Virus record (IMG/VR): IMGVR_UViG_3300022908_000003
Coordinates: 4,054-68,053 of that record
DNA length: 64,000 nt
Direction: 5' to 3' (one strand)
Origin: a virus
Shown here one piece after another: positions 1 to 64,000 of the stretch (positions within the stretch are counted from its first letter, which is position 1; the number at the start of each line of letters is the position of its first letter). The notes below the pieces were generated by a model. It ran no database searches. It had not been told where the DNA came from and worked only from the letters and a program-made list of their open reading frames with translations. Position numbers and translations under genes: made by a program.

Positions 1-6
1 TCCACA

Positions 7-408
7 TTATACATTACTCCTTGCACATTTCTTACACATATTAGTTCCAGCGGGTACTTCTATAAGTTGTTTTACTTTTTCGGTAGGAACTCCACATAGA
101 CATCTACTACTTAGCATACCTTCCCCATAGACTTGTGCAATATGGTATTTATCTGTTGAATTATCTATAAATATCTGGCCTTCACGTGGACGCATCGGTA
201 AAGGAACTGCCGTACCTAGCAACTCTGCACGTCTAAGTTCATCAGATAATTCTAGTATCTGTCTTAGTGGTTTATTCAATCTAACAGATGCAAGATATAC
301 AATTAGTACAGCATCCATAAGTTGCTTTTGGGGTATCCCAAAATCTCTAGCTAATTTAGCAACTTTATCAGATAGTTCTAAGTCAACTTCTACATACGTT
401 TTCATCAT
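7..408 (-). CDS. hypothetical protein, possible ribbon-helix-helix N-terminus and C-terminal Cys cluster
   Basis: 133-aa ORF coupled to the upstream gene. N-term YVEVDLELSDKVAKLARDFGIPQKQLM resembles RHH; C-term has CLCG..CKKC. Confidence 0.5.
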   Translation of the reverse strand: MMKTYVEVDLELSDKVAKLARDFGIPQKQLMDAVLIVYLASVRLNKPLRQILELSDELRRAELLGTAVPLPMRPREGQIFIDNSTDKYHIAQVYGEGMLSSRCLCGVPTEKVKQLIEVPAGTNMCKKCARSNV

Positions 409-824
409 AGATCCCCGTCTCTTATCTTCATTAGTATTCTACCGAGGTGGTTTTCACCTCTGCCGTTAGACATACCCCAAAACCTATCTGCCCAGGAATT
501 AATTTCAACTATATTCTGATCCCCAGTTCTTTCTAACATTATGGTTAGATCATGGTTTTTCTTGAACTTCTGTATCACTAGGTAAGTCATTATATGTAGT
601 TTATCAAGTTCGAAATTTTCAATAAGTTCAACAGTCTTACCTAGTTGCTTGACTTCAGATGGTGTAATATTCTGAAACAACTGCATTTCTTTTTTAGTCT
701 TACATTTTGCTGCTTGATATGCATTTTCTACAGAATAAAATAATAGACCCTTATATTTTATTGGATTGGTTAACACAAAGAAATTAGATAAGAACTTGTA
801 CTTGCCTATAAATGGGCCTATCAT
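405..824 (-). CDS. NADAR (YbiA-like) family protein
   Basis: Hallmark motifs FLSNF, SVENAYQAAK, DRFWG, GENHLGRILMKIR. Confidence 0.9.
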   Translation of the reverse strand: MIGPFIGKYKFLSNFFVLTNPIKYKGLLFYSVENAYQAAKCKTKKEMQLFQNITPSEVKQLGKTVELIENFELDKLHIMTYLVIQKFKKNHDLTIMLERTGDQNIVEINSWADRFWGMSNGRGENHLGRILMKIRDGDL

Positions 825-3098
825 TTAAACCACTCCCTCTGTCGTCTTAACTTGAAGGCGACTAAGTTTCTTTCGAGGCAGTAACTTACGTTCTTCAGGA
901 TAGTACAAAGGAACTCCTTTAACGCTACGATCTGGTTCATTTTCTGCATTTACTACTCTTTCTCCGATAGTAGGAGGTGCTATCTTCTTTACTATTCTTA
1001 TTTTCTTCTGTCTATCTCTAAACTGTACCTTAACCATTCCGTTTATTCTTCGTAAACCAGATGTAGCCCATAGCTTAGAAATATCTGAAGAAGGATAGTA
1101 TTTCATAATAGGCGCGCCTCTCCCAGCAGGATTTTCAAATTTCCTAATGAAGATAACACCTAATTCTTGGAGATCCTCTAACTGATCTCTTAGTGTAGAC
1201 TTAGCTAATGAACAATCATCAGATAGTTCCTGTAATGTTTGTCCAGGACTTTCCATAAGAGAGGCTATAGCTTCTAAATTAAACCCTACACATGTGTCTA
1301 TTGCAACTCTTGAGAGAATACGATACTCAGTTAATCCAATAGACGGAGGGCTATTAATTAGAGAAAGCCCCATCAGGAGTTTCGTTAATTCTTTTGCAAC
1401 TCTTGTGCCTACTTCTTCTTGTGGTCTGTATAGCAGTTTTCTTTCACCTTTGAAATCTCTCTCTACCGTAGCTCTAAGTTTTGCTACGATCTGAGCTAAA
1501 GCAGATATTCTATCAATATCACTATCACTTATCTCAGGTACATCTTCTTCAAAGTTTACATTAACATCAAGGAAAGACCTAGCTATATCAATTAACTCTT
1601 GTCGAATAACTGCACCTTTACCTACAGATTTTATAGCTGCGCGTATAGGGTCACTATGATCTAAGTTGCATCCCTTTATGACATGCATCATAAGGAAACG
1701 TTCTCCAACTACAGAATTTCTTTCAGCATATATTGCTGGAGTAACTCCAGTAACTACATTGAAATGTGCTCTATATCTTCGAGTAATTCCATTGCCAAAA
1801 GGCTTCTCTACTTCCCCGTCATAAGCCCCTCTAAGTGTACCATATATTTCTTCTTTACTTATTCTTGGCATTGATAGAATTTCTGTGAAATCCTTCAGAA
1901 CAAGAGTTTTACCGTCTAGTGTTGGCAGAATACTTGGATCATGCCCCCCACCTTGCACAAACCCGCTCACAAGGGCATGAGGGGTCATTGTAGACATGAA
2001 ATGGCAAGTAAGACAAGCTGATATACTTGTAAGCAAAGCGGTTTTAGCTGCCCCCGGTGGAGCAACAATATGCACCCATAACGGGTCATCTGGAATATTT
2101 GTGGATAACACTACTGCATAAATTACACGTAATGCATCTTCCAGGTCCGGGGTCATTTTAAGGAACTTGCGATAAACCGATAATACAGTTTTGAAGCTAG
2201 GCCGGTTTCCAGATTTAATTGGATTATTTTTAATCTGCTCTTGTTTTGCCTGGGCTTTTTCTTGATCTGATGAATACCTTGCAATAAGGGAAGAGAATTC
2301 TTTAAAATCTGGTTTTTCTTTGGTAATGTATTCACGTATGTCATAACCATCCTGAGTTGTGGCTGGCCATACCAAGTGCAATACCTGTGCAGCACGATCT
2401 TTGATTTTTTCATAAACTCTTGCTTTACCTTTAGTTCCTGGACTATCATTATCATAACACAGTACAACTTTCTTACCTGCTAGATATTCTGTCCATGCAT
2501 CTTGCCAAGTTCCAGCACCAGGAACACCTAAAACAATTCCGGTTTCCGTTTCTCTGGTGAGAAAATCTCTTAAACAAATTTCATCCCATCTTCCCTCGCA
2601 CAAGTAAACAGTATCGCTGTCATTATCTGATAAAGTTTCTAGACCAAACAGTGAAACGCTAATAGAGGGTAAACCCTTTACTTGATCATTTAAATGGTAT
2701 GTTAAAAGATTAATTAAAGCTCCTGCGGTATTCCTTACAGGAAGTATATATCTCCAACCATCATGCACTATTCCTTCTTTACGTAGAAGTTTTACATTCA
2801 TGCCTCTATTGTCTGCAAGCTTCTTCATTGCTTCTGCTTGCAAACCTCTAGTTCTTATCTTCTCTTGGTACCATTCGTTAATAAATGTGTATGTGTTGCC
2901 TTTCTTAAAACATACTTTACATTCCCACATTGCTACAGTGGTTGTATTAAAGTTAATGTAGAGTTTATTCCTTGCACCACAGAACAAGCATTCCCCATAG
3001 GCTTCATTACCTACTACTCGTTCTTCGTGGTAATCAAAGCCAAGAGAACAGAAAGTTCTAAGCTTTAGCGGAACATCATTCTTTGATCTTGGCATCAA
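825..3098 (-). CDS. primase-helicase (Zn finger + TOPRIM + P-loop ATPase + C-terminal winged helix)
   Basis: CLFC..CKVC zinc finger; LCEGRWD and YDNDSPG TOPRIM motifs; Walker A-like APPGAAKT; Walker B-like LVLKDFTE; C-term STLRDQLEDLQELGVI. Confidence 0.8.
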   Translation of the reverse strand: MMPRSKNDVPLKLRTFCSLGFDYHEERVVGNEAYGECLFCGARNKLYINFNTTTVAMWECKVCFKKGNTYTFINEWYQEKIRTRGLQAEAMKKLADNRGMNVKLLRKEGIVHDGWRYILPVRNTAGALINLLTYHLNDQVKGLPSISVSLFGLETLSDNDSDTVYLCEGRWDEICLRDFLTRETETGIVLGVPGAGTWQDAWTEYLAGKKVVLCYDNDSPGTKGKARVYEKIKDRAAQVLHLVWPATTQDGYDIREYITKEKPDFKEFSSLIARYSSDQEKAQAKQEQIKNNPIKSGNRPSFKTVLSVYRKFLKMTPDLEDALRVIYAVVLSTNIPDDPLWVHIVAPPGAAKTALLTSISACLTCHFMSTMTPHALVSGFVQGGGHDPSILPTLDGKTLVLKDFTEILSMPRISKEEIYGTLRGAYDGEVEKPFGNGITRRYRAHFNVVTGVTPAIYAERNSVVGERFLMMHVIKGCNLDHSDPIRAAIKSVGKGAVIRQELIDIARSFLDVNVNFEEDVPEISDSDIDRISALAQIVAKLRATVERDFKGERKLLYRPQEEVGTRVAKELTKLLMGLSLINSPPSIGLTEYRILSRVAIDTCVGFNLEAIASLMESPGQTLQELSDDCSLAKSTLRDQLEDLQELGVIFIRKFENPAGRGAPIMKYYPSSDISKLWATSGLRRINGMVKVQFRDRQKKIRIVKKIAPPTIGERVVNAENEPDRSVKGVPLYYPEERKLLPRKKLSRLQVKTTEGVV

Positions 3099-3619
3099 AC
3101 ATGCTCTTTCCAGATTACTTTATTAAACACGTCAACTAAATAATCTATTACAGGTTCTAGTAACACCTTATCGGCATTTCCTGCTATATTAAGAATTTTT
3201 ATATCGTTCATGACTATCCAAAGGGCAACTTCTTCAATAGGTCTAAGTTCTTCAGCATGTAATATAATATCTAATGATGGCTTGTAATAATCTCTTATTG
3301 CTCTTAGTGTACATAGTTCCCCTGGAGATTGAAAATTATATGCTAGTCTTATTGTACCATCCGAAGTTTGCACGTTCTTTCTGGTACGAGATCTGTAATC
3401 AGGGCAATCGTCTTCAAGGTGATATATTATTTTCTGTGAAGGTCTGCAACCATCCTTAGTTAAATAACCTTTAACAGTATGCCCACCGGTTTTTAAACCT
3501 ACTCTTCTTGCTGCCATAAGCCCAGCTTGATCAACCCCAATTTGCCCTCCAGATATTACAGTTTCTAAATTATTATAGTTCCTTGTTAGAACTGGAGACT
3601 TCTTTATTTTGAACTTCAT
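3095..3619 (-). CDS. SLOG superfamily protein (cpYpsA / putative molybdenum-carrier-like)
   Basis: Motifs VISGGQIGVDQAGL, RTRKNVQTSDGT, LNIAGN. Confidence 0.8.
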   Translation of the reverse strand: MKFKIKKSPVLTRNYNNLETVISGGQIGVDQAGLMAARRVGLKTGGHTVKGYLTKDGCRPSQKIIYHLEDDCPDYRSRTRKNVQTSDGTIRLAYNFQSPGELCTLRAIRDYYKPSLDIILHAEELRPIEEVALWIVMNDIKILNIAGNADKVLLEPVIDYLVDVFNKVIWKEHV

Positions 3620-4065
3620 TTATTAAGCCATTCTATAGGAGGATCTAATATAGCTGTCATAACTTCAAAATGATAGAGATAATTTTCTTTTGTTGCATTT
3701 ATAAAGTTACTAGCAGTGTTGTCAGCATCTTTACCAGAGAAAACTGCAACTGGCTTTGGGTCAATGTCACACATAGCTTCTTGCATAACAACATATACTG
3801 TTTCAGGTTCTCTTTCAATAATCTTAAACACCTTCATTACTTCGTTAAATCTAATAGGTGTTTCGGAAACTAGCTCTCCGTTATTATGAAGTATACTATA
3901 GAGTGCATTTGTATGCGTTGCACCTCCATATTCACCTCTATAATGACTTGCCATCATTGCAGATATTTCACCAGTTCCACCCCAAACTAAATAAGTCTCT
4001 CCTTCTATTAATTCTTTTTCTGACTTAATCTCAACTAAAGTTGGATTTTCTATTAAGTTGCTCAT
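3616..4065 (-). CDS. hypothetical protein
   Basis: 149-aa ORF overlapping the stop/start of its neighbours. Confidence 0.6.
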   Translation of the reverse strand: MSNLIENPTLVEIKSEKELIEGETYLVWGGTGEISAMMASHYRGEYGGATHTNALYSILHNNGELVSETPIRFNEVMKVFKIIEREPETVYVVMQEAMCDIDPKPVAVFSGKDADNTASNFINATKENYLYHFEVMTAILDPPIEWLNK

Positions 4066-4266
4066 GATACCCTCATATAGTAAATTCTACCAATATACTT
4101 AGAGTTATTTGGAGTTCTTATTATAAGAACTTGAATAAAATTTTTCCCTTCGTCTAATCCTTTAAAATAATCTATGGGGTTGGATCTGTGCATGTTTGCT
4201 TCAAATAATTCCCCAACTAAACAGGTGTTAAGACAAGTAGCTGAAGCTTCTATAGTTTCTGCCATC

Positions 4267-4548
4267 TTAGTCAAACTCCTTGAAGAAAATGTACTCAACC
4301 CCCCCGCTTGCCTGGGTTGTCTTTTTTCTGGTGAGAAGACCAAATTTAACAAGCCGGTTTAAGCGTTGAAACATTGTAGTATGCCCTATAACCTCTCCTG
4401 TATTTTTGTAATGGTCTTCTACAATTTCTTTACAGCATTTACCTCGACTAGTCTTAGGCATTACTCTAAATATTTGTTCAAGACGATCTGGAATATCTGT
4501 AGTTCCTCTACCGTCACAACAACGGCACTTTACTTTTACTACGCTCAT
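4267..4548 (-). CDS. small CxxCxGxG + winged-helix DNA-binding protein
   Basis: CRCCDGRG at the N-term; TTMFQRLNRLVKFGLLTRKK resembles a wHTH recognition helix and wing. Confidence 0.55.
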   Translation of the reverse strand: MSVVKVKCRCCDGRGTTDIPDRLEQIFRVMPKTSRGKCCKEIVEDHYKNTGEVIGHTTMFQRLNRLVKFGLLTRKKTTQASGGVEYIFFKEFD

Positions 4549-6800
4549 AGTTCTAATTTATATTCTCCTACTCCCCATGCTTTCTCTGTTACTGTTACTT
4601 CTACTGGCATTGGTACTTTCATTCTCCCTCCGTTGTCTTCCATAATATTTACAATAGCTTTAGCAAAAGAAGGTTTGAAGTTCTTCTTGTCTCTCTCTAT
4701 CTTAAGTTCATCATGGATAGTTAGAATAAGGTATGCTCCATGATTGTTCTTTGGTCCGAGAAACTCGTTGACACGAATTAGGCTATCCTTCATCATATCT
4801 GCTGCTGTTCCCTGGATCTTATACGACACTGCGCGATATGGGAAATCTCGATCTACTCGAAGCTTACGACCATATAAGGTATGAATGTAACCGTTCTTTT
4901 CAGCTTCTTTCTGTAGCTCACCCATATACCTCTTTAGCTCAGGAATTCTAGTATTGTATTCCTTATCGAAGATTTTTGCTTCTTTTAAAGTTGCATAGAT
5001 CAAGTGAGTATATGAACCAGGCCCACCTCCAAATATTTTAGCATAGGTAATATGTTTACATCGCTGTCTTGCTAATTCCTTCTCTACAGATTTTTCTGCT
5101 AATACAATGTCATAATCAAATTGATCAAGCCACCACTCTACAATTTCTAGAACTTCTTTGGCATTTTGACCTTCGCCAAACTGAGCTATTTCAAAAGCCT
5201 TCTTTCTAGACCAATCAATTTCCTTCCAAACTTCCTTTACATGCTCATTAGCAGGTTCTCGAAATAAATCTAGTGCCTGAATGACTGCCTTAAATGCAGC
5301 ATCATTTCCTCTTCCTCCCCAAATTTGGTTAGACATAGCTTTAAATAAATCTTCACCAGAGAAAAGGGCATTTAGCATAACAGGGACTTGTGCAAGTTCT
5401 GCGAAAATCCTACCTTCCTGTTGCGAGAAGTCAAAGCCTAACCAAAGCTTGCCAGGACGCGGTACAAAGACCTTTGTTGAGGAATAAGACGCTGAGAGGC
5501 TTTTCTTTCCTCCTGCGCTTATCTGTTGCCCGTTAAACCCACCTTCACCCCCTCCGCTAAATCGACCGGTACGAGTTCCACATTGATTAAATGACGGGTG
5601 TACCATAAACCTACCTGGACAGGCCGGATCTGGCATTAGAATTTTAGCAAATTTATTGAAGAAAAGACCTAACGTATGTTTAGCTGCACGATACTTTGCA
5701 AGTTCCTGTACAAAAGGAGAATGCATTAGTTCACGTAATGTATCTTTATCGGCAGTTAGTTTCCCGGTCTTTCTATTACGTCGATCGGTTTCAAGACCTA
5801 ACCCACCTTCTTCTGGTGGGAGATATAGTATTCTTAGAAGCTGTCTACTGTCTGCTTTAAATACAGGAGTTTTCCAAGTCTTAGAAACTGTGCCATTCTT
5901 TAGTAATTTAGGCTCATACTTCTCCGGTGGAAACGGCTTCAGGTTTAATTCTTCAATCATGTCTTGCATTTTGTTCATATGCACAAGAACATCACGCTTA
6001 CATTTGATAGTTTCTTCTTTAAGAGATTTGGGGTCTATTCCAATACCGTGAAATTCCATAGTATTTACAATAGGCCATATTTTATTCATTTCCTTCCTAT
6101 AGGTATTGTGTAAACTTTCATCACCAGAGACAATAGGCCAATAGAAGAGAAACAAAGCCATTGTTCTGAAGGTATCAAGCATACAGTATTTCTTGCAGCT
6201 ATCATCATACTGATCAAAATACTTTGGTAGCCAATAATCTTCTTCGGTTTCTTCTCCAAGTTGAATAGTAAGCTGCCCTAAAGCTAATGCTCTTACATTA
6301 TATGATCTTGCATGGTTTCTCCATCGCTTTACAAGATCTTTCAAATCCTTTTCGTCGTCATCAGGAATTTTAAGACGAACTTTAGAAAGCCACTTCAAGC
6401 CATAGTTCATTTCAAGAGTAAATGAAACTCTCGCACAAAATACAGTATCGTGTATATTCAAAATACCAACAAGTTTGACAACATCAATGCCGCATTTTTT
6501 AAGCATTGCGCAGTCAAACTTGGAGTTATGAAATATTACACTGATACCTTTTATTTTCAGAACTGAGATTATGTAACCAACATCTTCTTGGTTTACCGTT
6601 ACTTCTCTGGTGAAAGGATTAACAGGCCATTGGCAATACCATCCATTGCCGTCTTCGTCGCACATTGAAATAGCAAAAGCAGCATCATTACCCCAATGAT
6701 TTAAACCCGTAGTTTCTGTGTCAATTGCAACTAAATTACGGGGATTGAATAAATGATACTCCGACTTTATATGTCTAGTCTTCTTTATTCTTATTTTCAT
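4545..6800 (-). CDS. polA: family A DNA polymerase with 3'-5' exonuclease domain
   Basis: Exo motifs DTETTG, FHNSKFD, YCMLD; pol motifs TRTGRFS, DFSQQEGR (A), RQRCKHITYAKIFG (B), IQGTAAD, TIHDEL (C). Confidence 0.95.
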   Translation of the reverse strand: MKIRIKKTRHIKSEYHLFNPRNLVAIDTETTGLNHWGNDAAFAISMCDEDGNGWYCQWPVNPFTREVTVNQEDVGYIISVLKIKGISVIFHNSKFDCAMLKKCGIDVVKLVGILNIHDTVFCARVSFTLEMNYGLKWLSKVRLKIPDDDEKDLKDLVKRWRNHARSYNVRALALGQLTIQLGEETEEDYWLPKYFDQYDDSCKKYCMLDTFRTMALFLFYWPIVSGDESLHNTYRKEMNKIWPIVNTMEFHGIGIDPKSLKEETIKCKRDVLVHMNKMQDMIEELNLKPFPPEKYEPKLLKNGTVSKTWKTPVFKADSRQLLRILYLPPEEGGLGLETDRRNRKTGKLTADKDTLRELMHSPFVQELAKYRAAKHTLGLFFNKFAKILMPDPACPGRFMVHPSFNQCGTRTGRFSGGGEGGFNGQQISAGGKKSLSASYSSTKVFVPRPGKLWLGFDFSQQEGRIFAELAQVPVMLNALFSGEDLFKAMSNQIWGGRGNDAAFKAVIQALDLFREPANEHVKEVWKEIDWSRKKAFEIAQFGEGQNAKEVLEIVEWWLDQFDYDIVLAEKSVEKELARQRCKHITYAKIFGGGPGSYTHLIYATLKEAKIFDKEYNTRIPELKRYMGELQKEAEKNGYIHTLYGRKLRVDRDFPYRAVSYKIQGTAADMMKDSLIRVNEFLGPKNNHGAYLILTIHDELKIERDKKNFKPSFAKAIVNIMEDNGGRMKVPMPVEVTVTEKAWGVGEYKLEL

Positions 6801-7158
6801 AAACAGTTGAACACCTACTAAGCCTATTAGGATGAATTATTGCCAGAAGAGTATTTGGTAGCAGAAACTTAGACGAACTACATTTTATCTGAGTTGTATC
6901 TAGCAAACCAGAATTAACGATAGCTCTTTTCGCCTTTTCTGCTTGTAACTCTAATTCAGCGAATATCGTTATTATATCCCCTCTGGATCTCACTCCTAAA
7001 AGGAATTCTGCAAATTTACCAGAAATGGTTACAATTTCTCCATTAAAGTCTAAATCTAGACTAGAAGCACTGTCTACACTTAATGGCTCAGGCTGTCTCA
7101 ATTTATCAATAACTTCATCAAATTTTATGAAAGTTTCTCCATTTTCTCTGTAAGTCAT
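6775..7158 (-). CDS. hypothetical protein
   Basis: 127-aa ORF with AAGGAG RBS, in operon context. Confidence 0.6.
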   Translation of the reverse strand: MTYRENGETFIKFDEVIDKLRQPEPLSVDSASSLDLDFNGEIVTISGKFAEFLLGVRSRGDIITIFAELELQAEKAKRAIVNSGLLDTTQIKCSSSKFLLPNTLLAIIHPNRLSRCSTVYENKNKED

Positions 7159-7160
7159 TT

Positions 7161-7502
7161 CTACTCCTTTACTACTTCAGGATGGTGTTTATAGGCTCTA
7201 GCTATTCCTATAAAGATCTCTTCTGAGAATTGTATAATAGTATTTTCTGCTGGCTCAGGATTTTCACCATCAGTAAAAGACTGTATGCAAAGATAGCCTT
7301 CCGTGTCAATTATAACAGATCCGTCATTACTAGTATCTTTAGATTTCCATAACCTCACAGGGCCATCAAAAGTATTTATTGTAGTTAGTAACTCTAACTT
7401 TTCTTCATTAAGCTTTATATGGAATTTTTTACGTTTCCTTTCTGCTGCTCTAGCTTCTTTACGTATTCGTTTTGTTTCTTCACTTAGTTTCTGTTTTGAC
7501 AT
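7161..7502 (-). CDS. hypothetical protein
   Basis: 113-aa ORF in operon context. Confidence 0.6.
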   Translation of the reverse strand: MSKQKLSEETKRIRKEARAAERKRKKFHIKLNEEKLELLTTINTFDGPVRLWKSKDTSNDGSVIIDTEGYLCIQSFTDGENPEPAENTIIQFSEEIFIGIARAYKHHPEVVKE

Positions 7503-7659
7503 ATCGTTTTACTTTCCCATTTGAGTTGGCTATGCGGTTAAAGCATTTTTCACATAGCCCATTATATTGTTTTAAAGCTTTCCTAGGGCAAGGACATTTC
7601 AACGGTGGATTGTACCGGAAGTCTCTTACCCCAGGACAGTACCGAATGTCATTGCCCAT
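7480..7659 (-). CDS. small Cys-rich hypothetical protein (not in ORF track)
   Basis: Manual translation MGNDIRYCPGVRDFRYNPPLKCPCPRKALKQYNGLCEKCFNRIANSNGKVKRYVKTETK (59 aa), preceded by AAGGAAA. Fills the gap between genes. Confidence 0.55.
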   Translation of the reverse strand: MGNDIRYCPGVRDFRYNPPLKCPCPRKALKQYNGLCEKCFNRIANSNGKVKRYVKTETK

Positions 7660-7670
7660 AGAAAATTTCC

Positions 7671-8111
7671 TTATACGGCTAGTTCAATAGAATGAAGTGT
7701 TCCACAAGAGTAGGCTTTTTCTACTGAGCTATTCCGCTCTTTATCTGTAACATCTACTGTTACAAAGTAGCAATTGCCTTCTTCATTAATGTCTGCCCCT
7801 ATAAGTTTACCTTCTAGTTTCTCTCCGTCCACAAACGTTGCTACTACATTTTTCGCAAACATACTAACAACGTTATGCAGGGTAATTTCATTATAAGGTA
7901 ATTGCGGTAACTTCTGTACTATAATGTTGTCAACATAAAGAAAATTAACAGCACCTCCATCCTCTTCATCTTCAATTCCAACATACAACTGTTGTTTTAC
8001 TAATTTACAGGATTGCAAAATCCCTGTTACTTTTGCACTTCCTGTAGCTACTACTCTCTTGCCAATAAAAGAAGCAAAAACTTGCATTAGGTGTGTATCT
8101 ATTTTATACAT
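7671..8111 (-). CDS. hypothetical protein with two Sm/SH3-like beta-barrel repeats
   Basis: Internal repeats FIGKRVVATG..VTGIL and FAKNVVATFVDGEKLEGKL. Confidence 0.55.
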   Translation of the reverse strand: MYKIDTHLMQVFASFIGKRVVATGSAKVTGILQSCKLVKQQLYVGIEDEEDGGAVNFLYVDNIIVQKLPQLPYNEITLHNVVSMFAKNVVATFVDGEKLEGKLIGADINEEGNCYFVTVDVTDKERNSSVEKAYSCGTLHSIELAV

Positions 8112-8121
8112 TTGTTCCCCT

Positions 8122-9666
8122 TTAAATAGGTACTCCTGCGGCTTTCAAATTATTCTCAGCAGCTTGTTGTGCTTTGCTTTGTTCTTCCAAATCACCTATA
8201 GGAATTATAGAAGAAGGATCTACTGCTACAGGTCGCCTTCTAGATCCTCTCATAATCTGAACTACATGCTCAGGATTATTAAAACTCTTATAGTCAATTC
8301 CAGTATACTTACCTTCTATGACTTTATCACCAGAGGAAGGGTACTTCCTTTCGGCAATTACATTCTGTCCTTCAATAGCCTTTAGCTTTTCGTTTTGTTC
8401 TGTTGGTTCTGGATTTGCTATTGTTAGTTCTTCCTTGACTTGCTGAATAACTTCAGGATCTATGCTAACCCCTGTTTCTTTCATTTTATCAACAATAGCA
8501 TCTAGATCTACTTCCGAATAGTAATGATCTATTTCTACAATAGCTTCGTTATGCCAATAAGGATTTCCAACTATATTGTACTGCCAGGTTCCTAGTAAAG
8601 CATTATCCATTGGCATGTCAGAATATCTAATAGCCTGTATCTTGCCGGAAATATCGTAACCTGCCACCTTTACATTGTCATTTAAGTTATGCAGGGGGGC
8701 AGAGATTAGATCGTCTTCGTGAACTGCATCAGGATTATCTCTAGGTAAAGTGTATAACCATCCTTTTGGAACTCCTGTTAAATATAGCCCAACCTCATGT
8801 ACAGGGTATGCCTCTAGAGGATTAATCTTATCAAATATTTTTTTGTGAGGGGTATTTGCCCTAACAACTACTAAATCATTTTCTTGGAACTTACTCTGAT
8901 CCATGTTACGATTTGAAGCATAGGTTATGTTATTAAGACGTTTCTCTATGTACTGTTTAGGATAACCTAACTCTATAAGTTTATCTAAAGTTTCTTTATA
9001 AAGCACACTAGAAACGTTAGTTCGTTCGCCTTGTGTTAGAGGCTGCTCATATGGAGCAGGAGGGTTTACTGCCTGATGCGCTCTTGGCTCACGCAGAGCC
9101 TCTTCTACGGCGGCATAAGGGGTATAGTAGATCCTTGTTACAGGTTCCCATTCAAACTTCTTTGGCGACGCTTCAGATGCGCTGTCAATCCACTTACCTA
9201 CCTGAACATACCACCCGGAAGTAGTATGCTGCAAAACGCAGTTAGGCGCAATTTCTGCAAGTTTTTCAAGTAGGCTATCAAGACCCCCAACATAACTTAC
9301 TGTAGTTCCTTCATGACTTGGATACTTTACAGGGTTAGCAACTTTTGCATTTTCTTCAAGATAAGCGGCTTTCTCACCATCATAACTAGAAGGGAATTGT
9401 AATTGTTTTGATTGTAAATGTACCTCTTCTGCTATCTCTTCTAGATGCGTTTTAGTAAGTCTTTCTACCAGAGAAGATGGCTTTGCAGATTTTGCAATAG
9501 AAGCTAATGTAGGTCCGCTATCCTCTTTTGTCTCAGGATGTACAGTAATCTCTTTACCGTCTAGTTGCAGCTTTAACGGTCTGCTTGCAGTCTTGAAACC
9601 TGCTACATCAGGTACAACTACATTTTGTTCAAATTTTGTGGCAATTCTCTTCTTAATCTTAACCAT
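8122..9666 (-). CDS. hypothetical multidomain protein
   Basis: 514-aa ORF. Confidence 0.7.
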   Translation of the reverse strand: MVKIKKRIATKFEQNVVVPDVAGFKTASRPLKLQLDGKEITVHPETKEDSGPTLASIAKSAKPSSLVERLTKTHLEEIAEEVHLQSKQLQFPSSYDGEKAAYLEENAKVANPVKYPSHEGTTVSYVGGLDSLLEKLAEIAPNCVLQHTTSGWYVQVGKWIDSASEASPKKFEWEPVTRIYYTPYAAVEEALREPRAHQAVNPPAPYEQPLTQGERTNVSSVLYKETLDKLIELGYPKQYIEKRLNNITYASNRNMDQSKFQENDLVVVRANTPHKKIFDKINPLEAYPVHEVGLYLTGVPKGWLYTLPRDNPDAVHEDDLISAPLHNLNDNVKVAGYDISGKIQAIRYSDMPMDNALLGTWQYNIVGNPYWHNEAIVEIDHYYSEVDLDAIVDKMKETGVSIDPEVIQQVKEELTIANPEPTEQNEKLKAIEGQNVIAERKYPSSGDKVIEGKYTGIDYKSFNNPEHVVQIMRGSRRRPVAVDPSSIIPIGDLEEQSKAQQAAENNLKAAGVPI

Positions 9667-10129
9667 TTTTTCTTTCTTTATCCTTTGTTAGTATATCGGT
9701 TGTTTTATTCATAAAGTTTTCAAACTCTTCTTCAGAACCATTAAACATAGTCTGTATTATAAAGAATTTAAATATATCAAATGTCCATGGTTTCATAGCC
9801 TCATTGGTTATGTAACTATTAACTAAATAGGCTAAACATCTTTCTTCGTTCTCTGTAAAAACTGTAGGAACAAAGAGGGTTTCCGTTTTCTCTGGTACAA
9901 GTTCTACTGTATCTCTTTGTATCTCTGTATGTCTTTCTTCTGGTGGCAGATGCCCTGATGTGTCTATTTCTTGCATTGCAACCCACTTTACTACGTACCC
10001 AAAATTATACGTAGTTTTTCCAAGTTCTCCTTGTACTTTAAATCCTTCAGGGTAGAGTGAAGTAGGTACTGACATTGCAATAACTTGCTTGCCTACATAC
10101 TTTTCTAAATCTTTTACAGGAATTGGCAA
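9659..10129 (-). CDS. hypothetical protein
   Basis: 156-aa ORF with TTG start and AGGAG RBS. Confidence 0.6.
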   Translation of the reverse strand: MPIPVKDLEKYVGKQVIAMSVPTSLYPEGFKVQGELGKTTYNFGYVVKWVAMQEIDTSGHLPPEERHTEIQRDTVELVPEKTETLFVPTVFTENEERCLAYLVNSYITNEAMKPWTFDIFKFFIIQTMFNGSEEEFENFMNKTTDILTKDKERKNG

Positions 10130-10130
10130 T

Positions 10131-10679
10131 TTACTTAACTCCTATGCTGCACATTCCAGCGCCATAAAGGTATACCCCCTTTGGTAGATCAGACCTTACA
10201 TATATCATATCTTCTTCTGCTAGTGGATTTTTGTCTGCGAACTTAAATTTATTGTTTCTGTTATCTAGAAACTCAAGAACTTCAACATTAAGTCTTGGAG
10301 TGACTTTAATTATAGTTCCTTTAGTTGTGGTTCTAAAGTAGATGTTCTTTCGGATTTGCTTTGGCTTGTTTGAAATATTCTCTTCTTTACCAGAGAGACG
10401 ACCGGTTTCGGTTCCATGGGTTTTAACTAAATCGAATTCATTTCTTGTATTTACTCCAGTATCAGAATTTTGACGGGTCAGTTTCATAATTCTTTTTTCT
10501 TGCTCTGAAAAATCAAACTGTTCCACTATCTTAGCTAATTCTCCCGGTTTTAGATCTGATCTACCACCTATAGAAGTCTCTACTCCTATGTGAGCTATAG
10601 AGGCAACAGCAGAACTTAATCCAACTAACATAGCTGTCTTCCCTACTGATTGAGGTTTATTTACTTTAATTGTATCCAT
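10131..10679 (-). CDS. hypothetical protein with a PolA-like TGRLS peptide
   Basis: 182-aa ORF with AAAGGA RBS; contains GTETGRLSGKEENISNKP. Confidence 0.6.
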   Translation of the reverse strand: MDTIKVNKPQSVGKTAMLVGLSSAVASIAHIGVETSIGGRSDLKPGELAKIVEQFDFSEQEKRIMKLTRQNSDTGVNTRNEFDLVKTHGTETGRLSGKEENISNKPKQIRKNIYFRTTTKGTIIKVTPRLNVEVLEFLDNRNNKFKFADKNPLAEEDMIYVRSDLPKGVYLYGAGMCSIGVK

Positions 10680-10710
10680 TTTAATTGTCCTTTGAATGAG
10701 ATCGTTAAAT

Positions 10711-10752
10711 AAAAAAGACGGAGCTACCTACCTAAGTAAATAACTCCGTCTC
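10711..10752 (-). terminator. intrinsic terminator
   Basis: Minus strand GAGACGGAG...CTCCGTC stem followed by TTTTTT, directly after the 10762..12069 gene. Confidence 0.8.
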
Positions 10753-10761
10753 ATTTAGCAA

Positions 10762-12069
10762 TTAATCTTCGTTGTCATCTTCGGGAATGATGTTTACAAT
10801 CTCACCAAATCCAACAACGTGTATTACTGCTCCTACCTTTACAGTGACCTTTGAAGTAGCTTCGTTGATCTTAGTAACCTTACCCTTCAAGGTCTTCTTA
10901 GCATTCTTAGGGTCTGTGAACACAATTGTATTTCCTACCTCAAGTTCCTCTTCCTCTTCCTCTTCGTCTTCTTCATCTTCTTCGTCGCCGTCTTCAGTTT
11001 CCTCTTCGTCGTCATCTTCTGCATCTTCGTCTTCTTCATCTTCAACTATTGCAGAAAGTTTAGAAACTTCTACTTCATCAAGGATGGGCTTCTTTGCAGT
11101 TCCTCCAACCCTGATTTTTGCGGTTTCGGTTGCTTCATCAATGGAGTGTATTGTACCGGTCTTGTCTTCTGTCTTAGCCTTCTTACCGATACCAGTTGTC
11201 ACACTCCAAGAAACCTCTTGACCTACTTCAAATTCGGTACCTTCATCCTCGTCTTCTGTTTCGTCGTCTTCATCCTCTGCAAGTTCTGCAAAAGTTTTGG
11301 TAAAGGTCTTTGTCTTCTTACCTACCTTAACCTTGATAGAGACGGTTTCCTCTTCTTCATCGACGGCAGAAACAATTCCGGTAAGTTCCTCGCCATCCTC
11401 TTCAAAGGTAATTTCGTCGCCTACCTCACATGGCGCTTCTGTTTCGTCATCATCTTCAGGTTCCGGTTCTGGAGTTTTTGTAGCAGGCTTCTTAGCCGAA
11501 GAGGTACTTGATGGCTTCACTCCAGCTTTTGACTTCTTTGGGGTTTCGGTTTCTGCTGCCTCATACCCTTCTTGACGCTTACCTAGATTAAACCACTGTC
11601 GTGGCTCTGTATAATTTCCAGTAGCGGCGGTAGTTTTCAGCTTGAACAGGAAGACCGGTTCTTCATCAAGACAATTCTGTAAAATTTCCTCAAACTGCTC
11701 AATATCCAAATCTGATGGGTCTTGATCTGTCATTAATCCAACTTGACGTACAAGTCTTGGATTAAATTCACCATTATTGTCAAGAAGGAAAAGCCACTGA
11801 GGGTAAACTTCGTTTACATGATCACCTTCTTGGATAGCCCAAGATAGCAGAGCACCCCAAACTTTATCTTCATCGGGTAAATCCGCAGTATCTTTAGTAG
11901 GCTTGATCTCGAAAGCGGCAAACTTTCCGATATAGTCGCCGTCTTCGTAGACATTACCTCCACCCTTCTTAGCTGCCTCTACTGTCTGATCCCAATTCTC
12001 CTTTGCCTTTGCAAGGAGAGCCTTATAACCGGTAACTACTGCTGCTGTCTTTTTCTTAGTAACTGACAT
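10762..12069 (-). CDS. putative single-stranded DNA-binding protein (DUF669-like N-domain) with acidic linkers and three SH3/KOW-like repeats
   Basis: N-term VYEDGDYIGKFAAFEIK resembles phage SSB/DUF669; lies next to an AAA recombinase; very D/E-rich; repeats EVGDEITF / EVGQEVSW / EVGNTIVF. Confidence 0.6.
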   Translation of the reverse strand: MSVTKKKTAAVVTGYKALLAKAKENWDQTVEAAKKGGGNVYEDGDYIGKFAAFEIKPTKDTADLPDEDKVWGALLSWAIQEGDHVNEVYPQWLFLLDNNGEFNPRLVRQVGLMTDQDPSDLDIEQFEEILQNCLDEEPVFLFKLKTTAATGNYTEPRQWFNLGKRQEGYEAAETETPKKSKAGVKPSSTSSAKKPATKTPEPEPEDDDETEAPCEVGDEITFEEDGEELTGIVSAVDEEEETVSIKVKVGKKTKTFTKTFAELAEDEDDETEDEDEGTEFEVGQEVSWSVTTGIGKKAKTEDKTGTIHSIDEATETAKIRVGGTAKKPILDEVEVSKLSAIVEDEEDEDAEDDDEEETEDGDEEDEEDEEEEEEELEVGNTIVFTDPKNAKKTLKGKVTKINEATSKVTVKVGAVIHVVGFGEIVNIIPEDDNED

Positions 12070-12119
12070 TGTTGTTTGTTTAACCTTTCGAGTTAAAGAG
12101 AGATTGTGAATTTAATACG

Positions 12120-12148
12120 GTTGCCCGTTTTCTCTGGTACAGAAATCT
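12120..12148 (-). repeat. copy of the dispersed ACCAGAGA motif
   Basis: Minus strand AGATTTCTGTACCAGAGAAAACGGGCAAC, directly after the pilin stop codon. Confidence 0.85.
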
Positions 12149-12313
12149 TTACTGTAGGACATTTGAGGTGTCGTTGAGTTTGTTAGAAGCAGTGCCGCCT
12201 AGAAATCCCATGGCGGCTATTGCAACAACTCCGATAAGTGCAACAAGAAGAACGTATTCAACTATTGTTGCTCCGTCTTCATCCTGTATAAACCGATTGT
12301 AGAATGTTTTCAT
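12149..12313 (-). CDS. flp: Flp/Fap family (Tad) pilin (not in ORF track)
   Basis: Manual translation MKTFYNRFIQDEDG/ATIVEYVLLVALIGVVAIAAMGFLGGTASNKLNDTSNVLQ (54 aa). Has the F-x2-DE-x-G prepilin leader, E+5/Y+6 Flp motif and hydrophobic helix; RBS GAAGGA. Confidence 0.9.
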   Translation of the reverse strand: MKTFYNRFIQDEDGATIVEYVLLVALIGVVAIAAMGFLGGTASNKLNDTSNVLQ

Positions 12314-12451
12314 TTATCCTTCTTTTTTACTAGGATATAGTTTCTGTGCTTTCTTTAGTTCTGAGTTAGTTGGCAACCTGCGATTTTTTATAGTAAATCT
12401 AGCTATCCATATTGGATCTACTGATTGCAGCAGTTTACTTCTAAGCTTCAT
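12314..12451 (-). CDS. small basic hypothetical protein (not in ORF track)
   Basis: MKLRSKLLQSVDPIWIARFTIKNRRLPTNSELKKAQKLYPSKKEG (45 aa); abuts both neighbours as TAA-ATG. Confidence 0.55.
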   Translation of the reverse strand: MKLRSKLLQSVDPIWIARFTIKNRRLPTNSELKKAQKLYPSKKEG

Positions 12452-13441
12452 TTATTTTGCCTTGAATTTAGCCTTTCGCTCAGATAGTTTTGGTTTCCTT
12501 TTTAAGATAAACTGTTCTTCTTGTTCATTGTTGAAAGCGGCCATGAAGTTTTCAAAAGCTTCTTCTTTGCTTTCACCCATTGGAACAGCATGTACAATTT
12601 CTCCAGAAGTTGTAAGGAAATGCCCTTCTGCTCTATTCCCTCCATCTATCGTCTGAGATCCTTCAATACAAAGCCATCTTTCCATTCCGAAGTAACCGTA
12701 GTAGATTGTTGCATCCGCATCACCTTTTATGAACAACCGTGCAGGTTCGCCCATGGTAGGAATTAGCTTATTATATTTAGCTCCAGTTTCTTCTTCGAAT
12801 TCTTTGGTCTTTGCATGACTGATATATACAATTCCTCTACCAGTGGCTTTCAAGTCCATAAAAGGTTTCTTGAATTCCATTTCTACAAGGTCTTGTCCGC
12901 GTCGATAGGCAAGTTTCCCTTCATTTATACTCTTTTCATTGTGAAGTTCAAGAATATATCTAACGCAAAGAACATATGCAAGATCGGCAGTGTCTATTAT
13001 GATATTCTCATATAGTTCACTACTGCAAATTTTCTCTACAATAGCCTTGAATTCTTCCCATGAAGACATGCTACCCTTTAGTGGTAATCTCTTGACTGAC
13101 AGGTATTTAACTCCATCTTCAAATACAAGAAATAAACAATCAGGGAACATGGATGCAAAACTACTCTTACCAATTTTCTCTTCACCATAAATGAGAAGGG
13201 TGGCACCACCCAAACTTGATACAGGTTCAGAAAATTCTGTAGGGAGTTCTATATCTTTTGCTCTGAAAATCACGGGTCGCTTACGTGCAGAAATTGCAGT
13301 AACGGGCTTTCGCTTTGTCGGCAGAGCAGCAGAACTTTTCCCGCCTGATCGACGGTTGATTGTTGCCATAATATATTTACCTTTCGCTAATATAGAGACG
13401 TATCCTTGTACGCTTGTCCATATCGCTATGATAGTTGTCAA
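12452..13441 (-). CDS. AAA_24 / Sak4-like ATPase (recombination/annealing)
   Basis: LIYGEEKIGKS Walker A, IIIDTAD Walker B, IVYISHAK. True start is probably the internal MATINRR behind a GAAAGG RBS. Confidence 0.8.
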   Translation of the reverse strand: MTTIIAIWTSVQGYVSILAKGKYIMATINRRSGGKSSAALPTKRKPVTAISARKRPVIFRAKDIELPTEFSEPVSSLGGATLLIYGEEKIGKSSFASMFPDCLFLVFEDGVKYLSVKRLPLKGSMSSWEEFKAIVEKICSSELYENIIIDTADLAYVLCVRYILELHNEKSINEGKLAYRRGQDLVEMEFKKPFMDLKATGRGIVYISHAKTKEFEEETGAKYNKLIPTMGEPARLFIKGDADATIYYGYFGMERWLCIEGSQTIDGGNRAEGHFLTTSGEIVHAVPMGESKEEAFENFMAAFNNEQEEQFILKRKPKLSERKAKFKAK

Positions 13442-13501
13442 AGAGCCATCAGGAAAATGCCCGGCACTATGGCCGTTCGGGGTTTCCTGCCGACACCTAA
13501 G

Positions 13502-13530
13502 AGTATATCACGTTCAACGGGCAATGTCAA
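13502..13530 (-). promoter_or_regulatory. sigma70-type promoter
   Basis: TTGACA-17 nt-TATACT with an extended -10 TG, upstream of the AAA/pilin/SSB unit. Confidence 0.8.
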
Positions 13531-13610
13531 GGAGATTTCGAAAATTTCCGAAAAATTCTTTTTCTAGATGGGAAATGGACTGTTTTGTAGCCTAGCTTAC
13601 CCTTATCCGC

Positions 13611-13838
13611 TCAGTACCTCCAAGTTTTAGTTACTAAATTAAATTCATAAATCCTGTTATCTGTCTCAGGGTTATTAAAACCTGAAATAAACACAGCAGG
13701 TTCATGAATTCCATCTTCGCCTTTATCCACAGAAACTACAAGACCTAGCTCATCTCCCGTAGCATAAAGAGCTATCACAGATTTTACAGTTTCATCAGCA
13801 TTCTCTAGAGCTAACTTGATCATTTCAAAGGCTGTCAT
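13611..13838 (-). CDS. hypothetical protein
   Basis: 75-aa ORF with GAGG RBS. Confidence 0.55.
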   Translation of the reverse strand: MTAFEMIKLALENADETVKSVIALYATGDELGLVVSVDKGEDGIHEPAVFISGFNNPETDNRIYEFNLVTKTWRY

Positions 13839-13839
13839 C

Positions 13840-15054
13840 TTATACCTCTACTAGTTCAGGAAATACATGAAGACGCTTATGATAGTACCTAGCTTCGGCA
13901 GGGTTAGCACAAGCTTGTAAGAATTCACAAGGTCTGTTCCATGCTTTACAAGAAGCTGTATTTCTAAAGCTATTCTTTGGGTTTTCGTTCTGCCATTCAT
14001 AAAGACGTTCTAGGATATAGTCTAGATCGATATCACGATATTCTTCAACATCTTTCCATGGGATTGATTGGGGATGCCTGTAGAAATAGTCATTAGGATT
14101 TTCTTTAATATGCTTATCAACTCTTGCAAAGAATTCAGGTAGCGTTTCGGGTTTTCTATAGTAGGTTCCGCTATATTCCTGCCCTGGTTTCTTTATTAGG
14201 TTGTATAAAACCCCTTTCGGCTTCTCTTTGTACACATACTCCAAAGCAAGCATGTACACCATAACTTGCAGTTCAAAACCAAGACGATCTAAAGTAACTT
14301 TATCTTTTATATCTCCTTTGGTCTTACTTTCGAATAACCACAATTCTCCATTTTTATTACGAAATACTCCATCAAATTTTCCACGAATTTGTATAGTAAT
14401 TCCGTTTCGTAGCTTATAAGGCATAGAGAAGACTTGTTCTACAGCAAGCCAGTTCATATTAACGTCTGTCTTGTAGTGTTGGTAGTACCTCTTCAAGACA
14501 ACATTACATAGACCATTGGTTTGCTGAAAAGACTGTTGATCTTTGAGATCAAATTTCTTTAATTTCTTTACTATATCTAAGCTACTTGAAGTTAATACAT
14601 GATCTATGGTCTGATATATAGTCTGTGTAGTAGATTGAACTTTATACTTCTTACGATGAAGATACACCTTATCGAGAGTATTATGAAAATGATCCCCAAA
14701 ATCTAATGCTGTATCAGGTCTTGTAGTTTTCTCAAGCCCTAGTATCATCTTCCAATAACACTTCATAGGACAAAGCGCAAATAAAGCTATTGTAGACTGC
14801 GTAACCCCATCTCTCCCCATATCCCAGAAATTACGTAAATACTGTGGTTTCCCCGTTTTCTCTGGTGTAGAAATACCTGATCCTTTGCAAACTCTACAAG
14901 AACCACTACTAGAAGGATCTTCTCCTGTTCCTTCGCAGTATTTGCAAACATCTTCAGGTATTTTTACCATTTTCGGTTTTTGATTTAAAAGGAAATTTAA
15001 ATCCTTTGTTAAGTTGCTTGAAATCTGTTTCGATTTCAGTTTAATTTTTACCAT
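13840..15054 (-). CDS. PD-(D/E)XK (RecB/Cas4-like) exonuclease with DnaJ-type zinc finger
   Basis: CP..YW, ALDFGDHFH, AVEQ, RGKFDG..LFESKT, QVMVY, C-terminal C..C..C; N-term CKYCEGTG..CRVCKGSG. Confidence 0.8.
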   Translation of the reverse strand: MVKIKLKSKQISSNLTKDLNFLLNQKPKMVKIPEDVCKYCEGTGEDPSSSGSCRVCKGSGISTPEKTGKPQYLRNFWDMGRDGVTQSTIALFALCPMKCYWKMILGLEKTTRPDTALDFGDHFHNTLDKVYLHRKKYKVQSTTQTIYQTIDHVLTSSSLDIVKKLKKFDLKDQQSFQQTNGLCNVVLKRYYQHYKTDVNMNWLAVEQVFSMPYKLRNGITIQIRGKFDGVFRNKNGELWLFESKTKGDIKDKVTLDRLGFELQVMVYMLALEYVYKEKPKGVLYNLIKKPGQEYSGTYYRKPETLPEFFARVDKHIKENPNDYFYRHPQSIPWKDVEEYRDIDLDYILERLYEWQNENPKNSFRNTASCKAWNRPCEFLQACANPAEARYYHKRLHVFPELVEV

Positions 15055-15768
15055 TTAACTTCCTTCCTTCTTAGTTCCCAAAACCTTTTATAGATTAATT
15101 GTAGTCTAGGCACATAAAGGTTATATGTGTGTGAGCCAATTCCTCCATTTCGAAGAACATAGGAGGGATGTATAATTGTGTAGAGCTTTTCCTGACTTAC
15201 CCCATAATCAAAAGGTACTATTGTATCTTTTAAATACAATTCAGCTTCTTTCCCTACACAGACTACTATAGTTGGTTTAAGAACTTTAATCATAGATCTT
15301 AGTCTAGGAAAGCAATTTATAACTTCTGAAACAGAAGGTGGTTTATTAGCTGATGAAGAAGGCTTTCCTTGATATGGTCTACAAGCTATTAAATTTGTTA
15401 AACCTATGGTAAGTCTTCCATACCCTTTACAAAACTGGCAAGCCTGAGTACCAATAGGAAAGCCATTATCAGCACCGGAACCATCACAGAAAGTACAGAA
15501 AGGCTGCGCATCCTCTATAGCTTGTCTGAGAAGCTTTCCAGCAGGGCCAATGAAAGGAAATCCTTCTAGATCTTCCACCAGACCCGGACCTTCACCTACC
15601 ATTAAAATATCTACACCTTGTTTTGCTCCAAATGCCAAAACAGTTTTAGGTATTGTGTCTAATAAACACATGGTGTCTTGCAGTCTCTCCTATCTTACAT
15701 TTAGTACAAGAACTCCATTCATCTTGAATTACTCTAAGACTTAGACGTTTAACGGGAAATTTTGCCAT
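15048..15768 (-). CDS. uracil-DNA glycosylase, family 4, split by a +1 frameshift
   Basis: Core 15048..15671 has VGEGPG, PFIGPAG, NLIACRP, HPSY. The N-terminal WSSCTKC part lies in an upstream frame (15646..15768) behind a strong GGAGGTGA RBS. Confidence 0.8.
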
Positions 15769-16057
15769 CTAATGTCACCTCCCAATTCTCAGTCACATAC
15801 CTACCATCTCCACGAAAGGTATTAATTATCTCAGAGATTTTCAGTTCCCCGACATCTAACCTTCCTAGAGTAAATTTAGTATTTGGATACATTACTTTCA
15901 TGCACCCATGAACGTCTTGTATAGTTGCATTTTGATGCCATAGTAATACTCTTTGTTCACCTGGAAGATTAAGCAACCATGCGGTACATAGGCAAGACCT
16001 AATAGGTACAGCGCAACTATATCTTACTTTTCTCTTTCTATTTATTTTTACTTTCAT
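15749..16057 (-). CDS. hypothetical protein
   Basis: 102-aa ORF with AAGGAAA RBS. Confidence 0.6.
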   Translation of the reverse strand: MKVKINRKRKVRYSCAVPIRSCLCTAWLLNLPGEQRVLLWHQNATIQDVHGCMKVMYPNTKFTLGRLDVGELKISEIINTFRGDGRYVTENWEVTLDGKISR

Positions 16058-16256
16058 TATTAATTTCCTTTGGGTCGATAAAGACAGCTTCTATATTAGG
16101 CCAAAATGCATAAACAATAGTTTGGGATTCTATTTTATTCTGCATGAACGTTTCTACATTTTTTAAAGGAAGTCTGCCTTTATAAAGTAAGTTATCGTTC
16201 TTTCTCCTAAGTTCAGATAATTTAATAACAACTTCTTTAGTTTGTTTTCATCAAAT

Positions 16257-16799
16257 TTATCTGGTGGCATTTGCTTTAAAAACTCCTTTAACAAATAATC
16301 CAATGCCTACTGCATCCGTTGCATGATCTCCATATTCCCATTTCTTACAACCGATGCGTTGACGTATTCTATTTTCCACCGCATATTTAGTAAGCTGCCC
16401 TTTCCAAGATACAGGTACTAGAACAATTTTTGTACATTTAGTAAACACTAGAAAAGTTTCTTGCAGTCTTCCTACCATTACAGCAAGTTTTACAAGATCG
16501 CTATCCCCACCGTCTTTACCAGTTGCGCAAGTCATACCTTTCTTCTGTCGAAAGAAGTTAGGTAACTCAATATAAACATCTACACTTATATTATTTTCTA
16601 TTAGTGGAACTTCTTCAATAACTTCAATAAGTCTTGCTAGTATTTCGGATTGACGTAATGACCAATTAGTTTGTGTAGCTTTTGTAGTACTATGGAGAAC
16701 TCCCGTTCTCTCTGGTAGTAGATCTTGTTTGTTACCAGAGAAAATGGCAAACCCCGTTCCTCCCAAACCTGGATCAATACAGATTATTTTATGTTGCAT
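16257..16799 (-). CDS. RuvC-like Holliday junction resolvase
   Basis: IICIDPGLGGTGFA, VYIE, WKGQ, DHATDAVGIG. Confidence 0.75.
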   Translation of the reverse strand: MQHKIICIDPGLGGTGFAIFSGNKQDLLPERTGVLHSTTKATQTNWSLRQSEILARLIEVIEEVPLIENNISVDVYIELPNFFRQKKGMTCATGKDGGDSDLVKLAVMVGRLQETFLVFTKCTKIVLVPVSWKGQLTKYAVENRIRQRIGCKKWEYGDHATDAVGIGLFVKGVFKANATR

Positions 16800-17008
16800 T
16801 ATTTTGCCTTTAATATCACTCGTATTTTGTTTTCTAAGCTATTAATTTCTTCCGGTGTGAACCCCCATATGTCTTTCGCTCTTATTCTTATATTATGTAT
16901 CTGTCTTTCCTGCACCTCTGGCATGTTATCAGGGGCAAACAAAAGTTTATGCAATATCTCTTGTTCTTTGCTATTAAATTCTATACTATCCATTGCTTCA
17001 TTGTCCAT
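16799..17008 (-). CDS. hypothetical protein
   Basis: 69-aa ORF coupled to neighbours. Confidence 0.5.
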   Translation of the reverse strand: MDNEAMDSIEFNSKEQEILHKLLFAPDNMPEVQERQIHNIRIRAKDIWGFTPEEINSLENKIRVILKAK

Positions 17009-17204
17009 TAAGTTCCATTTCTGTTTGAAGGTTATATTCCCCTACTACACAGACTTCTATTTTCTTTGCATCTGTTGCAAATTCTATAATAGCTTCAAGT
17101 AAGTCTGCTTCAGCATCCGTTAATTTTCTTACATCAGCATTTAATGTAACTGCTGGAAGAACTTTACCTTCCTTATCGGTTATCTGGTACCTATATTGTT
17201 TCAC
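16998..17204 (-). CDS. hypothetical protein
   Basis: 68-aa ORF with GTG start. Confidence 0.5.
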   Translation of the reverse strand: MKQYRYQITDKEGKVLPAVTLNADVRKLTDAEADLLEAIIEFATDAKKIEVCVVGEYNLQTEMELNGQ

Positions 17205-18621
17205 GTTTTTCTATTCTCCTTTTCATTCTATCTTCCATTTTGCGAAGGAAGAGTTTACTGTTCATTATCTTATCTTGTACAGTCTCTATAACATCTTCAT
17301 CTCTACTATCTTGCATAGCGAGGAAAATATAGAGAAGAGTATTTTTCTTTAGAGGGTGTACTATTCTATCCATGAACTGCGTCATTTGATCGCAACTAGG
17401 AACTACTGAATAAAATATCATTGTGTCAGATACAGACATGTCAACACCATATTGAGCTACTTTTCGTATTTGAGATATAATAGCTCTACCTGGAGTTTTA
17501 CAAGTAGTAAACCAGTTCTGTTTACGTTTTCTTTCTTCTCTGCTGTCTGCTCCAGTTAATGTGACACATGGGATTTTAGCTTTCTTTAGTCTTTTCTCAA
17601 GTTCAAAGATCTCTGCATTAAAATCGCAGCCAATTACTACAGGTTCTCCGGTAAGTTCGCCTTTGAGCAGAGTTATCAATTCATCAACCTTACCCGGCCA
17701 TTTGAATACCTCTGCATTGGCTTCAAAACCACCGCAGACGCGAGAAAGCCATATTGAACGGGTTGTTGCCAGGTCCGTCTCTATTTCGCCCTTGTCCGTG
17801 TCAGCTACGAACAGGGTTTCTATCTTGTTGTACACCCTGCGTTGCTCTTGCGTCATTGGTACGTAGCGAATACTTCGAACAGCTTTCAAAGATCCAGCAC
17901 CTACATCTTTTCGAGTTAATACAAAAGATTTACTATGAACTGCCTCTTTGATAAGCTTGTACTTACCGGGTAATAACTCCCATCCGCCCCATTCCCTTAT
18001 ATCAAAAAATTTAGCTCTATACTGCCAGAAGTCCGTACAACCCATGAAAGAGCCATGTAGAAACTTATATTGCTGAAATAAATCTAGCTCACTCTCTGTA
18101 CGAGGTGAGCCGGAAAGAATAGACCTATGTTCTGCATCTCTAAAGCCAAGAGTGCATAGCTTACTAATCTTGGCTTTAGGATTTTTTATTACAGGACTTT
18201 CGTCAAGAATTACAATAAACCATGGCAGAAAGGAAAGACCTGGAGTTTCACGCAAACTATCGTAGTTAATTAACACCCATATAATCCTGCCCTTTTCCAT
18301 ATGGGCGCGATTAACTACCATTTCTGTACGCTTATCAAAAGTCTTTCCGTGAACTACAATGTACTCTTCTCCTTCCTCTTCTAGTTCTTTCTCCCATGTC
18401 GCAATAACGCTAGTTGGAGCTACAACCATTGCCGGGAAAGATCTGTTAGATTTTATTCTATAAGCTGCTCTGAACTTATCTTGTGCCCATCGTATTTTTG
18501 CAAGTGTCTTACCAAGTCTCATTTGCATAATACAGGCAGGGTGTGTAAATTTCTTACTCCAATCAAGATACTGTTTCTGTTGGGGTAGTAGCTTGCGTGT
18601 TGTCTTGACTTTGAATTTCAT
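17191..18621 (-). CDS. SNF2-like superfamily 2 helicase
   Basis: MQMRLGKT (I), VVAPTSVIATW (Ia), VILDES (II), LSGSP (III), YGVDM (V), QFMDRI (VI). Confidence 0.85.
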   Translation of the reverse strand: MKFKVKTTRKLLPQQKQYLDWSKKFTHPACIMQMRLGKTLAKIRWAQDKFRAAYRIKSNRSFPAMVVAPTSVIATWEKELEEEGEEYIVVHGKTFDKRTEMVVNRAHMEKGRIIWVLINYDSLRETPGLSFLPWFIVILDESPVIKNPKAKISKLCTLGFRDAEHRSILSGSPRTESELDLFQQYKFLHGSFMGCTDFWQYRAKFFDIREWGGWELLPGKYKLIKEAVHSKSFVLTRKDVGAGSLKAVRSIRYVPMTQEQRRVYNKIETLFVADTDKGEIETDLATTRSIWLSRVCGGFEANAEVFKWPGKVDELITLLKGELTGEPVVIGCDFNAEIFELEKRLKKAKIPCVTLTGADSREERKRKQNWFTTCKTPGRAIISQIRKVAQYGVDMSVSDTMIFYSVVPSCDQMTQFMDRIVHPLKKNTLLYIFLAMQDSRDEDVIETVQDKIMNSKLFLRKMEDRMKRRIEKRETI

Positions 18622-18757
18622 TAAGTCTTTCTTCCTCTGATTTTAAAATTCTTAGTATCTCACGATAACCTAATCCAACAGAAGGTTCGCCGTCATAGAC
18701 TAATAATTCCCTGTTACATATATGTTTTATCTTAGCTAGTATTTCTTCCATTTTCAT
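18563..18757 (-). CDS. hypothetical protein
   Basis: 64-aa ORF with AAGGA RBS. Confidence 0.5.
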   Translation of the reverse strand: MKMEEILAKIKHICNRELLVYDGEPSVGLGYREILRILKSEEERLNEIQSQDNTQATTPTETVS

Positions 18758-18762
18758 TTCCT

Positions 18763-18954
18763 TTATAAATCTTTTGCTTTTGTTAAAGATTTGAGGCTAT
18801 ACAGTGAAACCATAATTTCTACAGTAATATAGCCCTTGTCTTGTTCAACAGACGTTACTTTTTGAATTAAATCCATAGGTTGTACTTCAAACTCTACTAC
18901 ATCCCCAACTTCTATTTCTGAGTTATAGAAATTTTTTCTATTCTTTGCTGCCAT
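18763..18954 (-). CDS. hypothetical protein (KOW/SH3-like)
   Basis: IEVGDVVEF motif. Confidence 0.5.
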   Translation of the reverse strand: MAAKNRKNFYNSEIEVGDVVEFEVQPMDLIQKVTSVEQDKGYITVEIMVSLYSLKSLTKAKDL

Positions 18955-19620
18955 TTATTTCCTTTTCACAGTTTTTACAGTACGTTTTGAAGAAACCGTT
19001 TTCTCTGGTGAAGAAACTATCAATTCCCCTGTTCCATCACAGGTTTTACATTCTTCGTCTTTTCTGTCATCCCATCCAGAACCTTTGCAGACTTTACATT
19101 CTTTAGTGGTACTTAGTTGTTGTAGTTCATTAAGACTATCTTCACCGGCTTTCTTTGCTACTCTTGCAATAATTTTATGGTCTTCTTCGCTTTTTGTTAT
19201 TCTTTCTTGTCTTGATAGTAACTTAATTTTTATAGGCTTTGTTTCTTCCTTTGGTTGTTGTACTCCTTTTGACAGAAGACCCAACCCTTTATCAGTGAGT
19301 TTGTATTTTCTACACCAGAAGTCTTGAAAACCTAATTGAGTTGCTTTCATATGTCCTAGATGTTCCAACACCCTTAGATCATTTACATCTATTTCTGTAG
19401 AAAATCTAACATTCTTGCTTGATAAAGCCATGTTGCAATCCATAGCAGTCATCCAAGAGTTACCTAAATATTTCCAAGCACTTACTGTATTTTTTAATCT
19501 TTCTGACCATGGAGTAAGAGGTGTTCCCATATGAAATGATTCTAGCAACTCTCTAGGGTCTTGCGGTTCTTTAACTACTTCATCAGAAGGGGGGATTGGT
19601 TTTTTGATTTTTATCTTCAT
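18955..19620 (-). CDS. winged-helix-like protein with DnaJ-type zinc finger
   Basis: LRVLEHLGHM..KYKLTDKG wing motif; CKVCKGSG..CKTCDGTG. Confidence 0.55.
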   Translation of the reverse strand: MKIKIKKPIPPSDEVVKEPQDPRELLESFHMGTPLTPWSERLKNTVSAWKYLGNSWMTAMDCNMALSSKNVRFSTEIDVNDLRVLEHLGHMKATQLGFQDFWCRKYKLTDKGLGLLSKGVQQPKEETKPIKIKLLSRQERITKSEEDHKIIARVAKKAGEDSLNELQQLSTTKECKVCKGSGWDDRKDEECKTCDGTGELIVSSPEKTVSSKRTVKTVKRK

Positions 19621-19738
19621 ACTGTGTACATTTCTACAGCAATTATTACAGAAACAATGGCAGCAGCAGTTGTAGGTCTAATTGATCTATCATATAGCCT
19701 GATCAATTTACGGTAGTTACGCATGGCCTTTGACCATT

Positions 19739-19969
19739 TCATACTATTTCTGTATCCTCTTCTTCTGCAATAACAGCAACTATTTGATTACTTGAGTCAT
19801 TAGTTTCTGCCATTTGTCTATGAGATAGTTGAGAAAACTTACCTCTACCTATTATACTTTCTGCATTTTTAACAAGTGATTTGTAGACTTGAGTTTCTTC
19901 TACAACTTCAAGAAGAGTTCCTTCTTTAACGGTACCCTGTCCTGGTTTAATATGGTATATTGCATACAT
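19739..19969 (-). CDS. hypothetical protein
   Basis: 76-aa ORF. Confidence 0.5.
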   Translation of the reverse strand: MYAIYHIKPGQGTVKEGTLLEVVEETQVYKSLVKNAESIIGRGKFSQLSHRQMAETNDSSNQIVAVIAEEEDTEIV

Positions 19970-19970
19970 T

Positions 19971-20300
19971 TTATACAGGTACTCCTAACGCTCTCTTCAT
20001 ATTAGAGAAAATAGACATAGAACGAATTCCTTCGTTGTTGAACTTCTTTGCTTTCTTGCCACACAAAGCACAGTAGATACCTTCGCTGCACTGAGACACA
20101 GTGCCAAGCCTTATAGCATTATTAGACTTTTCTTCTGATAAATCTACAGAAATCTTATGTGTTACCTTTAACTCCCAAATTTCACTACCGCAATGTGAAC
20201 AAATTTTTGGTTGCCCGACTTCTCTGGTAGAAGAATTAACTACAGTCTTTCGCTTTGCAATTGAATGAGGTGTCTTATTCACCCGGAACTTTACCGCCAT
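19971..20300 (-). CDS. zinc-ribbon hypothetical protein
   Basis: CSHCG..CALCG. Confidence 0.55.
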   Translation of the reverse strand: MAVKFRVNKTPHSIAKRKTVVNSSTREVGQPKICSHCGSEIWELKVTHKISVDLSEEKSNNAIRLGTVSQCSEGIYCALCGKKAKKFNNEGIRSMSIFSNMKRALGVPV

Positions 20301-20662
20301 TTCTTTTCTTCCTTCTTTCGCTTAATCTTGATCATGACTTTATGAGTGCTGCAATCTGGAGTAACTTCTGTTTTAGGTCTTTCTCGTTTGACCTTAAATT
20401 TTGGGGGTTCTGGATTTATTAATCTATCAATGTACTTTGTGGCTAAGTCTATACCTCTCCTTTCAGCTACACAGCCTTCTGCATTTTTTATGATACATAT
20501 TGAACCTGCACCTTCTACAAGTTCAGTATATACTATTATCTTGTAGCCCCTGTAATAAAAAGTCTTCGCTTCGGTTTTGATTACTTGCTTCTCAGCTTCG
20601 CTTCGCATTCTATTATAAATTACAGAAGAGAGAGGCTTTTTCATCGTAGCAGCTTGCGGCAT
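20291..20662 (-). CDS. basic hypothetical protein, first gene after the 20.9-kb promoter
   Basis: 123-aa ORF. Confidence 0.55.
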   Translation of the reverse strand: MPQAATMKKPLSSVIYNRMRSEAEKQVIKTEAKTFYYRGYKIIVYTELVEGAGSICIIKNAEGCVAERRGIDLATKYIDRLINPEPPKFKVKRERPKTEVTPDCSTHKVMIKIKRKKEEKKWR

Positions 20663-20891
20663 ATTATTTTCCTGTAGAAAATTTAGTTGCAGGTTTCAAG
20701 CAACAGTCGTTCGACACTTTATGAAGCATTAAGGCATCACCTCCTTTCTTGCTTGAAACCTGTATTTTATTTAACGAGATCAGTTAGTTGGCGCTAAAAG
20801 ATCTCTATCCAGACAAGGTACCCATGATCCGTTTATTGCTCTTGACCTGTGAGGCGCGTCAAAATCGCCCTTTCCCATGCCTGGGTACTCT

Positions 20892-20920
20892 ATTCTATCA
20901 CAGGAGAACAGTCAAGTCAA
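20892..20920 (-). promoter_or_regulatory. sigma70-type promoter of the DNA-metabolism operon
   Basis: TTGACT-17 nt-TAGAAT with an extended -10 TG. Confidence 0.75.
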
Positions 20921-20988
20921 GCGGTTTTGACCTGTTTTTGACTATTTTTTCGAAAATTTTTAAAAATTTCTTGTCCGACCGTCATTCT

Positions 20989-21136
20989 GATTAAAAACGG
21001 GAAATTGAAGGGGGGTGTACCATAACTCAAGAATAGTAGACAACTATAATCAGAGGGTAAGAATTAAAATTAAGTATCAATAAGTAACAACCTAAAAACC
21101 ATAGGTACACCCCCCTCTGTTTACCCGTTTTTAATC
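20989..21136. repeat. ~150-bp element with long terminal inverted repeats (copy 1)
   Basis: GATTAAAAACGGGAAATTGAAGGGGGGTGTACC ... GGTACACCCCCCTCTGTTTACCCGTTTTTAATC. Confidence 0.85.
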
Positions 21137-21144
21137 GCAGACAC

Positions 21145-21191
21145 AAAAAAGCCCTCAAACTATGTAATAAATACACAATTCAAGGGCTTTT
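21145..21191 (-). terminator. intrinsic terminator ending the structural operon
   Basis: Minus strand AAAAGCCCTTGAA...TTTGAGGGCTTTTTT. Confidence 0.8.
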
Positions 21192-21218
21192 CTGCACTGT
21201 TTTGACTTATTAAATTTT

Positions 21219-21674
21219 TTACGTAGTAGGAGTTTCTTCCTCTACTTTTTCTGTCTCTTCAGCAGCATTTTCTACAGGAGGTTCTTTTGTGTCAATAATC
21301 ACTTTTCCGTCAACTACAGATACGTCTTTTACGGCTACCTGAGCCTCAGAGAGAGGCGGCAACTCCCCTGGAGGTAGTCCTACAGGTGAAGGTACTTTTA
21401 TCATCGCAGGGAGTTCATGAAGCGGAATGTCTTTGATGTTCCCAAACATTCCTACCCCATCATCAATGAACTCTTTCAAAGCATCTTTAGTAAGCTTATC
21501 ATAACCCTGCTGGAACTCGACAAATTTCGTCTCAAGCCCTTCAAAAATAAGCCGAATTGCAACCGCATTTTCGCGGTGTTGGTTCTCAAGTTGAACAATT
21601 CGCTGTTTTAAAGCGATAATGTCATCTTCATACTGAGGTATGCTAACTTCGATCTGTGAATTTAGTTCTGCCAT
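21219..21674 (-). CDS. hypothetical coiled-coil protein
   Basis: 151-aa ORF, last gene before the terminator. Confidence 0.6.
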   Translation of the reverse strand: MAELNSQIEVSIPQYEDDIIALKQRIVQLENQHRENAVAIRLIFEGLETKFVEFQQGYDKLTKDALKEFIDDGVGMFGNIKDIPLHELPAMIKVPSPVGLPPGELPPLSEAQVAVKDVSVVDGKVIIDTKEPPVENAAEETEKVEEETPTT

Positions 21675-21730
21675 GTGTTTTTTTCTTTCTGTCTACTATT
21701 TGCTATTCTTCTACCAGAGAAAGCGGTACT

Positions 21731-22009
21731 TCAAGTCTGTACCGAATTTTCTGTAGAACTCTCGGAAGTTATGTCTACCGGAGCAGCCATATTATCCATT
21801 TTTACTGTACTAGGTGAGTTAATTATAGCATGTACAACTTCGCTAGGTACAGTTCCATTAGCGGAGTTTACTGCATTATTTACTATTCTCTCCTGTGCTT
21901 CTTGATGTTTCTGAGATATTTTCAGTGCTGCGAGTATACCTCCTACGGTTGTGAATAGTTGGATAACCTGTTCCGGGGTCCAATGTAGTAGCCACTGCGT
22001 TAGCGTCAT
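21731..22009 (-). CDS. small membrane protein (possible lysis accessory)
   Basis: One hydrophobic segment VIQLFTTVGGILAAL; AGGAG RBS. Confidence 0.5.
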   Translation of the reverse strand: MTLTQWLLHWTPEQVIQLFTTVGGILAALKISQKHQEAQERIVNNAVNSANGTVPSEVVHAIINSPSTVKMDNMAAPVDITSESSTENSVQT

Positions 22010-22427
22010 TTATTTCTCCTATTGTTAGTTCGAAAGCGGCTGTTACCATATCTTTTGAAGGAAAGTCAGCATGTCTAAGAAATGTAAATATCTGATCTTG
22101 AGCTAAAGTAAGCATTACTGGGTTTTTCTTTATAATGTTTACTAAAGTAGATATTATACTCATACATGCTAAGGTATCTTCAAAACAATCTTTACCTTTC
22201 TCAATAGAGACATTAGCCTTTTGTACAGTCTCTATAAGTTCTCTAAAATCTTCTTTAGAGAGAACTTCCATTTCATCTAATTCTGTCTTACCTTCTTGAT
22301 GCCTTTCTAACTCTTCTTTTGCTGCTTTTTCTGATAGCTTATCGCCAAGTTTTTTTAGTAACCCCACTCCTAGAACCACTACACCGCCGACTATCTCATT
22401 CAGTTGCTCGCTTGATAAGACCATCAT
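21876..22427 (-). CDS. N-terminally anchored membrane protein
   Basis: IVGGVVVLGVGLL segment followed by a coiled coil. Confidence 0.5.
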   Translation of the reverse strand: MMVLSSEQLNEIVGGVVVLGVGLLKKLGDKLSEKAAKEELERHQEGKTELDEMEVLSKEDFRELIETVQKANVSIEKGKDCFEDTLACMSIISTLVNIIKKNPVMLTLAQDQIFTFLRHADFPSKDMVTAAFELTIGEINDANAVATTLDPGTGYPTIHNRRRYTRSTENISETSRSTGENSK

Positions 22428-22974
22428 TAGATTTTATTACTTTCCTTACTTCATCGCGTGATCGCTGTTTTCGCAATCTTATATAAGATGATCCAGAAGT
22501 AATTGTAAAAAATAGCATAAACTTCCATGTTAATGAATAGCTTACACTACCCCACATAGAAATTGCCATTACTAGAAGTAACATAGTAATGACGAACATT
22601 AAGCTAGTTCTTGCCTTTATATTATCATTTACTAAAGCAGCTAGGTGGGCGATACTGATAGAGATTAATACTGTCATCCATAGAATATTAGCTTCATTTT
22701 CTGCAACACCTAGCTTAGTAAATAGGTTGAACATCCCATCATATACTCGGTTATGTGTACTTCCTGCGAAGTTGTTTAACATGTCACTGAACACAATTAT
22801 TACAGCTAATACACTAGCTACTTCTACTAATTCTATATCCTTTTCCCAAAATAAAACTTTAATTCGAAATTTTAGAAAGTCATGTCTATCTACTGTCAAG
22901 TTAAGGAAAGATCTTAGTGAAGTATGCCTTACTCCATGAGCCTTATTATCTGGTTCTAGATTTGGAACTACCAT
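22396..22974 (-). CDS. four-TM membrane protein, holin candidate
   Basis: Four hydrophobic helices and a basic C-terminus; located after the tail genes. Confidence 0.5.
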   Translation of the reverse strand: MVVPNLEPDNKAHGVRHTSLRSFLNLTVDRHDFLKFRIKVLFWEKDIELVEVASVLAVIIVFSDMLNNFAGSTHNRVYDGMFNLFTKLGVAENEANILWMTVLISISIAHLAALVNDNIKARTSLMFVITMLLLVMAISMWGSVSYSLTWKFMLFFTITSGSSYIRLRKQRSRDEVRKVIKSNDGLIKRATE

Positions 22975-22984
22975 TTGATTTCCT

Positions 22985-23881
22985 TTATATTAAGCCCCAT
23001 TTAGACTGTAGATATGCTTCTACTTTATCTCTATCTGTTGAACTTAAAACCCCAGCATAGATTAAAACTTCACATAGATCTATTTCTGAAGCCCCGCCTG
23101 AGTCTGTAGAAAATAGAACACAGTTAGAAGTAGGAGTTGATATTACTGCAATAGATCTTGTGCTATGGTCTGTACTATTTATTCTGTAGTCAACGATTCC
23201 AGAATTGTCAGTTACAGTATATTGCTTTATATCTGTAGAAGAAGGAGCTTCACCACTCCATGTACCTGTGGAATGTCCTGATGCCTGGAAATTTAAGTCA
23301 GGATAATGTATATAGGGAACAAAACCGTTACTCCCTATATTTGTGCCTATACAGAATGGTTGGTAGTAATCCCCCGATACTGCATTATGTTTCATCACAA
23401 AAAATGAAGTAGAGTTAGAACTACTAGTTATACCAGAAGGAACCGCTGATGCTATAAGGGCTTTTAAACCACCTGTATTTCTTACAGTAGGTAGCCCGTT
23501 ATATCCAACAGCTACATAGTCAGGGGCAGTAAAAGAACCAGGGACAAATGATAAAGCATTTGGGCTTTGATCAGTCCATGTAGTAACCGGATCTCCATCT
23601 GATAGTCCTGTAATTAAATCAGATGCAACCCATAACTGACAGCCTGCAACATCGGTTAAAGGGTCAAAGAATATAGCATAAGAACCTAGTGCAATATTTG
23701 CCATCTGGTTAGTTCCAGTAGCATCTAACATAGATAACCAGAGACTATCCTTAACTCCCGGCAGGCTCTTTAAATATATTTCTCCATAATTACTGCTATC
23801 AGGTACAGGAAGAGAAGAAACTTGATTTACTCCCCCACCAGAAGTAAAAGGTTCTATTTGAGATTTACGTATTTTAGACAT
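22985..23881 (-). CDS. tail fibre / receptor-binding protein with LamG-like domain
   Basis: LWVASDLITGLSDGDPVTTWTDQS...EVLIYAGVLSSTDRDKVEAYLQSKWG, typical of phage LamG-like adhesins. Confidence 0.65.
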   Translation of the reverse strand: MSKIRKSQIEPFTSGGGVNQVSSLPVPDSSNYGEIYLKSLPGVKDSLWLSMLDATGTNQMANIALGSYAIFFDPLTDVAGCQLWVASDLITGLSDGDPVTTWTDQSPNALSFVPGSFTAPDYVAVGYNGLPTVRNTGGLKALIASAVPSGITSSSNSTSFFVMKHNAVSGDYYQPFCIGTNIGSNGFVPYIHYPDLNFQASGHSTGTWSGEAPSSTDIKQYTVTDNSGIVDYRINSTDHSTRSIAVISTPTSNCVLFSTDSGGASEIDLCEVLIYAGVLSSTDRDKVEAYLQSKWGLI

Positions 23882-23893
23882 AAATTTCCTTTA

Positions 23894-26227
23894 TTAAATA
23901 TGGAAATAGGTAATCATTACGTTATCACCTGTTTTTGTTGGGTAAGTTACTAAAGTAAGTGTGTCAGATACTATAGTATAGTCCACTGTGTAATCCAGAA
24001 GAACACCGTTAAAATAAACAAACTCTGTGTCTGTCAATGGTGCATAGGATAAGGTTAAAACAGTATCTCCATCTGAAGCTATTGTAAATACTTCTCTAGT
24101 CGGAGAACCTGAAGTAACAATAGCTGCAACATCTGCAACCAAAGCATCCTGAGTAGCTTTATCAGCATAGTAAGGTTGCGCAGGTTGTATGTAAACTTCT
24201 TGTGGAACTACGTCATCTGGATTTTGTAGAATAGAGACACATTTAATAAGTACTGTTTGTCCTGCCAGAGAAGAGGCAACTGTAAATCTTGATACCCCCG
24301 CATCTAGTTTTACAAAAACATCTGTAGAAGTATGTCCTGTAGCAAGTGTTCCTCTTTGCTCTCTTAGAAAGGTCTGTAGAGTATAGTGATCAGACGAAGT
24401 AAAATCTGCTTCAGCAAAGCCTAATACTTCGTAGTTACTCGAATTATCTACACTCTGGTCAAGCTGAGTAACTAATATGTATTCCCCATCTCCTGCTTTG
24501 ACTTTAGCTTTAGATGTAGTCTCCAAACCAGTTCCGGGATTTATAATAACATCTAATGTATTTACTATGTCAAATCCATCTGCATCAGGAGTATAGCTTG
24601 CAGAAAGGGTGCTTGCTACAGAACCAAATCCACCTTTATTTGTTAAGTTGCCTAATTTACTATAAGTGCTGCCACCATCAACTGACATTAAGACTACAGC
24701 ACCTCTCCATAGTCCTGCAATTAAGTAAGCTGATCCTACTACATAAATTCCGGTATTTGTGCTGTCATTGTTGCGGAGTTCTTTTCCAGACCATGCAAAG
24801 AATGTGGTAGGGGAAACAGGAACATAAACATAACCGCCACTTGGTATTGATGGAGGTGCTGTCTGTATTAGTACATTTTCGTCATCGTTAACAAACTTCA
24901 AATCAATAGGACCGGGGGTACCTGTTTCAGCTTCAGTTACTCTAACCCTCTGTAGTGTACCTTCTTCGTCTATCTGAAGTAGTAAAACGTCTGAAGGAGT
25001 GAGTAAAGCCCATCTAGGAACTGCGCTACCTGAATGCCCAACACTTTCAACCCATCTTATGTATAAACTACGCTCTACAACTTTCTTTGCTTCAGCATCT
25101 TTAAGAACTAAAGGTAAATTTATACTCTCATAATTATTGTTTTTTGCTGATATTCTTATAGCTGTTTGAGTTGCAGACTGTAGGTTATTAGTAGTTGATA
25201 GATACCCTAGATCAATCTTCTTAGGTAGATTAATTCTATCAGGTCTTGTTGTAGTTAGCCTATCAGTAACGGCAGGACTTCCGCTATCAACTATCTGAGC
25301 ACCTAAATCGTCCCAAGTTAAAGTACCTACTGGATCTCCACCTCTAGGTACAGCTTTTATAGTTCCATTTACGTCTATTAGATCAACATTATAGGCATCA
25401 AGTAGAGGCTGAACTGAAGACTTTGCATCAATTCTTGCACTCATAGTCATGCCTGTTATTTGAATATCTTCTACCAGAGAAATGTCAACCTGGCTTTCAT
25501 CAATACCTACTTGAGTGAATATATCAAGGAATACATCGGATAAAAAACAATCTTCTGTTTCTACTTCTATAGAAAAATTAGGAAGTGCATTTCCAAAATC
25601 AGATAGCTCCATATTTTCTATAACCATGTAGTTATAGCCTCTAAATGCTGGAGCATCTGTACCCGCTGGAACGTCATCTGTTGCTGCACTTGCTATTATT
25701 AAAGGGTCTGCATCTTGCGTTTCTGTACCAGGATAAAATCTAGGATTAATTCTATTTTCGTCCGAGGTATGTGAACTATCATACATTATAACATCATTAG
25801 CATATATCTTCTTTACTACATTAGTTGTGTTTCTATTGCCCTTACAAACTAGCATAGCAAAAGATATAGTATATGAGTACACTGTAGTTGTTACGCTAGG
25901 TCCGCCGGAACCTCCACCGCCTTGAGATTGTTCAGTTTTATGTTCTACAAGATTAGTACCCCATATGATAATCCCAGGTACTTTGTTATGCCCCCAGCAC
26001 TGAGGTATAGAAGTTCCATATGAAGCTGTAGTAACTACAAGATCCGAAGTCCTGCCCATATCAGCGGTATGGTAATGAGTATTAGCTTGATCAATATAAG
26101 CTCCTACTGTAGAACCTATAGAAAAACCTAACATAGCTCCTTTAACAGCCCCACCAGGACCAGCTAATAAACCTCCAGCAACAGCACCAGCAACACCTAG
26201 AATTATTTGCATCTTTTCCATCTCCAA
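23894..26227 (-). CDS. tail tip / central fibre protein (RcGTA g15 / Phage-tail_3-like)
   Basis: SYGTSIPQCWG, IIWGT, YSYTISFA, FYPGTETQDADPLI, PAFRG, LSDFGNALPNFSIEV. Confidence 0.8.
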   Translation of the reverse strand: MEMEKMQIILGVAGAVAGGLLAGPGGAVKGAMLGFSIGSTVGAYIDQANTHYHTADMGRTSDLVVTTASYGTSIPQCWGHNKVPGIIIWGTNLVEHKTEQSQGGGGSGGPSVTTTVYSYTISFAMLVCKGNRNTTNVVKKIYANDVIMYDSSHTSDENRINPRFYPGTETQDADPLIIASAATDDVPAGTDAPAFRGYNYMVIENMELSDFGNALPNFSIEVETEDCFLSDVFLDIFTQVGIDESQVDISLVEDIQITGMTMSARIDAKSSVQPLLDAYNVDLIDVNGTIKAVPRGGDPVGTLTWDDLGAQIVDSGSPAVTDRLTTTRPDRINLPKKIDLGYLSTTNNLQSATQTAIRISAKNNNYESINLPLVLKDAEAKKVVERSLYIRWVESVGHSGSAVPRWALLTPSDVLLLQIDEEGTLQRVRVTEAETGTPGPIDLKFVNDDENVLIQTAPPSIPSGGYVYVPVSPTTFFAWSGKELRNNDSTNTGIYVVGSAYLIAGLWRGAVVLMSVDGGSTYSKLGNLTNKGGFGSVASTLSASYTPDADGFDIVNTLDVIINPGTGLETTSKAKVKAGDGEYILVTQLDQSVDNSSNYEVLGFAEADFTSSDHYTLQTFLREQRGTLATGHTSTDVFVKLDAGVSRFTVASSLAGQTVLIKCVSILQNPDDVVPQEVYIQPAQPYYADKATQDALVADVAAIVTSGSPTREVFTIASDGDTVLTLSYAPLTDTEFVYFNGVLLDYTVDYTIVSDTLTLVTYPTKTGDNVMITYFHI

Positions 26228-26745
26228 ATGGAGTGAATGTTATCCCACCATTCAGGGAGCATCGTAGTTTCTACAACTTTATTTAGACCTGTGGTATACC
26301 AGGCATGTATCACGGTTTTAAATTCAGTACAATATACTAGATGATGGTATATTCCAGTTCCTCTGATTAGAATAAGATCGCCAGGTAAAGGGGGTTCCCC
26401 GTTCTCTCTGGTAGTGAAATCATTCCAGGTGAGAACTTCTATCATATCCGCAATTCCGTCTTTTCTATTGTAGAATTTTTTGTCTTTAACTTCTACTCCT
26501 AGATAACGAAGTGCTGCTACCATTACCCCGCCGCAATCTAAACCACCATCAGGACCAACAACCCTACCTGCATGTTTAAATGGGGTTCCTATGGTAGATC
26601 TAACTGCATTTGTAAGTTCTTTTACTGTAAAAAATTGACTATCCTCTTCTATCCCGGCGGTCGGCCCGTTGTCAATAGATAGTTGTTGTCCGGAACATAG
26701 AGAAAGCCATGGAAGTTCGGAAGGTTGTTGAATTTCGTTCGACAT
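26203..26745 (-). CDS. NlpC/P60 tail-associated peptidase (RcGTA g14-like)
   Basis: GTPFKHAGR..GLDCGG, PGDLILI, HL..VIHA. True start is probably downstream of 26745. Confidence 0.85.
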   Translation of the reverse strand: MSNEIQQPSELPWLSLCSGQQLSIDNGPTAGIEEDSQFFTVKELTNAVRSTIGTPFKHAGRVVGPDGGLDCGGVMVAALRYLGVEVKDKKFYNRKDGIADMIEVLTWNDFTTRENGEPPLPGDLILIRGTGIYHHLVYCTEFKTVIHAWYTTGLNKVVETTMLPEWWDNIHSIWRWKRCK

Positions 26746-27521
26746 GTTACACCTCTTCTATCACAACCTGCTTCTAAAATAACTGCATCTCCAACTGTTA
26801 AAGGAAATGGCATAGCTTCTTGTAATATAATAACTGCGGTAGAGCCTACTTTAGTATGGATCTTTACTTCCATGTTTATATTGTAATTTTTACCACCACC
26901 ATCAGCGATAGATTTAAATCTTACTAACCCATACTCATAGTACCCTGTGTCGTGAGTGTCATTAAATACTAAAGTTCTTTGGTTTGTTATTGAAGCTATT
27001 GTCCTACTGAATTGGTAATCTAGTAAATTTACTTTGCATTCATAGTCGCCAAGTTGGTTTACAGAACAAGAGCCAGCAACTACTCTTCCAAACTGTTGCG
27101 AACACTTTTGACCTATTGAATTAATTGGAACTGTAAAAGCTTTTTCGCCGTATTCTATATCTCCTATAGTTCCAACCATCTCTTTTATCTCACCTAGGCT
27201 TAGATCAAATGGATTTACTCTAAGAATAGTAACAACGGCATAATCGTACCTACCGCCTCTTATGTCTTCTTTCTTTATATAATACTCGTCAATTGCTCCG
27301 AGAAAATCCATTTGATCTGTAGTTAGATCAGAATTAGTTTTTATTGCTGATGGGTCCATAGAAATTGCAGGAATGTAGATATCTCCATCATAGATTATCT
27401 CTTCATCCCAAGCAGTAAAGAATAAAGATACCCCATCAGTTCTTTCTATTTTTACTAAGGTAGTTAAGGGTTGATAGGGCTGTCCTAGTAAAGCTATCAT
27501 ACCTGAGCTTGCAGATTTCAT
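26649..27521 (-). CDS. baseplate hub protein (DUF2163/BR0599, RcGTA g13-like)
   Basis: IERTDG..FT, GRYDYA, C..LGD..C, AGCDR..TCRTKFNNLPNFHGF. Confidence 0.85.
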   Translation of the reverse strand: MKSASSGMIALLGQPYQPLTTLVKIERTDGVSLFFTAWDEEIIYDGDIYIPAISMDPSAIKTNSDLTTDQMDFLGAIDEYYIKKEDIRGGRYDYAVVTILRVNPFDLSLGEIKEMVGTIGDIEYGEKAFTVPINSIGQKCSQQFGRVVAGSCSVNQLGDYECKVNLLDYQFSRTIASITNQRTLVFNDTHDTGYYEYGLVRFKSIADGGGKNYNINMEVKIHTKVGSTAVIILQEAMPFPLTVGDAVILEAGCDRRGVTCRTKFNNLPNFHGFLYVPDNNYLLTTGRPPG

Positions 27522-27531
27522 CTGACTTCCT

Positions 27532-28149
27532 TTAACTAGGTGGAGTGTATACTTGAACTTCTCGAACCTTTATACTATCCCAAGAGAAAATATCTATATC
27601 TGACTGAGAAGCATCTTGTTCGTCATTATCAAATCTAGCAGGAGTGTCAAAGTAACCAGACCATGTAAAGCCATGCCCTGTTTGGTCTGTAGTAAATGTG
27701 ATAATACCTGTTGTTATATCTAATGACCAATTATCTGTAGACGGGAAAGCTATTCCATCTCTTATTAGAGTTATTGGTCTTTCCATATCTGGTTTCTTTA
27801 TCTTTACTATCTCGCCAGATACTTTGCGTTTTATAGATAACTGAGCAGTAGTTGCAGTAGGGAAATATATTATAGGTTCGTTTACTGCAATATATTCTCT
27901 TTCGTTTCGAAATCTCCAAGATAGGTTCTTGCCCTTTACAGCAGCAAAGTGATTAGTTAAATTGTCTAGTTCCTCTTTACTTCTATCTGTCATGTTTAAA
28001 GTAAGTACCCAATACCCCCGGCTTCTTTGTGGAAACCGGGTTTCGTTGTTACTTGGATTTGATACAACAACGGTAGAATAACTAAGTCCACCGCTTGTAC
28101 CAGAACTTAATCTTGGATCAAGTTGTATTTCTAGAAAGTCTGCGGACAT
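27532..28149 (-). CDS. distal tail protein (DUF2460, RcGTA g12-like)
   Basis: GTSGGLSYSTVVV..ETR, WRFRN, TTGIITF, GYFDTPARFDND. Confidence 0.85.
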   Translation of the reverse strand: MSADFLEIQLDPRLSSGTSGGLSYSTVVVSNPSNNETRFPQRSRGYWVLTLNMTDRSKEELDNLTNHFAAVKGKNLSWRFRNEREYIAVNEPIIYFPTATTAQLSIKRKVSGEIVKIKKPDMERPITLIRDGIAFPSTDNWSLDITTGIITFTTDQTGHGFTWSGYFDTPARFDNDEQDASQSDIDIFSWDSIKVREVQVYTPPS

Positions 28150-28152
28150 TAG

Positions 28153-31100
28153 TTACCTCTTCCGTCTGATACCAAAGTTTTTAGCAATCTGCTGTCCTTG
28201 TGTTACTTTAGAAGATCTCATACCTCTTACATCAGGAGTGTTTACTATCTGAGTAAATTTAACATTAGTTACATGTTGAATTGGGGTTTCCTCGCCTTCT
28301 CTGGTAGAAGATTTCCCGTAGCCCATTTTGCTTAGTGGAGTTACTGTACCTGGTCTATCTGGAACTAGGAACTCAGGTTCGCCTCTTTCTCCTACAATAA
28401 TTGGAGTAAGACCTGAATAATGCCCTCCATCGCCAAAGGTAGGAATAGGCCCATCAAATCCTGCTCCGAAAGGATCTCCATTAGATAATGGGCTTGCACT
28501 TCCTCCACTACCCCCCATTATCCCGCCAATTAATCCCCCTAACCAGGACATACCGCCAGAGAAACCGGAACCACTGCCAATTTGTCTAGTTAGATATTGC
28601 ATTAACTGTGACTGTAAATAATCTTGAGCCATCTTTGCAATAGTCTGTTTGAAGTTATTTGCAATTGTTCCGAATAACCTTCCAAATACATTTTGCAGAT
28701 TATTCCCCATTCCATGTAGTTTGTCGTTAGTAATGTCTATCTGGTGTTGTATGTCTTTTATTCGTTGAGTGTAAGGATCTTGACCTGAAGCACCTTGACC
28801 ATACTTATATCTATAAGATGCCTCTCCCATTTGTGCTTGTTCTAGTTGTTGTTTTAGATTATAAAGGTCTGTTTGGGCTTGTCCTTTAGCTTGTGGGTTA
28901 GGATTAAATGCATTAGTTATTCCCTCCATTATTCCACTACTAGTTCCTTGAGCTAGTCCTTGAAACATTTTTGCAAGTTCTAAGGTTGTGTTTGCCCTAT
29001 CTATATTTTTCTTCCAGAAATCTTCCATGGTTTTTTCATCCATGTCAGTAGGAAGAATATAGTCCATAATGCGATTGCCATCTTTATCAAGAGTTACTTT
29101 TAGCTCTCTAAATCCGTTTAACCATTGATGGAAAGGATCTGTAGACCTTGCATCTAATAGTTGTTTCTGCATTCCATTGACATTAGAAATTAAAGCATCT
29201 TTAGCTCTTAGCGCATCTGCTTTATTTATAGAAGAAACTATGGAATTCTCATAATCCTTAATCATGAGATCTCCTTCAGTTCCCCAATACCTTCTAACGT
29301 TAGTTATTGCAGTCTTATTCTTTGTTTCCCATTCGAATACTGCATTTTCCGTGTCAGTATAAAGACCTGATAGAGAATGCTCAATACCTGATAGCTGTTC
29401 AGTTATGTCTCTTGTCTGAGATTGCATAAAGTCTTTACCAACTGCTTTGGCTTCATCAAGACCTTGCTTTCTAACTTTATTCTGTGTATCTACAAACTTA
29501 ACAAAATCTCCAATATTATTGTAGTCAGAGCCAAATAGCTTTGCTATCTGATCATTGTTAGTTTTATTCCATTGGTCTACGGCTGATTGACCCGCGTTGG
29601 AATTCTCTGGTGAGAATTTCCTATTCATTTTTTCTTGTAACTGCTTACTTTGAAGGTCAATATTTCTATTTTGCTCATCAAGCCAATTTCTTGTATTATT
29701 TTGATCTGAAATATTACCAGAAGCTATTATTTGATCAAATGATGATTTGTACTGAGGATCATTTCTTGATATATGAAGTTTATTTATCAAGGCTTCTATT
29801 GCAATACGTGCGGCATCAGCTTGAGTTTTTACAGGAGCAAGGCTTTCGGATGCTTTTGTAGCCCATGAATTAGTTAGAGAATTTAGTTCCTCTAATGCCA
29901 TGGTTTGCCGTGTAGCTTCTATTCTTGCAGATCTTTCGGCTTCTGTTAGAAGATCCCAGGTATCCGCACCTCCAGCAGCTTGTACAGCCGCTCTTGCTAC
30001 TTCGTCTCCTGCATTCTTCTGAGCAAATGCAAGATCATGCATTGCCTTAGTATTTGCAATAACTTCTTTACGTCGATCAACAGAAGCCATTTTAGAAAGC
30101 ATGTCTTGCTTTTGGCTATCAGACATTTCTTTCCATTCAGACAAACCTCCTTGAAGTTGCCCTATAGCTTGTCTTTTTAGTAAAGGAAGTGCAGAAATGT
30201 CATTTTCATCATTAAGCTTCTTGATAGATAATGCAACTCTATGAGCACTTTCGGCAAGATCAGCTTGTTTAGCTTTATCTAGAAGAATATTCTTCTGCGA
30301 ATTGCTAATTCCGTATAAGTCGCCACCTTCTTGTAGTTTTGCTAGTTCCTGATTTAAATGTACATGTCTTGTTTCAGTATCTACTTCTACGTTCTTTAGA
30401 AATATTACTTTATTAAGACCTTGTACTTCATTATCATATCTTTTTACTAAAGCTTTTGCAGCGGCTTCAGCTGCTTTTTCTGCTTTCTTCTTTGCGTCGG
30501 CTTCTGCTTTAAGCTTATCTAACATGGCTTGATCTATGCCATGTGTTGTAGGCGGCATATTTGGAATTGCGCCGTCTCCATAAAGCTTTGCTTTAGCATA
30601 ATCAGGATCAAAGTAACTCTGGAAATTATTTAATCCAAAGTGGTTAGTACCATACTGATCAAACCTATCTCCTTCTCTTCCTATCTCTGCTACATGCCCA
30701 TAACTCTCATACTTACCTGTTTTCTTGTTATACTCATGCATTGCCATAGTATGAGAAAACAAAGCATCACCAGGTTTTAGTACAGTTTGTCCTGGTATAA
30801 AAGGCTGTAGAACTCCAGCAGCTTGCATTGCTTTTTCTGTAGCAAATGCAGAACCTTTGAATAAGTGATCAAAGATATGAGTACTTTCTTGTACCGTTAC
30901 TCTGAATAACTCTTGGCAATGATGGTGATAATCTAGTGCTGTTTTATCCATCTGCTTTCTTGCAGCAGTTGCAGCAATAGCACCTCCTAGATCCCCAGGA
31001 GTTGTTACATTTACTGTACCCGAACCAGCTTGATTATTTGAAGTAAGAGCATGTAAATTAGACGCTTGTTTAGCATAATCTGATTTCAGTTTATGCAGAT

Positions 31101-33849
31101 CGAATATAGCTTGATCTAGATTTTTCTGTACTTCTGCTCTATTAGTATCATCTGGAAGTCCTTTAGCTCTTAGGTTATCTGATTGAGTAAGCTGTTGATA
31201 GTAAGTTTGCTTTGCAGTTTCTCTGCCGGAGATGGTTTGGGCAATTTTGCCCATCTCAACTTCTATAGCTCCGCGAGTACTCTGCGCAGAAACTTCTTTC
31301 TGCATATTAACAAAGTTCTGTGCAGACTTTGCAGCTTGATCCTGAGCCGTCACCATTTCATCATAGCTATCTTTTAGCTTAGATAATTCGTATATTAAGC
31401 CCACAACAGCTAATGCCACAAGAGCTATAGGCCCGGCAGTTGCGCCAAGTGTTGCTAATCTTGCACCCCAAGTTAATGAAGCACCTGTAGAAGCTACCTG
31501 TGCTCCAGTTAAGGTAGTAATTCCTGTAGCAAGCTTTTTTACAATTTCTGTAGTGATAAGTAAACCGGCTCTAAGATCAATTGGAACCTTTAATCCAATA
31601 AGAATACCAGTTAGCTTATTTAGGATAGTTAAACCCCCAAGTACAGAAATCATATTCTGTATAGGTAGTGGCAATTTTTGGAATAAATCCATAAGGTTAG
31701 CAATGTATTTTGAAAAAGCTTCAATGCGAGGTAGCCAAGTCTCAAATACCTTTAATGCTCTTTCACCTACGGGTAGGAAATCCGCCTCTATACTGTTTAC
31801 TAACCTTGCAAGTTGATTTTGAAAAGTCTTAGATTGCCTTTCAAATCCAATATCTACAGGATTTGCTACTTGCCCTTGTCTCATTTGCTCCAGGAAACGA
31901 TAAGTGCTTGTATAGTCATCGGCACCTTTGTTCATAAGAACTGTAGCACCGAGACCGCCTCTCTGAGCCTGGAGAAGTTTATTTATTGTATCAGTGTTAC
32001 CACCTGAAACTGCTTTAATATCTCTAAGTACATTGTACAAGCCTCTTGCTGCAAGTCCTGCACCAGAGAAATCTTTTATTAGATCAATTCCCATTGATTT
32101 AGCAATAGGTTGAAGTAATGCAAGTTCTTTTCTAACTTCAGGAATAGGGTTTGCGATATGTGTAAGAATGCCACGAATTTGGGTGTCTGATTGCCCAATA
32201 CTAAATCTTTGCTGTGTTAGTGCAGATAGTGCAGCTTGTACATCAGTTAATTTTACTCCATAAGCAGCAGCGGCCGCAGTTGCTTGACCTGTGCCAAGTA
32301 CCCACTGTTCCATTTTAGCATTGCCACGTGCAGCAGCTTGATCAAGAACACCCATTGTTGCATGGGCTTCTTCGCCTTTTAGATGGAAGACGTGCATGGT
32401 AGAAGCTAGTGCATTTGCTGTACTATCTACTTTAGATTGAGTTGAGACAGCTTCTTTAGCAGCATCATTAAGTACATTGTATGTAAAAGCTGCTTGCTCA
32501 TTTGCTGAAGCAGTTCTATCAATGTGGTTTCGAATACGCATATAGCCATTTGATATATCATCAAAAACTGCACCAGTATCTTTACCAACTTTAATAGTCT
32601 GCTTTCTCATATCTTCAAGAGCAGCATCGGTCATTACTGCATTATTTGCAACAGCTGCGGTATTTGCCTGGAAGTGGCTAAATAAACCTGCTGAACCTGC
32701 TTCTATTGCAGTTACTACAGCAGCACCAGTACCTCCCATTCCTGCAACTGCTCCAAGTGCAGAGAGTTGAGATCCTCTTGCTACCTGTGCAGCTTTTTCA
32801 GCTTCTACTCTTTGAGCCATTGCAGCAGCAGAAGTAGCTTGCGCTTCTTTCGCAGCAGCTACAATTAATGCATCAGCTTCTTTTTCAGATTGTACCCTAA
32901 TTCTTGCAGTTTCTACAGCTTGTGCTCTTGCTTGACTATTAAATAAGGCATCGGCTTCTGCTCTCTCAGCATCTATAGTTCTTTCTACTTGTAGAAGTTC
33001 TGATGCAGCAGCTTTCCATTCAGAGCTATAAGCTTCATACTGAGTTAGTCTTTTCCTCAGATAAGCCATGTAAAGTTCTTGACTAATTAAGCCTTGATCG
33101 TATTCAAAACGAACTGTATTAAATATAGCAGCTTGCTTTTCTTTTTCTGCTGTGGTTCTTGCTTCTACTTCTGCCCTTGTTAATTGGATTATTTTCTCTG
33201 AAGCAGCTTGTTGCTGTTGCGCACTAGCTTGCGGAGAAGTTATAGTCTTCATAGCATTCTGCATTTGAAGATCTCTTATAACTTGTCCTGCATTTGCTCC
33301 GGCGGCTATTCTTCCAGCAGCAGCTAAATTTAATGCGGTTTGCTGCGTTGCAACTGCTGCGGCTCTAGCTGAAGTAATTTCAGCATTGGCCTTTTGTTCC
33401 GCGGAAATCCGTTCTCTCTGGTAAACATTCCATCTAGCTGAAGCATCTCTTATTAAAGCTTTATCATTTGCGTCTATCTCCGCTTGTAGAGACTTCTCAA
33501 GAGATGCTAACTCCGTTGCAGCTGCTTTCCACTCTGCTGTATATGAAGCGTAGGAAGACATTCTAGACTTCAAGAAAGCTTTATAATCTGCTGCGCTAGT
33601 TTGACCTGTCTTGTATTCGAATTTTGCTAAATTTGCTGCACCTCTTTCGAGTTCCTTATAGGTAGCTTCTAGCTTTTTACCCCCATTGGCAGTTCTAGTA
33701 AAGCTTTCTTCTATAGTTTTTGCAGCTTTATCAGCAGTGTTTGCAGTTTCGTTAATCCGTTGTTCAGCGCGAGATAGACGGCTTTCAAGTGCAGCCGTAT
33801 CCGCGCTTATGACTGCCTTTAGTTGAGCAATTGTAACTTGATCTGCCAT
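28153..33849 (-). CDS. tape measure protein with internal CHAP/NlpC-like domain
   Basis: 1898-aa Ala-rich helical protein after the tail chaperone; TP901-like core, central hydrophobic segments, C-terminal VGERGEPEFLVP motif. Confidence 0.9.
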   Translation of the reverse strand: MADQVTIAQLKAVISADTAALESRLSRAEQRINETANTADKAAKTIEESFTRTANGGKKLEATYKELERGAANLAKFEYKTGQTSAADYKAFLKSRMSSYASYTAEWKAAATELASLEKSLQAEIDANDKALIRDASARWNVYQRERISAEQKANAEITSARAAAVATQQTALNLAAAGRIAAGANAGQVIRDLQMQNAMKTITSPQASAQQQQAASEKIIQLTRAEVEARTTAEKEKQAAIFNTVRFEYDQGLISQELYMAYLRKRLTQYEAYSSEWKAAASELLQVERTIDAERAEADALFNSQARAQAVETARIRVQSEKEADALIVAAAKEAQATSAAAMAQRVEAEKAAQVARGSQLSALGAVAGMGGTGAAVVTAIEAGSAGLFSHFQANTAAVANNAVMTDAALEDMRKQTIKVGKDTGAVFDDISNGYMRIRNHIDRTASANEQAAFTYNVLNDAAKEAVSTQSKVDSTANALASTMHVFHLKGEEAHATMGVLDQAAARGNAKMEQWVLGTGQATAAAAAYGVKLTDVQAALSALTQQRFSIGQSDTQIRGILTHIANPIPEVRKELALLQPIAKSMGIDLIKDFSGAGLAARGLYNVLRDIKAVSGGNTDTINKLLQAQRGGLGATVLMNKGADDYTSTYRFLEQMRQGQVANPVDIGFERQSKTFQNQLARLVNSIEADFLPVGERALKVFETWLPRIEAFSKYIANLMDLFQKLPLPIQNMISVLGGLTILNKLTGILIGLKVPIDLRAGLLITTEIVKKLATGITTLTGAQVASTGASLTWGARLATLGATAGPIALVALAVVGLIYELSKLKDSYDEMVTAQDQAAKSAQNFVNMQKEVSAQSTRGAIEVEMGKIAQTISGRETAKQTYYQQLTQSDNLRAKGLPDDTNRAEVQKNLDQAIFDLHKLKSDYAKQASNLHALTSNNQAGSGTVNVTTPGDLGGAIAATAARKQMDKTALDYHHHCQELFRVTVQESTHIFDHLFKGSAFATEKAMQAAGVLQPFIPGQTVLKPGDALFSHTMAMHEYNKKTGKYESYGHVAEIGREGDRFDQYGTNHFGLNNFQSYFDPDYAKAKLYGDGAIPNMPPTTHGIDQAMLDKLKAEADAKKKAEKAAEAAAKALVKRYDNEVQGLNKVIFLKNVEVDTETRHVHLNQELAKLQEGGDLYGISNSQKNILLDKAKQADLAESAHRVALSIKKLNDENDISALPLLKRQAIGQLQGGLSEWKEMSDSQKQDMLSKMASVDRRKEVIANTKAMHDLAFAQKNAGDEVARAAVQAAGGADTWDLLTEAERSARIEATRQTMALEELNSLTNSWATKASESLAPVKTQADAARIAIEALINKLHISRNDPQYKSSFDQIIASGNISDQNNTRNWLDEQNRNIDLQSKQLQEKMNRKFSPENSNAGQSAVDQWNKTNNDQIAKLFGSDYNNIGDFVKFVDTQNKVRKQGLDEAKAVGKDFMQSQTRDITEQLSGIEHSLSGLYTDTENAVFEWETKNKTAITNVRRYWGTEGDLMIKDYENSIVSSINKADALRAKDALISNVNGMQKQLLDARSTDPFHQWLNGFRELKVTLDKDGNRIMDYILPTDMDEKTMEDFWKKNIDRANTTLELAKMFQGLAQGTSSGIMEGITNAFNPNPQAKGQAQTDLYNLKQQLEQAQMGEASYRYKYGQGASGQDPYTQRIKDIQHQIDITNDKLHGMGNNLQNVFGRLFGTIANNFKQTIAKMAQDYLQSQLMQYLTRQIGSGSGFSGGMSWLGGLIGGIMGGSGGSASPLSNGDPFGAGFDGPIPTFGDGGHYSGLTPIIVGERGEPEFLVPDRPGTVTPLSKMGYGKSSTREGEETPIQHVTNVKFTQIVNTPDVRGMRSSKVTQGQQIAKNFGIRRKR

Positions 33850-33866
33850 ACCGTCTATCTCCGTCT

Positions 33867-34552
33867 CTAATCTTCGTAGTTTCTACGTTGTTTCTTTGGT
33901 TTTGATAAGTGCTTTTGTACTAGGTTGTCTGCCTTCTCGTATACTATTGCCCATTCTCTCCATGATAAAGCTTCAGGTTCCTTTAGTAATTCAAAGACAG
34001 AACAATTTAATATCTTAGCCGCTCTTATTGTACGGTACTGGTGCGGGAGACTACCGTTAGATCCTCCACTAATGAAGAATTGGGCAATTTCCCGCTCAAT
34101 GCCTTTGGGGGGTTCTTATGCTCATATACAGCAGAAATTACAGCATAAATGATTTCAGCTTGTACGTCGGCTTTCTTTACTCCTTCAGGAGTTAGAGGGA
34201 TTGGGTCTCCATCATCATCACAAAGATCCCACTTAGCAACAAGCTTGCACATATTTTCTATAGAAGCTGCAAGAGGGCGACCAGAGAAAGTATCACTATT
34301 TCTAAGATCAATAGACGCCTCTTCAAATCCAGGCGTCATATGATATTTTCTGTAATAGACTTCCTCAAGGAATGGTTCATCTTCTCGCTTTGGTCTGCTT
34401 GCCGTTGATCCATCTACTAGTTCAAACTCTTCCATGATGATAGACCCATCTAGATTTCGTTCATCACTATCTAGATAAACTTTAATAGGGCCAACAAGCT
34501 TATCTCTTAGATCTTTTGTACTTGCTTTCTTCTTTTTGGTCGTGGCTGCCAT
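33867..34552 (-). CDS. tail assembly chaperone, extended (-1 frameshift) product
   Basis: Slippery heptamer C-CCA-AAG at 34103-34109. The -1 frame stays open (GIEREIAQFFISGG...RRNYED) to TAG at 33867-33869, just before the TMP. Confidence 0.8.
34025..34552 (-). CDS. tail assembly chaperone
   Basis: Lies between tail tube and TMP; LVAKWDLCDDDGDPIPLTPE motif. Confidence 0.75.
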   Translation of the reverse strand: MAATTKKKKASTKDLRDKLVGPIKVYLDSDERNLDGSIIMEEFELVDGSTASRPKREDEPFLEEVYYRKYHMTPGFEEASIDLRNSDTFSGRPLAASIENMCKLVAKWDLCDDDGDPIPLTPEGVKKADVQAEIIYAVISAVYEHKNPPKALSGKLPNSSLVEDLTVVSRTSTVQ

Positions 34553-34613
34553 TGTTCTAGTCTCCTTTACTGACTATTGTTTTACTGGTTTTCCGTCTTC
34601 TCTGGTAGAAGAT

Positions 34614-37064
34614 TTATAGAGCAGCTTGTGCAGTAATTGTTTCCATTACTAAGTCGCCGTTTGTTTCTTCATCAGCAGCATAGAAATCATACATTCCTGC
34701 ATAGAGATCATCGTCGTCTGTTAGATCCTGGTTTGATACATAACAGGCTAATGTAGTTTTGAAGGAATTATAGTAAGTGATCATTGTCACTGTTTCAATA
34801 GAGGAACCGGTTGCTACAAACTGTAAGTATCCTAGTGTAGACTGCTCCAGTGAAGCTAGGAACTTATCACTTTCAGAACCTACAGCTACAGTAATCTTTC
34901 CTCCGATATCTGCTTTCTTTTCTAGAATACCTCCTATTGTAGTATCTGCACTATTAATGAATAGCTTTGACTTGTACTTACCCTTTACCGAGAACTCAAG
35001 TGCTCTTGCTTGAAGGAGCTTACTTGTGCCTAGATCGCTAAATAGCGTGTTAGAGTAGAATATGTCAAAGTCTGTCATATTCATCAAGTTAGCTGGAACC
35101 AATGTGGGAGATGCAGTCAATGTAATAGGGTAATCAGGATATGCCCCAAAACCATTTATTGTATAGTCTGCTGTATTCTCATTGATAGTAATAGTCATAT
35201 CGGTTGCAGTACCGAATGCCATTCTATCATTAGACCCCTGATTGTTACCATACTCAAATGTCATTGTCTGCGGAGTGTCTACATTTCTGCTGTTCATCTT
35301 GTAGACACGTTTCTTTGAAAGCGTTCCAGGAGTTGTTAGTACTGGAGTAGCTGTGATAAGCATTGCAGCCCAATAAGGCATTACAGAATACCCAAGCTGT
35401 CCTGAAATGCTCCACTCAGCCCATCGCTTACCTCTTTGCTGCCCTATTGCAGATTTTGTGCCATCATCCTGCGCAGTCTTTACGTTGTTCTGTCTCTTCG
35501 GAGGTGTAAAGGTTCCGTTTTTAATCCACTTATCGGATGCTACAACGGTACCCTGGGTAGAAGTGTCTTCAAGTCCAAATTGAAAACCTCTAAGTGTCTT
35601 TGATTTAAGCATTGTATTTCCATTCCTCAATATTATCGCAGAAACTATGTTAGAAGCTGCGCCTTCTACCGTGCCATTGAAACCAGATACATAGTATTTG
35701 TATAGAGCATTAAATTCTATATTCTTATCTGTGTACGTTTCCGTATTCCACGGAACTGGATTTTTATTGATCTTATAAAAAACTCCAGGATTAATTGGAT
35801 TTTTCTTATTCATCGAAAGGTAATGGTCAATTACTTCATCTTCGGAAAGCAATCGACCATACCAAGCAAAGTTTGATAAAAAGCCTGTGAAATATCCCGC
35901 ACTATATCCAAGTAACGATTGCCCTATGTATATTCCTGGATTTTCTGCAAAGTCTCTAATAGATCCAAAACCTACTGGAGTTGTATATGTCACCAGACCG
36001 TTACAATAAACAACTATAGTTTGTCCAACCGGATCTGAAACTATTGCAATATGGTTCCAAGTGTCAGCAACCATACCTGTTACAATATCATCGTATATTA
36101 CTCCAAATGCAAACATTTGTAGAATAGTTGAGCCATTCATTTTAAGCCCAAACCCTACACTCTCTATGCCTGCTGCTATCAAACCTCCTGCTGTAAAAAA
36201 CCCACCACCAGAGCTACCAGACGGAGTGTTAATCCAAAATTCTAAAGTTATTGCAGAGTGCGTAGGTGTAAGTCCTGTACCAGAGAAATAGGAAACCCCA
36301 TCAAAATAAACAGCACTTGGTTGGTTATCCGGTCCCTTTGATCTTCTTATAGTAGATCCAGTGGATACTAGGTTTGAATTAGAAATACTGTCTTTTGCAT
36401 TTCCGAATGTATCATCTAATTTCCAGTAGTTTATTAAACCAAGAGTTTCTTCTACTTCCGTAGTATATGTGACATTTTTTCTATAGATATTAAAAGAGTA
36501 ATTTAGATTACTACCAGAAGTTAGAGATAGGTTAGTTGGTCTTGTTATATTTAAATCTATAAAATCAACATTCTCTTCAGCTTCTATGTCAGGCTCGTTT
36601 GGAGTTATAAGCAGAGGAAAAAAAGCAGAAGAAGGAATTGCTTGTACAGATCTACTAGGACTAGACCAACTTATTGTTAAACCTTCTACAGAAATATTAC
36701 TACTCTGAAAATAATAAACTTCTATGTTATACTTCTTGTTTGCAGTTGCAGAAAATGTTTTACCTGCTGAGAGGAATTCATCTCCATAATCAGGGCCACC
36801 AGAAGTAAAACTATCAAATATAATTTGACCATCTATTACTAGCTTTACACCATCATGCCCTGCAAAGTATAAATTGTAGACTTCAGTAAAAGCAAAAGTA
36901 ATAGTGCCTGTCCACTTTACACTATAGCTAAAAGTAGAAAGCCCTGAACCTACTGGATTTGTTGCAAAATCTAAGTTAAGATTTGGATCTACTCTCGATA
37001 GCACATATTGCCCATCGGCTAATGTAGTTCCATTATAGTAGTTACCTAGAAGTCCATTAGCCAA
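34614..37064 (-). CDS. major tail tube protein with N-terminal PA14 + LamG + FN3-like extension
   Basis: PA14 (GLLGNYYNG..RVDPNLNLDF..SVKWTGTI), LamG (YWKLDD..TLEFWI..WNHIA), FN3-like (YTDKNI..YKYYVSG). The C-terminal ~330 aa from MLKSKTLRGFQFGLE sit at the tail tube position. Confidence 0.7.
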   Translation of the reverse strand: MANGLLGNYYNGTTLADGQYVLSRVDPNLNLDFATNPVGSGLSTFSYSVKWTGTITFAFTEVYNLYFAGHDGVKLVIDGQIIFDSFTSGGPDYGDEFLSAGKTFSATANKKYNIEVYYFQSSNISVEGLTISWSSPSRSVQAIPSSAFFPLLITPNEPDIEAEENVDFIDLNITRPTNLSLTSGSNLNYSFNIYRKNVTYTTEVEETLGLINYWKLDDTFGNAKDSISNSNLVSTGSTIRRSKGPDNQPSAVYFDGVSYFSGTGLTPTHSAITLEFWINTPSGSSGGGFFTAGGLIAAGIESVGFGLKMNGSTILQMFAFGVIYDDIVTGMVADTWNHIAIVSDPVGQTIVVYCNGLVTYTTPVGFGSIRDFAENPGIYIGQSLLGYSAGYFTGFLSNFAWYGRLLSEDEVIDHYLSMNKKNPINPGVFYKINKNPVPWNTETYTDKNIEFNALYKYYVSGFNGTVEGAASNIVSAIILRNGNTMLKSKTLRGFQFGLEDTSTQGTVVASDKWIKNGTFTPPKRQNNVKTAQDDGTKSAIGQQRGKRWAEWSISGQLGYSVMPYWAAMLITATPVLTTPGTLSKKRVYKMNSRNVDTPQTMTFEYGNNQGSNDRMAFGTATDMTITINENTADYTINGFGAYPDYPITLTASPTLVPANLMNMTDFDIFYSNTLFSDLGTSKLLQARALEFSVKGKYKSKLFINSADTTIGGILEKKADIGGKITVAVGSESDKFLASLEQSTLGYLQFVATGSSIETVTMITYYNSFKTTLACYVSNQDLTDDDDLYAGMYDFYAADEETNGDLVMETITAQAAL

Positions 37065-37067
37065 AAT

Positions 37068-37098
37068 GGGGTTCCCCGTTCTCTCTGGTAGAAGAATA
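37068..37098 (-). repeat. copy of the dispersed ACCAGAGA motif
   Basis: Minus strand TATTCTTCTACCAGAGAGAACGGGGAACCCC fills the gap between two genes. Confidence 0.85.
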
Positions 37099-37102
37099 CA
37101 AA

Positions 37103-37591
37103 CTATTCTTGGTAGTATTCCATTTCGTAAATACCGCCAAGATTTATATAGTCTGTGCCTTGTTGATTACTTGAGTATTTTATAAATCTGTTGTTTATAC
37201 ATGACATTATTCTTATATTTATTGTGCTATCGTCTGGATCTGTCCACAACTCTTGACACTTAGGTCTTCCTGTATTAATATCAGTAATACCAGGCCAATG
37301 AAATGTTTCTTCAATTAAATTAGCTATAGGAGATAGTAGGGAGAAATCTTCTCCGGCCATTACTGCTTTAATTTGTAGTAGCCATCTACCTTTCATCCTT
37401 GAACCAAAGTTACTGTTCATATTCTGTTGTGCAACAGTAACCACCATTGCTGCTGGGGTTTGGTCTACTTTGTTACCACCTGAGATAATCTCTGAATAGA
37501 AATCAGCATTATTTATAGGCTCTTGTGACCATTTAGGATCTGTAGTAAGTTTCGTGTAGATGTATTTGGCTAACGTTGTAAGTTCGTTCAT
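37103..37591 (-). CDS. putative tail terminator / completion protein
   Basis: Position between the HK97-gp10-like gene and the tail tube; fitting size. Confidence 0.55.
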   Translation of the reverse strand: MNELTTLAKYIYTKLTTDPKWSQEPINNADFYSEIISGGNKVDQTPAAMVVTVAQQNMNSNFGSRMKGRWLLQIKAVMAGEDFSLLSPIANLIEETFHWPGITDINTGRPKCQELWTDPDDSTINIRIMSCINNRFIKYSSNQQGTDYINLGGIYEMEYYQE

Positions 37592-38100
37592 TATTTGAAC
37601 TCGCTGAATGTAGAAAATTTAGCTTTCACAGATAAACCTTTATAGGCAACTCTTATTGCATTGCTTAGATAGGCTCTGTGGTTCCAGACAGCAGGAGTTA
37701 AGAAAGCTTGCGCGCCTCTATTTGGTGTTCCGTATTCATTAGGTTCTCCATGCTCTGCTCCTACTACTACCCATACTTCCATTGGATTTTCTGGAGCAAT
37801 CGACGGAAAGAAATTATATCTCATTCCCGAAGTCATCCTAATACCTTTTGGAGTAGACCCTGCTGCTTTAGCTAAATCATATTTTTCCTGTGACTTAGAT
37901 CTTGCTTCATCATAATCACTATGATCTTCACTAACTACGTATATGCTTTCTTTTAGATACTCTGTGTCAACAGGAGCAAGAGATTTTGCTTCGTCTCTTA
38001 TACTTATTGCAGTCTCTAAGATAGCTGTCTTTGCAGCTGCATTAACCATTGCAGTTATTGTTGTAAAACCACTTGTATCTAATCTAACTCTTTTTAACAT
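37591..38100 (-). CDS. HK97 gp10-like tail completion protein
   Basis: AKSLAPVDTEYLKESI, EYGT, AQAFLTPA. Confidence 0.8.
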   Translation of the reverse strand: MLKRVRLDTSGFTTITAMVNAAAKTAILETAISIRDEAKSLAPVDTEYLKESIYVVSEDHSDYDEARSKSQEKYDLAKAAGSTPKGIRMTSGMRYNFFPSIAPENPMEVWVVVGAEHGEPNEYGTPNRGAQAFLTPAVWNHRAYLSNAIRVAYKGLSVKAKFSTFSEFK

Positions 38101-38490
38101 TTACTTTTCTTCAGCAAGTAAAGCTATATCAGTTTGCCCACTCTCTCTGGTAATATCTATAACCTTGTATCTTATTACTACACCAGAAGGATTGCCGCCG
38201 GAGGTTTCTACTTCGTCTCCTATTTTTACTATAGTAGTTCTAGGTACATATATTGTTCTAAGTACTTTCCTGTCTACTATATTATCTTCTTCTGTATCTG
38301 GTGTTGTAGTATTTATATCATCATCTACTTTACATTTAACAGATATAGGAGTAGCAAATCCTTTAGTAAATCCTCCTTGCCCATTAGACACTTTAGGTAA
38401 GAAAGAAAATAAAGTAAGATTGTCTTCAAAGGAAAGTTCTACAAGAGAAGAGAAATTATCCAACATAGCAGGAGTTACAAACCATGTCAT
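38101..38490 (-). CDS. putative head closure / stopper protein
   Basis: Position; SNGQGGF..VKIGDEV pattern. Confidence 0.55.
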   Translation of the reverse strand: MTWFVTPAMLDNFSSLVELSFEDNLTLFSFLPKVSNGQGGFTKGFATPISVKCKVDDDINTTTPDTEEDNIVDRKVLRTIYVPRTTIVKIGDEVETSGGNPSGVVIRYKVIDITRESGQTDIALLAEEK

Positions 38491-39255
38491 TTACATTTCT
38501 CCATGATCTCCAGGGTAGTAGCCTGTACCATCTGGAAGTGTAAAAGTCTTATGGCGGTTATTTGGAGATAATGGCCCTCTTGTCATTGTTATATCTTGGG
38601 ATTGATCATTAACATAGGCATTTGCATATTCTGTTATTGTTGCCATTATCAAACTTAATCCAAAATCCCACCATTGCTGTTCTAGACTTTGAACTACAGT
38701 TGATTTAGGACTAGAAGCAAACTGTAATGTTGTAGTTCCTTTCTTAAATAGAAGCATTTCTCCAGTAGGAGATTTTGAACCTATGGCCGGTCTAACTTTG
38801 CTTGCTATTAGATAAGAAATTCCAGCATCATAGGCATCTTGATAACTTGTACTAAACGCCCAATAATCAGGCATATTAGAAAATACTTTTAACTGTGTGT
38901 AGATATCATTGAAGTATTTGTCTAAAGTTATATCAGATGGGGTTAGTTCACCTGTTCCTAGTAAAGTTCTTACAGCAGGGTAGACACTATTCCATGTAGC
39001 TACGAAGGTAAACGGATAAGTCTTTATTGAGTTATCTGAAGTAATCCATTTCCAAACAGCTTTATGGTTTCCTCCCATAACAGGAGTGTAATCTATAGAA
39101 ATTTTAAATTGAGAACCTTCAGGGGAGACAGTTGCTAACAAGTCCTGGTCAACTTCTCCATTAGGTTTCGTTACAGTTAAATATGCGGCAACTGCACTTG
39201 CAACTACCCTAGTAAAAGTTGTAGTTTCTTGTACTTGCATCATCTCCCCTTTCAA
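38491..39255 (-). CDS. putative head-tail adaptor
   Basis: Position after the capsid gene; Ig-like N-terminus plus helical domain. Confidence 0.5.
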   Translation of the reverse strand: MKGEMMQVQETTTFTRVVASAVAAYLTVTKPNGEVDQDLLATVSPEGSQFKISIDYTPVMGGNHKAVWKWITSDNSIKTYPFTFVATWNSVYPAVRTLLGTGELTPSDITLDKYFNDIYTQLKVFSNMPDYWAFSTSYQDAYDAGISYLIASKVRPAIGSKSPTGEMLLFKKGTTTLQFASSPKSTVVQSLEQQWWDFGLSLIMATITEYANAYVNDQSQDITMTRGPLSPNNRHKTFTLPDGTGYYPGDHGEM

Positions 39256-39256
39256 G

Positions 39257-39508
39257 TTACCCCCACGGGCTTAGATCATCTTTGTACTTCTCAGGAAATA
39301 AAACCTTGCCTGTTTCGTCAATCTCTTGCCCTCTTGCATTAATGAGAATACCAGAGGAATTGTAAAGCATACCTCCCTTTACAGGACATTTATTGTACTT
39401 ATGTTCCCCCTTCTCAAATGTGCCTGAGTGATTAAGTTCCTCCACTTCTGTAGCTTCTTCTCGCTGTCCAGGTATGTCACTTCTCTTTCTTACAATAGTT
39501 GCTGCCAT
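39257..39508 (-). CDS. hypothetical protein
   Basis: 83-aa ORF with AAGGAGAAGG RBS. Confidence 0.55.
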   Translation of the reverse strand: MAATIVRKRSDIPGQREEATEVEELNHSGTFEKGEHKYNKCPVKGGMLYNSSGILINARGQEIDETGKVLFPEKYKDDLSPWG

Positions 39509-39549
39509 CTTTACCTTCTCCTTTTGTATTTAATCTGGTTTGTTTGCTT

Positions 39550-40662
39550 TTAATACGTTAGTGCAGGAGCTACATAAGTATTACCACCCATGTACCCAAC
39601 AACCCCGTTAGTTCTCTCTTTGATGCCCATACCATATTCCCTTTCCCATGCCTTAGCATAAAGAGGATGGCTTTCATCTTCAAACGAAACAAAGAGTTCC
39701 CCTGCATTTGTTGCAGCAGGGCCTCCATTTGTTCCCATCGGATTTGCTGCACGAATACGCCTTGCAATAGGAGCAGGGTTTCCCTTCATAAAGGCAAATA
39801 CGTACCCGGCAGGCATCCATGGCTTAGTCCATACCGCTGCTCCCCGAAACCAACCTATCTGCCTATTGTAAATATCAATTTCATCAAGAACACCCTGCCC
39901 ATATTCCTGATTAGCTGATTTAATTACAGTAGCATAAGTGAATGCCTTGAAATCTGCAAGAGCACTAATTGAAGTTTCATCTGAGCTAGAGATGAAAATA
40001 ACTGCACTACCTCTGTTATAGTGCTCAATGACATTCTCTATTACAGCCCTTAACCAAGTATTCGTTACTCCATTAATTGCCATATAGTGAGTATGGGTAG
40101 TAGGGTCAAAACGTCGTCCATTCTGTCCTGGCGGTATTGGCAGACCATCTGCATTTACCAAAGCCCTTACAGGGATTGGGAAAGCTTCTTGATGGTCTAT
40201 TAGAGGATCTGTAGTAGAGTAATTAACTCCGGTAAATAAAGTCTTCTGTATATTATACTGCAAGAGCAGTACATCTCCAATAAGAACTTGATCTACTTGA
40301 CCGGCAAGATCCGAAGGGCTATGGTTCTGCATGTACCTACGGTTCCATGCAATAGCTGCTTGGTAATCTTTTAGTGGAAGTCCTATAATAGCTCCAGGCT
40401 TGCCCTTCTGAGCCTGCGGCGTTCCCATTTCATCCATTTCCTGAAAACGAAAATTAGATGTAGTAGAACCATACATTGTAAGACGTTCTGTGGTATCTGT
40501 AACAAAATCCTTCAACTGATCTTGTACAAGAGCATTATAAGCATTTAGAGTTACTGCAACAGCATCCCATACTTTCTGCTCTCCAAAATCTATGATAGAT
40601 TGAAAGTTTGCACCTTTAATAATATCATAAGAAGTATTTGTGCCAAATGTATTTAGTGGCAT
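39550..40662 (-). CDS. major capsid protein
   Basis: 370 aa, following scaffold and decoration genes; EMDEMGTP, FDPTTHTHY, EHY, REYGMGIKERTNG resemble a phage capsid family. Confidence 0.75.
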   Translation of the reverse strand: MPLNTFGTNTSYDIIKGANFQSIIDFGEQKVWDAVAVTLNAYNALVQDQLKDFVTDTTERLTMYGSTTSNFRFQEMDEMGTPQAQKGKPGAIIGLPLKDYQAAIAWNRRYMQNHSPSDLAGQVDQVLIGDVLLLQYNIQKTLFTGVNYSTTDPLIDHQEAFPIPVRALVNADGLPIPPGQNGRRFDPTTHTHYMAINGVTNTWLRAVIENVIEHYNRGSAVIFISSSDETSISALADFKAFTYATVIKSANQEYGQGVLDEIDIYNRQIGWFRGAAVWTKPWMPAGYVFAFMKGNPAPIARRIRAANPMGTNGGPAATNAGELFVSFEDESHPLYAKAWEREYGMGIKERTNGVVGYMGGNTYVAPALTY

Positions 40663-40665
40663 TTC

Positions 40666-40696
40666 GAGGTTCCCCGTTCTCTCTGGTAGTGAAACT
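40666..40696 (-). repeat. copy of the dispersed ACCAGAGA motif
   Basis: Minus strand AGTTTCACTACCAGAGAGAACGGGGAACCTC, directly before the capsid ATG. Confidence 0.85.
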
Positions 40697-40701
40697 AAAT
40701 A

Positions 40702-41454
40702 TTAGTTACGAGCGAAGAAATAGGCTCTTACTGTGTCAATAGCAAAGCCCAAAGGCTGCTGTCCTGTAAGGGTGGGTGTATCAGACAACCCTCCCGGTAC
40801 TGTCCCAGATAGGTAAAGATCTGCTCCAGAGGTTAGGTTTCCATCTGAAATACCTGCAATAAATGCATCATAAAGGCTCATTACTTCGCCCTTCTTGTAT
40901 CTCTTTGGAGCGAAGCCCCTAACCTTCGAAGAAGCTTTCTCTGTACCATCTCCGGCAGGCTGCCCAACAGTTGTATGCACTACAGAAACTCTAGCTGGAA
41001 CTGCATCGCTGCTCTGTAGGTTTACATTATCTACAACAAATACAGGAAGTTCAAGAGCAGCAAATGCACCTGCTGCTGTAATTGTATAAGTTGGGAAAGC
41101 ACCTGTTACAGTAACATTAGCTCCGTTTACTGTAGATAACGCTCTTAGTGCAGTCTGAATTGTTGCAGCACTTGCATTATACGGAATATTTACACCAACC
41201 CCCAAGTAACTCCATGGGGCATTACCCCCATTTGTATTACTGGAGAAAGTTACGGTCTGAACATCGTTAATACCGCCAGCAGCATTCACTTGGCTTTCTA
41301 GTGAACGAAGTACAAGACCTGTTGATGTAATATAACAAGCATCCAAGCCAGCAATATCTTCTCCAGCATATATATCACCAGATATAATATGATTGTGCGA
41401 AGGCACTGTAGTAGCTGGAGTTAAATCCTTAGAGGATTTTGCGATTTCACCCAT
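40702..41454 (-). CDS. head decoration / cement protein with inserted beta domain
   Basis: AGEDIAGLDACYI...GADLYLSGTVPGGLSDT cement-like frame around an NDVQTVTF..IPYNASAATIQTAL insert. Confidence 0.6.
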   Translation of the reverse strand: MGEIAKSSKDLTPATTVPSHNHIISGDIYAGEDIAGLDACYITSTGLVLRSLESQVNAAGGINDVQTVTFSSNTNGGNAPWSYLGVGVNIPYNASAATIQTALRALSTVNGANVTVTGAFPTYTITAAGAFAALELPVFVVDNVNLQSSDAVPARVSVVHTTVGQPAGDGTEKASSKVRGFAPKRYKKGEVMSLYDAFIAGISDGNLTSGADLYLSGTVPGGLSDTPTLTGQQPLGFAIDTVRAYFFARN

Positions 41455-41468
41455 TTATTTTAGTCTCC

Positions 41469-42065
41469 CTAGATCATCTTAGCGAAATTTTCGACATGGG
41501 CTTTAGCCCCATTAAGAACTTGCTCTTTTGTTGTCTTCCTGTCCTGTCTGCCACCTTCCATATTTGTTTTAGTTTCTTTTCCTCCTAAGTCTTCAGCAAG
41601 TGATTTTGCATCAGCTAGGTACTCTGCTTCAGTCTTGCCTTCAAGTCTAGAAGCATGTTTAATATCTAGCCCGCTATCTTTACAGGCTTTCTGTCTTAAC
41701 TTTAAATCTTCATTAGCAGCTTTCTCTTTTCGTAGATCCTCTAATTCCTTAGCTAGATCATCTTTCTCTTTCTGAGTAAGTTCAAGCTGCGTTTTGATGT
41801 TCCCATCATCAATAGCCTTCTGTCTTTCAGCGTCTTGCTGTTCTTTTGTTTTGGCTTGTGTAATCTTGTTTCGTTCCTCTACCCTTGCAGCTTCAGCGGC
41901 TTCGGTTCGAGTTTTTGCGATAACCCCATCCATATATGATTTCTGTGCTTCAGTTAGTTCAGGAATTTCGGGTTCGCCTTCTCTGAAATAAAATCCAGGA
42001 ACATCGTGAAAGTCAAAAATTGTCGGGGAGAAAGCCGTAAAAGGCTTGATGATATTCTTTTCCAT
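41469..42065 (-). CDS. capsid scaffolding protein
   Basis: Charged coiled coil with ASRLEGKTEAEYLADAKSL, upstream of the capsid genes. Confidence 0.7.
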   Translation of the reverse strand: MEKNIIKPFTAFSPTIFDFHDVPGFYFREGEPEIPELTEAQKSYMDGVIAKTRTEAAEAARVEERNKITQAKTKEQQDAERQKAIDDGNIKTQLELTQKEKDDLAKELEDLRKEKAANEDLKLRQKACKDSGLDIKHASRLEGKTEAEYLADAKSLAEDLGGKETKTNMEGGRQDRKTTKEQVLNGAKAHVENFAKMI

Positions 42066-42076
42066 TTTAATTTCCT

Positions 42077-42724
42077 TTAGTTTTCTTCGGAACCTACTTT
42101 ATCAGAAGGTCCGGTTCTGTAGATCATAACGCATTTACAACGACTAACACACTGTCTATTTCCTATAGGTATTAAAGTTCCTATTGTAACCCAACCCTGG
42201 TTTGTTGCTGTTATACAGTCGTCACAATGATCACTCCCACCTAGTATATTTCTTTCTTCAGTAGATCCTGAAGCTATTTCAATTTCTCTTTTTTCGTTTT
42301 CGTATGTTACTCTTGCTCCTTCCGCATACATCATTGCTCTAGAGACATAAGTACCAGGTTTTGCTTCTCCTGTGTATATTTCTTTTGCAAATTCTTGTAG
42401 ATAATTAAATTCACTTTCTAATCTGGTGGAAAGCCTTTGCCATTCTTTGTCTGTTGTATTATTCCAACCTCCGTTAGCAGCAGATACCATAACCATATGA
42501 AGAGGTTTAAGTTCTTCTACCATATTAATTTGCCATTCAGCAATAGAAGAATTGCCGGTTTGCATCTCTCTGGTAAATAACTTTATATTATTCGAAGCTA
42601 CTTCGATAATTTTATCTAGTTCATTTCGAACCTCAACTCTACCTACAAATTTTCCTGTAGTAGTGTTATGATACCTTTTGCTTTTTGTGTTGTATGTAAA
42701 GTCATGAGGTGTTTGACGTGCCAT
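42077..42724 (-). CDS. minor head protein (Mu gpF-like)
   Basis: HCDDC..GWV..LIPIG..C..RCKC C-terminus; follows the portal. Confidence 0.65.
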   Translation of the reverse strand: MARQTPHDFTYNTKSKRYHNTTTGKFVGRVEVRNELDKIIEVASNNIKLFTREMQTGNSSIAEWQINMVEELKPLHMVMVSAANGGWNNTTDKEWQRLSTRLESEFNYLQEFAKEIYTGEAKPGTYVSRAMMYAEGARVTYENEKREIEIASGSTEERNILGGSDHCDDCITATNQGWVTIGTLIPIGNRQCVSRCKCVMIYRTGPSDKVGSEEN

Positions 42725-42932
42725 TTAACAACCTCATCATACTTATATTAGTTCTATCTATAAAATACTTTATTGCATTATCTATATCGTCTAGAGATAT
42801 CCTGCAAACTGTAGTTAATTCAATTTCACTCCAGAGAATAGGCAAACCTCGTTTAACTCTTTGCCTGCGCTCTTGGGTTATCTGAGGGCTTTCTTTGTCC
42901 TGTTGTGTTGTTTGGTTTGACTTGTTTTGCAT
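42702..42932 (-). CDS. hypothetical protein
   Basis: 76-aa ORF between portal and minor head gene; start uncertain. Confidence 0.4.
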   Translation of the reverse strand: MQNKSNQTTQQDKESPQITQERRQRVKRGLPILWSEIELTTVCRISLDDIDNAIKYFIDRTNISMMRLLNGTSNTS

Positions 42933-44463
42933 CTAGCTTTTGTTTCTCTATTGCAAGAAGATCTGCTTGTCTAGCTCTTATCTGTGCCTCAACATCTGTA
43001 GACATTCCTTTAAGCTTATCGTCTCCCCATCCTGCAACTCTTAGGAAAGTTTCTAGAGGCATTCCTGCATTTACTGCGGCTTCTGCGGCTTGCCAGAATG
43101 TAAGGTCTGTCATTGCTACAGATAATGGGTCTCTGTCTCCTGCATCCTTCCAAACAGCAGTTAGAAGAAGTTCTTCGTTAAGCCCTTCTTTATCATAGAT
43201 ATTTGCAAGTTCCATTGATCTATGGAACATCTCTATCCATGCCGGACCTAAGCGCATTTGTCTATCACTTGTAGCACCATATATAGGTTTCTCCATTCTA
43301 TATAACGCTTCGCCTGAAGGCCAATTCCCTGTGATAATTGCATTAGGTGTTCCTGTGTTTAAACATAAGGTATCTCTCTTACTTTCTAGAACTGCAATTA
43401 ATCCATCTAATTTTGCACCTTCAATAACTCCCCATGCTGCATCTGCTTCATTTGCATGGTAATGTTGTCCGGGTCCGGTTTTAAGAGGTATAGTTTGATT
43501 TCTACTATTTTTCTTTAACTGGTACCCTTTGCTCCAAGTTCTTTGGAATGCGGTAGTTCTTGAGGCGGCCATAATATCCCATTGCGTATCATTTACTTGA
43601 TCTTGCCCTCCTATTATCCCACCAGAGAAAATGGAACTTCCATAATGTTCCTCTTCTCCTGGATTAGAATAATGAATAAATGGGATATGTTGTGGTTCAC
43701 CTTCTGTATTTAATGTAGCAATGGGGATAGGTTCTTTACTTGTTTGTATCCCGCCCATAGACCCAATAGGTGCTTCAGTAGGGAGTAAAAAAGGTACCCA
43801 TCCTGTAATACCATTAGTGGAGAAGTATCTTTCTACTGCTCCTTCATAATAGATGGTTCGTCGCTTACCTAGTGGGGTATTCCATTCCTTTACAGCATAC
43901 AACATGTTTCCGTTCATGTCATAGCCTATAAAGACCCCACTTTTACCGTTCCACCATCTCTCTCTATTAAGCATGATCTTTTGTCTATCAAAATCATAGA
44001 CGACCATTATACAGAAGTTACCGTCTCTTAGTGTAGCTCTTGTAGTTCTTTGCTGAAGATCAGGTATTCTCTTCATTTGCCAAAAGTCATCAAGCCAATC
44101 TTGTTCCTGTTCTCCTTGTACCGTTATCCTTTCAAGTACAAGTCTGGAAGAATGTTCTCTTAATATCTCTCCACAAATATTATCACAATAATTTTCATCA
44201 CCAATAAGCCCTTGTAGAATTTTCTCCTGCTCTTGGCTTAGTGTATTATCGTGATCCCCTTTAGCATATCTTCTATAGGTATCAAGATGTTGTATTGTGT
44301 CAATAACTTCGGATCTATCGATCTCTATTTGATCGTTTAACCCTGAAACGCCGTCTGGTAGTTTGTTCAGCAGCTTCTCTCTGGCTTTTTGTGCTTCTTG
44401 GGAATTTACCGCTGTTTTTGGTTTTCTTATTGTAATCTTTTTCTTCCGTATAGCCATATTCAT
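42853..44463 (-). CDS. portal protein (SPP1 gp6-like)
   Basis: Follows terL; YRRYAKGDH, NYC..I, RDGNFCIMV, PSGEAL. Confidence 0.8.
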   Translation of the reverse strand: MNMAIRKKKITIRKPKTAVNSQEAQKAREKLLNKLPDGVSGLNDQIEIDRSEVIDTIQHLDTYRRYAKGDHDNTLSQEQEKILQGLIGDENYCDNICGEILREHSSRLVLERITVQGEQEQDWLDDFWQMKRIPDLQQRTTRATLRDGNFCIMVVYDFDRQKIMLNRERWWNGKSGVFIGYDMNGNMLYAVKEWNTPLGKRRTIYYEGAVERYFSTNGITGWVPFLLPTEAPIGSMGGIQTSKEPIPIATLNTEGEPQHIPFIHYSNPGEEEHYGSSIFSGGIIGGQDQVNDTQWDIMAASRTTAFQRTWSKGYQLKKNSRNQTIPLKTGPGQHYHANEADAAWGVIEGAKLDGLIAVLESKRDTLCLNTGTPNAIITGNWPSGEALYRMEKPIYGATSDRQMRLGPAWIEMFHRSMELANIYDKEGLNEELLLTAVWKDAGDRDPLSVAMTDLTFWQAAEAAVNAGMPLETFLRVAGWGDDKLKGMSTDVEAQIRARQADLLAIEKQKLDAKQVKPNNTTGQRKPSDNPRAQAKS

Positions 44464-46147
44464 CTACCCTTTCTTGGTATTGATATTCTTCCGGCAATTC
44501 CTGTTCTAATAAGGCTTCAGCAAGAATTATAGCTTCTTTATCTGTAATAATTTCTTCATCATCAGGCTGTAAGCCCATTGTATCAAAATTCTCACCAGGA
44601 GGATTATCAATTGAAAGAGCTACTTCAGAATAAGCATCGGAAGAAGCATCAACTTGATCTTTCTTTTTGCTATTAGGGAATTTCTTGTGCTCTGCAATAT
44701 ATGCAGTTGTCCAGTTAGTATCCTCGTCATCATCTTCTCTTTTAAAGTAAACAAGACGAACAAGGTCACTATTTACATACTGTGCCCAAGGATCTGCCCT
44801 AGTTTCTTTATCCCCATTACCTACAGGTTTAATAACTGCATTAAATCCTTTTAGTAATTTCCTAAAGGAGATTGCTTGATCAATACCGGCCTGTGCAGGA
44901 TCTTGAGGCATTCTTACAATCATGTCAGGATAACGGTATCTATCCATCTGAGCAGTTAGTAGGATAATGGCATTTCTCTTTGCAGGTTCTTCTCTAAATC
45001 TCTTAACATCAAGGATATAGATTAGATCGTCTGTGCCAAGAGCCATTAAGACCCCTACTGTATAGTCTCCTGATAAAGTTCCTGCAATATCCCAAGCCCT
45101 ACAGACTTTAACAAACTTTACAGGCGCTCTAGGAATTATTTTAAATTTACTAATCTCAAATGTTGTACCATCAGGGTTAGAAGGTTTACCTTGGAATTGT
45201 GCAAGCCATGTTATACTATCTTTTTTACGTTCTCTGTAGTAACCTGGTTGTTTTGCTTTACGAGGTGAAAGATACTCTCCTATCTCTCTGCCCATAGGAT
45301 CAGGACCGCCTACTTCCGGCCTTTCGTCTCCATCCCACTGAGCACGATAGGAAAGTAATTCCCATACTCCGTCTTGGCTTTTTAAACCTTCTGATCTAAT
45401 TAATTCACCAATATAATCTTCTTCGTTATATCGGTGGAACATTACAACTACATTAGTTTCTTCATCAATACGAACTTTAGCATTACCTATCCAGAATTCC
45501 CAGGTTCTATCCCTAATTGCAGGACTTGCAGCATCTTGACTTGAAGCATAAGGGTCATCAATTATAAGATCATCGGCACCTTCACCAACAAATCCGGTTT
45601 GAAGTCCTAAAGCTTTTAAAGAAGCTTGACCATCTCTATAAGCTAATCTGGCTCTTGTAGCAAATTCATCTGCACTTGCTCTTGGGTCAATATAAAGTTC
45701 TTTTCTGTTTTCAAAGAAAAGTTCCTTATATTTTACTGTCAGCATAATGTCTCTATTGATCTTAGTAAATTTAGTTGCATGATCAATATTATAACATGCT
45801 TGTTTAATACGTCTACTAGGACTATGCCCTAATAAATAGGCAGGTAATCTCTGAGAAACTATAACAGAGCCACCATGTTGAGGTGGTTTATGTAGCAGAA
45901 TTCTCTGCCCTCTCTGGTAACGAAGTTTCTCTAACCGTTCGCATATATGTATCTGCCATGGCTCAAGAATAAGCTTAGAAGTTGTTTCTACGAAATCTTT
46001 TAAAGATAGAGCAGTGGGATCATCTTCTAAAACTTCTGTTACGTCATTAGACATTAAAAGTCTTTGTAGTTCTTTTAATGAAGCCTGATATAAACTTTCA
46101 TTTGGGCCATGTTCAAAACTTACCTGCCTTGTTGTAGTAAACCCCAA
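44315..46147 (-). CDS. terL: terminase large subunit
   Basis: PPQHGGS Walker A-like, GEGADDLIIDDP Walker B, AQFQGKP, RAWDIA, DYTVG, FPNSKKKDQVDASS nuclease motifs; TTG start with AAAGGAG RBS. Confidence 0.92.
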   Translation of the reverse strand: MGFTTTRQVSFEHGPNESLYQASLKELQRLLMSNDVTEVLEDDPTALSLKDFVETTSKLILEPWQIHICERLEKLRYQRGQRILLHKPPQHGGSVIVSQRLPAYLLGHSPSRRIKQACYNIDHATKFTKINRDIMLTVKYKELFFENRKELYIDPRASADEFATRARLAYRDGQASLKALGLQTGFVGEGADDLIIDDPYASSQDAASPAIRDRTWEFWIGNAKVRIDEETNVVVMFHRYNEEDYIGELIRSEGLKSQDGVWELLSYRAQWDGDERPEVGGPDPMGREIGEYLSPRKAKQPGYYRERKKDSITWLAQFQGKPSNPDGTTFEISKFKIIPRAPVKFVKVCRAWDIAGTLSGDYTVGVLMALGTDDLIYILDVKRFREEPAKRNAIILLTAQMDRYRYPDMIVRMPQDPAQAGIDQAISFRKLLKGFNAVIKPVGNGDKETRADPWAQYVNSDLVRLVYFKREDDDEDTNWTTAYIAEHKKFPNSKKKDQVDASSDAYSEVALSIDNPPGENFDTMGLQPDDEEIITDKEAIILAEALLEQELPEEYQYQERVDEYGYTEEKDYNKKTKNSGKFPRSTKSQREAAEQTTRRRFRVKRSNRDR

Positions 46148-46359
46148 AACGTATCTCCTTTAAATTTAACATCCAAAACTAGGAAGATGAAAACCAGAAA
46201 ACACCTTCCTAGTTCTGATTGCCAGAAGGTAAAGGAGATCGAAAACCCTTCCGACAATTATAAAATCTTTTAAGGAACCGTAGTAATTAAGCTGGAGAAT
46301 AAACGCTTAGTGTTTTTACTACGGTTCCTAGCGTCTGCCCTTTGGCAGTAGACACCCCT

Positions 46360-47190
46360 TTAACTTGGTTCGGCTAATTGTAATTGCTGGCTTTCTCTTG
46401 ATTTTCCAATTAGTTTACCAAGTGCACTACCTATACTTGCTGTGAAATGGTTTTCGTATTTTATATCAATGCTTGTTACAGGTCTACCCGTATCAATATC
46501 AACTAGTTTGTATTTTCTAGCTAAAAGAGAATGATGAGCTTTTATACTATCTCTTGCTGCTGCTGCAATTCCTATAATAAGTGCATCTACTTGCTCCCCT
46601 CTTAGAAGTAATCTTAATTCTTTCTCTCGTTTACTTCCAGTTTCGGTAAGCTTTCGTTTATGCTCACTCCATGCCCTTATTTCGTTCCAGGTATCTTTCT
46701 CACTAATCCCGGAATTAACAATATTAATTAAACTACCTAAAAACTCTTCTGTTATCTTCTCTTGGTCATTTTCCAGGTAGTAGGTTAATTGAGATATTTT
46801 TAGTTTAAGATCTTTCCATGCAGCATTACTGAGATCTTGCCCTAGACTTTTTTTTAACTGAGAAATTTTAGTGTCTGTTAGGGCAATTTCATGATCTGTA
46901 GATAACTTGTCTTCATCAGCTAGAGCAGCATTCATATCTGCTCTAAGATACTGAGGCATTGTTTCAGAAGTTTTTAAACTTTTTGCAGCATAGTGAGTAA
47001 TGCCTTTTGGTGCCCTATCTCCATGTTTACGACATCTACCACAAGTACCTAAAATAGTTACTTGGCAACGTCTCTCCGGTTCTCCAGGTCTACGTATAAT
47101 ACCGTTACAAATAGCCTGCCCTTTATCGTTGTAGGCAAATACCTTCTTCCCATTAGAAAGTATTTCAAGTGGTTTTTCTTTTATAGGCAT
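46360..47190 (-). CDS. terminase small subunit
   Basis: Upstream of terL; C..C..RCRKHG (HGGxSTG-like) and LSTDHEIAL motif. Start moved to MPIKEK behind AAAGGAGG. Confidence 0.65.
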   Translation of the reverse strand: MPIKEKPLEILSNGKKVFAYNDKGQAICNGIIRRPGEPERRCQVTILGTCGRCRKHGDRAPKGITHYAAKSLKTSETMPQYLRADMNAALADEDKLSTDHEIALTDTKISQLKKSLGQDLSNAAWKDLKLKISQLTYYLENDQEKITEEFLGSLINIVNSGISEKDTWNEIRAWSEHKRKLTETGSKREKELRLLLRGEQVDALIIGIAAAARDSIKAHHSLLARKYKLVDIDTGRPVTSIDIKYENHFTASIGSALGKLIGKSRESQQLQLAEPS

Positions 47191-47216
47191 TTGCCTACCT
47201 CCTTTAAATTTATTTG

Positions 47217-47247
47217 AAGTTCCCCGTTTTCTCTGGTAGAAGAATAC
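47217..47247 (-). repeat. copy of the dispersed ACCAGAGA motif
   Basis: Minus strand GTATTCTTCTACCAGAGAAAACGGGGAACTT, directly after the endolysin stop. Confidence 0.85.
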
Positions 47248-47248
47248 C

Positions 47249-47755
47249 TTAGAAATTATGGCATCTTTGAAAATGCATGGGATCTTTTCTGCCTTTATAG
47301 TCTGCACCCCAAAAGAAGCCATGTTTCTTAAATGCAGCTACTAATTCAGGTGGTTGTTTTGTTCTGTCCTTAGATCCAAGTGGGTTTTGTGCTACATTTA
47401 TGTCAATAGCTAAGCCCCATGAGTGAAAAGATAATTTGGGATGTGCTGTATTCTCTGTACCTCTTACGTCTCTAAAGTTATAAGAGCCACCACAATCATT
47501 AATATACTTATTGTAGTTGCCAAATATGTCATGCAAAGCAGTAGTCATTGCTATATGCGCTTTAACATGAATTAGTTGTCCATTAGACAGAGTATGAGGA
47601 AGATTTATTAGGTAGTCTTCCTCGAAGTTATCTTTTCTAGGATCTCCATAGTTTTTGTATAGCTCTGCATAGGAAGAAGGAATTGGAACTAAACCCCAAT
47701 CAACTCCCTTAATTTTATTTGGATTTTTCGGGTCAATATCAGCAATAGTTGCCAT
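47249..47755 (-). CDS. endolysin, peptidase M15 family
   Basis: GGSYNFR, SFHSWGLAIDIN, FFWG, DPMHFQ zinc-peptidase motifs. Start placed at MATIAD behind GAGG. Confidence 0.85.
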   Translation of the reverse strand: MATIADIDPKNPNKIKGVDWGLVPIPSSYAELYKNYGDPRKDNFEEDYLINLPHTLSNGQLIHVKAHIAMTTALHDIFGNYNKYINDCGGSYNFRDVRGTENTAHPKLSFHSWGLAIDINVAQNPLGSKDRTKQPPELVAAFKKHGFFWGADYKGRKDPMHFQRCHNF

Positions 47756-47857
47756 TTTATCTACCTCTAGTTTTATTATTTTTGATCTAAGAGAAACTTT
47801 GCGCTTATAGCTTCTATCCTGCAACTCGAAAGGAGAATAGAAGCTAGTTTGCGTCGA

Positions 47858-49921
47858 TTAATAGGTTAGTTTTGTCTTCTTTAATGTATTAAATATCATT
47901 TCAGAAGAAGTGTTAAACCTATAGTGTGTTCTTACCGGTATTGATACACTAGGATTTAGCGCAGAGTTTATTGCAGATACTATAGCAGGGTTTACATCAA
48001 TAGCAGCTTTTGCAGTGTTTTGGTGTATTCCATCCCCACTTGCCCATGTATCTTGCCCTCCCGCGGTTACTCCGTCTGTAACATAGGAAGGAAGATCTAC
48101 TGCAATTGTGTTGCTATCTGCTGCCTGTACAACTCCTTGCTTAACCTGTGTCCATTTAAAGTCACCGCCAATAGGCTGTAAGAAAATTATCTTTGCTAGT
48201 GGTGCAGCGGCTCTTAGAGCAGGGATAAATGCAGCTACAGAAGCAACTACATTTGCATCAGATGTACCGTGAAGCCAATCATTTGTGCCTTCATTTACTA
48301 CAATATAGTCTGGTGCAGGTGAGAATGCCCCACTTACTAACCTGCTTACTCCTGCCCAATGTTTATTCCATGCACTATTTGTGTCATCTCCAGGAACAAA
48401 TAGTGCTGGAACATTATAAGCAGCTAACCACCTAAACCCTTGCCCTCCCATTGGAATTAATCCAACTTCACAACCTAATGCTTTTGCAACCGCTTCTACA
48501 TGGTTGTAATAAGGGCTTGGGATACTTGTTCCTTCTATGCCGTCTGCTGGATTTAATGCAATACTATCGGAATACCATAAAAGTCTTTTTGATAGTAGAG
48601 CATAAGCTCCTATAGTTTCTCCGGTATCTATGTTTATACCGGTTATTTTTATTATAGAAGGCGGTGGGTTAGCTGTCCATAGATCGGCTGTACCACCTCC
48701 AAATTGGGATCTCCAATATATTCTTACAGTGTGAGCAGAGTTCCAAAGTCCTGAACTCATAAGAACTATAGAAGTAGTTGCATTTGTTATGTTTGTGCTA
48801 ACGAATGCTCTTTCGTCTACGCTATATATTATTGTAGAAGATCCTGCCGATGCTTGTAAGCCACTAAGATCAAGTAGTAAAGTGCAGTTACTACCGGAGA
48901 ATGTAAACTTAGAGTGCCAATCAATGTCATTACTTTCTACACTAGTAGTACTTGTTATATGTGTAGCGTAAGGAGAAAGACCTGCTTGAAAGTTTGCATT
49001 ACTAATTGCAACAGATAGGTTTGTGTTATTTTCAGTATAGATCTGAGTAAAACCTGTACCTGTATCTGCTGCTGCAATTCCGCATTGACCTGCGGACTGT
49101 ATTACAGAGTTTGTACCTGTGGTTATTGTAGATGATACTCTTCCTGTACTGTTTCCTGAGACAGTTAAAGGAATATGTAAGCCAGCAGAAACTCTATATA
49201 CTGTATATGTTATAGTAGTTGGGTTTGTTCCAGAGGCACTTGATAAGCATTCAATTACATTTGTTGAAGACGCAGCCCAATTTGTACTTGAAACACTTGT
49301 CTCAACTCCTTGCAAACAGTGAAATACCTGTACTTGGAAAGTTGTACTACCATTCCATATTCCCACTATCTTTACATAGTCTGTATTATCTACATATCTA
49401 AGAAAAGCTAGAGTAGGTCTATATGAAGTTGCAGGTAAAGCAGCAGTTTTTACATATTGACTGTTATTTAGTACATTTTCTGAGCTAGGTCTAAGTAACG
49501 GTGCATCTCTCTGGCGAACTATGCTTTCACCATTAGAGTGATTATTTACTGTATTTGTAGTAAATGTAATAGATGTGCCAGCTATTGACTGTATTTGCAG
49601 TGCTTCTGCATTTGCGGTTCCTGCACCTACTATATCTACTTCTCCAACAACTCTAGAAGTTGCTGAAGTATACACTATTACATTTGTTCCAGCAGTAGTA
49701 GCTCCATTTACAGTTGTACTGCCTATAGTTGCTACTGTTTTTGTAGAAACTATAGCTCCAGAAGTTGTAGTATACTGCCCCCAGGTGTCAATCCATCCAT
49801 TACCTACTGCTCCCGTACCTGAAACCACATGATCTATAATTTTACTAGCATTTGTAGTTACTGTAGGAACAAAAAGAAGTAGAAATAACAGGTTTGCTTT
49901 TACAGCTAATTTTAGTTTCAT
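47858..49921 (-). CDS. SGNH/GDSL esterase-domain protein with N-terminal signal peptide
   Basis: WYSDSI (block I), GGQG (II), NEGTND (III), DGIH (V); N-term MKLKLAVKANLLFLLLFVPTVTTNA. Confidence 0.7.
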   Translation of the reverse strand: MKLKLAVKANLLFLLLFVPTVTTNASKIIDHVVSGTGAVGNGWIDTWGQYTTTSGAIVSTKTVATIGSTTVNGATTAGTNVIVYTSATSRVVGEVDIVGAGTANAEALQIQSIAGTSITFTTNTVNNHSNGESIVRQRDAPLLRPSSENVLNNSQYVKTAALPATSYRPTLAFLRYVDNTDYVKIVGIWNGSTTFQVQVFHCLQGVETSVSSTNWAASSTNVIECLSSASGTNPTTITYTVYRVSAGLHIPLTVSGNSTGRVSSTITTGTNSVIQSAGQCGIAAADTGTGFTQIYTENNTNLSVAISNANFQAGLSPYATHITSTTSVESNDIDWHSKFTFSGSNCTLLLDLSGLQASAGSSTIIYSVDERAFVSTNITNATTSIVLMSSGLWNSAHTVRIYWRSQFGGGTADLWTANPPPSIIKITGINIDTGETIGAYALLSKRLLWYSDSIALNPADGIEGTSIPSPYYNHVEAVAKALGCEVGLIPMGGQGFRWLAAYNVPALFVPGDDTNSAWNKHWAGVSRLVSGAFSPAPDYIVVNEGTNDWLHGTSDANVVASVAAFIPALRAAAPLAKIIFLQPIGGDFKWTQVKQGVVQAADSNTIAVDLPSYVTDGVTAGGQDTWASGDGIHQNTAKAAIDVNPAIVSAINSALNPSVSIPVRTHYRFNTSSEMIFNTLKKTKLTY

Positions 49922-50739
49922 GGGCTAACCCTTCCGAAAGTTCCATAATTAGCTATAGTAGCTTGTACAGATGCAGGAGTATAGGTGAAAGATCCATTTA
50001 CCTGCCCGGAATTTCCTATATAAAGGTTAGCTCCGGATAATGACCATTTTACGCCTACCGAGTTAGCCGGTAAAGTTCCTCCAGCAAGTGTAGTTAATGT
50101 AGTCGCAGAAGTTATACTATATGTAAAATCTGCTGCTAGTTGAACACCGGCACTATCTACATAAAACCCTTTTAATGTAGCTGTTCCTGATGTAGATGCA
50201 AGAACATATGTAGATAGTGCCGGAGCAGATTGAACTACTACTACAGGAACTCCAGAGGCATTACCTTGCACACCTATAAGAGTTGTTGCTGCTGTTCCTG
50301 CTGAAGATTGTACATTAGTCTGATTAGCTGCTGTAGAAGCTCCAGTAGGTAAAGGAACAGAGGCTAAGCTTACAGGTTGAGTTGCTTGCCAAAATGTACC
50401 GGACACAGGCTGTACACTTTGCCAGAAAGTACCTGTAACTCCTACATTAGACCATGTACCTCCTTGATACATTGTACCTTTTAGTAAGGTCTGGTCTGAT
50501 TGGGTTACAGCACCTCCACCTCCACCGCCCCCTCCACCAACTGAATTAGGATCTAGAGTTATCCTGCCTGAAGTGTCTACAACAATAGGTCTAGAAACAC
50601 CTGCTGGGTCTGTTCCTTGTATTACTGTAGTATCTGCTAATAAACAAGGCATAGACAGATAGAAAACAAAACTTGATAGTAATATAGGAGTTATAAGTCT
50701 TTTACCATAGTTTTTACGGTACATTTTTAGGTTTGCCAA
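49918..50739 (-). CDS. Gly/Thr-rich fibre-like protein with N-terminal hydrophobic segment
   Basis: Repeats VTGTFWQSVQPVSGTFWQATQPVSLASVPLPTGAST; LITPILLSSFVFYLSMPCLLA. Confidence 0.55.
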   Translation of the reverse strand: MANLKMYRKNYGKRLITPILLSSFVFYLSMPCLLADTTVIQGTDPAGVSRPIVVDTSGRITLDPNSVGGGGGGGGGAVTQSDQTLLKGTMYQGGTWSNVGVTGTFWQSVQPVSGTFWQATQPVSLASVPLPTGASTAANQTNVQSSAGTAATTLIGVQGNASGVPVVVVQSAPALSTYVLASTSGTATLKGFYVDSAGVQLAADFTYSITSATTLTTLAGGTLPANSVGVKWSLSGANLYIGNSGQVNGSFTYTPASVQATIANYGTFGRVSP

Positions 50740-50820
50740 CCTCTCTGGTGAAAGATAGTGTGCCGCCGAGCGAAGCGAGGCGGGTGTCCTATAGAAAATA
50801 TGAATAGAAAATATACTATT

Positions 50821-51144
50821 CTATTTCGTTTCGTCCGCAGACTTAGTAGGCTGCATTAAATCATAATTCTCTAGGAAATCCTCTTCAGACATTACGGAGT
50901 TTCCATTACCTTCATCTCCGAACATAATAATGTAATCGCCATCCTTTAGATCCATGGCTTCTCCAGAAGAATTTTCTACAGTATAGTAAGTCATCGTTAC
51001 CTTGCCTGTAGAAATATCTGTGATCTCGTTTGTCTGTACGCAATCAGGCCATGACTTAGGTTCCTCTACTTTAAACTGAACTGCTTGTACAGGTTCTTGC
51101 TTTGGTAGATAGTTTGGAAATAGTTTCTTGGTGTTGTTTGCCAT
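50821..51144 (-). CDS. conserved phage protein (paralogue of 51429..51677)
   Basis: PVQAVQF..GDYII..SEEDFLENY pattern. Confidence 0.6.
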   Translation of the reverse strand: MANNTKKLFPNYLPKQEPVQAVQFKVEEPKSWPDCVQTNEITDISTGKVTMTYYTVENSSGEAMDLKDGDYIIMFGDEGNGNSVMSEEDFLENYDLMQPTKSADETK

Positions 51145-51150
51145 TGTTAT

Positions 51151-51405
51151 TTAATCTTTCTGTATTATATTTACTAGTTGATCTCCAAGCTGTTTAGAGA
51201 TCTCTTCATCTGTCATTGAAGAGTGTGCTTCTAGTTCTACTTCAACTGGTGCAGTAAGTGTGGCTATCCAACCACCTTCTTCGGCGTCGAAATGTATTGA
51301 GCAGCCGGTCACTGGAAGAGGATGTTCTGACCCATCTTTCTTTATTAAAGTTACTGCACAAGTATAGGGTTTCAAATACTCTCCTGTAACTTTGATTTTG
51401 TCCAT
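51151..51405 (-). CDS. hypothetical protein
   Basis: 84-aa ORF with AAGGAAA RBS. Confidence 0.55.
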   Translation of the reverse strand: MDKIKVTGEYLKPYTCAVTLIKKDGSEHPLPVTGCSIHFDAEEGGWIATLTAPVEVELEAHSSMTDEEISKQLGDQLVNIIQKD

Positions 51406-51428
51406 TGGTTCTGGTTTTCCTTTGGCTT

Positions 51429-51677
51429 TTATTCTACTAGTTCATATGTTGCTTCAAATATGTCTGGTTTACAAGGGTATATTTCGCCCTTAACACCTTT
51501 TATAATAAAGTCACCAATTTCTCCGCGCATAGTTCCTTCTAAAGTTTTAATTTCGCAATGTGTTTCATAAGTGACTATATTATTTTTAGTAACTTCATCA
51601 CAAAACCACTCAGGTCTATCGTCTGTCCAATAGCGGAAAGCTTCTATTACTACAGGTTTCTTACGATACTTAGGCAT
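51429..51677 (-). CDS. conserved phage protein (KKPVVIEA..TLEG..GDFIIKG..YPCKPDIF family)
   Basis: Widely seen phage small-protein signature. Confidence 0.75.
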   Translation of the reverse strand: MPKYRKKPVVIEAFRYWTDDRPEWFCDEVTKNNIVTYETHCEIKTLEGTMRGEIGDFIIKGVKGEIYPCKPDIFEATYELVE

Positions 51678-51700
51678 TCTCTGATTTCCTTTAGTGTAAA

Positions 51701-51810
51701 TCGGGAGGGAAGGGTTCGAACCTTCATGTAGAGAGTATAGTAAACTGATCAGAGATCTATAGTGTCTCAGCCAAGTGCTCTTGGTGCATTGCCGATTATG
51801 CTACCTCCCG
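51701..51810 (-). ncRNA. tRNA-like element lacking a normal anticodon loop
   Basis: Acceptor CGGGAGG/CCTCCCG, D-arm GCAT-AATCGGCA-ATGC, T-arm GAAGG-TTCGAAC-CCTTC. Anticodon stem CCAAG/CTTGG has only a 4-nt loop; variable region is 45 nt. Confidence 0.75.
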
Positions 51811-51831
51811 GTGTTTGTTACTGTAGGTAAT

Positions 51832-51910
51832 TTGGGTGGAAAGGTCTCGAACCTTTACCGACTACGCGGAAAACCCGTCACGCCGTTCTACCTGTTAAAC
51901 TACACACCCA
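51832..51910 (-). tRNA. degenerate tRNA / tRNA-like element, anticodon unassignable
   Basis: Acceptor TGGGTG(T)G/CCACCCA with a bulge, D-arm GTTT-AACAGGTA-GAAC, T-arm AAAGG-TTCGAGA-CCTTT; irregular anticodon arm. Confidence 0.6.
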
Positions 51911-52068
51911 TGTTAGTAAATTTTCTACAGGGGGTAGTTTCTAAAATAAATTTTCAAAATTTAATAGAGTTCCTCCCCCTCCCGGCTTCATATGAAAAGG
52001 TGCCTACCCCCCCCCCCTGCCCTTAGTGTATTTATTGCACTAATTCTGCTCAGTGGTTGATGGCTTAC

Positions 52069-52154
52069 TGTATTTTCTTTAGTAGATCTCCCTATACATT
52101 CCATACCCCTATACATTCATGTCTTAGTGTAGTAAATATACTAAAGAAAATACA
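52069..52154. repeat. 16-bp inverted repeat enclosing a 12-bp direct repeat
   Basis: TGTATTTTCTTTAGTA...TACTAAAGAAAATACA; CCCTATACATTC at 52090 and 52107. Confidence 0.8.
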
Positions 52155-52656
52155 ATAGACTAGCTTGTAATAGTGATGATTACATGTTATTACAGGAATT
52201 GCAGTTGGGTAGATACTATATCGAACCATATCAGATTATATCACGATATACCGGGCTATACCGTTGTATTAACTATGATACAGCCATTCCCTCAGTGTAT
52301 ACCGCTATGGTTTCCAACTACCTATACATAGTCTGTAGTGAGTTGCATTGTACGCTCAGTCTGCCTATCTGTCAAGATTTTACTACCAAACTACCAATAA
52401 CTATCATTATCTGTCAAACCTACCCTTATACATCTATTCTCCTTGTCCCTACGTTGACCGTACAGAGCGTTTACCGGTCTCTCATGACTTCTACCTCATT
52501 GTCCATCTAAGCATGTCTACACAACTGAATTTAATACGGTTTAGTGGCTATTTGCATCTCATAGAAGCATAGAAAAATTTTTTAATATTCCCTGCCCTTC
52601 CTGCCCTTCCCTCTACCCAGCTAACCATATCTCAGCTATGTCCTAATCCCTGTCAC

Positions 52657-52692
52657 AAAAAAAAACCACACAACTCGAATGAGTTGCATGGC
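52657..52692 (-). terminator. intrinsic terminator ending the early gene block
   Basis: Minus strand GCCATGCAACTC-ATTC-GAGTTGTGTGG followed by a T-run. Confidence 0.8.
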
Positions 52693-52711
52693 TTGATTAA
52701 CTACGTTCCTA

Positions 52712-52755
52712 CTACCTGGGTTAGATCTCTATTGGCCTACCTGGGTTAGATCTCT
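52712..52755. repeat. 19-bp direct repeat
   Basis: CTACCTGGGTTAGATCTCT at 52712 and 52737. Confidence 0.8.
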
Positions 52756-52765
52756 TTATTTTTTT

Positions 52766-53098
52766 TTATTCTACATCCGCTTTATTCATAACCTTACCTT
52801 GTTGCACTTCATCGTCACCCCGTAATATCTTACCTTCTTCTATATCGCCATTAGCTAAGATAGTTTGATTGGCTACATACCGGCTTAATCTGAGCGCATG
52901 AGTTGCGAGTATATCGCATTCCTCACTTAGATCTTTCGTTGGTTCTATAACTTCATCTCTATCACGAGCTAATTTTTTTAGTAATTTAGTTTCTTTTACA
53001 TAGAGTTTTGCAATCTTAATTGCCTGTCCTAGTGTGAGCAGAAGAAGTGTTTTAACTTCGCTATTCGGACTTGCTAGTAATTTCTTTTCAATCTTCAT
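52766..53098 (-). CDS. hypothetical protein
   Basis: 110-aa ORF with AAGGAG RBS. Confidence 0.6.
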   Translation of the reverse strand: MKIEKKLLASPNSEVKTLLLLTLGQAIKIAKLYVKETKLLKKLARDRDEVIEPTKDLSEECDILATHALRLSRYVANQTILANGDIEEGKILRGDDEVQQGKVMNKADVE

Positions 53099-53121
53099 TT
53101 TAATTCTCTCCTTCGGATAAT

Positions 53122-53334
53122 TTACGCAAACAATTCGAAAATTATTCTACTTTGTACATTGTCTTTTGACTTGTAATACTGAATTACCTTAGCTTCTCTT
53201 GTTTCTGTTCTAATAAATTTACCCAACTTTTCATTTCCACTCGGATAACTAACAAGTTCCCATGTTTTCCCGTCTCTATGTAATTGTTCTAAAGTTATAC
53301 GAACTTCATATTTTCTAGCATTTCTAAATTTCAT
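53122..53334 (-). CDS. hypothetical protein, paralogue family member 1
   Basis: W..YPS..LG.F..YY..RIIFE, shared with 53637..53855. Confidence 0.6.
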   Translation of the reverse strand: MKFRNARKYEVRITLEQLHRDGKTWELVSYPSGNEKLGKFIRTETREAKVIQYYKSKDNVQSRIIFELFA

Positions 53335-53359
53335 TTGAGTGTATCCTTCGGATGGTTAG

Positions 53360-53602
53360 TTATTTCTCTACAACGGTAAACATAATACGATACAATATAC
53401 AATCAGCGTTTACTTTTCCTACATTGTTATATTTCTTGTAATGGTGCCATTCTTGATAAGTTGTTGTTTCACTCCAATTGTACTTACCTATATCTAGTTT
53501 ATCTAACTCATTTTCCGGCACTTCTACATATTCGTCATTCTCATTTAAAACCTGTACAATGACCTTAATTTTTTGCTGTTTTCTGATTGCCTTGATTTTC
53601 AT
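53360..53602 (-). CDS. hypothetical protein, paralogue family member 2
   Basis: LDIGKY..YRIMF similarity to neighbours. Confidence 0.55.
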   Translation of the reverse strand: MKIKAIRKQQKIKVIVQVLNENDEYVEVPENELDKLDIGKYNWSETTTYQEWHHYKKYNNVGKVNADCILYRIMFTVVEK

Positions 53603-53636
53603 GGTTTATCCTTTTCTTTCTACTAAGCTAGTTAAT

Positions 53637-53855
53637 TTAAATAAACATCTCAAAAACTATTCTGTACATAGTTCCGTCTTTATGTTGATAGTATACGTCT
53701 ACTCGACTGTTCTCACTTCTAATTATATGGTTAAAGTCTCCTAACTCTAAACTATCTGAGGGATATTTTATATCTTCCCATATCCCGGCGTCAAAATTAA
53801 TACACTTCTGTAAGGTTTTTGTAATTTCTACCTTCTTAGCCTTTTTGTATTTCAT
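53637..53855 (-). CDS. hypothetical protein, paralogue family member 3
   Basis: WEDIKYPS..LGDF..YY..YRIVFE. Confidence 0.6.
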   Translation of the reverse strand: MKYKKAKKVEITKTLQKCINFDAGIWEDIKYPSDSLELGDFNHIIRSENSRVDVYYQHKDGTMYRIVFEMFI

Positions 53856-54059
53856 TTAGTTTCTATATCCTTTTTTCTTCTTGCCGTTTGACCGTGCGAT
53901 TTCCTCAAAAGATTGTACTTTCTGTTCTGGAATTTCTTCTCCTTTCTCGTTGCCTGTGCCTGCATTTAATCGGTTATTGATTATTGCTACCGGTCCCCCT
54001 ATAAACAACGGTAACAAAAAACACAATATAATCGCTAACGGGTCTTGATACCATTCCAT
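53856..54059 (-). CDS. small membrane protein
   Basis: LAIILCFLLPLFIGGPVAII TM segment. Confidence 0.55.
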   Translation of the reverse strand: MEWYQDPLAIILCFLLPLFIGGPVAIINNRLNAGTGNEKGEEIPEQKVQSFEEIARSNGKKKKGYRN

Positions 54060-54346
54060 TATACTAATTCCTTTCGAGATCTAAGAGGTAAACTCATGCA
54101 TGTTTGACCTTCTTCGCGTCCATTGTACTTGCATAAGTTCATTGTATTCTTTACCCAATCATAAGAGGGTAATTGATCATATTCAATTTTCCCGTTAGCT
54201 CCAAAACAATCGGTATTTCCTCCCGGTGTCCACTTCCGATGGAATAAGCTTTCATGAGTAAATAAACTTGGATTTCCATCTTTTGTTGAGAGCATATGCA
54301 TTGCAATTTTGAAATTGGCTAAGTTCATTATATTTTCTCCGACCAT
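54059..54346 (-). CDS. hypothetical protein
   Basis: ORF in the early operon. Confidence 0.5.
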   Translation of the reverse strand: MVGENIMNLANFKIAMHMLSTKDGNPSLFTHESLFHRKWTPGGNTDCFGANGKIEYDQLPSYDWVKNTMNLCKYNGREEGQTCMSLPLRSRKELV

Positions 54347-54792
54347 GTTTCTACTCGAAATTCTCGCTTAATACCTTGCTGGAAAGTTTGGTACTTTCCT
54401 CTATCTTGATTGGCATTCTGTATTCTGCGATAATTACGATATGCAAAATACCATGCCCTTCTCAGACTAAATTGAGTTGATTTATCGCCATTCTTTTGAT
54501 TGTAAACTAAAGCAAATGTACATACCGGGTAATCGCCATAGCTGCCCCAATTGATATAAAGATCTATATTTACAACATCAGGATAAACGCTATAACGAAC
54601 GTTCTTTATATCTTCTCCACGGCATTCCAGCTTAGTTGTAAACGGGTTATTATCACGGTTCCCAAGTCCGTTTATATGCCTGGCAAGTCTATTTTCTGCA
54701 TTGAGAGGAAAGCACAATAAATGCGACGCAATATAATGGCTATTACGGTATTTTTTAGCAAGTTCGTTTTTAAGCTTAGTTGATGTTTTCAT
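54328..54792 (-). CDS. hypothetical protein
   Basis: 154-aa ORF. Confidence 0.6.
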   Translation of the reverse strand: MKTSTKLKNELAKKYRNSHYIASHLLCFPLNAENRLARHINGLGNRDNNPFTTKLECRGEDIKNVRYSVYPDVVNIDLYINWGSYGDYPVCTFALVYNQKNGDKSTQFSLRRAWYFAYRNYRRIQNANQDRGKYQTFQQGIKREFRVETWSEKI

Positions 54793-54793
54793 T

Positions 54794-54991
54794 TTAATTT
54801 ACCTTTGCATAACATGCTGCATAGATCATAGAATGAGTAATATTAGAAGCTTGTATGCTCACTCCTGTTTTAAGTTCCGTACAAGTATAATTTACCCTTA
54901 ACGCATTTCCGAAACCTGCATAAAGGAAGAATGTAGTTAGTTCAAAGGTTACAAACTTACCCTTGTACGGAACTGTAATAGTAGACGGCAT
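54794..54991 (-). CDS. hypothetical protein
   Basis: 65-aa ORF coupled to the upstream stop. Confidence 0.5.
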   Translation of the reverse strand: MPSTITVPYKGKFVTFELTTFFLYAGFGNALRVNYTCTELKTGVSIQASNITHSMIYAACYAKVN

Positions 54992-55194
54992 TATTTTATT
55001 TCCTTATCAAAACAAAAAGCAATAGCAACAAGAGTTGCAATTCCAAATATAATTGTACCAAAAAAGTACATTCCCTGGATTGCAACAAGATTGGAGTAGC
55101 TAGGCGAAAACCGGTTAATAACTCCAATGACACTAAGCATATGCACAAAATATGCAGTAATAAGCGCAAGTAACAGAGCAATGACTATTTTCAT
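54991..55194 (-). CDS. two-TM small membrane protein
   Basis: Start re-placed at MKIVIALLLAL behind AAGGA; two hydrophobic helices. Confidence 0.55.
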   Translation of the reverse strand: MKIVIALLLALITAYFVHMLSVIGVINRFSPSYSNLVAIQGMYFFGTIIFGIATLVAIAFCFDKEIK

Positions 55195-55204
55195 TATGTT
55201 ATCC

Positions 55205-55300
55205 TTATACCTTATACTGAGCATAGTAAAATGCAAAACTTGCAAACATAAACGCAATTGCGCCAATAGAAAGACCTAAACATGACCATGCAAAATCCAT
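55205..55300 (-). CDS. 31-aa hydrophobic peptide (not in ORF track)
   Basis: MDFAWSCLGLSIGAIAFMFASFAFYYAQYKV with AAGGAG RBS. Confidence 0.55.
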   Translation of the reverse strand: MDFAWSCLGLSIGAIAFMFASFAFYYAQYKV

Positions 55301-55380
55301 TGTGTGAACTCCTTGTATAAAAGTCTAATTGACTTACCATAACCTATTAGACCAAATACTAATAGGCTATTGCAAATAAA

Positions 55381-55650
55381 TTAGAAAACACAATTAATAT
55401 AAATATTGTTAGTATTATACCCTAGTTCAATACCGTATACCTTATGTGTTTTACGAAAATTACATACCCGGTATGTTGCCTTAACTTTATATTCAATTTC
55501 TTCTCCGCATTTATTGCAGCAAATTAAATCAATATCAAATAATCCCCACTCCATTAAATCTTCATCATAAGCTTCTATAACTCTCGTTTCAAACACATGT
55601 CCGCATTTGCAAACATCCGATACCCTAACTCCAAAACCATCAGGCACCAT
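55381..55650 (-). CDS. zinc-ribbon hypothetical protein
   Basis: CKCGH..CNKCG; AGGAG RBS; first gene after the promoter. Confidence 0.6.
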   Translation of the reverse strand: MVPDGFGVRVSDVCKCGHVFETRVIEAYDEDLMEWGLFDIDLICCNKCGEEIEYKVKATYRVCNFRKTHKVYGIELGYNTNNIYINCVF

Positions 55651-55685
55651 TGTGTGAACTCCTAAACTAAAGTAAATCTACTAAG

Positions 55686-55714
55686 AGTATATCACGGTCT
55701 GCATAGTATGTCAA
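55686..55714 (-). promoter_or_regulatory. sigma70-type promoter
   Basis: TTGACA-17 nt-TATACT with extended TG. Confidence 0.8.
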
Positions 55715-56154
55715 GCACTTTACTAAATTTTCTTTAGTCCCGGTTCCAAAGTCCCGTTCTTTCTGGTAGAAGAAATCATGCCCGATAACTTCCATTGTAT
55801 TCTTTACACTTACTCAGTAAGTCCCTAGAATGGCTGTTTACAGCACAAGTCTAAGCAATTCTCTGTCCCTGTAATCCATAGAAACTCTGATAGTTACGTA
55901 CTTTGTCTACTATGTTTCTTATCTATAGAAAATCCTATACGAACAGATTTCAACATCAAAACTGCGTTTATGTAGACATAACTCTATACCTTCTACGTTC
56001 GCCGTAGCAAAAAGTCAACGTACAATCACCCCAAAACCTTTATTGAACGCGTCTCCGTGCGTTCTACGGTCAAATAGAGGTACTACAATCCGTTCGCTCA
56101 AACAGCCATAACCGAACAAAGACCGTTTTCACCATACCCAGGTACCCGGACATG

Positions 56155-56188
56155 AAAAAAGACCGGACTGCATGAAGCAATCCGGCCT
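56155..56188 (-). terminator. intrinsic terminator
   Basis: Minus strand AGGCCGGATTGC-TTCAT-GCAGTCCGGTCT followed by a T-run. Confidence 0.8.
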
Positions 56189-56227
56189 ATCTCTGATTTT
56201 TATGATCTAACTACCTCGCGGTGGAAC

Positions 56228-57223
56228 TTATGCTGCCTTTTTCCGTACTACAATTTTCTTCCCTGTAGTTGTCGGAACCTTTGCTGCACTTACCGGTTTT
56301 GTAGCAACTGCAACAGGTACGCTTGTGCTAGTTGCAGTTGCTATCTTCTTTTTGGTTGGCTTAACTGCGTTTACATCAACCGGTAAAGTAACCTTTCCAC
56401 CATCAAAATCAAACGTATGACCTTCCAGTACTGAATTGCCTTCAGGAGCGTCAACACATAATCCGGCTTCTACCAAATCAGTTGTTGCAAAATATTCAAA
56501 CCGGAACTTTGCAGGAAGTCCGATAGTTCCCCTTGAAGAAAGACTATATACTGTAGCTTCTTTAGTGAAACAACGAACTACGGCGGCAAGATACAATCCA
56601 ACTGCCGAAGTAGAGAACGGGTGATTTTTGCAATGAATTACGGCATGGTCCCTGCTACCGCGCGCATTACCTAGACTTGAAATAGCATAAGCTAATTCAG
56701 AAACTTTATCGCCAAAACCATGAATAACTTCGCCGCCATTAAACCGCGTATTATCACGCCCGGTCTTTTCGGTCTTTGTCGTTGTAGTCTTTGCAGGTAC
56801 ATTCGCAGTTTTGCCGTTCTTACTGGTAGAAGATTTAGTATTATCTTCTGCCTGTATCTTTGTACGAGCAGCCCGAACTTTTGCCATCTTATCATTAATC
56901 TCTTGTTGTGCTTTATTCGCCCCTACGTTCGTTTTTACGGCAGTTGAAGTCTTTGTCGGGACTTCTGCCTTAACTGCCGTTTCGCCTTCATTTGTCTGAG
57001 CTATTTCTTTTGCCTTCGCAACTCCACGGATACCCTTACCTAGTGCCGAAGTTCCGCACATAATCTTCCATAGCTTAGTATCTGCATCTACTATAAGCCG
57101 ATATTTCCCCTTGTCTCCAATTGCTGCAAGGTTTCCGGTAGTTGCGTCTTTCTTGAAAGTGAGTTCTGCCATTGTGTTTTGTTCCTTTGATCTAACTAAA
57201 TTTATTTTGGTTTTTGGTTTCAA
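56228..57223 (-). CDS. Lys/Ala/Thr-rich putative DNA-binding protein with AbrB-like segment
   Basis: Low-complexity K/T/A linkers and SLSSRGTIGLPAKFR. Probable start is MAELTF. Confidence 0.55.
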   Translation of the reverse strand: MKPKTKINLVRSKEQNTMAELTFKKDATTGNLAAIGDKGKYRLIVDADTKLWKIMCGTSALGKGIRGVAKAKEIAQTNEGETAVKAEVPTKTSTAVKTNVGANKAQQEINDKMAKVRAARTKIQAEDNTKSSTSKNGKTANVPAKTTTTKTEKTGRDNTRFNGGEVIHGFGDKVSELAYAISSLGNARGSRDHAVIHCKNHPFSTSAVGLYLAAVVRCFTKEATVYSLSSRGTIGLPAKFRFEYFATTDLVEAGLCVDAPEGNSVLEGHTFDFDGGKVTLPVDVNAVKPTKKKIATATSTSVPVAVATKPVSAAKVPTTTGKKIVVRKKAA

Positions 57224-57466
57224 ACATTGTATTTGGATTAATGTTTGCTTTAGTTAATTTAATGTAGTGTCAAATTAACTAATTCAAAGATTAATATACT
57301 GGTAAGGGTAGAAAGTATTTTTTACCTCGCCATCTTTTAAAGTTACGAATTGACTTTGCTATACTATCAAAGTTGTTTTCATGAATGGCACAAACAACAA
57401 AATAGCTTGACCGTTCGCTATTCCTTTCCATCCGTCTTAACATGTTAAACCACATACTAGCATACC

Positions 57467-57835
57467 TCAGTTCCTATTGTCAAGATCTCTTTCGGCAAAA
57501 TATCCCCAATTACCTATAAATATTTCTCCTGTCTCATAGCAGAACATAAGAGTAGCTATGTATGGATCTCCTGTGTTTAGGTACATATATTGCCTATTTC
57601 CCAACTTAGGCAACCTAAAACTAAGATTTTCAATACCATAAGTCTCTAACAGTTCATTACATTTTCGAAACTTATTTGTAGTAGGTGATTTTTTATCTTC
57701 CAAAACCTTTCTAACTAACTTGGCAGTAACTTCCGGAGAACGGTCAAGCTTGTTTAGCCATTCAAGACCGTTTAAAATCCCTTTGACCGTCGGAACTCTT
57801 AATTCATTTGCCATAGGTATTTTCTTCCTTCTCAT
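57467..57835 (-). CDS. conserved phage early hypothetical protein
   Basis: NELLETYGIE..YLNTGDPYIATL..IGNWG pattern seen in phage early genes. Confidence 0.6.
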   Translation of the reverse strand: MRRKKIPMANELRVPTVKGILNGLEWLNKLDRSPEVTAKLVRKVLEDKKSPTTNKFRKCNELLETYGIENLSFRLPKLGNRQYMYLNTGDPYIATLMFCYETGEIFIGNWGYFAERDLDNRN

Positions 57836-58006
57836 AAGAATCTATGTAAGCTTGTTTCTTTTCGTCACTCCATCTAGGGTCTATTTACGGGTTCCAATCG
57901 TAAGCTTTATGATTTGCCCCATGATTAGCGCATTGTTCTAAAGTTATCTCGTTTGAATCTGCATTATAAAACCTTCTCCATGTTTCTGAAAAATAGTTTA
58001 CTGGCA

Positions 58007-58396
58007 TTACACTAATTCCTCTAATTCTTCTCTTGTCATGTAATCTCCGTTGTCAAGCTGAGTTAATCCTAAATTGAACAAAGCGTCCATGCGCCAATAC
58101 TCTGTCATAGGATTAGTAACAAAGTCTAATTGTTCTTTTGTGTAATCTTCAAAATATTCTGCATCTGTATCACCCGGCTTTAAGAAAAGAATGTCAAGTA
58201 ACTCAGCCGCAGAATATTTGCTTAACGGTCCCTCCTTGCACAATGGAGAAGGTTTGTAATCACTTCCCTCAAATATTGTTGTATCTTCTAACCTAAGTTC
58301 ATATTTGACTTTATTAGAGTTATTGACATAATCCATTGAGAGTATCAATTGATTGCCAAGAGTATAAGCTTGTAACGTAATACTATTTATTGTCAT
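58007..58396 (-). CDS. conserved phage early hypothetical protein
   Basis: IFEGSDYKPSPL..LKPGDTDAEYFEDYTKEQLDF. Confidence 0.6.
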   Translation of the reverse strand: MTINSITLQAYTLGNQLILSMDYVNNSNKVKYELRLEDTTIFEGSDYKPSPLCKEGPLSKYSAAELLDILFLKPGDTDAEYFEDYTKEQLDFVTNPMTEYWRMDALFNLGLTQLDNGDYMTREELEELV

Positions 58397-58617
58397 TACT
58401 TTGTTTCCTTAGGATTTTCTAAAGTAAAGTTTTTATAGTTTTGTTCCGTAATGTAGTCAAACGCATATAGCCCAAACTTAATAGGTATCTTAAACCTTGT
58501 TAGATCTCGTTTCCATGTAATAGTTCTTCCATTGCGCCGCCATGTTCTTACCTTACCTTTACTATCTGTAAAGTAAAAATAATCTGCTTTTTTGTAATCT
58601 TCTATCGGTTTACTCAC
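58396..58617 (-). CDS. conserved phage early hypothetical protein
   Basis: WRRNGRTITWKR..FKIPIKFGLY. Confidence 0.6.
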   Translation of the reverse strand: MSKPIEDYKKADYFYFTDSKGKVRTWRRNGRTITWKRDLTRFKIPIKFGLYAFDYITEQNYKNFTLENPKETK

Positions 58618-59044
58618 TAAAATAGTTCCTTGTTTCTTCTTCCGTAGTTAATTGAAAACTTGCATTCTGTTTATTGTATTTTTCCTCACAGTAGTGGTAA
58701 CTATGGTCACAATACTCGTTAAACTCTAAGCAATACCATTCCACACTGTCTCCAAAAACTGAAGACTTTGTATTAAATCTTCCTAAGTCTGTAGCCATCT
58801 CTATTCCGTTTTGACGAATGCCAATAGCTATTGTGTTAGGTAATTCAGGAGTAGCTATAATCTCAGTATAACAAGCTACTATATCCCCATGATACCTAAC
58901 CGGGCACGAATGATTATTAATCAATTCGTGGTATGCTTGCAAGATGTTTGCTACTCTTGAATTACATACATTATTATCAACTAATTGAATGTACATACAA
59001 TCTAGAAAGAACGGTACATTTTCTAATGGTTCTTTGTGGTTCAT
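58610..59044 (-). CDS. hypothetical protein
   Basis: 144-aa ORF. Confidence 0.55.
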   Translation of the reverse strand: MNHKEPLENVPFFLDCMYIQLVDNNVCNSRVANILQAYHELINNHSCPVRYHGDIVACYTEIIATPELPNTIAIGIRQNGIEMATDLGRFNTKSSVFGDSVEWYCLEFNEYCDHSYHYCEEKYNKQNASFQLTTEEETRNYFSE

Positions 59045-59045
59045 T

Positions 59046-59453
59046 CTAGTAAATCCTTTCCATCATGCTACCGGCCCAATGAGCTAAATTCTCAAAACCT
59101 GCATTCTGTATTTCTTCCTCAGTAAATATAGACTTAGCAAGAACATACATTATCTCATGTGGCTCAGAAGTCCTATAAAACCATCTATAACGTTTCTTCT
59201 CTGAAAACAAACATAGAATATGATCAGTTATATTTCTTATCCTAGAGACTTTACCAGTTCCTTTTTCTACTGTCCTACATATATTATTTTCTACTGTTTC
59301 CGAAACAAGAAATGAGAAAATAAGTTGACCTTTACTATTTGATCTATTTTTATGCTGGAATGCAACAATAGTCGTATAAGGTGTTACTAGATTTTTTAAA
59401 CTATCTATTGCGCTAAGTCTATCTAATTCTCTTTGCTGTTTAGTCTTTGCCAT
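59046..59453 (-). CDS. hypothetical protein
   Basis: 135-aa ORF. Confidence 0.55.
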   Translation of the reverse strand: MAKTKQQRELDRLSAIDSLKNLVTPYTTIVAFQHKNRSNSKGQLIFSFLVSETVENNICRTVEKGTGKVSRIRNITDHILCLFSEKKRYRWFYRTSEPHEIMYVLAKSIFTEEEIQNAGFENLAHWAGSMMERIY

Positions 59454-59659
59454 TATCTACCTTTTATTTTTCCTTCGCAAGCTAATGCATGAAATATAGC
59501 ATAACCTAACTTTTCGGCGGCGAGTATATAATTTAAATTAGATTTCACTTCCTTACCATAAGTAACAGTAAATTTAGTCTTACTATCTTGTGTTACAGTA
59601 ATTGGAAATCCTGCTAATTCCGTTTCAAATATTTTAGTCTTTACCATTAAATCCACCAT
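59453..59659 (-). CDS. hypothetical protein
   Basis: FTVTYG..LNY..AA..LG..IFHALACEG, a phage small-protein pattern. Confidence 0.55.
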   Translation of the reverse strand: MVDLMVKTKIFETELAGFPITVTQDSKTKFTVTYGKEVKSNLNYILAAEKLGYAIFHALACEGKIKGR

Positions 59660-59819
59660 ACCTCATAACCATAAACTAACATAGAGTAATCTAGTGTAGA
59701 AACTTCTTCTTTCTCTATGAGTTCACAATAACGAATTGTGAAGCGGTTGATAGATCTCTTTTTATTGTTTTGTCGATTTAACCGCATTTTACGCGGTTTG
59801 TTTTTTGGCTTCATTTTCC

Positions 59820-59850
59820 GGTTTCCGTTATTCTCTGGTAGAAGAAATCT
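59820..59850 (-). repeat. copy of the dispersed ACCAGAGA motif
   Basis: Minus strand AGATTTCTTCTACCAGAGAATAACGGAAACC, directly after a stop codon. Confidence 0.8.
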
Positions 59851-60042
59851 CTATTCCTCAGTATAGATTATAAACCAATTCCCCATAAGCTTCGTTCTTC
59901 GTTTTAAATAAGACTTTGTACAAGTTAACGAACTACTTTCCTTATCCTTGCAGATTTCTTGCGCTTCTTGCAAAGTCAGACCGGTATGCGTAGTTCGTTT
60001 TCTATAACCCTTTTCATACTTTAGAACCGTTTTGTAAGTCAT
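59851..60042 (-). CDS. hypothetical protein
   Basis: TGLTLQEAQEICKDKESSS..WF..Y phage small-protein pattern; AAGGAG RBS. Confidence 0.6.
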   Translation of the reverse strand: MTYKTVLKYEKGYRKRTTHTGLTLQEAQEICKDKESSSLTCTKSYLKRRTKLMGNWFIIYTEE

Positions 60043-60103
60043 TGCTTATTCTCCTTGTTTGTTTGTTGTCATATACTAAATTAATTCCTGCGAATAGTTA
60101 AAG

Positions 60104-60328
60104 CTATTTACTCTCCTTTAAATTAAGTCTGTTATCCCATTTTTTACCTGGGAGATTATTTAACCATTTTGCAGTCTGTTTGATTATTTCATCTTGTGAA
60201 ACATCTTTCAATACTTCACTACAATAACCAGACTTACTGTAATCTTCCCAATTGTCACAAACTAGGTTTGCTGCATTTGTTATGATCTCGTAAGCAAGTG
60301 CCGCCTTTTGTTCATTTGTTAATGCCAT
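60104..60328 (-). CDS. hypothetical protein
   Basis: 74-aa ORF. Confidence 0.55.
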   Translation of the reverse strand: MALTNEQKAALAYEIITNAANLVCDNWEDYSKSGYCSEVLKDVSQDEIIKQTAKWLNNLPGKKWDNRLNLKESK

Positions 60329-60596
60329 TAATTTACCTTATTCGTCTAATAGAACTTCATCAATAGAGATACTCTCGTGTTGTACCTCTACTTCATTGTC
60401 GTTATACTTACCGCTATCAAACTTATTAAAAGCATCCTCTTTTGATTTTGCTTTTATTGTGATACTACATTCTTGCGTTCTGGTGAACGTAACTATGTAA
60501 TCAGGCATGTTTCTAATTCCTTTCGAATGAACGCAGGAATTAATTTAGTATATAAAATTGTGCTGGAATGCTTAATTAGAGACTACTTTATTAAAT

Positions 60597-60890
60597 TTAC
60601 TTCTTTGGCCCATAATGGCCGTTTAACTTTTCCTCTCTGTCAGTTTTTAAGATATTTTGATAATAGGTGTATTGCCAGTCAGTAGCTAACCCAAATAAAC
60701 GTCTACATTCTTCTTTCGTAATTAAAATGTAGTTAAATTCTTTGCCATTACGTTTCATAATTTCTTCTGTAATATGCAACAAAGTACCTTCAAATGTAAG
60801 TACTCGTTTACCTTCCAAGAAAAAGATACAAGTATATATACTATTCTTTATCTTTTCGTCATATTGTTTTTTTGTTACAAAGTTTGCCAT
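60597..60890 (-). CDS. hypothetical protein, first gene after the 61.2-kb promoter
   Basis: 97-aa ORF with GAAAGG RBS. Confidence 0.55.
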   Translation of the reverse strand: MANFVTKKQYDEKIKNSIYTCIFFLEGKRVLTFEGTLLHITEEIMKRNGKEFNYILITKEECRRLFGLATDWQYTYYQNILKTDREEKLNGHYGPKK

Positions 60891-61172
60891 TAGTTTTTAC
60901 CTTTCGTATTTTCTACAAAGAGTAGTCTCTAATTAAGCATTCCAGCTAAACATATTTAATTATCAAAGATCCAATTAATACAGAAGGTTATTGACCGTCT
61001 TAGGTAGTTCTAGAGTTTCCATCAAATAATGGTTCCTAGTCTCAATACCCAAATACGGTTTAAACCGGTCTATATTCGCTTGTGAAAGCCTAAAACCACT
61101 TCGCCCGGTAACTTTGCCAGTTTTCGAAGTGCGCTAGTCGTTATGTCGATTAGCGTATGAAGTTGTAAGGAT

Positions 61173-61201
61173 AGTATATTCTATCCTTCACCCTATGTCA
61201 A
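61173..61201 (-). promoter_or_regulatory. sigma70-type promoter
   Basis: TTGACA-17 nt-TATACT. Confidence 0.8.
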
Positions 61202-61657
61202 TAGGTTTATCAAAAATAATTTAGATCTTTTTCAACCTAACCTATACCTCCCCACTGAGCTATCAAATTTTCTCCAATACGTAACATACGCACGTTCTCT
61301 ATATAGCGTGACTAAATTTTTCTAACTAAAGAAAATAAAGCAGAATAACGTCAATTCAGCTGTTTTAGTGTAGAAACTAATGATTGACTATCAATAACTA
61401 TCAGAGTACAATAAAGTATAGAAACCTACAGTTTCCGTTCATATGAAAAATGACATTCTCCCTTATGGGGAGGAATTACAGAAAATTTCATAAACTATTT
61501 GAAAACGAGGTTTCTCGCTCAGAATTTTCACCTCAACCCTATCAAATAATCTACAATTTTTTACCTCTTTTCTAAGTTCCCAAAATCAGTCCAAAAACTA
61601 CGATTTATAGGTCAAAATCCAAATCCACCCCCTGTTTTATTTTTGGCCTCACCTTCC

Positions 61658-61813
61658 GATTAAAAACGGGTAAATGAAGGGGTGTGGTACATACCTTACC
61701 TTATCTTATATTTATTTTAATTCTTACGTTCTTGATTATAAAAATAATTAAAAATATCTTCTTCAATAAATAGGCGTAGTATATGCCACCCCTACGATTT
61801 CCCGTTTTTAATC
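61658..61813. repeat. ~155-bp element with long terminal inverted repeats (copy 2, inverted relative to copy 1)
   Basis: GATTAAAAACGGGTAAATGAAGGGG ... CCCCTACGATTTCCCGTTTTTAATC; its interior matches the reverse complement of the 21 kb copy. Confidence 0.85.
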
Positions 61814-61974
61814 AACCCATCTAATTTTGACCAATTTTTCCGATTTCCCATCTAAGATACCAAACATAAATACAGTAAATGACCCCTAAGCAGCTTGCTG
61901 CTTTCCCTCACTCAATCTTGTTTTCTCTTTTATACTGTTTGAATAAGTCACCGTTTTTAATCGCTGTAACGCAG

Positions 61975-62033
61975 AAAAGGCTGTTTCTAATCCCTCTTTT
62001 GGAGACTAAAAACAGCCTAAAAATCACTACGTA
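61975..62033. terminator. hairpin, probable intrinsic terminator
   Basis: AGGCTGTTT...AAACAGCCT stem flanked by A-runs, downstream of 62100..62672. Confidence 0.6.
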
Positions 62034-62099
62034 AAATCGCCCAAATCGTAGCGCCAAAAAACAACGTTTCACCGTTTTTAATCGAAACGTTAATCTATC

Positions 62100-62672
62100 T
62101 TACAATTCTTTTGGAGGGATAGTAAATACGCATTCCCCTTCATGACCATTTATTAGTAAGCACCGCAACGGTCTTGACTTAGGCCAATTTTCTACAGCAT
62201 CCCCTTTTTTACATCTTCCAAATAGACTAACAGGCACATTTGCTGCCAAGATCGCAGGTTTATAGTTATCAGATTCTATTTGACTTACAGCATACTTTAA
62301 AGCGTCAATTTGATGGTTCTCTTCTGTATCTTCCTTTGCTAAATCCCATGCGTTATGGAGAAAAACTCTCCCTGACCTAAAAATTTTCTTCAGTACTTCT
62401 GCACGTCTATCTTTGTCAGTTTTCACTTTCTCTGGTAAAAGAGAAGGACAAATAACAGGGATTTCAAGAGCACTGAAATAGACCTGTTTACATCTTGTAC
62501 ACTGCGCATAGACGCTTTCAGCGTTGTATACAGCCTCTATATGGCAACACACTATACTCCTGATCTCTGCCCTAGTTAAATCAAAAGCATCTACTCCGAG
62601 TTTCTGTGCTGCCAAGATAAGTTCTATAGAAGTTGGAGTTAAATTACTACGTTCTCTACCAGAGAAAAGCAT
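62100..62672 (-). CDS. Cys-rich hypothetical protein
   Basis: 190-aa ORF with CTRC and RC..RCLL..GHEGEC. Confidence 0.55.
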   Translation of the reverse strand: MLFSGRERSNLTPTSIELILAAQKLGVDAFDLTRAEIRSIVCCHIEAVYNAESVYAQCTRCKQVYFSALEIPVICPSLLPEKVKTDKDRRAEVLKKIFRSGRVFLHNAWDLAKEDTEENHQIDALKYAVSQIESDNYKPAILAANVPVSLFGRCKKGDAVENWPKSRPLRCLLINGHEGECVFTIPPKEL

Positions 62673-62676
62673 TACC

Positions 62677-63186
62677 TTATTCCTTATAGCTATGTCCGGT
62701 TGTAAGAATAGTTGCTAGATCTTTTATATCATTTGAACTAAGATCTTTTCTTTGCTTTGCTACATCTATCATAGTTTGTACAAAATCCTCGAAACTAGAC
62801 ATGACCGAAGGAGTTATACGATCTCCTGAACTAGTTCTGTATGGGTTGTAGTTACTTGATGCAGCCATTGTAATAACTTGATCAATAACATCCCATTGTT
62901 GTCGTTTGAATTTTATAGGATAGTATAGGGGAACTTCTGGTAGACTTGTATTGTTGTCAAATTGTGATATTGGTTCCCTACAAAGTTCTCTTCTAGTATA
63001 CCACCCTTCGTAGCGAGGTATATTTTCAGGATCAATACTCATTATGTCACAAGGACTTATAAAATAAACTCTTCTAAGTACATTATCCTGTAATTTTTTG
63101 TGTCCTTTAAAGACAACGCTGTACAGTATTTGTGAAGGGCCATCTTCTTCAGCTATTCTAACTTTCTGCCCTATTTTTAATCCCAT
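62677..63186 (-). CDS. hypothetical protein
   Basis: 169-aa ORF with AAAGGA RBS. Confidence 0.6.
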   Translation of the reverse strand: MGLKIGQKVRIAEEDGPSQILYSVVFKGHKKLQDNVLRRVYFISPCDIMSIDPENIPRYEGWYTRRELCREPISQFDNNTSLPEVPLYYPIKFKRQQWDVIDQVITMAASSNYNPYRTSSGDRITPSVMSSFEDFVQTMIDVAKQRKDLSSNDIKDLATILTTGHSYKE

Positions 63187-63190
63187 AAAG

Positions 63191-64000
63191 CTATCCTTTC
63201 AAGTTCTGAGCTACTTTTTCTACAGTAGATCGAACAACATCTACTGACCATCCCTTAGTTAAGAGATAAGATGATAGTTCTGCTTTTACTATATCTTTCA
63301 ACCTAGTGTGTGTCACTGCGTTGAGATGGTTCATTAGAAAATAGCTTACATCCCCTTCTACGGTTCCGGTAGTTATTGGGCTATATCTAACACCACCCTC
63401 TAAACTAAGATCAAAGGGGTTTTCTACAAACCTAGTATAACCTGCGGCTGAGTTACGATCTTCCATCTCGTTAAGTATGTCAAGTTGCCAACCCATTAAC
63501 CTAACTTTTAAGACCTTTAACAAGAACTCTTTGAGATTAATACCTCTTTGTAAAGGTTCTATAGGGCTGTTTTCACCAGAGAGAACGGAGTTCTCAGATT
63601 GTACTGTATTTTCTACATCAGGAAGGTCTTGTACTATCTCGCCTGGAGTAATATCTTCTTCACTCCGTCTATACGGTAAGTAATCAAATTCATACCTATA
63701 GGTGTCTAACTCACTATCAAAACCAACAGCAGTTATTTCTACAATTCCTGTAGTAAATTCTACTTTAGATTGATAAGTTATATGATCGCCTACACGGTAT
63801 TTCGGTCCTTCTTTGAGTGCTTCTTCAGAGTACCATAGAGCATTGCTTTTAAGATGGTACGAAAATCTAGGTTCCCCTCCGTTTATGAAGCCTTCGAAAA
63901 TACTATCTATTTGGCATATTTGTCCTGTATCCCTTATAACTACAGTTTGCCCTTCAGAAACTTTTGGTTCCCTTTTCTCTTGTGAAGAAATCTCTACTTC
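63191..64000 (-). CDS. hypothetical protein, 5' truncated by the window edge
   Basis: The frame of the 63191..63523 ORF stays open to position 64000 on manual translation. Confidence 0.6.
   Translation of the reverse strand, partial: EVEISSQEKREPKVSEGQTVVIRDTGQICQIDSIFEGFINGGEPRFSYHLKSNALWYSEEALKEGPKYRVGDHITYQSKVEFTTGIVEITAVGFDSELDTYRYEFDYLPYRRSEEDITPGEIVQDLPDVENTVQSENSVLSGENSPIEPLQRGINLKEFLLKVLKVRLMGWQLDILNEMEDRNSAAGYTRFVENPFDLSLEGGVRYSPITTGTVEGDVSYFLMNHLNAVTHTRLKDIVKAELSSYLLTKGWSVDVVRSTVEKVAQNLKG

What the first reader, a model, noticed from the sequence alone, without database searches (positions are those of the whole stretch)
2541..63995. Genome-wide asymmetric ~28-bp DNA motif (core ACCAGAGA) written into genes in all three frames
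Seen: approximate consensus on the coding strand is ATTTCTTCTACCAGAGARAACGGGRAACC. The core TCTCTGGT on + starts at 2551, 6604, 9889, 12131, 14859, 16709, 19002, 20221, 26405, 28298, 29604, 33415, 34599, 37082, 38144, 40680, 42567, 45911, 47230, 50742, 59832, 62429. The opposite orientation (ACCAGAGA on +) starts at 3733, 5355, 6123, 9467, 10389, 16734, 21713, 25473, 32062, 34280, 36279, 43621, 62658, 63575. One-mismatch copies lie near 3370, 4321, 28555, 42830, 55752, 56812, 63967. That is at least 36 exact 8-mers; I estimate 1-2 by chance at this AT content. In CDSs it reads as PEKTG (nuclease), TRENG (NlpC/P60) and YQRER (TMP), so the constraint is on DNA rather than protein. Caveat: many reverse copies encode F-S-G and may owe something to codon bias. 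Inference: a binding-site array for one protein, comparable in logic to mycobacteriophage stoperators or parS/matS-type organising sites, or a packaging, ejection or protection signal. It matches no motif I recognise.
Basis: partly seen in the sequence, partly recalled or inferred. Interest (0 to 1): 0.88.

Follow-up and report, generated by a model that had tools for sequence, protein, structure and literature searches.

The report
Genome-wide recognition motif in phage clade
A 68-kb uncultured phage and its relatives carry roughly 32 to 46 scattered copies of one short asymmetric DNA word, kept by selection even at the cost of changing their proteins, which most likely marks sites read by a phage protein whose identity and purpose are still unknown.

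Summary
ACCAGAGA occurs 37 times in the window (2.1 expected) and 40 times in the 68,053-bp phage genome. About 47 sites fit an extended consensus, wATTTCTTCT-ACCAGAGA-rAACGG(G)GAACC. Synonymous-codon shuffles do not reproduce it: 17 sense and 14 antisense in-CDS copies against 1.8 and 0.8.

New here: four other distinct complete uncultured phage genomes (GC 0.36-0.59) carry the same array, pyrimidine tract-N-CCAGAGA-R, with 32-46 copies each. Each genome prefers its own base at N. The array tracks the shared replication/recombination genes rather than the capsid genes. Sites arise by substitution, not insertion, and they distort the proteome (FSG and TRE are over-used). Same-orientation sites keep at least 0.5-1 kb apart in four of five genomes, while opposite-orientation sites lie as close as 26 bp. 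A few gene-junction sites are positionally conserved.

No repressor, integrase, RNA polymerase or sigma factor was found among the 47 of 109 ORFs scanned.

Best reading: selected recognition sites for a clade-specific phage protein (about 0.85). The mechanism is unresolved. I favour start or loading signals for the DnaG-type primase/MCM-like helicase/winged-helix protein (about 0.3). Rivals are a stoperator-like regulatory array, Chi-like or nick sites, and terminase sites. Nothing comparable appeared in my literature searches.

The parts
37082..37089 (-). motif core, sense; best copy
   Evidence: Exact. 40.1 bits. Fills the 38-nt gap before 34614..37064.
40680..40687 (-). motif core, sense, intergenic
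   Evidence: Exact. 36.8 bits. 17 nt before the ATG of the major capsid gene 39550..40662.
20221..20228 (-). motif core, sense, in CDS
   Evidence: Exact. 36.3 bits. In 19971..20300, read as STREVGQP.
34599..34606 (-). motif core, sense, intergenic; junction conserved
   Evidence: Exact. 35.0 bits. 46 nt before 34025..34552. A site lies at this same gene junction in 4 of 4 genomes, inverted in G002.
47230..47237 (-). motif core, sense, just upstream of the probable start of the TerS-like gene
   Evidence: Exact. 34.3 bits. The Atlas record starts at residue 45 (47190). Sites lie at the 5' end of the orthologue in G002 and G006.
26405..26412 (-). motif core, sense, in the NlpC/P60 ORF
   Evidence: Exact. 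34.1 bits. Read as TRENGEP.
9889..9896 (-). motif core, sense, in CDS
   Evidence: Exact. 33.3 bits. In 9659..10129, read as VPEKTE.
16709..16716 (-). motif core, sense; half of an inverted pair
   Evidence: Exact. 32.2 bits. In the RuvC-like gene 16257..16799. Its start lies 25 bp from that of 16734 (26 bp between CCAGAGA starts).
16734..16741 (+). motif core, antisense; other half of the pair
   Evidence: Exact. 28.9 bits. Read as FSG.
12131..12138 (-). motif core, sense, intergenic; position conserved
   Evidence: Exact. 31.7 bits. 61 nt before 10762..12069. A sense site lies upstream of the orthologue in 4 of 4 genomes.
28298..28305 (-). motif core, sense, 3' end of the tape-measure gene
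   Evidence: Exact. 31.4 bits.
59832..59839 (-). motif core, sense, intergenic
   Evidence: Exact. 31.1 bits. 17 nt before the ATG of 59647..59814. Fills a 36-nt gap.
21713..21720 (+). motif core, antisense, intergenic
   Evidence: Exact. 30.5 bits. In gap 21675..21730.
19002..19009 (-). motif core, sense, 3' end of the Zn-finger gene 18955..19620; position conserved
   Evidence: Exact. 30.2 bits. S-PEK falls in the same alignment column in own, G001 and G002, and at the same place in G007.
14859..14866 (-). motif core, sense, in the exonuclease-like gene
   Evidence: Exact. 29.5 bits. Read as STPEKTGKP.
43621..43628 (+). motif core, antisense, in 42853..44463
   Evidence: Exact. 28.9 bits. 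Read as FSG.
36279..36286 (+). motif core, antisense, in 34614..37064
   Evidence: Exact. 28.7 bits. Read as FSG.
63575..63582 (+). motif core, antisense
   Evidence: Exact. 28.2 bits. Intergenic by my gene calls.
50742..50749 (-). motif core, sense, intergenic, at the head of the late block
   Evidence: Exact. 27.6 bits. 17 nt before an in-frame ATG of 49918..50739. Preceded by a GC-rich hairpin-like stretch.
9467..9474 (+). motif core, antisense, in 8122..9666
   Evidence: Exact. 27.0 bits.
5355..5362 (+). motif core, antisense, in PolA
   Evidence: Exact. 25.5 bits. LFSGED, where relatives have ISTGAD and IRNKTD.
25473..25480 (+). motif core, antisense, in the tail gene 23894..26227
   Evidence: Exact. 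25.4 bits.
2551..2558 (-). motif core, sense, in the primase-helicase gene
   Evidence: Exact. 24.9 bits. Read as LTRETETG.
3733..3740 (+). motif core, antisense, in 3616..4065
   Evidence: Exact. 24.5 bits. Read as FSG.
33415..33422 (-). motif core, sense, in the tape-measure gene
   Evidence: Exact. 23.5 bits. Read as YQRER.
62429..62436 (-). motif core, sense, in 62100..62672
   Evidence: Exact. 22.9 bits.
38144..38151 (-). motif core, sense, near the 3' end of 38101..38490
   Evidence: Exact. 21.9 bits.
42567..42574 (-). motif core, sense, in 42077..42724
   Evidence: Exact. 21.0 bits.
62658..62665 (+). motif core, antisense, in 62100..62672
   Evidence: Exact. 20.1 bits. Read as FSG.
6604..6611 (-). 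motif core, sense, in PolA
   Evidence: Exact. 19.1 bits. FTRE is also encoded in G001 at this place, but with other codons.
45911..45918 (-). motif core, sense, in the large terminase gene
   Evidence: Exact. 18.5 bits.
6123..6130 (+). motif core, antisense, in PolA
   Evidence: Exact. 17.2 bits.
32062..32069 (+). motif core, antisense, in the tape-measure gene
   Evidence: Exact. 16.6 bits. DFSGAG, where relatives have DFSSSG and DFTAQG.
10389..10396 (+). motif core, antisense, in 10131..10679
   Evidence: Exact. 14.3 bits.
29604..29611 (-). motif core, sense, in the tape-measure gene; weak flanks
   Evidence: Exact. 13.5 bits.
34280..34287 (+). core word only, antisense; flanks under 12 bits
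   Evidence: Exact. Not in the matrix list. Read as FSG in 34025..34552.
   Evidence: Exact. Not in the matrix list. May be a chance copy.
55760..55767 (-). degenerate copy (ACCAGAAA) with full flanks, intergenic
   Evidence: 29.5 bits. Lies about 40 nt upstream of a TTGACA-17-TATACT promoter-like site in gap 55651..56227.
63976..63983 (-). degenerate copy (ACAAGAGA) with full flanks
   Evidence: 28.1 bits. Lies in the 175-bp stretch that the assembly repeats at both contig ends.
56820..56827 (-). degenerate copy (ACCAGTAA)
   Evidence: 25.4 bits.
28555..28562 (+). degenerate copy (GCCAGAGA)
   Evidence: 20.8 bits.
24264..24271 (+). degenerate copy (GCCAGAGA)
   Evidence: 19.8 bits.
4325..4332 (-). 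degenerate copy (ACCAGAAA)
   Evidence: 19.5 bits.
3378..3385 (-). degenerate copy (ACCAGAAA)
   Evidence: 18.4 bits.
38441..38448 (+). degenerate copy (ACAAGAGA)
   Evidence: 16.4 bits.
825..3098 (-). candidate reader: DnaG-type primase + MCM-like P-loop helicase + C-terminal winged helix (757 aa)
   Evidence: Toprim_2 and PHROG primase hits. CxxC..CxxC and PPGAAKT are visible in the sequence. Several sub-threshold winged-helix hits fall at residues 609-670. AF2 model pLDDT 79.7 shows H-H-H-strand-strand at 607-669. Foldseek matches DnaG, T4 and T7 primases and MCM chains. Homologues are present in every motif-bearing genome.
46360..47190 (-). candidate reader: TerS-like protein with a conserved C..RC..GRCRKHGG motif
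   Evidence: No Pfam, PHROG, NCBIfam or PDB hit. The nearest named Atlas clusters are small terminases at 0.79 and 0.77, a lead only. Sits directly upstream of the large terminase. Homologues are present in all five complete motif-bearing genomes.

Best explanation
General tier (about 0.85). The copies are DNA recognition sites kept by selection. One sequence-specific factor reads a roughly 27-bp asymmetric site: a pyrimidine tract, one genome-specific base, the invariant CCAGAGA, R, an A-rich stretch, and often a GGAACC box. That factor is encoded, or at least co-inherited, with the replication/recombination gene set of an uncultured siphovirus clade. Sites are created by point substitution wherever the coding sequence tolerates them, and they are held at about 32-46 per 62-68 kb genome.

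Committed mechanism (about 0.3, inferred, not shown). The sites are direction- or strand-specific start or loading signals for the phage's own replisome. The proposed reader is the fused DnaG-type primase / MCM-like helicase / winged-helix protein (825..3098). Under this reading the strand carrying TCTCTGG would be the template. It contains the CTG trinucleotide that E. coli DnaG is reported to use (recalled, not from a call), in a register that would give an all-purine primer starting pppAGAGA. Copies on both strands, each spaced at least 0.5-1 kb from the next copy on the same strand, would then programme priming on both strands.

The best-matching copies sit in short intergenic gaps because nothing else constrains them there. 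Their purine-rich 3' half may double as a ribosome-binding region.
For: DNA-level selection.
- 37 copies against 2.1 expected.
- In-CDS copies 17 sense and 14 antisense, against 1.8 and 0.8 under synonymous shuffles.
- The CCAGAGA core behaves the same way in relatives: own 20/17 against 4.7/2.4, G001 19/9 against 4.3/2.9, G002 13/13 against 2.5/3.1.
- Substitution, not insertion: 46 of 54 sites in orthologue alignments lie in ungapped columns.
- The proteome is bent to fit: FSG 11 against 3.4, TRE 12 against 5.0, mostly spelled with the motif codons.

A clade feature with drifting specificity.
- CCAGAGA counts: own 45 (dinucleotide-shuffle mean 7.6), G001 33 (8.2), G002 36 (8.3), G006 46 (18.8, max 29), G007 32 (7.7).
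- The preceding base is A in 40 of 45, C or T in 18 and 13 of 33, T in 32 of 36, T in 35 of 46, and C in 28 of 32, in that genome order.
- Controls: G010 11 (5.5) and G004 17 (9.4, max 17).
- Of the 80 loci kept from the capsid-gene search, only the three from G001, G002 and G003 (a near-identical copy of G001) are enriched.

The array tracks the replication genes. G006 has no detectable homologue of this phage's capsid or large terminase genes. It does share PolA, primase-helicase, SNF2, RuvC-like, UDG-like, exonuclease, Sak4-like, TerS-like and portal genes.

Strand-specific action.
- Smallest gap between same-orientation (sense) sites: 1062 bp (P<0.0003), 891 (P=0.0005), 571 (P=0.0015) and 518 (P=0.03) in four of five genomes.
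- Smallest gap among all sites is 26-89 bp, as expected by chance.

Reader architecture. Zinc-binding motif, Toprim domain, P-loop, and a modelled winged helix at 607-669. Foldseek matches to DnaG, T4 and T7 primases and to MCM chains.

A distant relative, G009 (primase 23% identical), carries a different dispersed word instead. TGGATTCA occurs 39 times. Its antisense in-CDS count is 23 against 2.6 under synonymous shuffles.
Against: - No experiment and no read data. The only sequencing run holding the phage is kept as contigs, so nicks, primers and ends cannot be seen.
- Known primases need only 3-5 nt. I know of no precedent for a 27-bp genome-wide primase site (recalled).
- The winged-helix hits are all below the curated cut-offs.
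- Primase-helicase homologues of the same architecture occur in relatives that show no CCAGAGA array: L136-L138, L140 and L144.
- Features that point towards gene expression instead:
  - Sense sites are enriched between genes, 23 against 9.7 expected (P=2e-4).
  - Three junction sites are conserved in 4 of 4 genomes.
  - Three or four copies sit exactly 17 nt before a start codon.
  - There is a mild overall sense excess, 115:77.
  - The largest site-free stretch coincides with the promoter-rich early region in 3 of the 4 genomes that have strict sigma-70-like matches.
- Orientation does not switch along the genome, as simple bidirectional lagging-strand priming would predict.
- The same-orientation spacing could have other causes, and ten spacing tests were run.
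- An MCM-like helicase would travel on the leading-strand template (established knowledge), which fits lagging-strand priming poorly.
Confidence: 0.3

Rival explanations
1. Stoperator-like regulatory array. A phage DNA-binding protein sits on the sites and controls transcription of the middle and late genes, as an operator, a roadblock or an activator. The early region is left free so that it can be expressed first.
For: - The site is asymmetric, with similar copy numbers per genome and a cognate variant in each genome. Cluster A stoperators behave the same way (PMC6550527, passages read; PMC9283540, passages read).
- Sense sites are enriched between genes, 23 against 9.7.
- Junction sites before the orthologues of 34025..34552 and 10762..12069, and at the 3' end of 18955..19620, are conserved in 4 of 4 genomes.
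- In the late region the short gaps hold the motif and nothing else, and sigma-70-like matches there are no commoner than chance, 59 against 52.2.
- The largest site-free stretch holds the strict sigma-70-like matches in own, G001 and G007.
- A degenerate copy lies about 40 nt upstream of a strong promoter-like site.
Against: - Stoperators lie in one orientation and lose function when inverted (PMC9283540). Here the split is 115:77, and the conserved junction site is inverted in G002.
- 80-87% of sites are inside genes.
- No repressor, integrase, partition gene, sigma factor or RNA polymerase was found among the 47 of 109 ORFs scanned.
- The size of the site-free stretch is not itself exceptional, P about 0.08 to 0.5.
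- No candidate regulator is shared by all five genomes outside the replication and packaging genes.
Confidence: 0.22
2. Recombination or processing signal read by a translocating enzyme. Either a phage-specific Chi-like word that switches the phage's exonuclease/SNF2/Sak4/RuvC-like machinery, or site-specific nick sites like those of T5, phiKMV and tf.
For: - Same-orientation sites are spaced out while opposite-orientation sites are independent of each other. This is what signals read directionally on one strand would give.
- A full recombination gene set travels with the motif: exonuclease, Sak4-like, RuvC-like and SNF2 in all five genomes.
- Phages with more than 20 selected Chi copies exist (PMC12315714, passages read).
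- Nick sites with 9- to 19-bp consensus, 4 to 14 per genome, exist (PMC3517423, passages read).
Against: - Chi-rich phages have nearly all copies in one orientation (20:3, 32:0) and lack their own recombination genes (PMC12315714). Here orientation is mixed and the recombination genes are present.
- Nick sites in T5, phiKMV-like phages and tf lie on one strand only (PMC3517423).
- A 27-bp flank consensus is unlike Chi.
- No nickase was recognised.
- Nicks could not be tested, because only contigs are available.
Confidence: 0.15
3. Packaging signals. The sites bind the TerS-like protein (46360..47190), so that the terminase can start on phage DNA at many places.
For: - The TerS-like protein is one of the few non-replication proteins with homologues in all five complete motif-bearing genomes. 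This includes G006, whose large terminase is not detectably homologous.
- A strong site lies just upstream of its gene in own, G002 and G006.
Against: - The terminase assignment is only a lead: Atlas scores 0.79 and 0.77, with no family hit.
- Four loci with distant homologues (23-35% identity) have no enrichment: L228, L229 and L230 have no copy in 9.7-20 kb, and L232 has 2 against 1.1 expected.
- Headful or cos packaging needs one site (established knowledge).
- Mixed orientation has no obvious use for a one-way motor.
Confidence: 0.08
4. RNA-level element. In the mRNA the sense copies act as an intercistronic translation-initiation or processing signal, with a pyrimidine tract followed by a purine-rich Shine-Dalgarno-like GGGGAA. 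The other copies are by-products.
For: - Three or four copies end exactly 17 nt before a start codon, and the motif fills whole 36- to 39-nt gaps.
- The GGAAC-like box accompanies sense copies more often than antisense ones: 18 of 26 against 6 of 19 in own, and 7 of 20 against 0 of 16 in G002.
- Sense copies are enriched between genes.
Against: - Antisense copies are selected in all three genomes tested: 17 against 2.4, 9 against 2.9, and 13 against 3.1. They share the flanks.
- All genes lie on one strand, so antisense copies are not in mRNA.
- The inverted-repeat arms that would make a hairpin are strong only in G002, 16 of 36.
- 80% of sense copies are inside genes with no start codon following.
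Confidence: 0.08
5. Host-derived word. The phages copy a signal of their hosts, such as the host Chi, an uptake sequence or a self mark that a defence system spares.
For: - The evolutionary pattern matches uptake sequences and Chi: core plus flanks, both orientations, frames chosen inside genes, peptides distorted (recalled for USS/DUS).
Against: - The core is constant across phages of GC 0.36-0.59, while the -1 base is specific to each phage.
- A 19-base version found only 4 single hits in 185,579 species' genomes and 11 single hits in metagenome contigs, as chance would give.
- The host is unknown, so genome-wide counts could not be made.
Confidence: 0.07
6. No function: codon bias, a protein motif, a mobile in-frame insertion, or an assembly artefact.
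For: - Antisense copies mostly read FSG (10 of 14).
- The genome is rich in AGA and TCT codons.
Against: - Synonymous and codon-permutation shuffles give 0.5-1.8 copies against 14-17 observed.
- Sense copies use all three frames, 7/3/7.
- 46 of 54 sites lie in ungapped orthologue columns.
- The array recurs in five independent assemblies.
Confidence: 0.02

Closest known systems
Stoperators of Cluster A mycobacteriophages (L5, Bxb1; immunity repressor gp71 type)
   Same: An asymmetric site repeated 20-35 times across a phage genome. Copy numbers are similar among relatives. The consensus drifts from phage to phage along with its reader (PMC6550527, PMC9283540, passages read). The numbers and the per-genome variant match what searches show here.
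   Different: Stoperators are 13 bp, lie mostly in promoters and short gaps, and work in one orientation only, in temperate phages with a known repressor. Here the site is about 27 bp. 80-87% of copies are inside genes, the orientation split is 115:77, and no repressor or integrase was found among the ORFs scanned.
Chi-rich lambdoid phages (LLS, MD8) and Chi in general
   Same: A short asymmetric word accumulated well beyond chance inside phage genes, at about one per 1.5-2 kb, read directionally (PMC12315714, passages read).
   Different: Chi is the host's word and is 8 nt without long flanks. Nearly all copies share one orientation, and it occurs in phages that lack their own recombination genes. 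Here there are long flanks, mixed orientation, the phage has its own recombination genes, and each phage has its own -1 base.
DNA uptake sequences (USS of Pasteurellaceae, DUS of Neisseria)
   Same: An invariant core with a weaker extended consensus of about 29 bp. Both orientations occur. Copies sit inside genes in the frames that cost least, with a visible effect on peptide usage, and arise by substitution (recalled from the literature; the corresponding facts here come).
   Different: Those are chromosomal signals of competent bacteria, read by an uptake receptor. This is a lytic-looking phage clade, with no link to transformation.
Localised nick sites of T5, phiKMV-like phages and phage tf
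   Same: A conserved 9- to 19-bp word at 4-14 dispersed places, conserved among related phages, with function still unknown (PMC3517423, passages read).
   Different: All known nick sites lie on one strand. Here both strands carry sites, and there are three times as many. Nicks could not be tested.
Origin iterons of self-loading primase-helicases (P4 alpha; SaPI/PICI Rep)
   Same: A replication protein that combines primase and/or helicase with a sequence-specific DNA-binding domain. P4 alpha is recalled. For PMC9371898 and bioRxiv 10.64898/2026.10.17.759575 I saw only the search listing. The protein at 825..3098 has primase, MCM-like P-loop and winged-helix parts.
   Different: Iterons are clustered at one or two origins. 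Here the sites are single and spread over the whole genome. Binding has not been shown.

Membership tests
Stoperator/operator array (Cluster A mycobacteriophage type) | Asymmetric site repeated some 20-35 times per genome, with similar numbers in relatives and a cognate variant per phage | tested here: met
   32-46 CCAGAGA copies in five genomes, each with its own preferred -1 base. 47 matrix sites in this genome.
Stoperator/operator array (Cluster A mycobacteriophage type) | Sites predominantly in one orientation relative to transcription | tested here: not met
   115 sense: 77 antisense over five genomes. Orientations are interleaved along the genome.
Stoperator/operator array (Cluster A mycobacteriophage type) | Sites in promoters and short intergenic spaces | tested here: not met
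   Only 23 of 115 sense and 10 of 77 antisense sites are intergenic.
Stoperator/operator array (Cluster A mycobacteriophage type) | Cognate immunity repressor and a temperate life style (integrase or parABS) | tested here: inconclusive
   None found among the 47 of 109 ORFs scanned against Pfam, PHROGs or NCBIfam. 62 mostly small ORFs were not scanned.
Chi hotspot (RecBCD/AddAB) | Short asymmetric word over-represented in the genome | tested here: met
Chi hotspot (RecBCD/AddAB) | Strong orientation bias towards the direction in which the enzyme enters | tested here: not met
   Ratios of 1.25 to 2.3 sense to antisense per genome, against 20:3 and 32:0 in Chi-rich phages (PMC12315714).
Chi hotspot (RecBCD/AddAB) | The same word over-represented and skewed in the host chromosome | not testable with these tools
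   The host is unknown. A 19-base version gave only 4 single hits in genome contigs.
Localised nick sites (T5, phiKMV, tf) | All sites on one DNA strand | tested here: not met
   Both strands carry sites. One strand only in tf, T5 and phiKMV-like phages (PMC3517423).
Localised nick sites (T5, phiKMV, tf) | Physical single-strand breaks at the word in virion DNA | not testable with these tools
   The one run that holds the phage is kept as contigs.
Single-subunit (T7-type) phage RNA polymerase promoters | Conserved asymmetric site of about 20-25 bp | tested here: met
   About 27-bp consensus.
Single-subunit (T7-type) phage RNA polymerase promoters | Phage-encoded RNA polymerase | tested here: not met
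   No such hit. All ORFs of 600 aa or more are accounted for as primase-helicase, PolA, tail protein, fibre, lipase-domain protein, large terminase and tape measure. The tape-measure assignment rests on position and size only.
Single-subunit (T7-type) phage RNA polymerase promoters | Sites upstream of genes and co-oriented with them | tested here: not met
   40% of sites are antisense and 80% or more lie inside genes.
DNA uptake sequences | Core plus extended flank, both orientations, copies inside genes made by substitution and distorting peptide usage | tested here: met
DNA uptake sequences | Belongs to a naturally competent bacterium and is read by its uptake machinery | tested here: not met
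   The record is a 68-kb phage genome with capsid, tail, terminase and replication genes.
Origin iterons of self-loading primase-helicases | Initiator with a sequence-specific DNA-binding domain | tested here: inconclusive
   Winged helix modelled at 607-669. The family hits are all below cut-off. Binding was not tested.
Origin iterons of self-loading primase-helicases | Sites clustered at an origin | tested here: not met
   1-4 sites in 15 of 18 4-kb bins of this genome, none in three bins. Spacing of all sites is as random.

The most novel reading that the evidence does not exclude
A clade of uncultured siphoviruses writes a private address into its own DNA: about 32-46 dispersed, strand-specific start or loading sites for its fused primase/MCM-like helicase/winged-helix protein. 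Replication priming or initiation would then be programmed by sequence across the whole genome rather than at one origin. It is A-, T- or C-CCAGAGA in close relatives and an unrelated word, TTTGGATTCA, in a distant one. It is strong enough to reshape the phage's proteins.
Probability: 0.25. Interest if true: 0.85.

Novelty: new variant of a known kind. Interest (0 to 1): 0.72.

Why it matters
Genome-wide selected words are rare. Where they have been understood (Chi, uptake sequences, KOPS, stoperators), each revealed a machine that reads DNA directionally.

This is a clean new case. The word costs the phage amino-acid changes. It is conserved over deep divergence (45-55% protein identity, GC 0.36-0.59). 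It changes one base from phage to phage, and it travels with the replication genes. That makes a definite, cheap experiment possible: synthesise the site and the few shared proteins, and test binding, priming and nicking.

If it is a regulator, it would extend the stoperator principle beyond temperate actinophages, and to both orientations.

The motif is also a practical marker for recognising members of this uncultured clade in metagenomes.

Tried and rejected

**A second motif.** TGTAGAAA (32 copies) and AGAAGCTA in L026 have no flank consensus and are explained by coding.

**Mobile in-frame mini-element.** Rejected: 46 of 54 sites lie in ungapped orthologue columns, 5 have one relative gapped, and 3 have both gapped.

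**Hairpin or inverted repeat as the conserved feature.** The arms are strong only in G002 (16 of 36 with 5 or more of 6 pairs). In the other genomes the counts are 4/45, 4/33, 6/46 and 1/32.

**Exact long versions of the motif elsewhere.**
- 23 single hits in viral contigs.
- 11 single hits in metagenome contigs.
- 4 single hits in genome contigs.
- None of these loci is enriched or homologous to the phage.

**Named relatives.** blastn against phage records found nothing. Protein searches gave only distant hits, at most 31% identity for PolA and 24% for the capsid protein. A single-protein terminase search in viral contigs found no relatives.

**Synonymous-site conservation in close relatives.** Not informative. 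G003 is 99.99% identical to G001, and L132 is identical to G007. No pair of intermediate divergence was found.

**Even spacing of all sites together.** Not different from random.

**One-mismatch words as a class.** Not enriched.

**The site-free early stretch.** It is suggestive by position but not exceptional by size.

**Sequencing runs.** One DNA holder, which may be the source sample (leaf litter metagenome), kept as contigs. No RNA holder is listed. Read laying was not used, because contigs cannot show ends or nicks.

**TerS-like tracking test.** Four loci with distant homologues show no array. This is weak evidence, since the homologues are distant.

**G010.** It has a different word, TGGTTTTTATTA, 8 copies, all sense. 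It looks promoter-like and is not the same phenomenon.

**Literature.** Searches found no description of this motif or of a comparable two-orientation, in-gene array in phages. The stoperator counts and orientation figures of PMC6550527 sit in supplements that I could not see.

Full report
**What the window is.** The window is 64,000 of the 68,053 bases of a single-contig virus record. The two ends of the contig overlap by about 175 bases, the usual sign of a circular or permuted assembly.

All genes lie on the minus strand. They include:
- a major head protein, a large terminase, a lambda-like tail block (tape measure, NlpC/P60, Phage-tail_3) and a PA14/lectin fibre;
- a replication and recombination block: family A DNA polymerase, Toprim primase, SNF2 helicase, UDG-like protein, exonuclease, Sak4-like protein and a RuvC-like resolvase.

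No named phage is close. The only sequencing run that holds the sequence is a leaf-litter metagenome, which may be its source.

**The observation.** ACCAGAGA occurs 37 times in the window against 2.1 expected. It is the commonest 8-mer of the genome, with 40 copies.

Aligning the copies gives an asymmetric consensus of about 27 bases: w-A-TTTCTTCT, ACCAGAGA, R-AACGG, a short variable G/A stretch, and AACC. An iterated weight matrix finds 47 sites above 12 bits in the genome, against 0.6 in shuffles. Eight of the 43 in the window have one or two changes in the core. One-mismatch words as a class are not enriched, so only copies with the flanks count.

**Is it DNA or protein?** It is DNA.
- The 17 sense copies inside genes use all three frames (7, 3, 7). 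The 14 antisense copies mostly read FSG.
- Shuffling synonymous codons within each gene keeps every protein and every gene's codon usage. It leaves 1.8 sense and 0.8 antisense copies. Permuting codons within each gene gives still fewer.
- The word has pushed on the proteins. FSG occurs 11 times against 3.4 expected, and 8 of those are spelled TTCTCTGGT. TRE occurs 12 times against 5.0, and 8 are spelled ACCAGAGAR.
- In alignments with orthologues from two relatives, 46 of 54 sites lie in ungapped columns. The relatives simply have other residues there, for example LFSGED against ISTGAD and IRNKTD.

So the copies arise by point substitution, not by insertion of a small mobile element.

**Relatives.** Capsid and polymerase searches in IMG/VR brought in related uncultured phages. 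I fetched complete records. G003 is a near-identical copy of G001, and L132 is identical to part of G007, so neither counts as a separate genome.

Five distinct complete genomes carry the same array:

| Genome | CCAGAGA copies | Dinucleotide-shuffle mean | Base before the core |
|---|---|---|---|
| own | 45 | 7.6 | A in 40 of 45 |
| G001 | 33 | 8.2 | C 18, T 13 of 33 |
| G002 | 36 | 8.3 | T in 32 of 36 |
| G006 | 46 | 18.8 (max 29) | T in 35 of 46 |
| G007 | 32 | 7.7 | C in 28 of 32 |

- GC content across these genomes ranges from 0.36 to 0.59.
- In the three genomes tested, the in-gene copies exceed synonymous shuffles on both strands.
- A pyrimidine tract precedes the core in each of the five.
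- The GGAAC-like box follows it often in this genome and in G002, mainly at sense copies.
- Two control genomes are not enriched: G010 with 11 copies (shuffle mean 5.5) and G004 with 17 (9.4, max 17).
- Of the 80 loci kept from the capsid search, only the three belonging to G001, G002 and G003 are enriched.
- The polymerase search adds L132 to L135, with L163 weakly enriched and without flanks.

**What the array travels with.** G006 has no detectable homologue of this phage's capsid or large terminase genes. It does share the polymerase, primase-helicase, SNF2, RuvC-like, UDG-like, exonuclease, Sak4-like, TerS-like and portal genes.

More distant relatives with homologous polymerase and primase-helicase genes lack the CCAGAGA array. 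One of them, G009, has a different dispersed word. TTTGGATTCA-like sites (TGGATTCA) occur 39 times, 10 sense and 29 antisense. The in-gene antisense count is 23 against 2.6 under synonymous shuffles.

This is the pattern expected if a reader encoded in the shared block changes specificity over time. It is not proof.

**Layout.**
- Over the five genomes there are 115 sense and 77 antisense copies, a mild sense excess in each. In this genome the antisense consensus has a TAG in one frame (read directly from the consensus sequence), which may account for part of the excess here.
- Sense copies are enriched between genes, 23 against 9.7 expected (P = 2e-4). Antisense copies are barely enriched, 10 against 6.5.
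- In this genome the best-scoring copies fill whole 36- to 39-nt gaps. Three or four of them end exactly 17 nt before a start codon.
- Three sites are at the same place in all four genomes that share the flanking genes:
  - at the junction before the orthologue of 34025..34552 (inverted in G002);
  - inside the 3' end of the Zn-finger gene 18955..19620;
  - upstream of 10762..12069.
- Most other sites differ in position between genomes.
- The smallest gap between sense copies is 1062, 891, 571 and 518 bp in four of five genomes (P from under 0.0003 to 0.03), and 66 bp in G002. The smallest gap among all copies is 26-89 bp, as chance predicts. Same-orientation copies therefore seem to avoid one another, while opposite-orientation copies ignore one another.
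- The largest site-free stretch (9.1 kb here) holds the strict sigma-70-like matches in this genome, G001 and G007. It does not in G002, and G006 has no such matches. Its size alone is not exceptional.
- Clear TTGACA-17-TATACT promoter-like sites occur in the early region and before two replication-gene groups. The late region has none above chance, 59 against 52.2.

**Mechanism.** What is shown: a selected, DNA-level, asymmetric site, conserved with a drifting base across a clade. It is made by substitution and tolerated at a cost to proteins.

What is inferred: that one protein reads it, and which one.

I favour a directional signal for the phage's replication machinery.
- The array follows the replication genes.
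- The spacing rule holds per strand.
- The protein at 825..3098 has the right parts:
  - a CxxC..CxxC zinc motif and a Toprim domain;
  - a P-loop domain whose model matches MCM chains;
  - a C-terminal helix-helix-helix-strand-strand unit at 607-669 that draws several winged-helix hits, all below cut-off.
- The TCTCTGG strand contains CTG in the register that would give a primer starting pppAGAGA. This rests on recalled knowledge of E. coli DnaG, not on a call.

Against this reading:
- no primase is known to need so long a site;
- homologous proteins occur in genomes without the array;
- the intergenic enrichment, the conserved junction sites, the fixed 17-nt spacing and the site-free early region point towards gene expression.

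The other readings:
- A stoperator-like array is the nearest known analogue, but it fails on orientation, on location and on the absence of a recognised repressor.
- Chi-like or nick-site readings fit the per-strand spacing, but fail on the one-strand or one-orientation rule of every known case.
- A terminase-site reading rests on a weak assignment.
- An RNA-only reading cannot explain the selected antisense copies.

I put the general reading at about 0.85. The specific mechanisms are at about 0.3 (replisome signal), 0.22 (regulatory array), 0.15 (recombination or nick signal), 0.08 (packaging), 0.08 (RNA), 0.07 (host word) and 0.02 (no function).

**Novelty.** Seven literature searches found no description of this word or of a comparable two-orientation, in-gene array in phages. 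The library does not hold most subscription journals, and supplements were closed.

I class it as a new variant of a known kind, namely genome-wide selected recognition words.

Noticed in passing
window 51701-51810 and 51833-51909 (minus strand): Two Rfam tRNA matches (41.1 and 30.9 bits). The first spans 110 nt for a 71-position model, so it carries an insertion of about 39 nt. ARAGORN called neither.
   Followed up: no
window about 55.7 kb, 13.5 kb, 20.9 kb and 52.1-52.7 kb (minus strand): Canonical sigma-70-like promoters (TTGACA, 17 nt, TATACT or TATAAT). Several share the stretch CGTGATATACTCTTAG. They lie in the early region and before two groups of replication genes, and none lies in the late block.
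   Followed up: partly
G009 (record of L163; L233-L236): This distant relative has its own dispersed word: TTTGGATTCA with flanking AATT/GAAT arms. TGGATTCA occurs 39 times, 29 of them antisense, spread at 1-4 per 4 kb.
   Followed up: partly
L028 (IMG/VR record, 18.8-kb locus): The 10-bp palindrome CCTTGCAAGG occurs at about 10 places in 18.8 kb in a capsid-gene relative that lacks the CCAGAGA array.
   Followed up: no
G010 (record of L136; L220-L222): TGGTTTTTATTA occurs 8 times, all on the sense strand and widely spaced. It looks like a phage-specific promoter or terminator element.
   Followed up: no
window 405-824, 3095-3619, 3616-4065: A NADAR domain protein and one or two SLOG-family proteins lie next to the primase gene. 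The circularly permuted YpsA is clear. The SLOG cluster3 hit is weak (E = 0.045, 13.9 bits, below cut-off). The YpsA-like gene is conserved in G001, G002 and G007.
   Followed up: no
L130:13315-16467 (G002 primase-helicase orthologue): The orthologue is 1051 aa against 757 aa here, and the match is split at about residue 167 of the query. A large insertion, possibly an intein or an extra domain, sits inside the primase part.
   Followed up: no
window 51678-52091 (gap before 51429..51677): A run of about 11 G, and a second G-rich stretch, lie just upstream of the tRNA-like genes.
   Followed up: no
window 46360-47190 and orthologues: The TerS-like protein family shares an invariant cysteine/histidine pattern, C..RC..GRC(R/A)(K/R)HGG, that matches no Pfam, PHROG, NCBIfam or PDB sequence.
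   Followed up: partly

Follow-up and report, generated by a model that had tools for sequence, protein, structure and literature searches.

Introduction

Tad (Flp) pili serve in adhesion, biofilm formation and surface sensing and are used as receptors by phages, and in Caulobacter pools of pilin in the membrane act as signals. As described in PMC11067988, the leader of the Caulobacter prepilin comprises 14 residues and the mature chain begins at Ala15, Glu19 and Tyr20 form a hydrogen-bond network in the pilus core that is required for assembly and not for processing, and the C-terminus of the Tad pilin faces outward.

Pilins encoded by viruses have been studied in archaea. [quoted passage not shown] 2025, PMC12426801). 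According to the same source, pilin genes have been captured from hosts by viruses several times, and it cites Tip, from the Pseudomonas prophage D3112, which blocks PilB and pilus extension. For bacteriophages, a "Flp family type IVb pilin" is tabulated, without comment, in two Sinorhizobium meliloti phiLM21-like prophages (PMC12429752). In the literature found, phages use these pili or block type IVa pili through proteins that are not pilins, the virus pilins that have been tested are archaeal only (PMC12426801), and pilin-based exclusion is not described. Among the papers that a literature search brought up, none deals with the function of a bacteriophage Flp pilin.

Here we describe a Flp prepilin gene carried by a phage whose record is held in IMG/VR. 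The gene was picked out in an earlier sequence-only reading of a 64,000-nucleotide stretch of that record, hereafter the window. Among the roles considered, we tentatively favour one in which the phage pilin alters or disables a pilus that serves as a receptor, or excludes superinfection, with a probability of roughly 45%.

Results

The ORF and its family

The sequence-only reading had described a 54-aa ORF with a Flp prepilin signature and its own ribosome-binding site, and both are present (Table 1). The N-terminus reads MKTFYNRFIQDEDG/ATIVEY and is followed by a hydrophobic, helical stretch and a short polar C-terminal tail. The Pfam family Flp_Fap (PF04964) matches the ORF with E = 7.7e-9 and a score of 35.7 bits, where 32.2 is the curated cut-off, over Flp residues 8-49 and positions 1-42 of the 46 in the model; a six-frame search of the whole virus record with the family returned the same site, again above the cut-off (34.7 bits). 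In a database of 5.8 billion sequences, 18 further proteins match with E values of 4.7e-16 to 3.0e-8 and identities of 56-80%. All 18 contain PF04964, which argues that the match is not due to chance.

Table 1. Features of the flp region, in window coordinates.
Feature	Coordinates	Strand	Evidence
Sigma-70-type promoter TTGACAT-N15-(TG)ATATACT	13502..13530	-	11/12 consensus positions, TG extension
Sak4-like AAA_24 single-strand annealing/RecA-like protein	12452..13441	-	Pfam AAA_24 9.6e-31; phrog_124 2.8e-28
Shine-Dalgarno-like GAAGGA of flp	12317..12322	-	inside the end of orf45, 3 nt before ATG; sequence read
orf45, small basic ORF	12314..12451	-	ORF list; TAA/ATG junctions on both sides
flp ORF	12149..12313	-	54 aa; stop codon 12149-12151
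flp leader peptide, codons 1-14 (MKTFYNRFIQDEDG)	12272..12313	-	ends in the predicted cleavage-site Gly; aligned to 8u1k
Mature Flp pilin (predicted), codons 15-54, 40 aa	12152..12271	-	PF04964; profile match to PilA 8u1k
435-aa protein with N-terminal OB fold (SSB-like, putative)	10762..12069	-	AF2 model + Foldseek + VIA
Intrinsic terminator GAGACGGAG...CTCCGTCT + T run	10715..10752	-	terminator scan: 17-pair stem, 6 G-C

A profile of the phage Flp and its 18 relatives detects the solved Caulobacter pilins 8u1k (E = 1.4e-5) and 8u2b (E = 1.8e-5). Residue 1 of the mature 8u1k chain aligns to A15 of the phage protein, which gives a leader of 14 residues, and the predicted cleavage site reads QDEDG14/A15-T-I-V-E19-Y20. 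E19 and Y20 occupy mature positions 5 and 6 and do not vary in alignment A1, and the phage Flp and its homologs have the leader motif RFxx[DE]E[DE]G in common. The helix of 8u1k and 8u2b can be aligned gap-free with residues 15-47, and the 40-residue mature part is predicted to have no globular head. By profile match and signature residues, the ORF is a genuine Flp family prepilin.

The carrier phage

The virus record is 68,053 bp long and 100% complete by CheckV, and the window comprises its bases 4054-68053. The ORFs lie nearly all on one strand, there are no tRNAs, and GC content is 33-42% per 2-kb window (about 38% overall). Searches with PHROGs and Pfam identified structural and lysis genes (terminase, portal, major head protein, tape measure, M15 endolysin) and a GTA-like tail module with a tail/baseplate set, which includes a protein with PA14 and LamG domains; these domains suggest a sugar receptor. 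Replication and repair are represented by a family A DNA polymerase, a primase, a SNF2 helicase, UDG, a PD-(D/E)XK exonuclease and the Sak4-like AAA_24 protein, and neither a tyrosine integrase nor a serine recombinase (resolvase) was found in the 68,053-bp record. The carrier is apparently an uncultured, virulent, siphovirus-like soil phage.

Its relatives are few. A blastn search of window positions 9000-16000 against GenBank phages gave no match, the best match of the terminase is 31.7% identical and comes from a Bradyrhizobium phage, and the capsid protein has no relatives in IMG/VR. Relatives of the Sak4-like protein occur at three IMG/VR loci only, with 26-28% identity, and none of the three has a Flp-like ORF. 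The closest homolog of the 435-aa protein (P0021), used as a query for related phages, found none.

The observation that no other tad genes or prepilin peptidase accompany flp, made for the window, holds for the whole 68-kb record. Peptidase_A24 and TadE (E limit 10 for each) and T2SSE (E limit 1) had no match in the 68,053 bp, and a Pfam scan of the 86 window ORFs turned up no Tad family. The linkage of a tad locus (flp with tadV, rcpCA, tadZABC and tadEFG) is absent, and this flp is a family member outside such a locus. Since the phage lacks Peptidase_A24, TadE and T2SSE, any processing or assembly of its Flp must use host parts.

The transcription unit

The unit contains, in order, the Sak4-like gene, orf45, flp and the 435-aa gene. 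The first three abut through TAA/ATG junctions, and the terminator sits 10 nt past the 435-aa gene and closes the four-gene unit. The promoter that had been placed above flp was recovered as TTGACA-17-TATACT with a TG extension. In the exact form TTGACA-N17-TATACT it occurs three times, at 13.5, 55.7 and 61.2 kb and always on the coding strand, against 0.14 occurrences expected, and none of 100 shuffles reached three. The copies at 55.7 and 61.2 kb fall in a region of small ORFs, from which we infer an early/middle promoter type used by host polymerase. As read from the sequence, flp belongs to a compact unit with a promoter at its head and a strong terminator at its end.

The sequence-only reading had also placed flp between an AAA recombinase and an SSB-like gene. 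The first neighbor was confirmed and can be specified as Sak4-like AAA_24: phrog_124 is the "Sak4-like ssDNA annealing protein" family. Its longest ORF starts at TTG 13441, and the likely true start is ATG 13369, with GAAAGG upstream. The 5′ leader of this gene does not fold in an unusual manner (z = -1.04), no Rfam match better than E = 0.16 was obtained for window positions 10000-14000, and orf45 had no match in Pfam or PHROG.

The description of the second neighbor as SSB-like stood less firmly. The 435-aa protein consists of an OB fold, KOW/SH3-like repeats with strongly acidic linkers and an acidic C-terminus. An AF2 model of the N-terminal domain, built from the 10-row alignment A2, is an OB barrel with a pLDDT of 81.2; a model from the single sequence reached only 39.6. 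The top Foldseek matches of this domain are PrgE, RPA and SSBs, all weak (E of 6e-3 and weaker), and VIA-align gave Z scores of 7.1 for PrgE and 5.0 for RPA. The protein has no SSB match of its own in Pfam, one of its homologs (P0025) matches DUF669 at 21.8 bits, and a word-index homolog search with the N-terminal domain retrieved only the protein itself. In a profile search of PDB sequences the repeats matched L24/NusG KOW domains weakly, and nothing else matched. SSB-like is a plausible description on the strength of the modeled fold. As a candidate Sak4 + SSB module, the pair matches in its Sak4-like part, and the partner's OB fold is only weakly SSB-like.

Bacterial relatives and a lead to the host

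Armatimonadota are a phylum with few cultured members. A scan of a genome collection found relatives of the phage Flp at 36 loci of species-representative genomes: 25 in Armatimonadota MAGs (Capsulimonadaceae, Capsulimonas, Chthonomonadaceae and Armatimonadales), 8 in Actinomycetota and 3 in others. The scan is biased toward one subfamily, because the single peptide pattern VEYVLLVAL was used. The three best relatives in the collection (61-68% identity) are all from Armatimonadota, and 124 of 301 sampled Armatimonadota genomes hold a Flp relative, often in tandem copies, with best identities of 64-72%. Metagenome contigs yielded 120 Flp relatives, and 80 were retained; over a 40-codon core segment their identity to the phage Flp is 68-88%.

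Where the loci contain enough DNA (L047, L050/L062, L002, L003), the Flp relative heads a canonical Tad locus with the order flp, 110-aa ORF, TadE, TadG-like, Peptidase_A24, RcpC/CpaB, secretin, TadZ and CpaF, the last being seen only where the sequence extends far enough. Peptidase_A24 lies 2-3 kb downstream of flp in these loci. Three further loci (L052, L057, L067) hold bacterial Flp paralogs without Tad neighbors. Among the loci already collected, to which this comparison was confined, the Tad proteins encoded on the contigs L050 and L047 find their best matches at the Capsulimonadaceae loci L002 and L003 (TadZ 73%, secretin 51-59%).

By its nearest relatives and their loci, the phage flp gene is derived from Armatimonadota-type Tad pilins. 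The suggestion that the pilin would be a clue to the host was borne out to the extent that these relatives head Tad loci of Armatimonadota-like bacteria, and the host may be Armatimonadota-like as judged from this one gene. The phage capsid protein was uninformative on the host: matches were found in none of 4 Armatimonadota genomes and then in 3 of 301, at 24-25% identity. GC content is 47-60% in the contigs of the closest homologs and 57-69% at the Armatimonadota MAG loci, against 38% in the phage. This gap, together with the lack of close prophage relatives in the phylum, speaks against an Armatimonadota host.

Age, selection and conservation

The phage gene was compared with 31 distinct homolog segments, which remained of the 36 loci after removal of duplicates. 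dN was 0.07-0.24, in pairwise values that include the bacterial branches. dS by the Nei-Gojobori method was saturated, being undefined in 27 of the 31 comparisons and 2.35-2.87 in the other 4. In this comparison GC3 was 0.30 in the phage gene and 0.53-0.90 in the homologs. Saturated dS, phage-like GC3 and low dN together argue that the phage acquired flp long ago and that purifying selection acts on it; by these measures, the gene is a long-time resident and its protein is conserved.

A neutral passenger, or a bacterial fragment misassembled into the contig, would have no role for the phage. This explanation draws on the facts that the gene is known from one metagenome genome and that no relatives carry it. 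Four observations oppose it. The GC content (0.42) and GC3 (0.36) of flp match the phage and not the bacterial relatives; flp abuts orf45 and orf45 abuts the Sak4 gene, both through TAA/ATG; the reading frame is unbroken and every signature residue is present although synonymous divergence has reached saturation; and a single 67.9-kb contig of metagenome run X1, probably the source, spans window positions 9000-16000 in one piece with 0 differences. Metagenome run X2 contained short fragments of this region only, none of them over flp. We consider a passenger or an artefact very improbable.

Conservation is uneven along the protein. Against the 18 homologs, the core is 84% identical, the leader 43% and the stretch of the last seven residues (the tail) 20%. 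The phage lineage is known from one genome, and these figures compare the phage with bacterial homologs. In 14 of the 18, three extra C-terminal residues (NSN, TSN, NSS, NSQ or QGQ) are present that the phage Flp does not have; the other 4 lack them as well, and the tail varies among bacteria too. At position 17 the phage Flp has I, all 18 homologs in A1 have L, and other relatives have M. The proximal leader motif, E19/Y20 and a core at 84% against a tail at 20% argue that the protein has been kept cleavable and competent for assembly.

These data also bear on the idea that the prepilin acts without being assembled, as a decoy that competes for the peptidase or the platform or as a membrane signal that mimics the sensed pool of pilin. 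The part of the leader motif that the peptidase recognizes is conserved, and the phage encodes none of the machinery itself, as a decoy would allow. A pure decoy would not need the packing core or E19/Y20, and the retention of both counts against it: the core is 84% identical despite saturated synonymous change, and E19/Y20 act in assembly and not in processing, as described in PMC11067988. We therefore regard a decoy as distinctly unlikely.

flp genes in other viruses

A scan of IMG/VR with the motif G-A-T-A-I-E-Y-[GA] gave 43 matches at 42 loci. Five loci (L138, L154, L160, L162, L164) were set aside as chance matches. The remaining 37 (among L125-L166) hold 38 short prepilin-like ORFs, all of them matched by PF04964 and 36 above the cut-off. 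Among the 147 ORFs of at least 100 aa within 2 kb of these genes, a Tad neighbor was seen at a single locus (TadE in L133), and no peptidase, ATPase or secretin was found. The survey for solitary viral flp genes thus adds 37 loci, 36 of them without a Tad neighbor; 37 is an upper estimate, because host DNA may lie within the borders of those IMG/VR records that are predicted prophages. The loci L131, L133 and L155 are large low-GC contigs.

The window Flp stands apart from this group. The 31 unique viral Flps form 14 clusters at 60% identity, and the window protein is alone in its cluster. Other viral clusters have several members, for example the group of L127, L130, L132, L144, L146, L147, L152, L156, L161 and L163. 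In a Flp tree of 171 rows and 52 columns, in which the chance row L138 was included, the canonical viral GATAIEY group forms one side of a branch with an SH-aLRT of 99; the window Flp falls outside it, at a path distance of 1.9 to the nearest canonical viral Flp versus 0.43 to metagenome relatives. A phylogeny against other pilins, as the sequence-only reading had envisaged, accordingly places the protein among Armatimonadota-type sequences and does not go further, since it belongs to no supported small clade, 52 columns being too short. IMG/VR searches with the single protein and with the alignment both returned no close viral relatives. At E <= 0.01, PHROGs held no family for the window Flp, and 0 of 12 other viral Flps matched. 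In 50,697 GenBank phage records, tblastn found no match to the window Flp at E <= 1 or to the canonical viral Flp L148 at E <= 1e-3, a negative that is weak because the BLAST low-complexity filter may mask hydrophobic peptides.

The neighbors of the viral flp genes include terminase small subunits, NusG-like proteins, a phage metallopeptidase, DUF2280, an integrase, DnaB and methyltransferases. Many of the genes occupy moron-like sites by the terminase small subunit, the NusG-like gene or the integrase, and such positions are typical of lysogenic-conversion cargo. They fit an explanation in which the phage supplies a pilin for adhesion: its product would be built into working Tad pili, maybe as the dominant subunit and with no exclusion, and would hold infected cells on a surface or in a biofilm near dense hosts, or otherwise help host and phage. 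[quoted passage not shown] The window phage, however, has no integrase or resolvase and brings its own polymerase, primase and helicase, which leaves little time for such a benefit, and its flp gene lies in a replication/recombination unit under an early-type promoter. For this phage we consider a supply of pilin for adhesion somewhat unlikely.

Discussion

We propose that flp is a host-derived gene for a major Tad pilin, which a virulent phage would have taken from an Armatimonadota-like bacterium in the distant past and maintained in working order. Host RNA polymerase would transcribe it from the early-type sigma-70 promoter together with the genes for the Sak4 recombinase and the OB-fold protein, and the 54-aa prepilin would enter the inner membrane, where a TadV-type peptidase of the host would cut it at G14/A15. 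The 40-aa mature helix could then join the host Tad machine through the conserved core, including E19/Y20, and its shorter, divergent, outward C-terminus would alter the pilus surface or upset growth of the filament. With its receptor pilus altered or disabled, the infected cell would be closed to superinfection, or progeny would be spared adsorption to doomed cells. Within this scheme the transcription unit is read from the sequence, and the other steps we infer.

The leader motif, E19/Y20, the conserved packing core and the SNJ2 precedent suggest that a peptidase of the host cleaves the prepilin and that the product enters the host's Tad machine. Competence for cleavage and assembly fits exclusion and adhesion alike and does not choose between them. 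Receptor alteration or exclusion is ranked first on account of the lytic appearance of the phage, the early type of promoter and the divergent outward tail.

Three observations run the other way for exclusion: tails vary among bacteria as well, the SNJ2 pilins created a receptor instead of excluding a virus, and the tail protein of the phage suggests a sugar receptor.

A broader proposal would be that pilin mimicry is general and has evolved repeatedly, and that the early, tail-shortened pilin of this lytic phage masks or strips the receptor, as the first such device. We hold this to be doubtful. If true, unrelated phages, among them an Armatimonadota-type siphovirus, large low-GC viral contigs and many temperate phages, would each have captured the major Flp subunit of their own host without the machinery, and the host apparatus would build a filament with a phage-chosen surface, or stall.

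As a member of the Flp family the phage protein is ordinary; what is unusual, and has been little studied, is its setting, which recurs across viruses and is invisible to standard phage annotation. Viral flp genes are easily missed because they fall below the usual ORF length cut-offs. A Flp kept by selection in a lytic phage points to a second viral route to host surface organelles, in which the organelle is reprogrammed by supplying a subunit, and the gene provides a lead to the host, which is rare for a phage of Armatimonadota.

Comparison with known systems

Caulobacter crescentus PilA (8u1k, 8u2b; PMC11067988) shares with the phage Flp a 14-residue leader, a single amphipathic helix, Ala15 at the start of the mature chain and Glu19-Tyr20. 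After cleavage 40 aa would remain in the phage protein, against 45 in PilA, the phage gene has no tad locus, and the phage protein belongs to a VEYVLLVAL subfamily whereas PilA has the canonical AIEYGLI. The Armatimonadota-like Flps (L050/L062, L047, L002, L003) share the pattern RFxx[DE]E[DE]G / AT[LMI]VEYVLLVALIG with the phage; their genes are followed by Tad genes, have a GC3 of 0.53-0.90 and mostly encode the extra three residues, and none of this applies to the phage gene. The other viral flp genes (L125-L166, phiLM21-like prophages) resemble that of the window in encoding short PF04964 prepilins without nearby Tad machinery. They differ in having the canonical GATAIEY and, in many cases, a position by the terminase small subunit, a NusG-like gene or an integrase, whereas the window gene lies in a recombination operon.

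SNJ2 is similar in that its pilins are virus-encoded and captured from a host, with no assembly ATPase or platform described for the virus (PMC12426801). It differs as a temperate archaeal pleolipovirus with archaeal type IV pilins, which are not bacterial Flp/Tad pilins, and the roles demonstrated for these are in biofilm formation and motility and as the receptor of a second virus. Tip resembles the role proposed for the phage Flp in that a phage acts on a type IV filament of its host, one that phages use as a receptor. Unlike Flp, Tip is a non-pilin and targets the ATPase of type IVa pili; the phage Flp would act on the filament as one of its subunits.

Flp genes in other viruses and in Armatimonadota

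Near-identical Flp genes (MKKLFSK...DESGATAIEYGLIAAL...) recur in ten of the IMG/VR viral loci from the Flp motif scan (L127, L130, L132, L144, L146, L147, L152, L156, L161 and L163), whose contigs have a GC content of 0.56-0.59. Flp in this group is bordered on one side by a NusG-like gene and on the other by terminase small subunit, phage metallopeptidase or DUF2280 genes. This placement is moron-like and falls where the late region begins. A divergent Flp (EGATAIEYGMISSVMFGL...) was found in large, low-GC (0.39-0.42) IMG/VR contigs, those of L131 (183 kb), L155 (94 kb) and L133 (77 kb). Two of these three proteins fall just below the Pfam cut-off for PF04964 (31.8 bits vs. 32.2 bits), and in L133 a TadE-like gene lies ~1 kb from Flp. 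Among bacteria, Armatimonadota genomes often contain at least three tandem flp paralogs, and dispersed copies reach ~10 in some genomes (G100, G209).

Promoter-like sites and other genes of the phage

The sequence TTGACAT-N15-ATATACT occurs as three exact copies in the window, all on the coding strand, vs. 0.14 expected by chance, and CGTGATATACT is common to two of them. These sites look like the phage's set of promoters for the host polymerase. The 435-aa protein encoded at the end of the Sak4-flp unit (Sak4-like recombinase, orf45, flp and the 435-aa gene) has a very small family: 12 relatives were identified in 1.84 billion representatives, and one of them touches DUF669. Its OB-fold domain is followed by several KOW/SH3-like repeats, separated by long D/E runs, and an acidic C-terminus.

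The tail/baseplate module comprises PF09931, PF09356, PF09343, PF13550, Rcc01698_C and NlpC/P60 families. An 816-aa protein with lectin-like PA14 and LamG domains is likely a sugar-binding receptor protein. NADAR and YpsA SLOG genes flank the primase gene and are candidates for ADP-ribose or nucleotide-signal handling, possibly with a role in counter-defence.

Features of the phage window and of bacterial loci and genomes
Feature	Location	Strand	Value or remark
NADAR domain protein	405-824	-	3.8e-22
Circularly permuted YpsA SLOG protein	3095-3619	-	5.4e-24
435-aa protein gene, last of Sak4-flp unit	10762-12069	-	OB-fold N-terminal domain
TTGACAT-N15-ATATACT promoter-like site	13502-13530	-	Exact copy, head of Sak4-flp unit
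PD-(D/E)XK exonuclease	13840-15054	-	DnaJ-type CXXCXGXG at N-terminus; weak, below cut-off
221-aa protein	18955-19620	-	DnaJ-type CXXCXGXG zinc finger at C-terminus; weak, below cut-off
GTA/phiJL001-type tail/baseplate module; PA14 + LamG 816-aa protein	23894-28149, 34614-37064	-	
TTGACAT-N15-ATATACT promoter-like site	55686-55714	-	Exact copy, small-ORF region
TTGACAT-N15-ATATACT promoter-like site	61173-61201	-	Exact copy, small-ORF region
GT87-family (GT-C type) glycosyltransferase gene	L047:7294-8868		Just upstream of flp
GT87-family (GT-C type) glycosyltransferase gene	L050:6219-7559		Just upstream of flp
Tandem flp paralogs, Armatimonadota genome	G002:C204:41328-42058		
Tandem flp paralogs, Armatimonadota genome	G188:C1:5722112-5722841		
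Tandem flp paralogs, Armatimonadota genome	G120:C6:95856-99230		

Comparison with bacterial Tad loci

At L047 and L050, bacterial metagenome loci with Armatimonadota-like Tad genes, a GT87 gene lies immediately before flp, which heads the Tad locus. Most pilins of Armatimonadota-like Tad loci end in a C-terminal NSN or NSS, whereas the phage pilin lacks such an ending.
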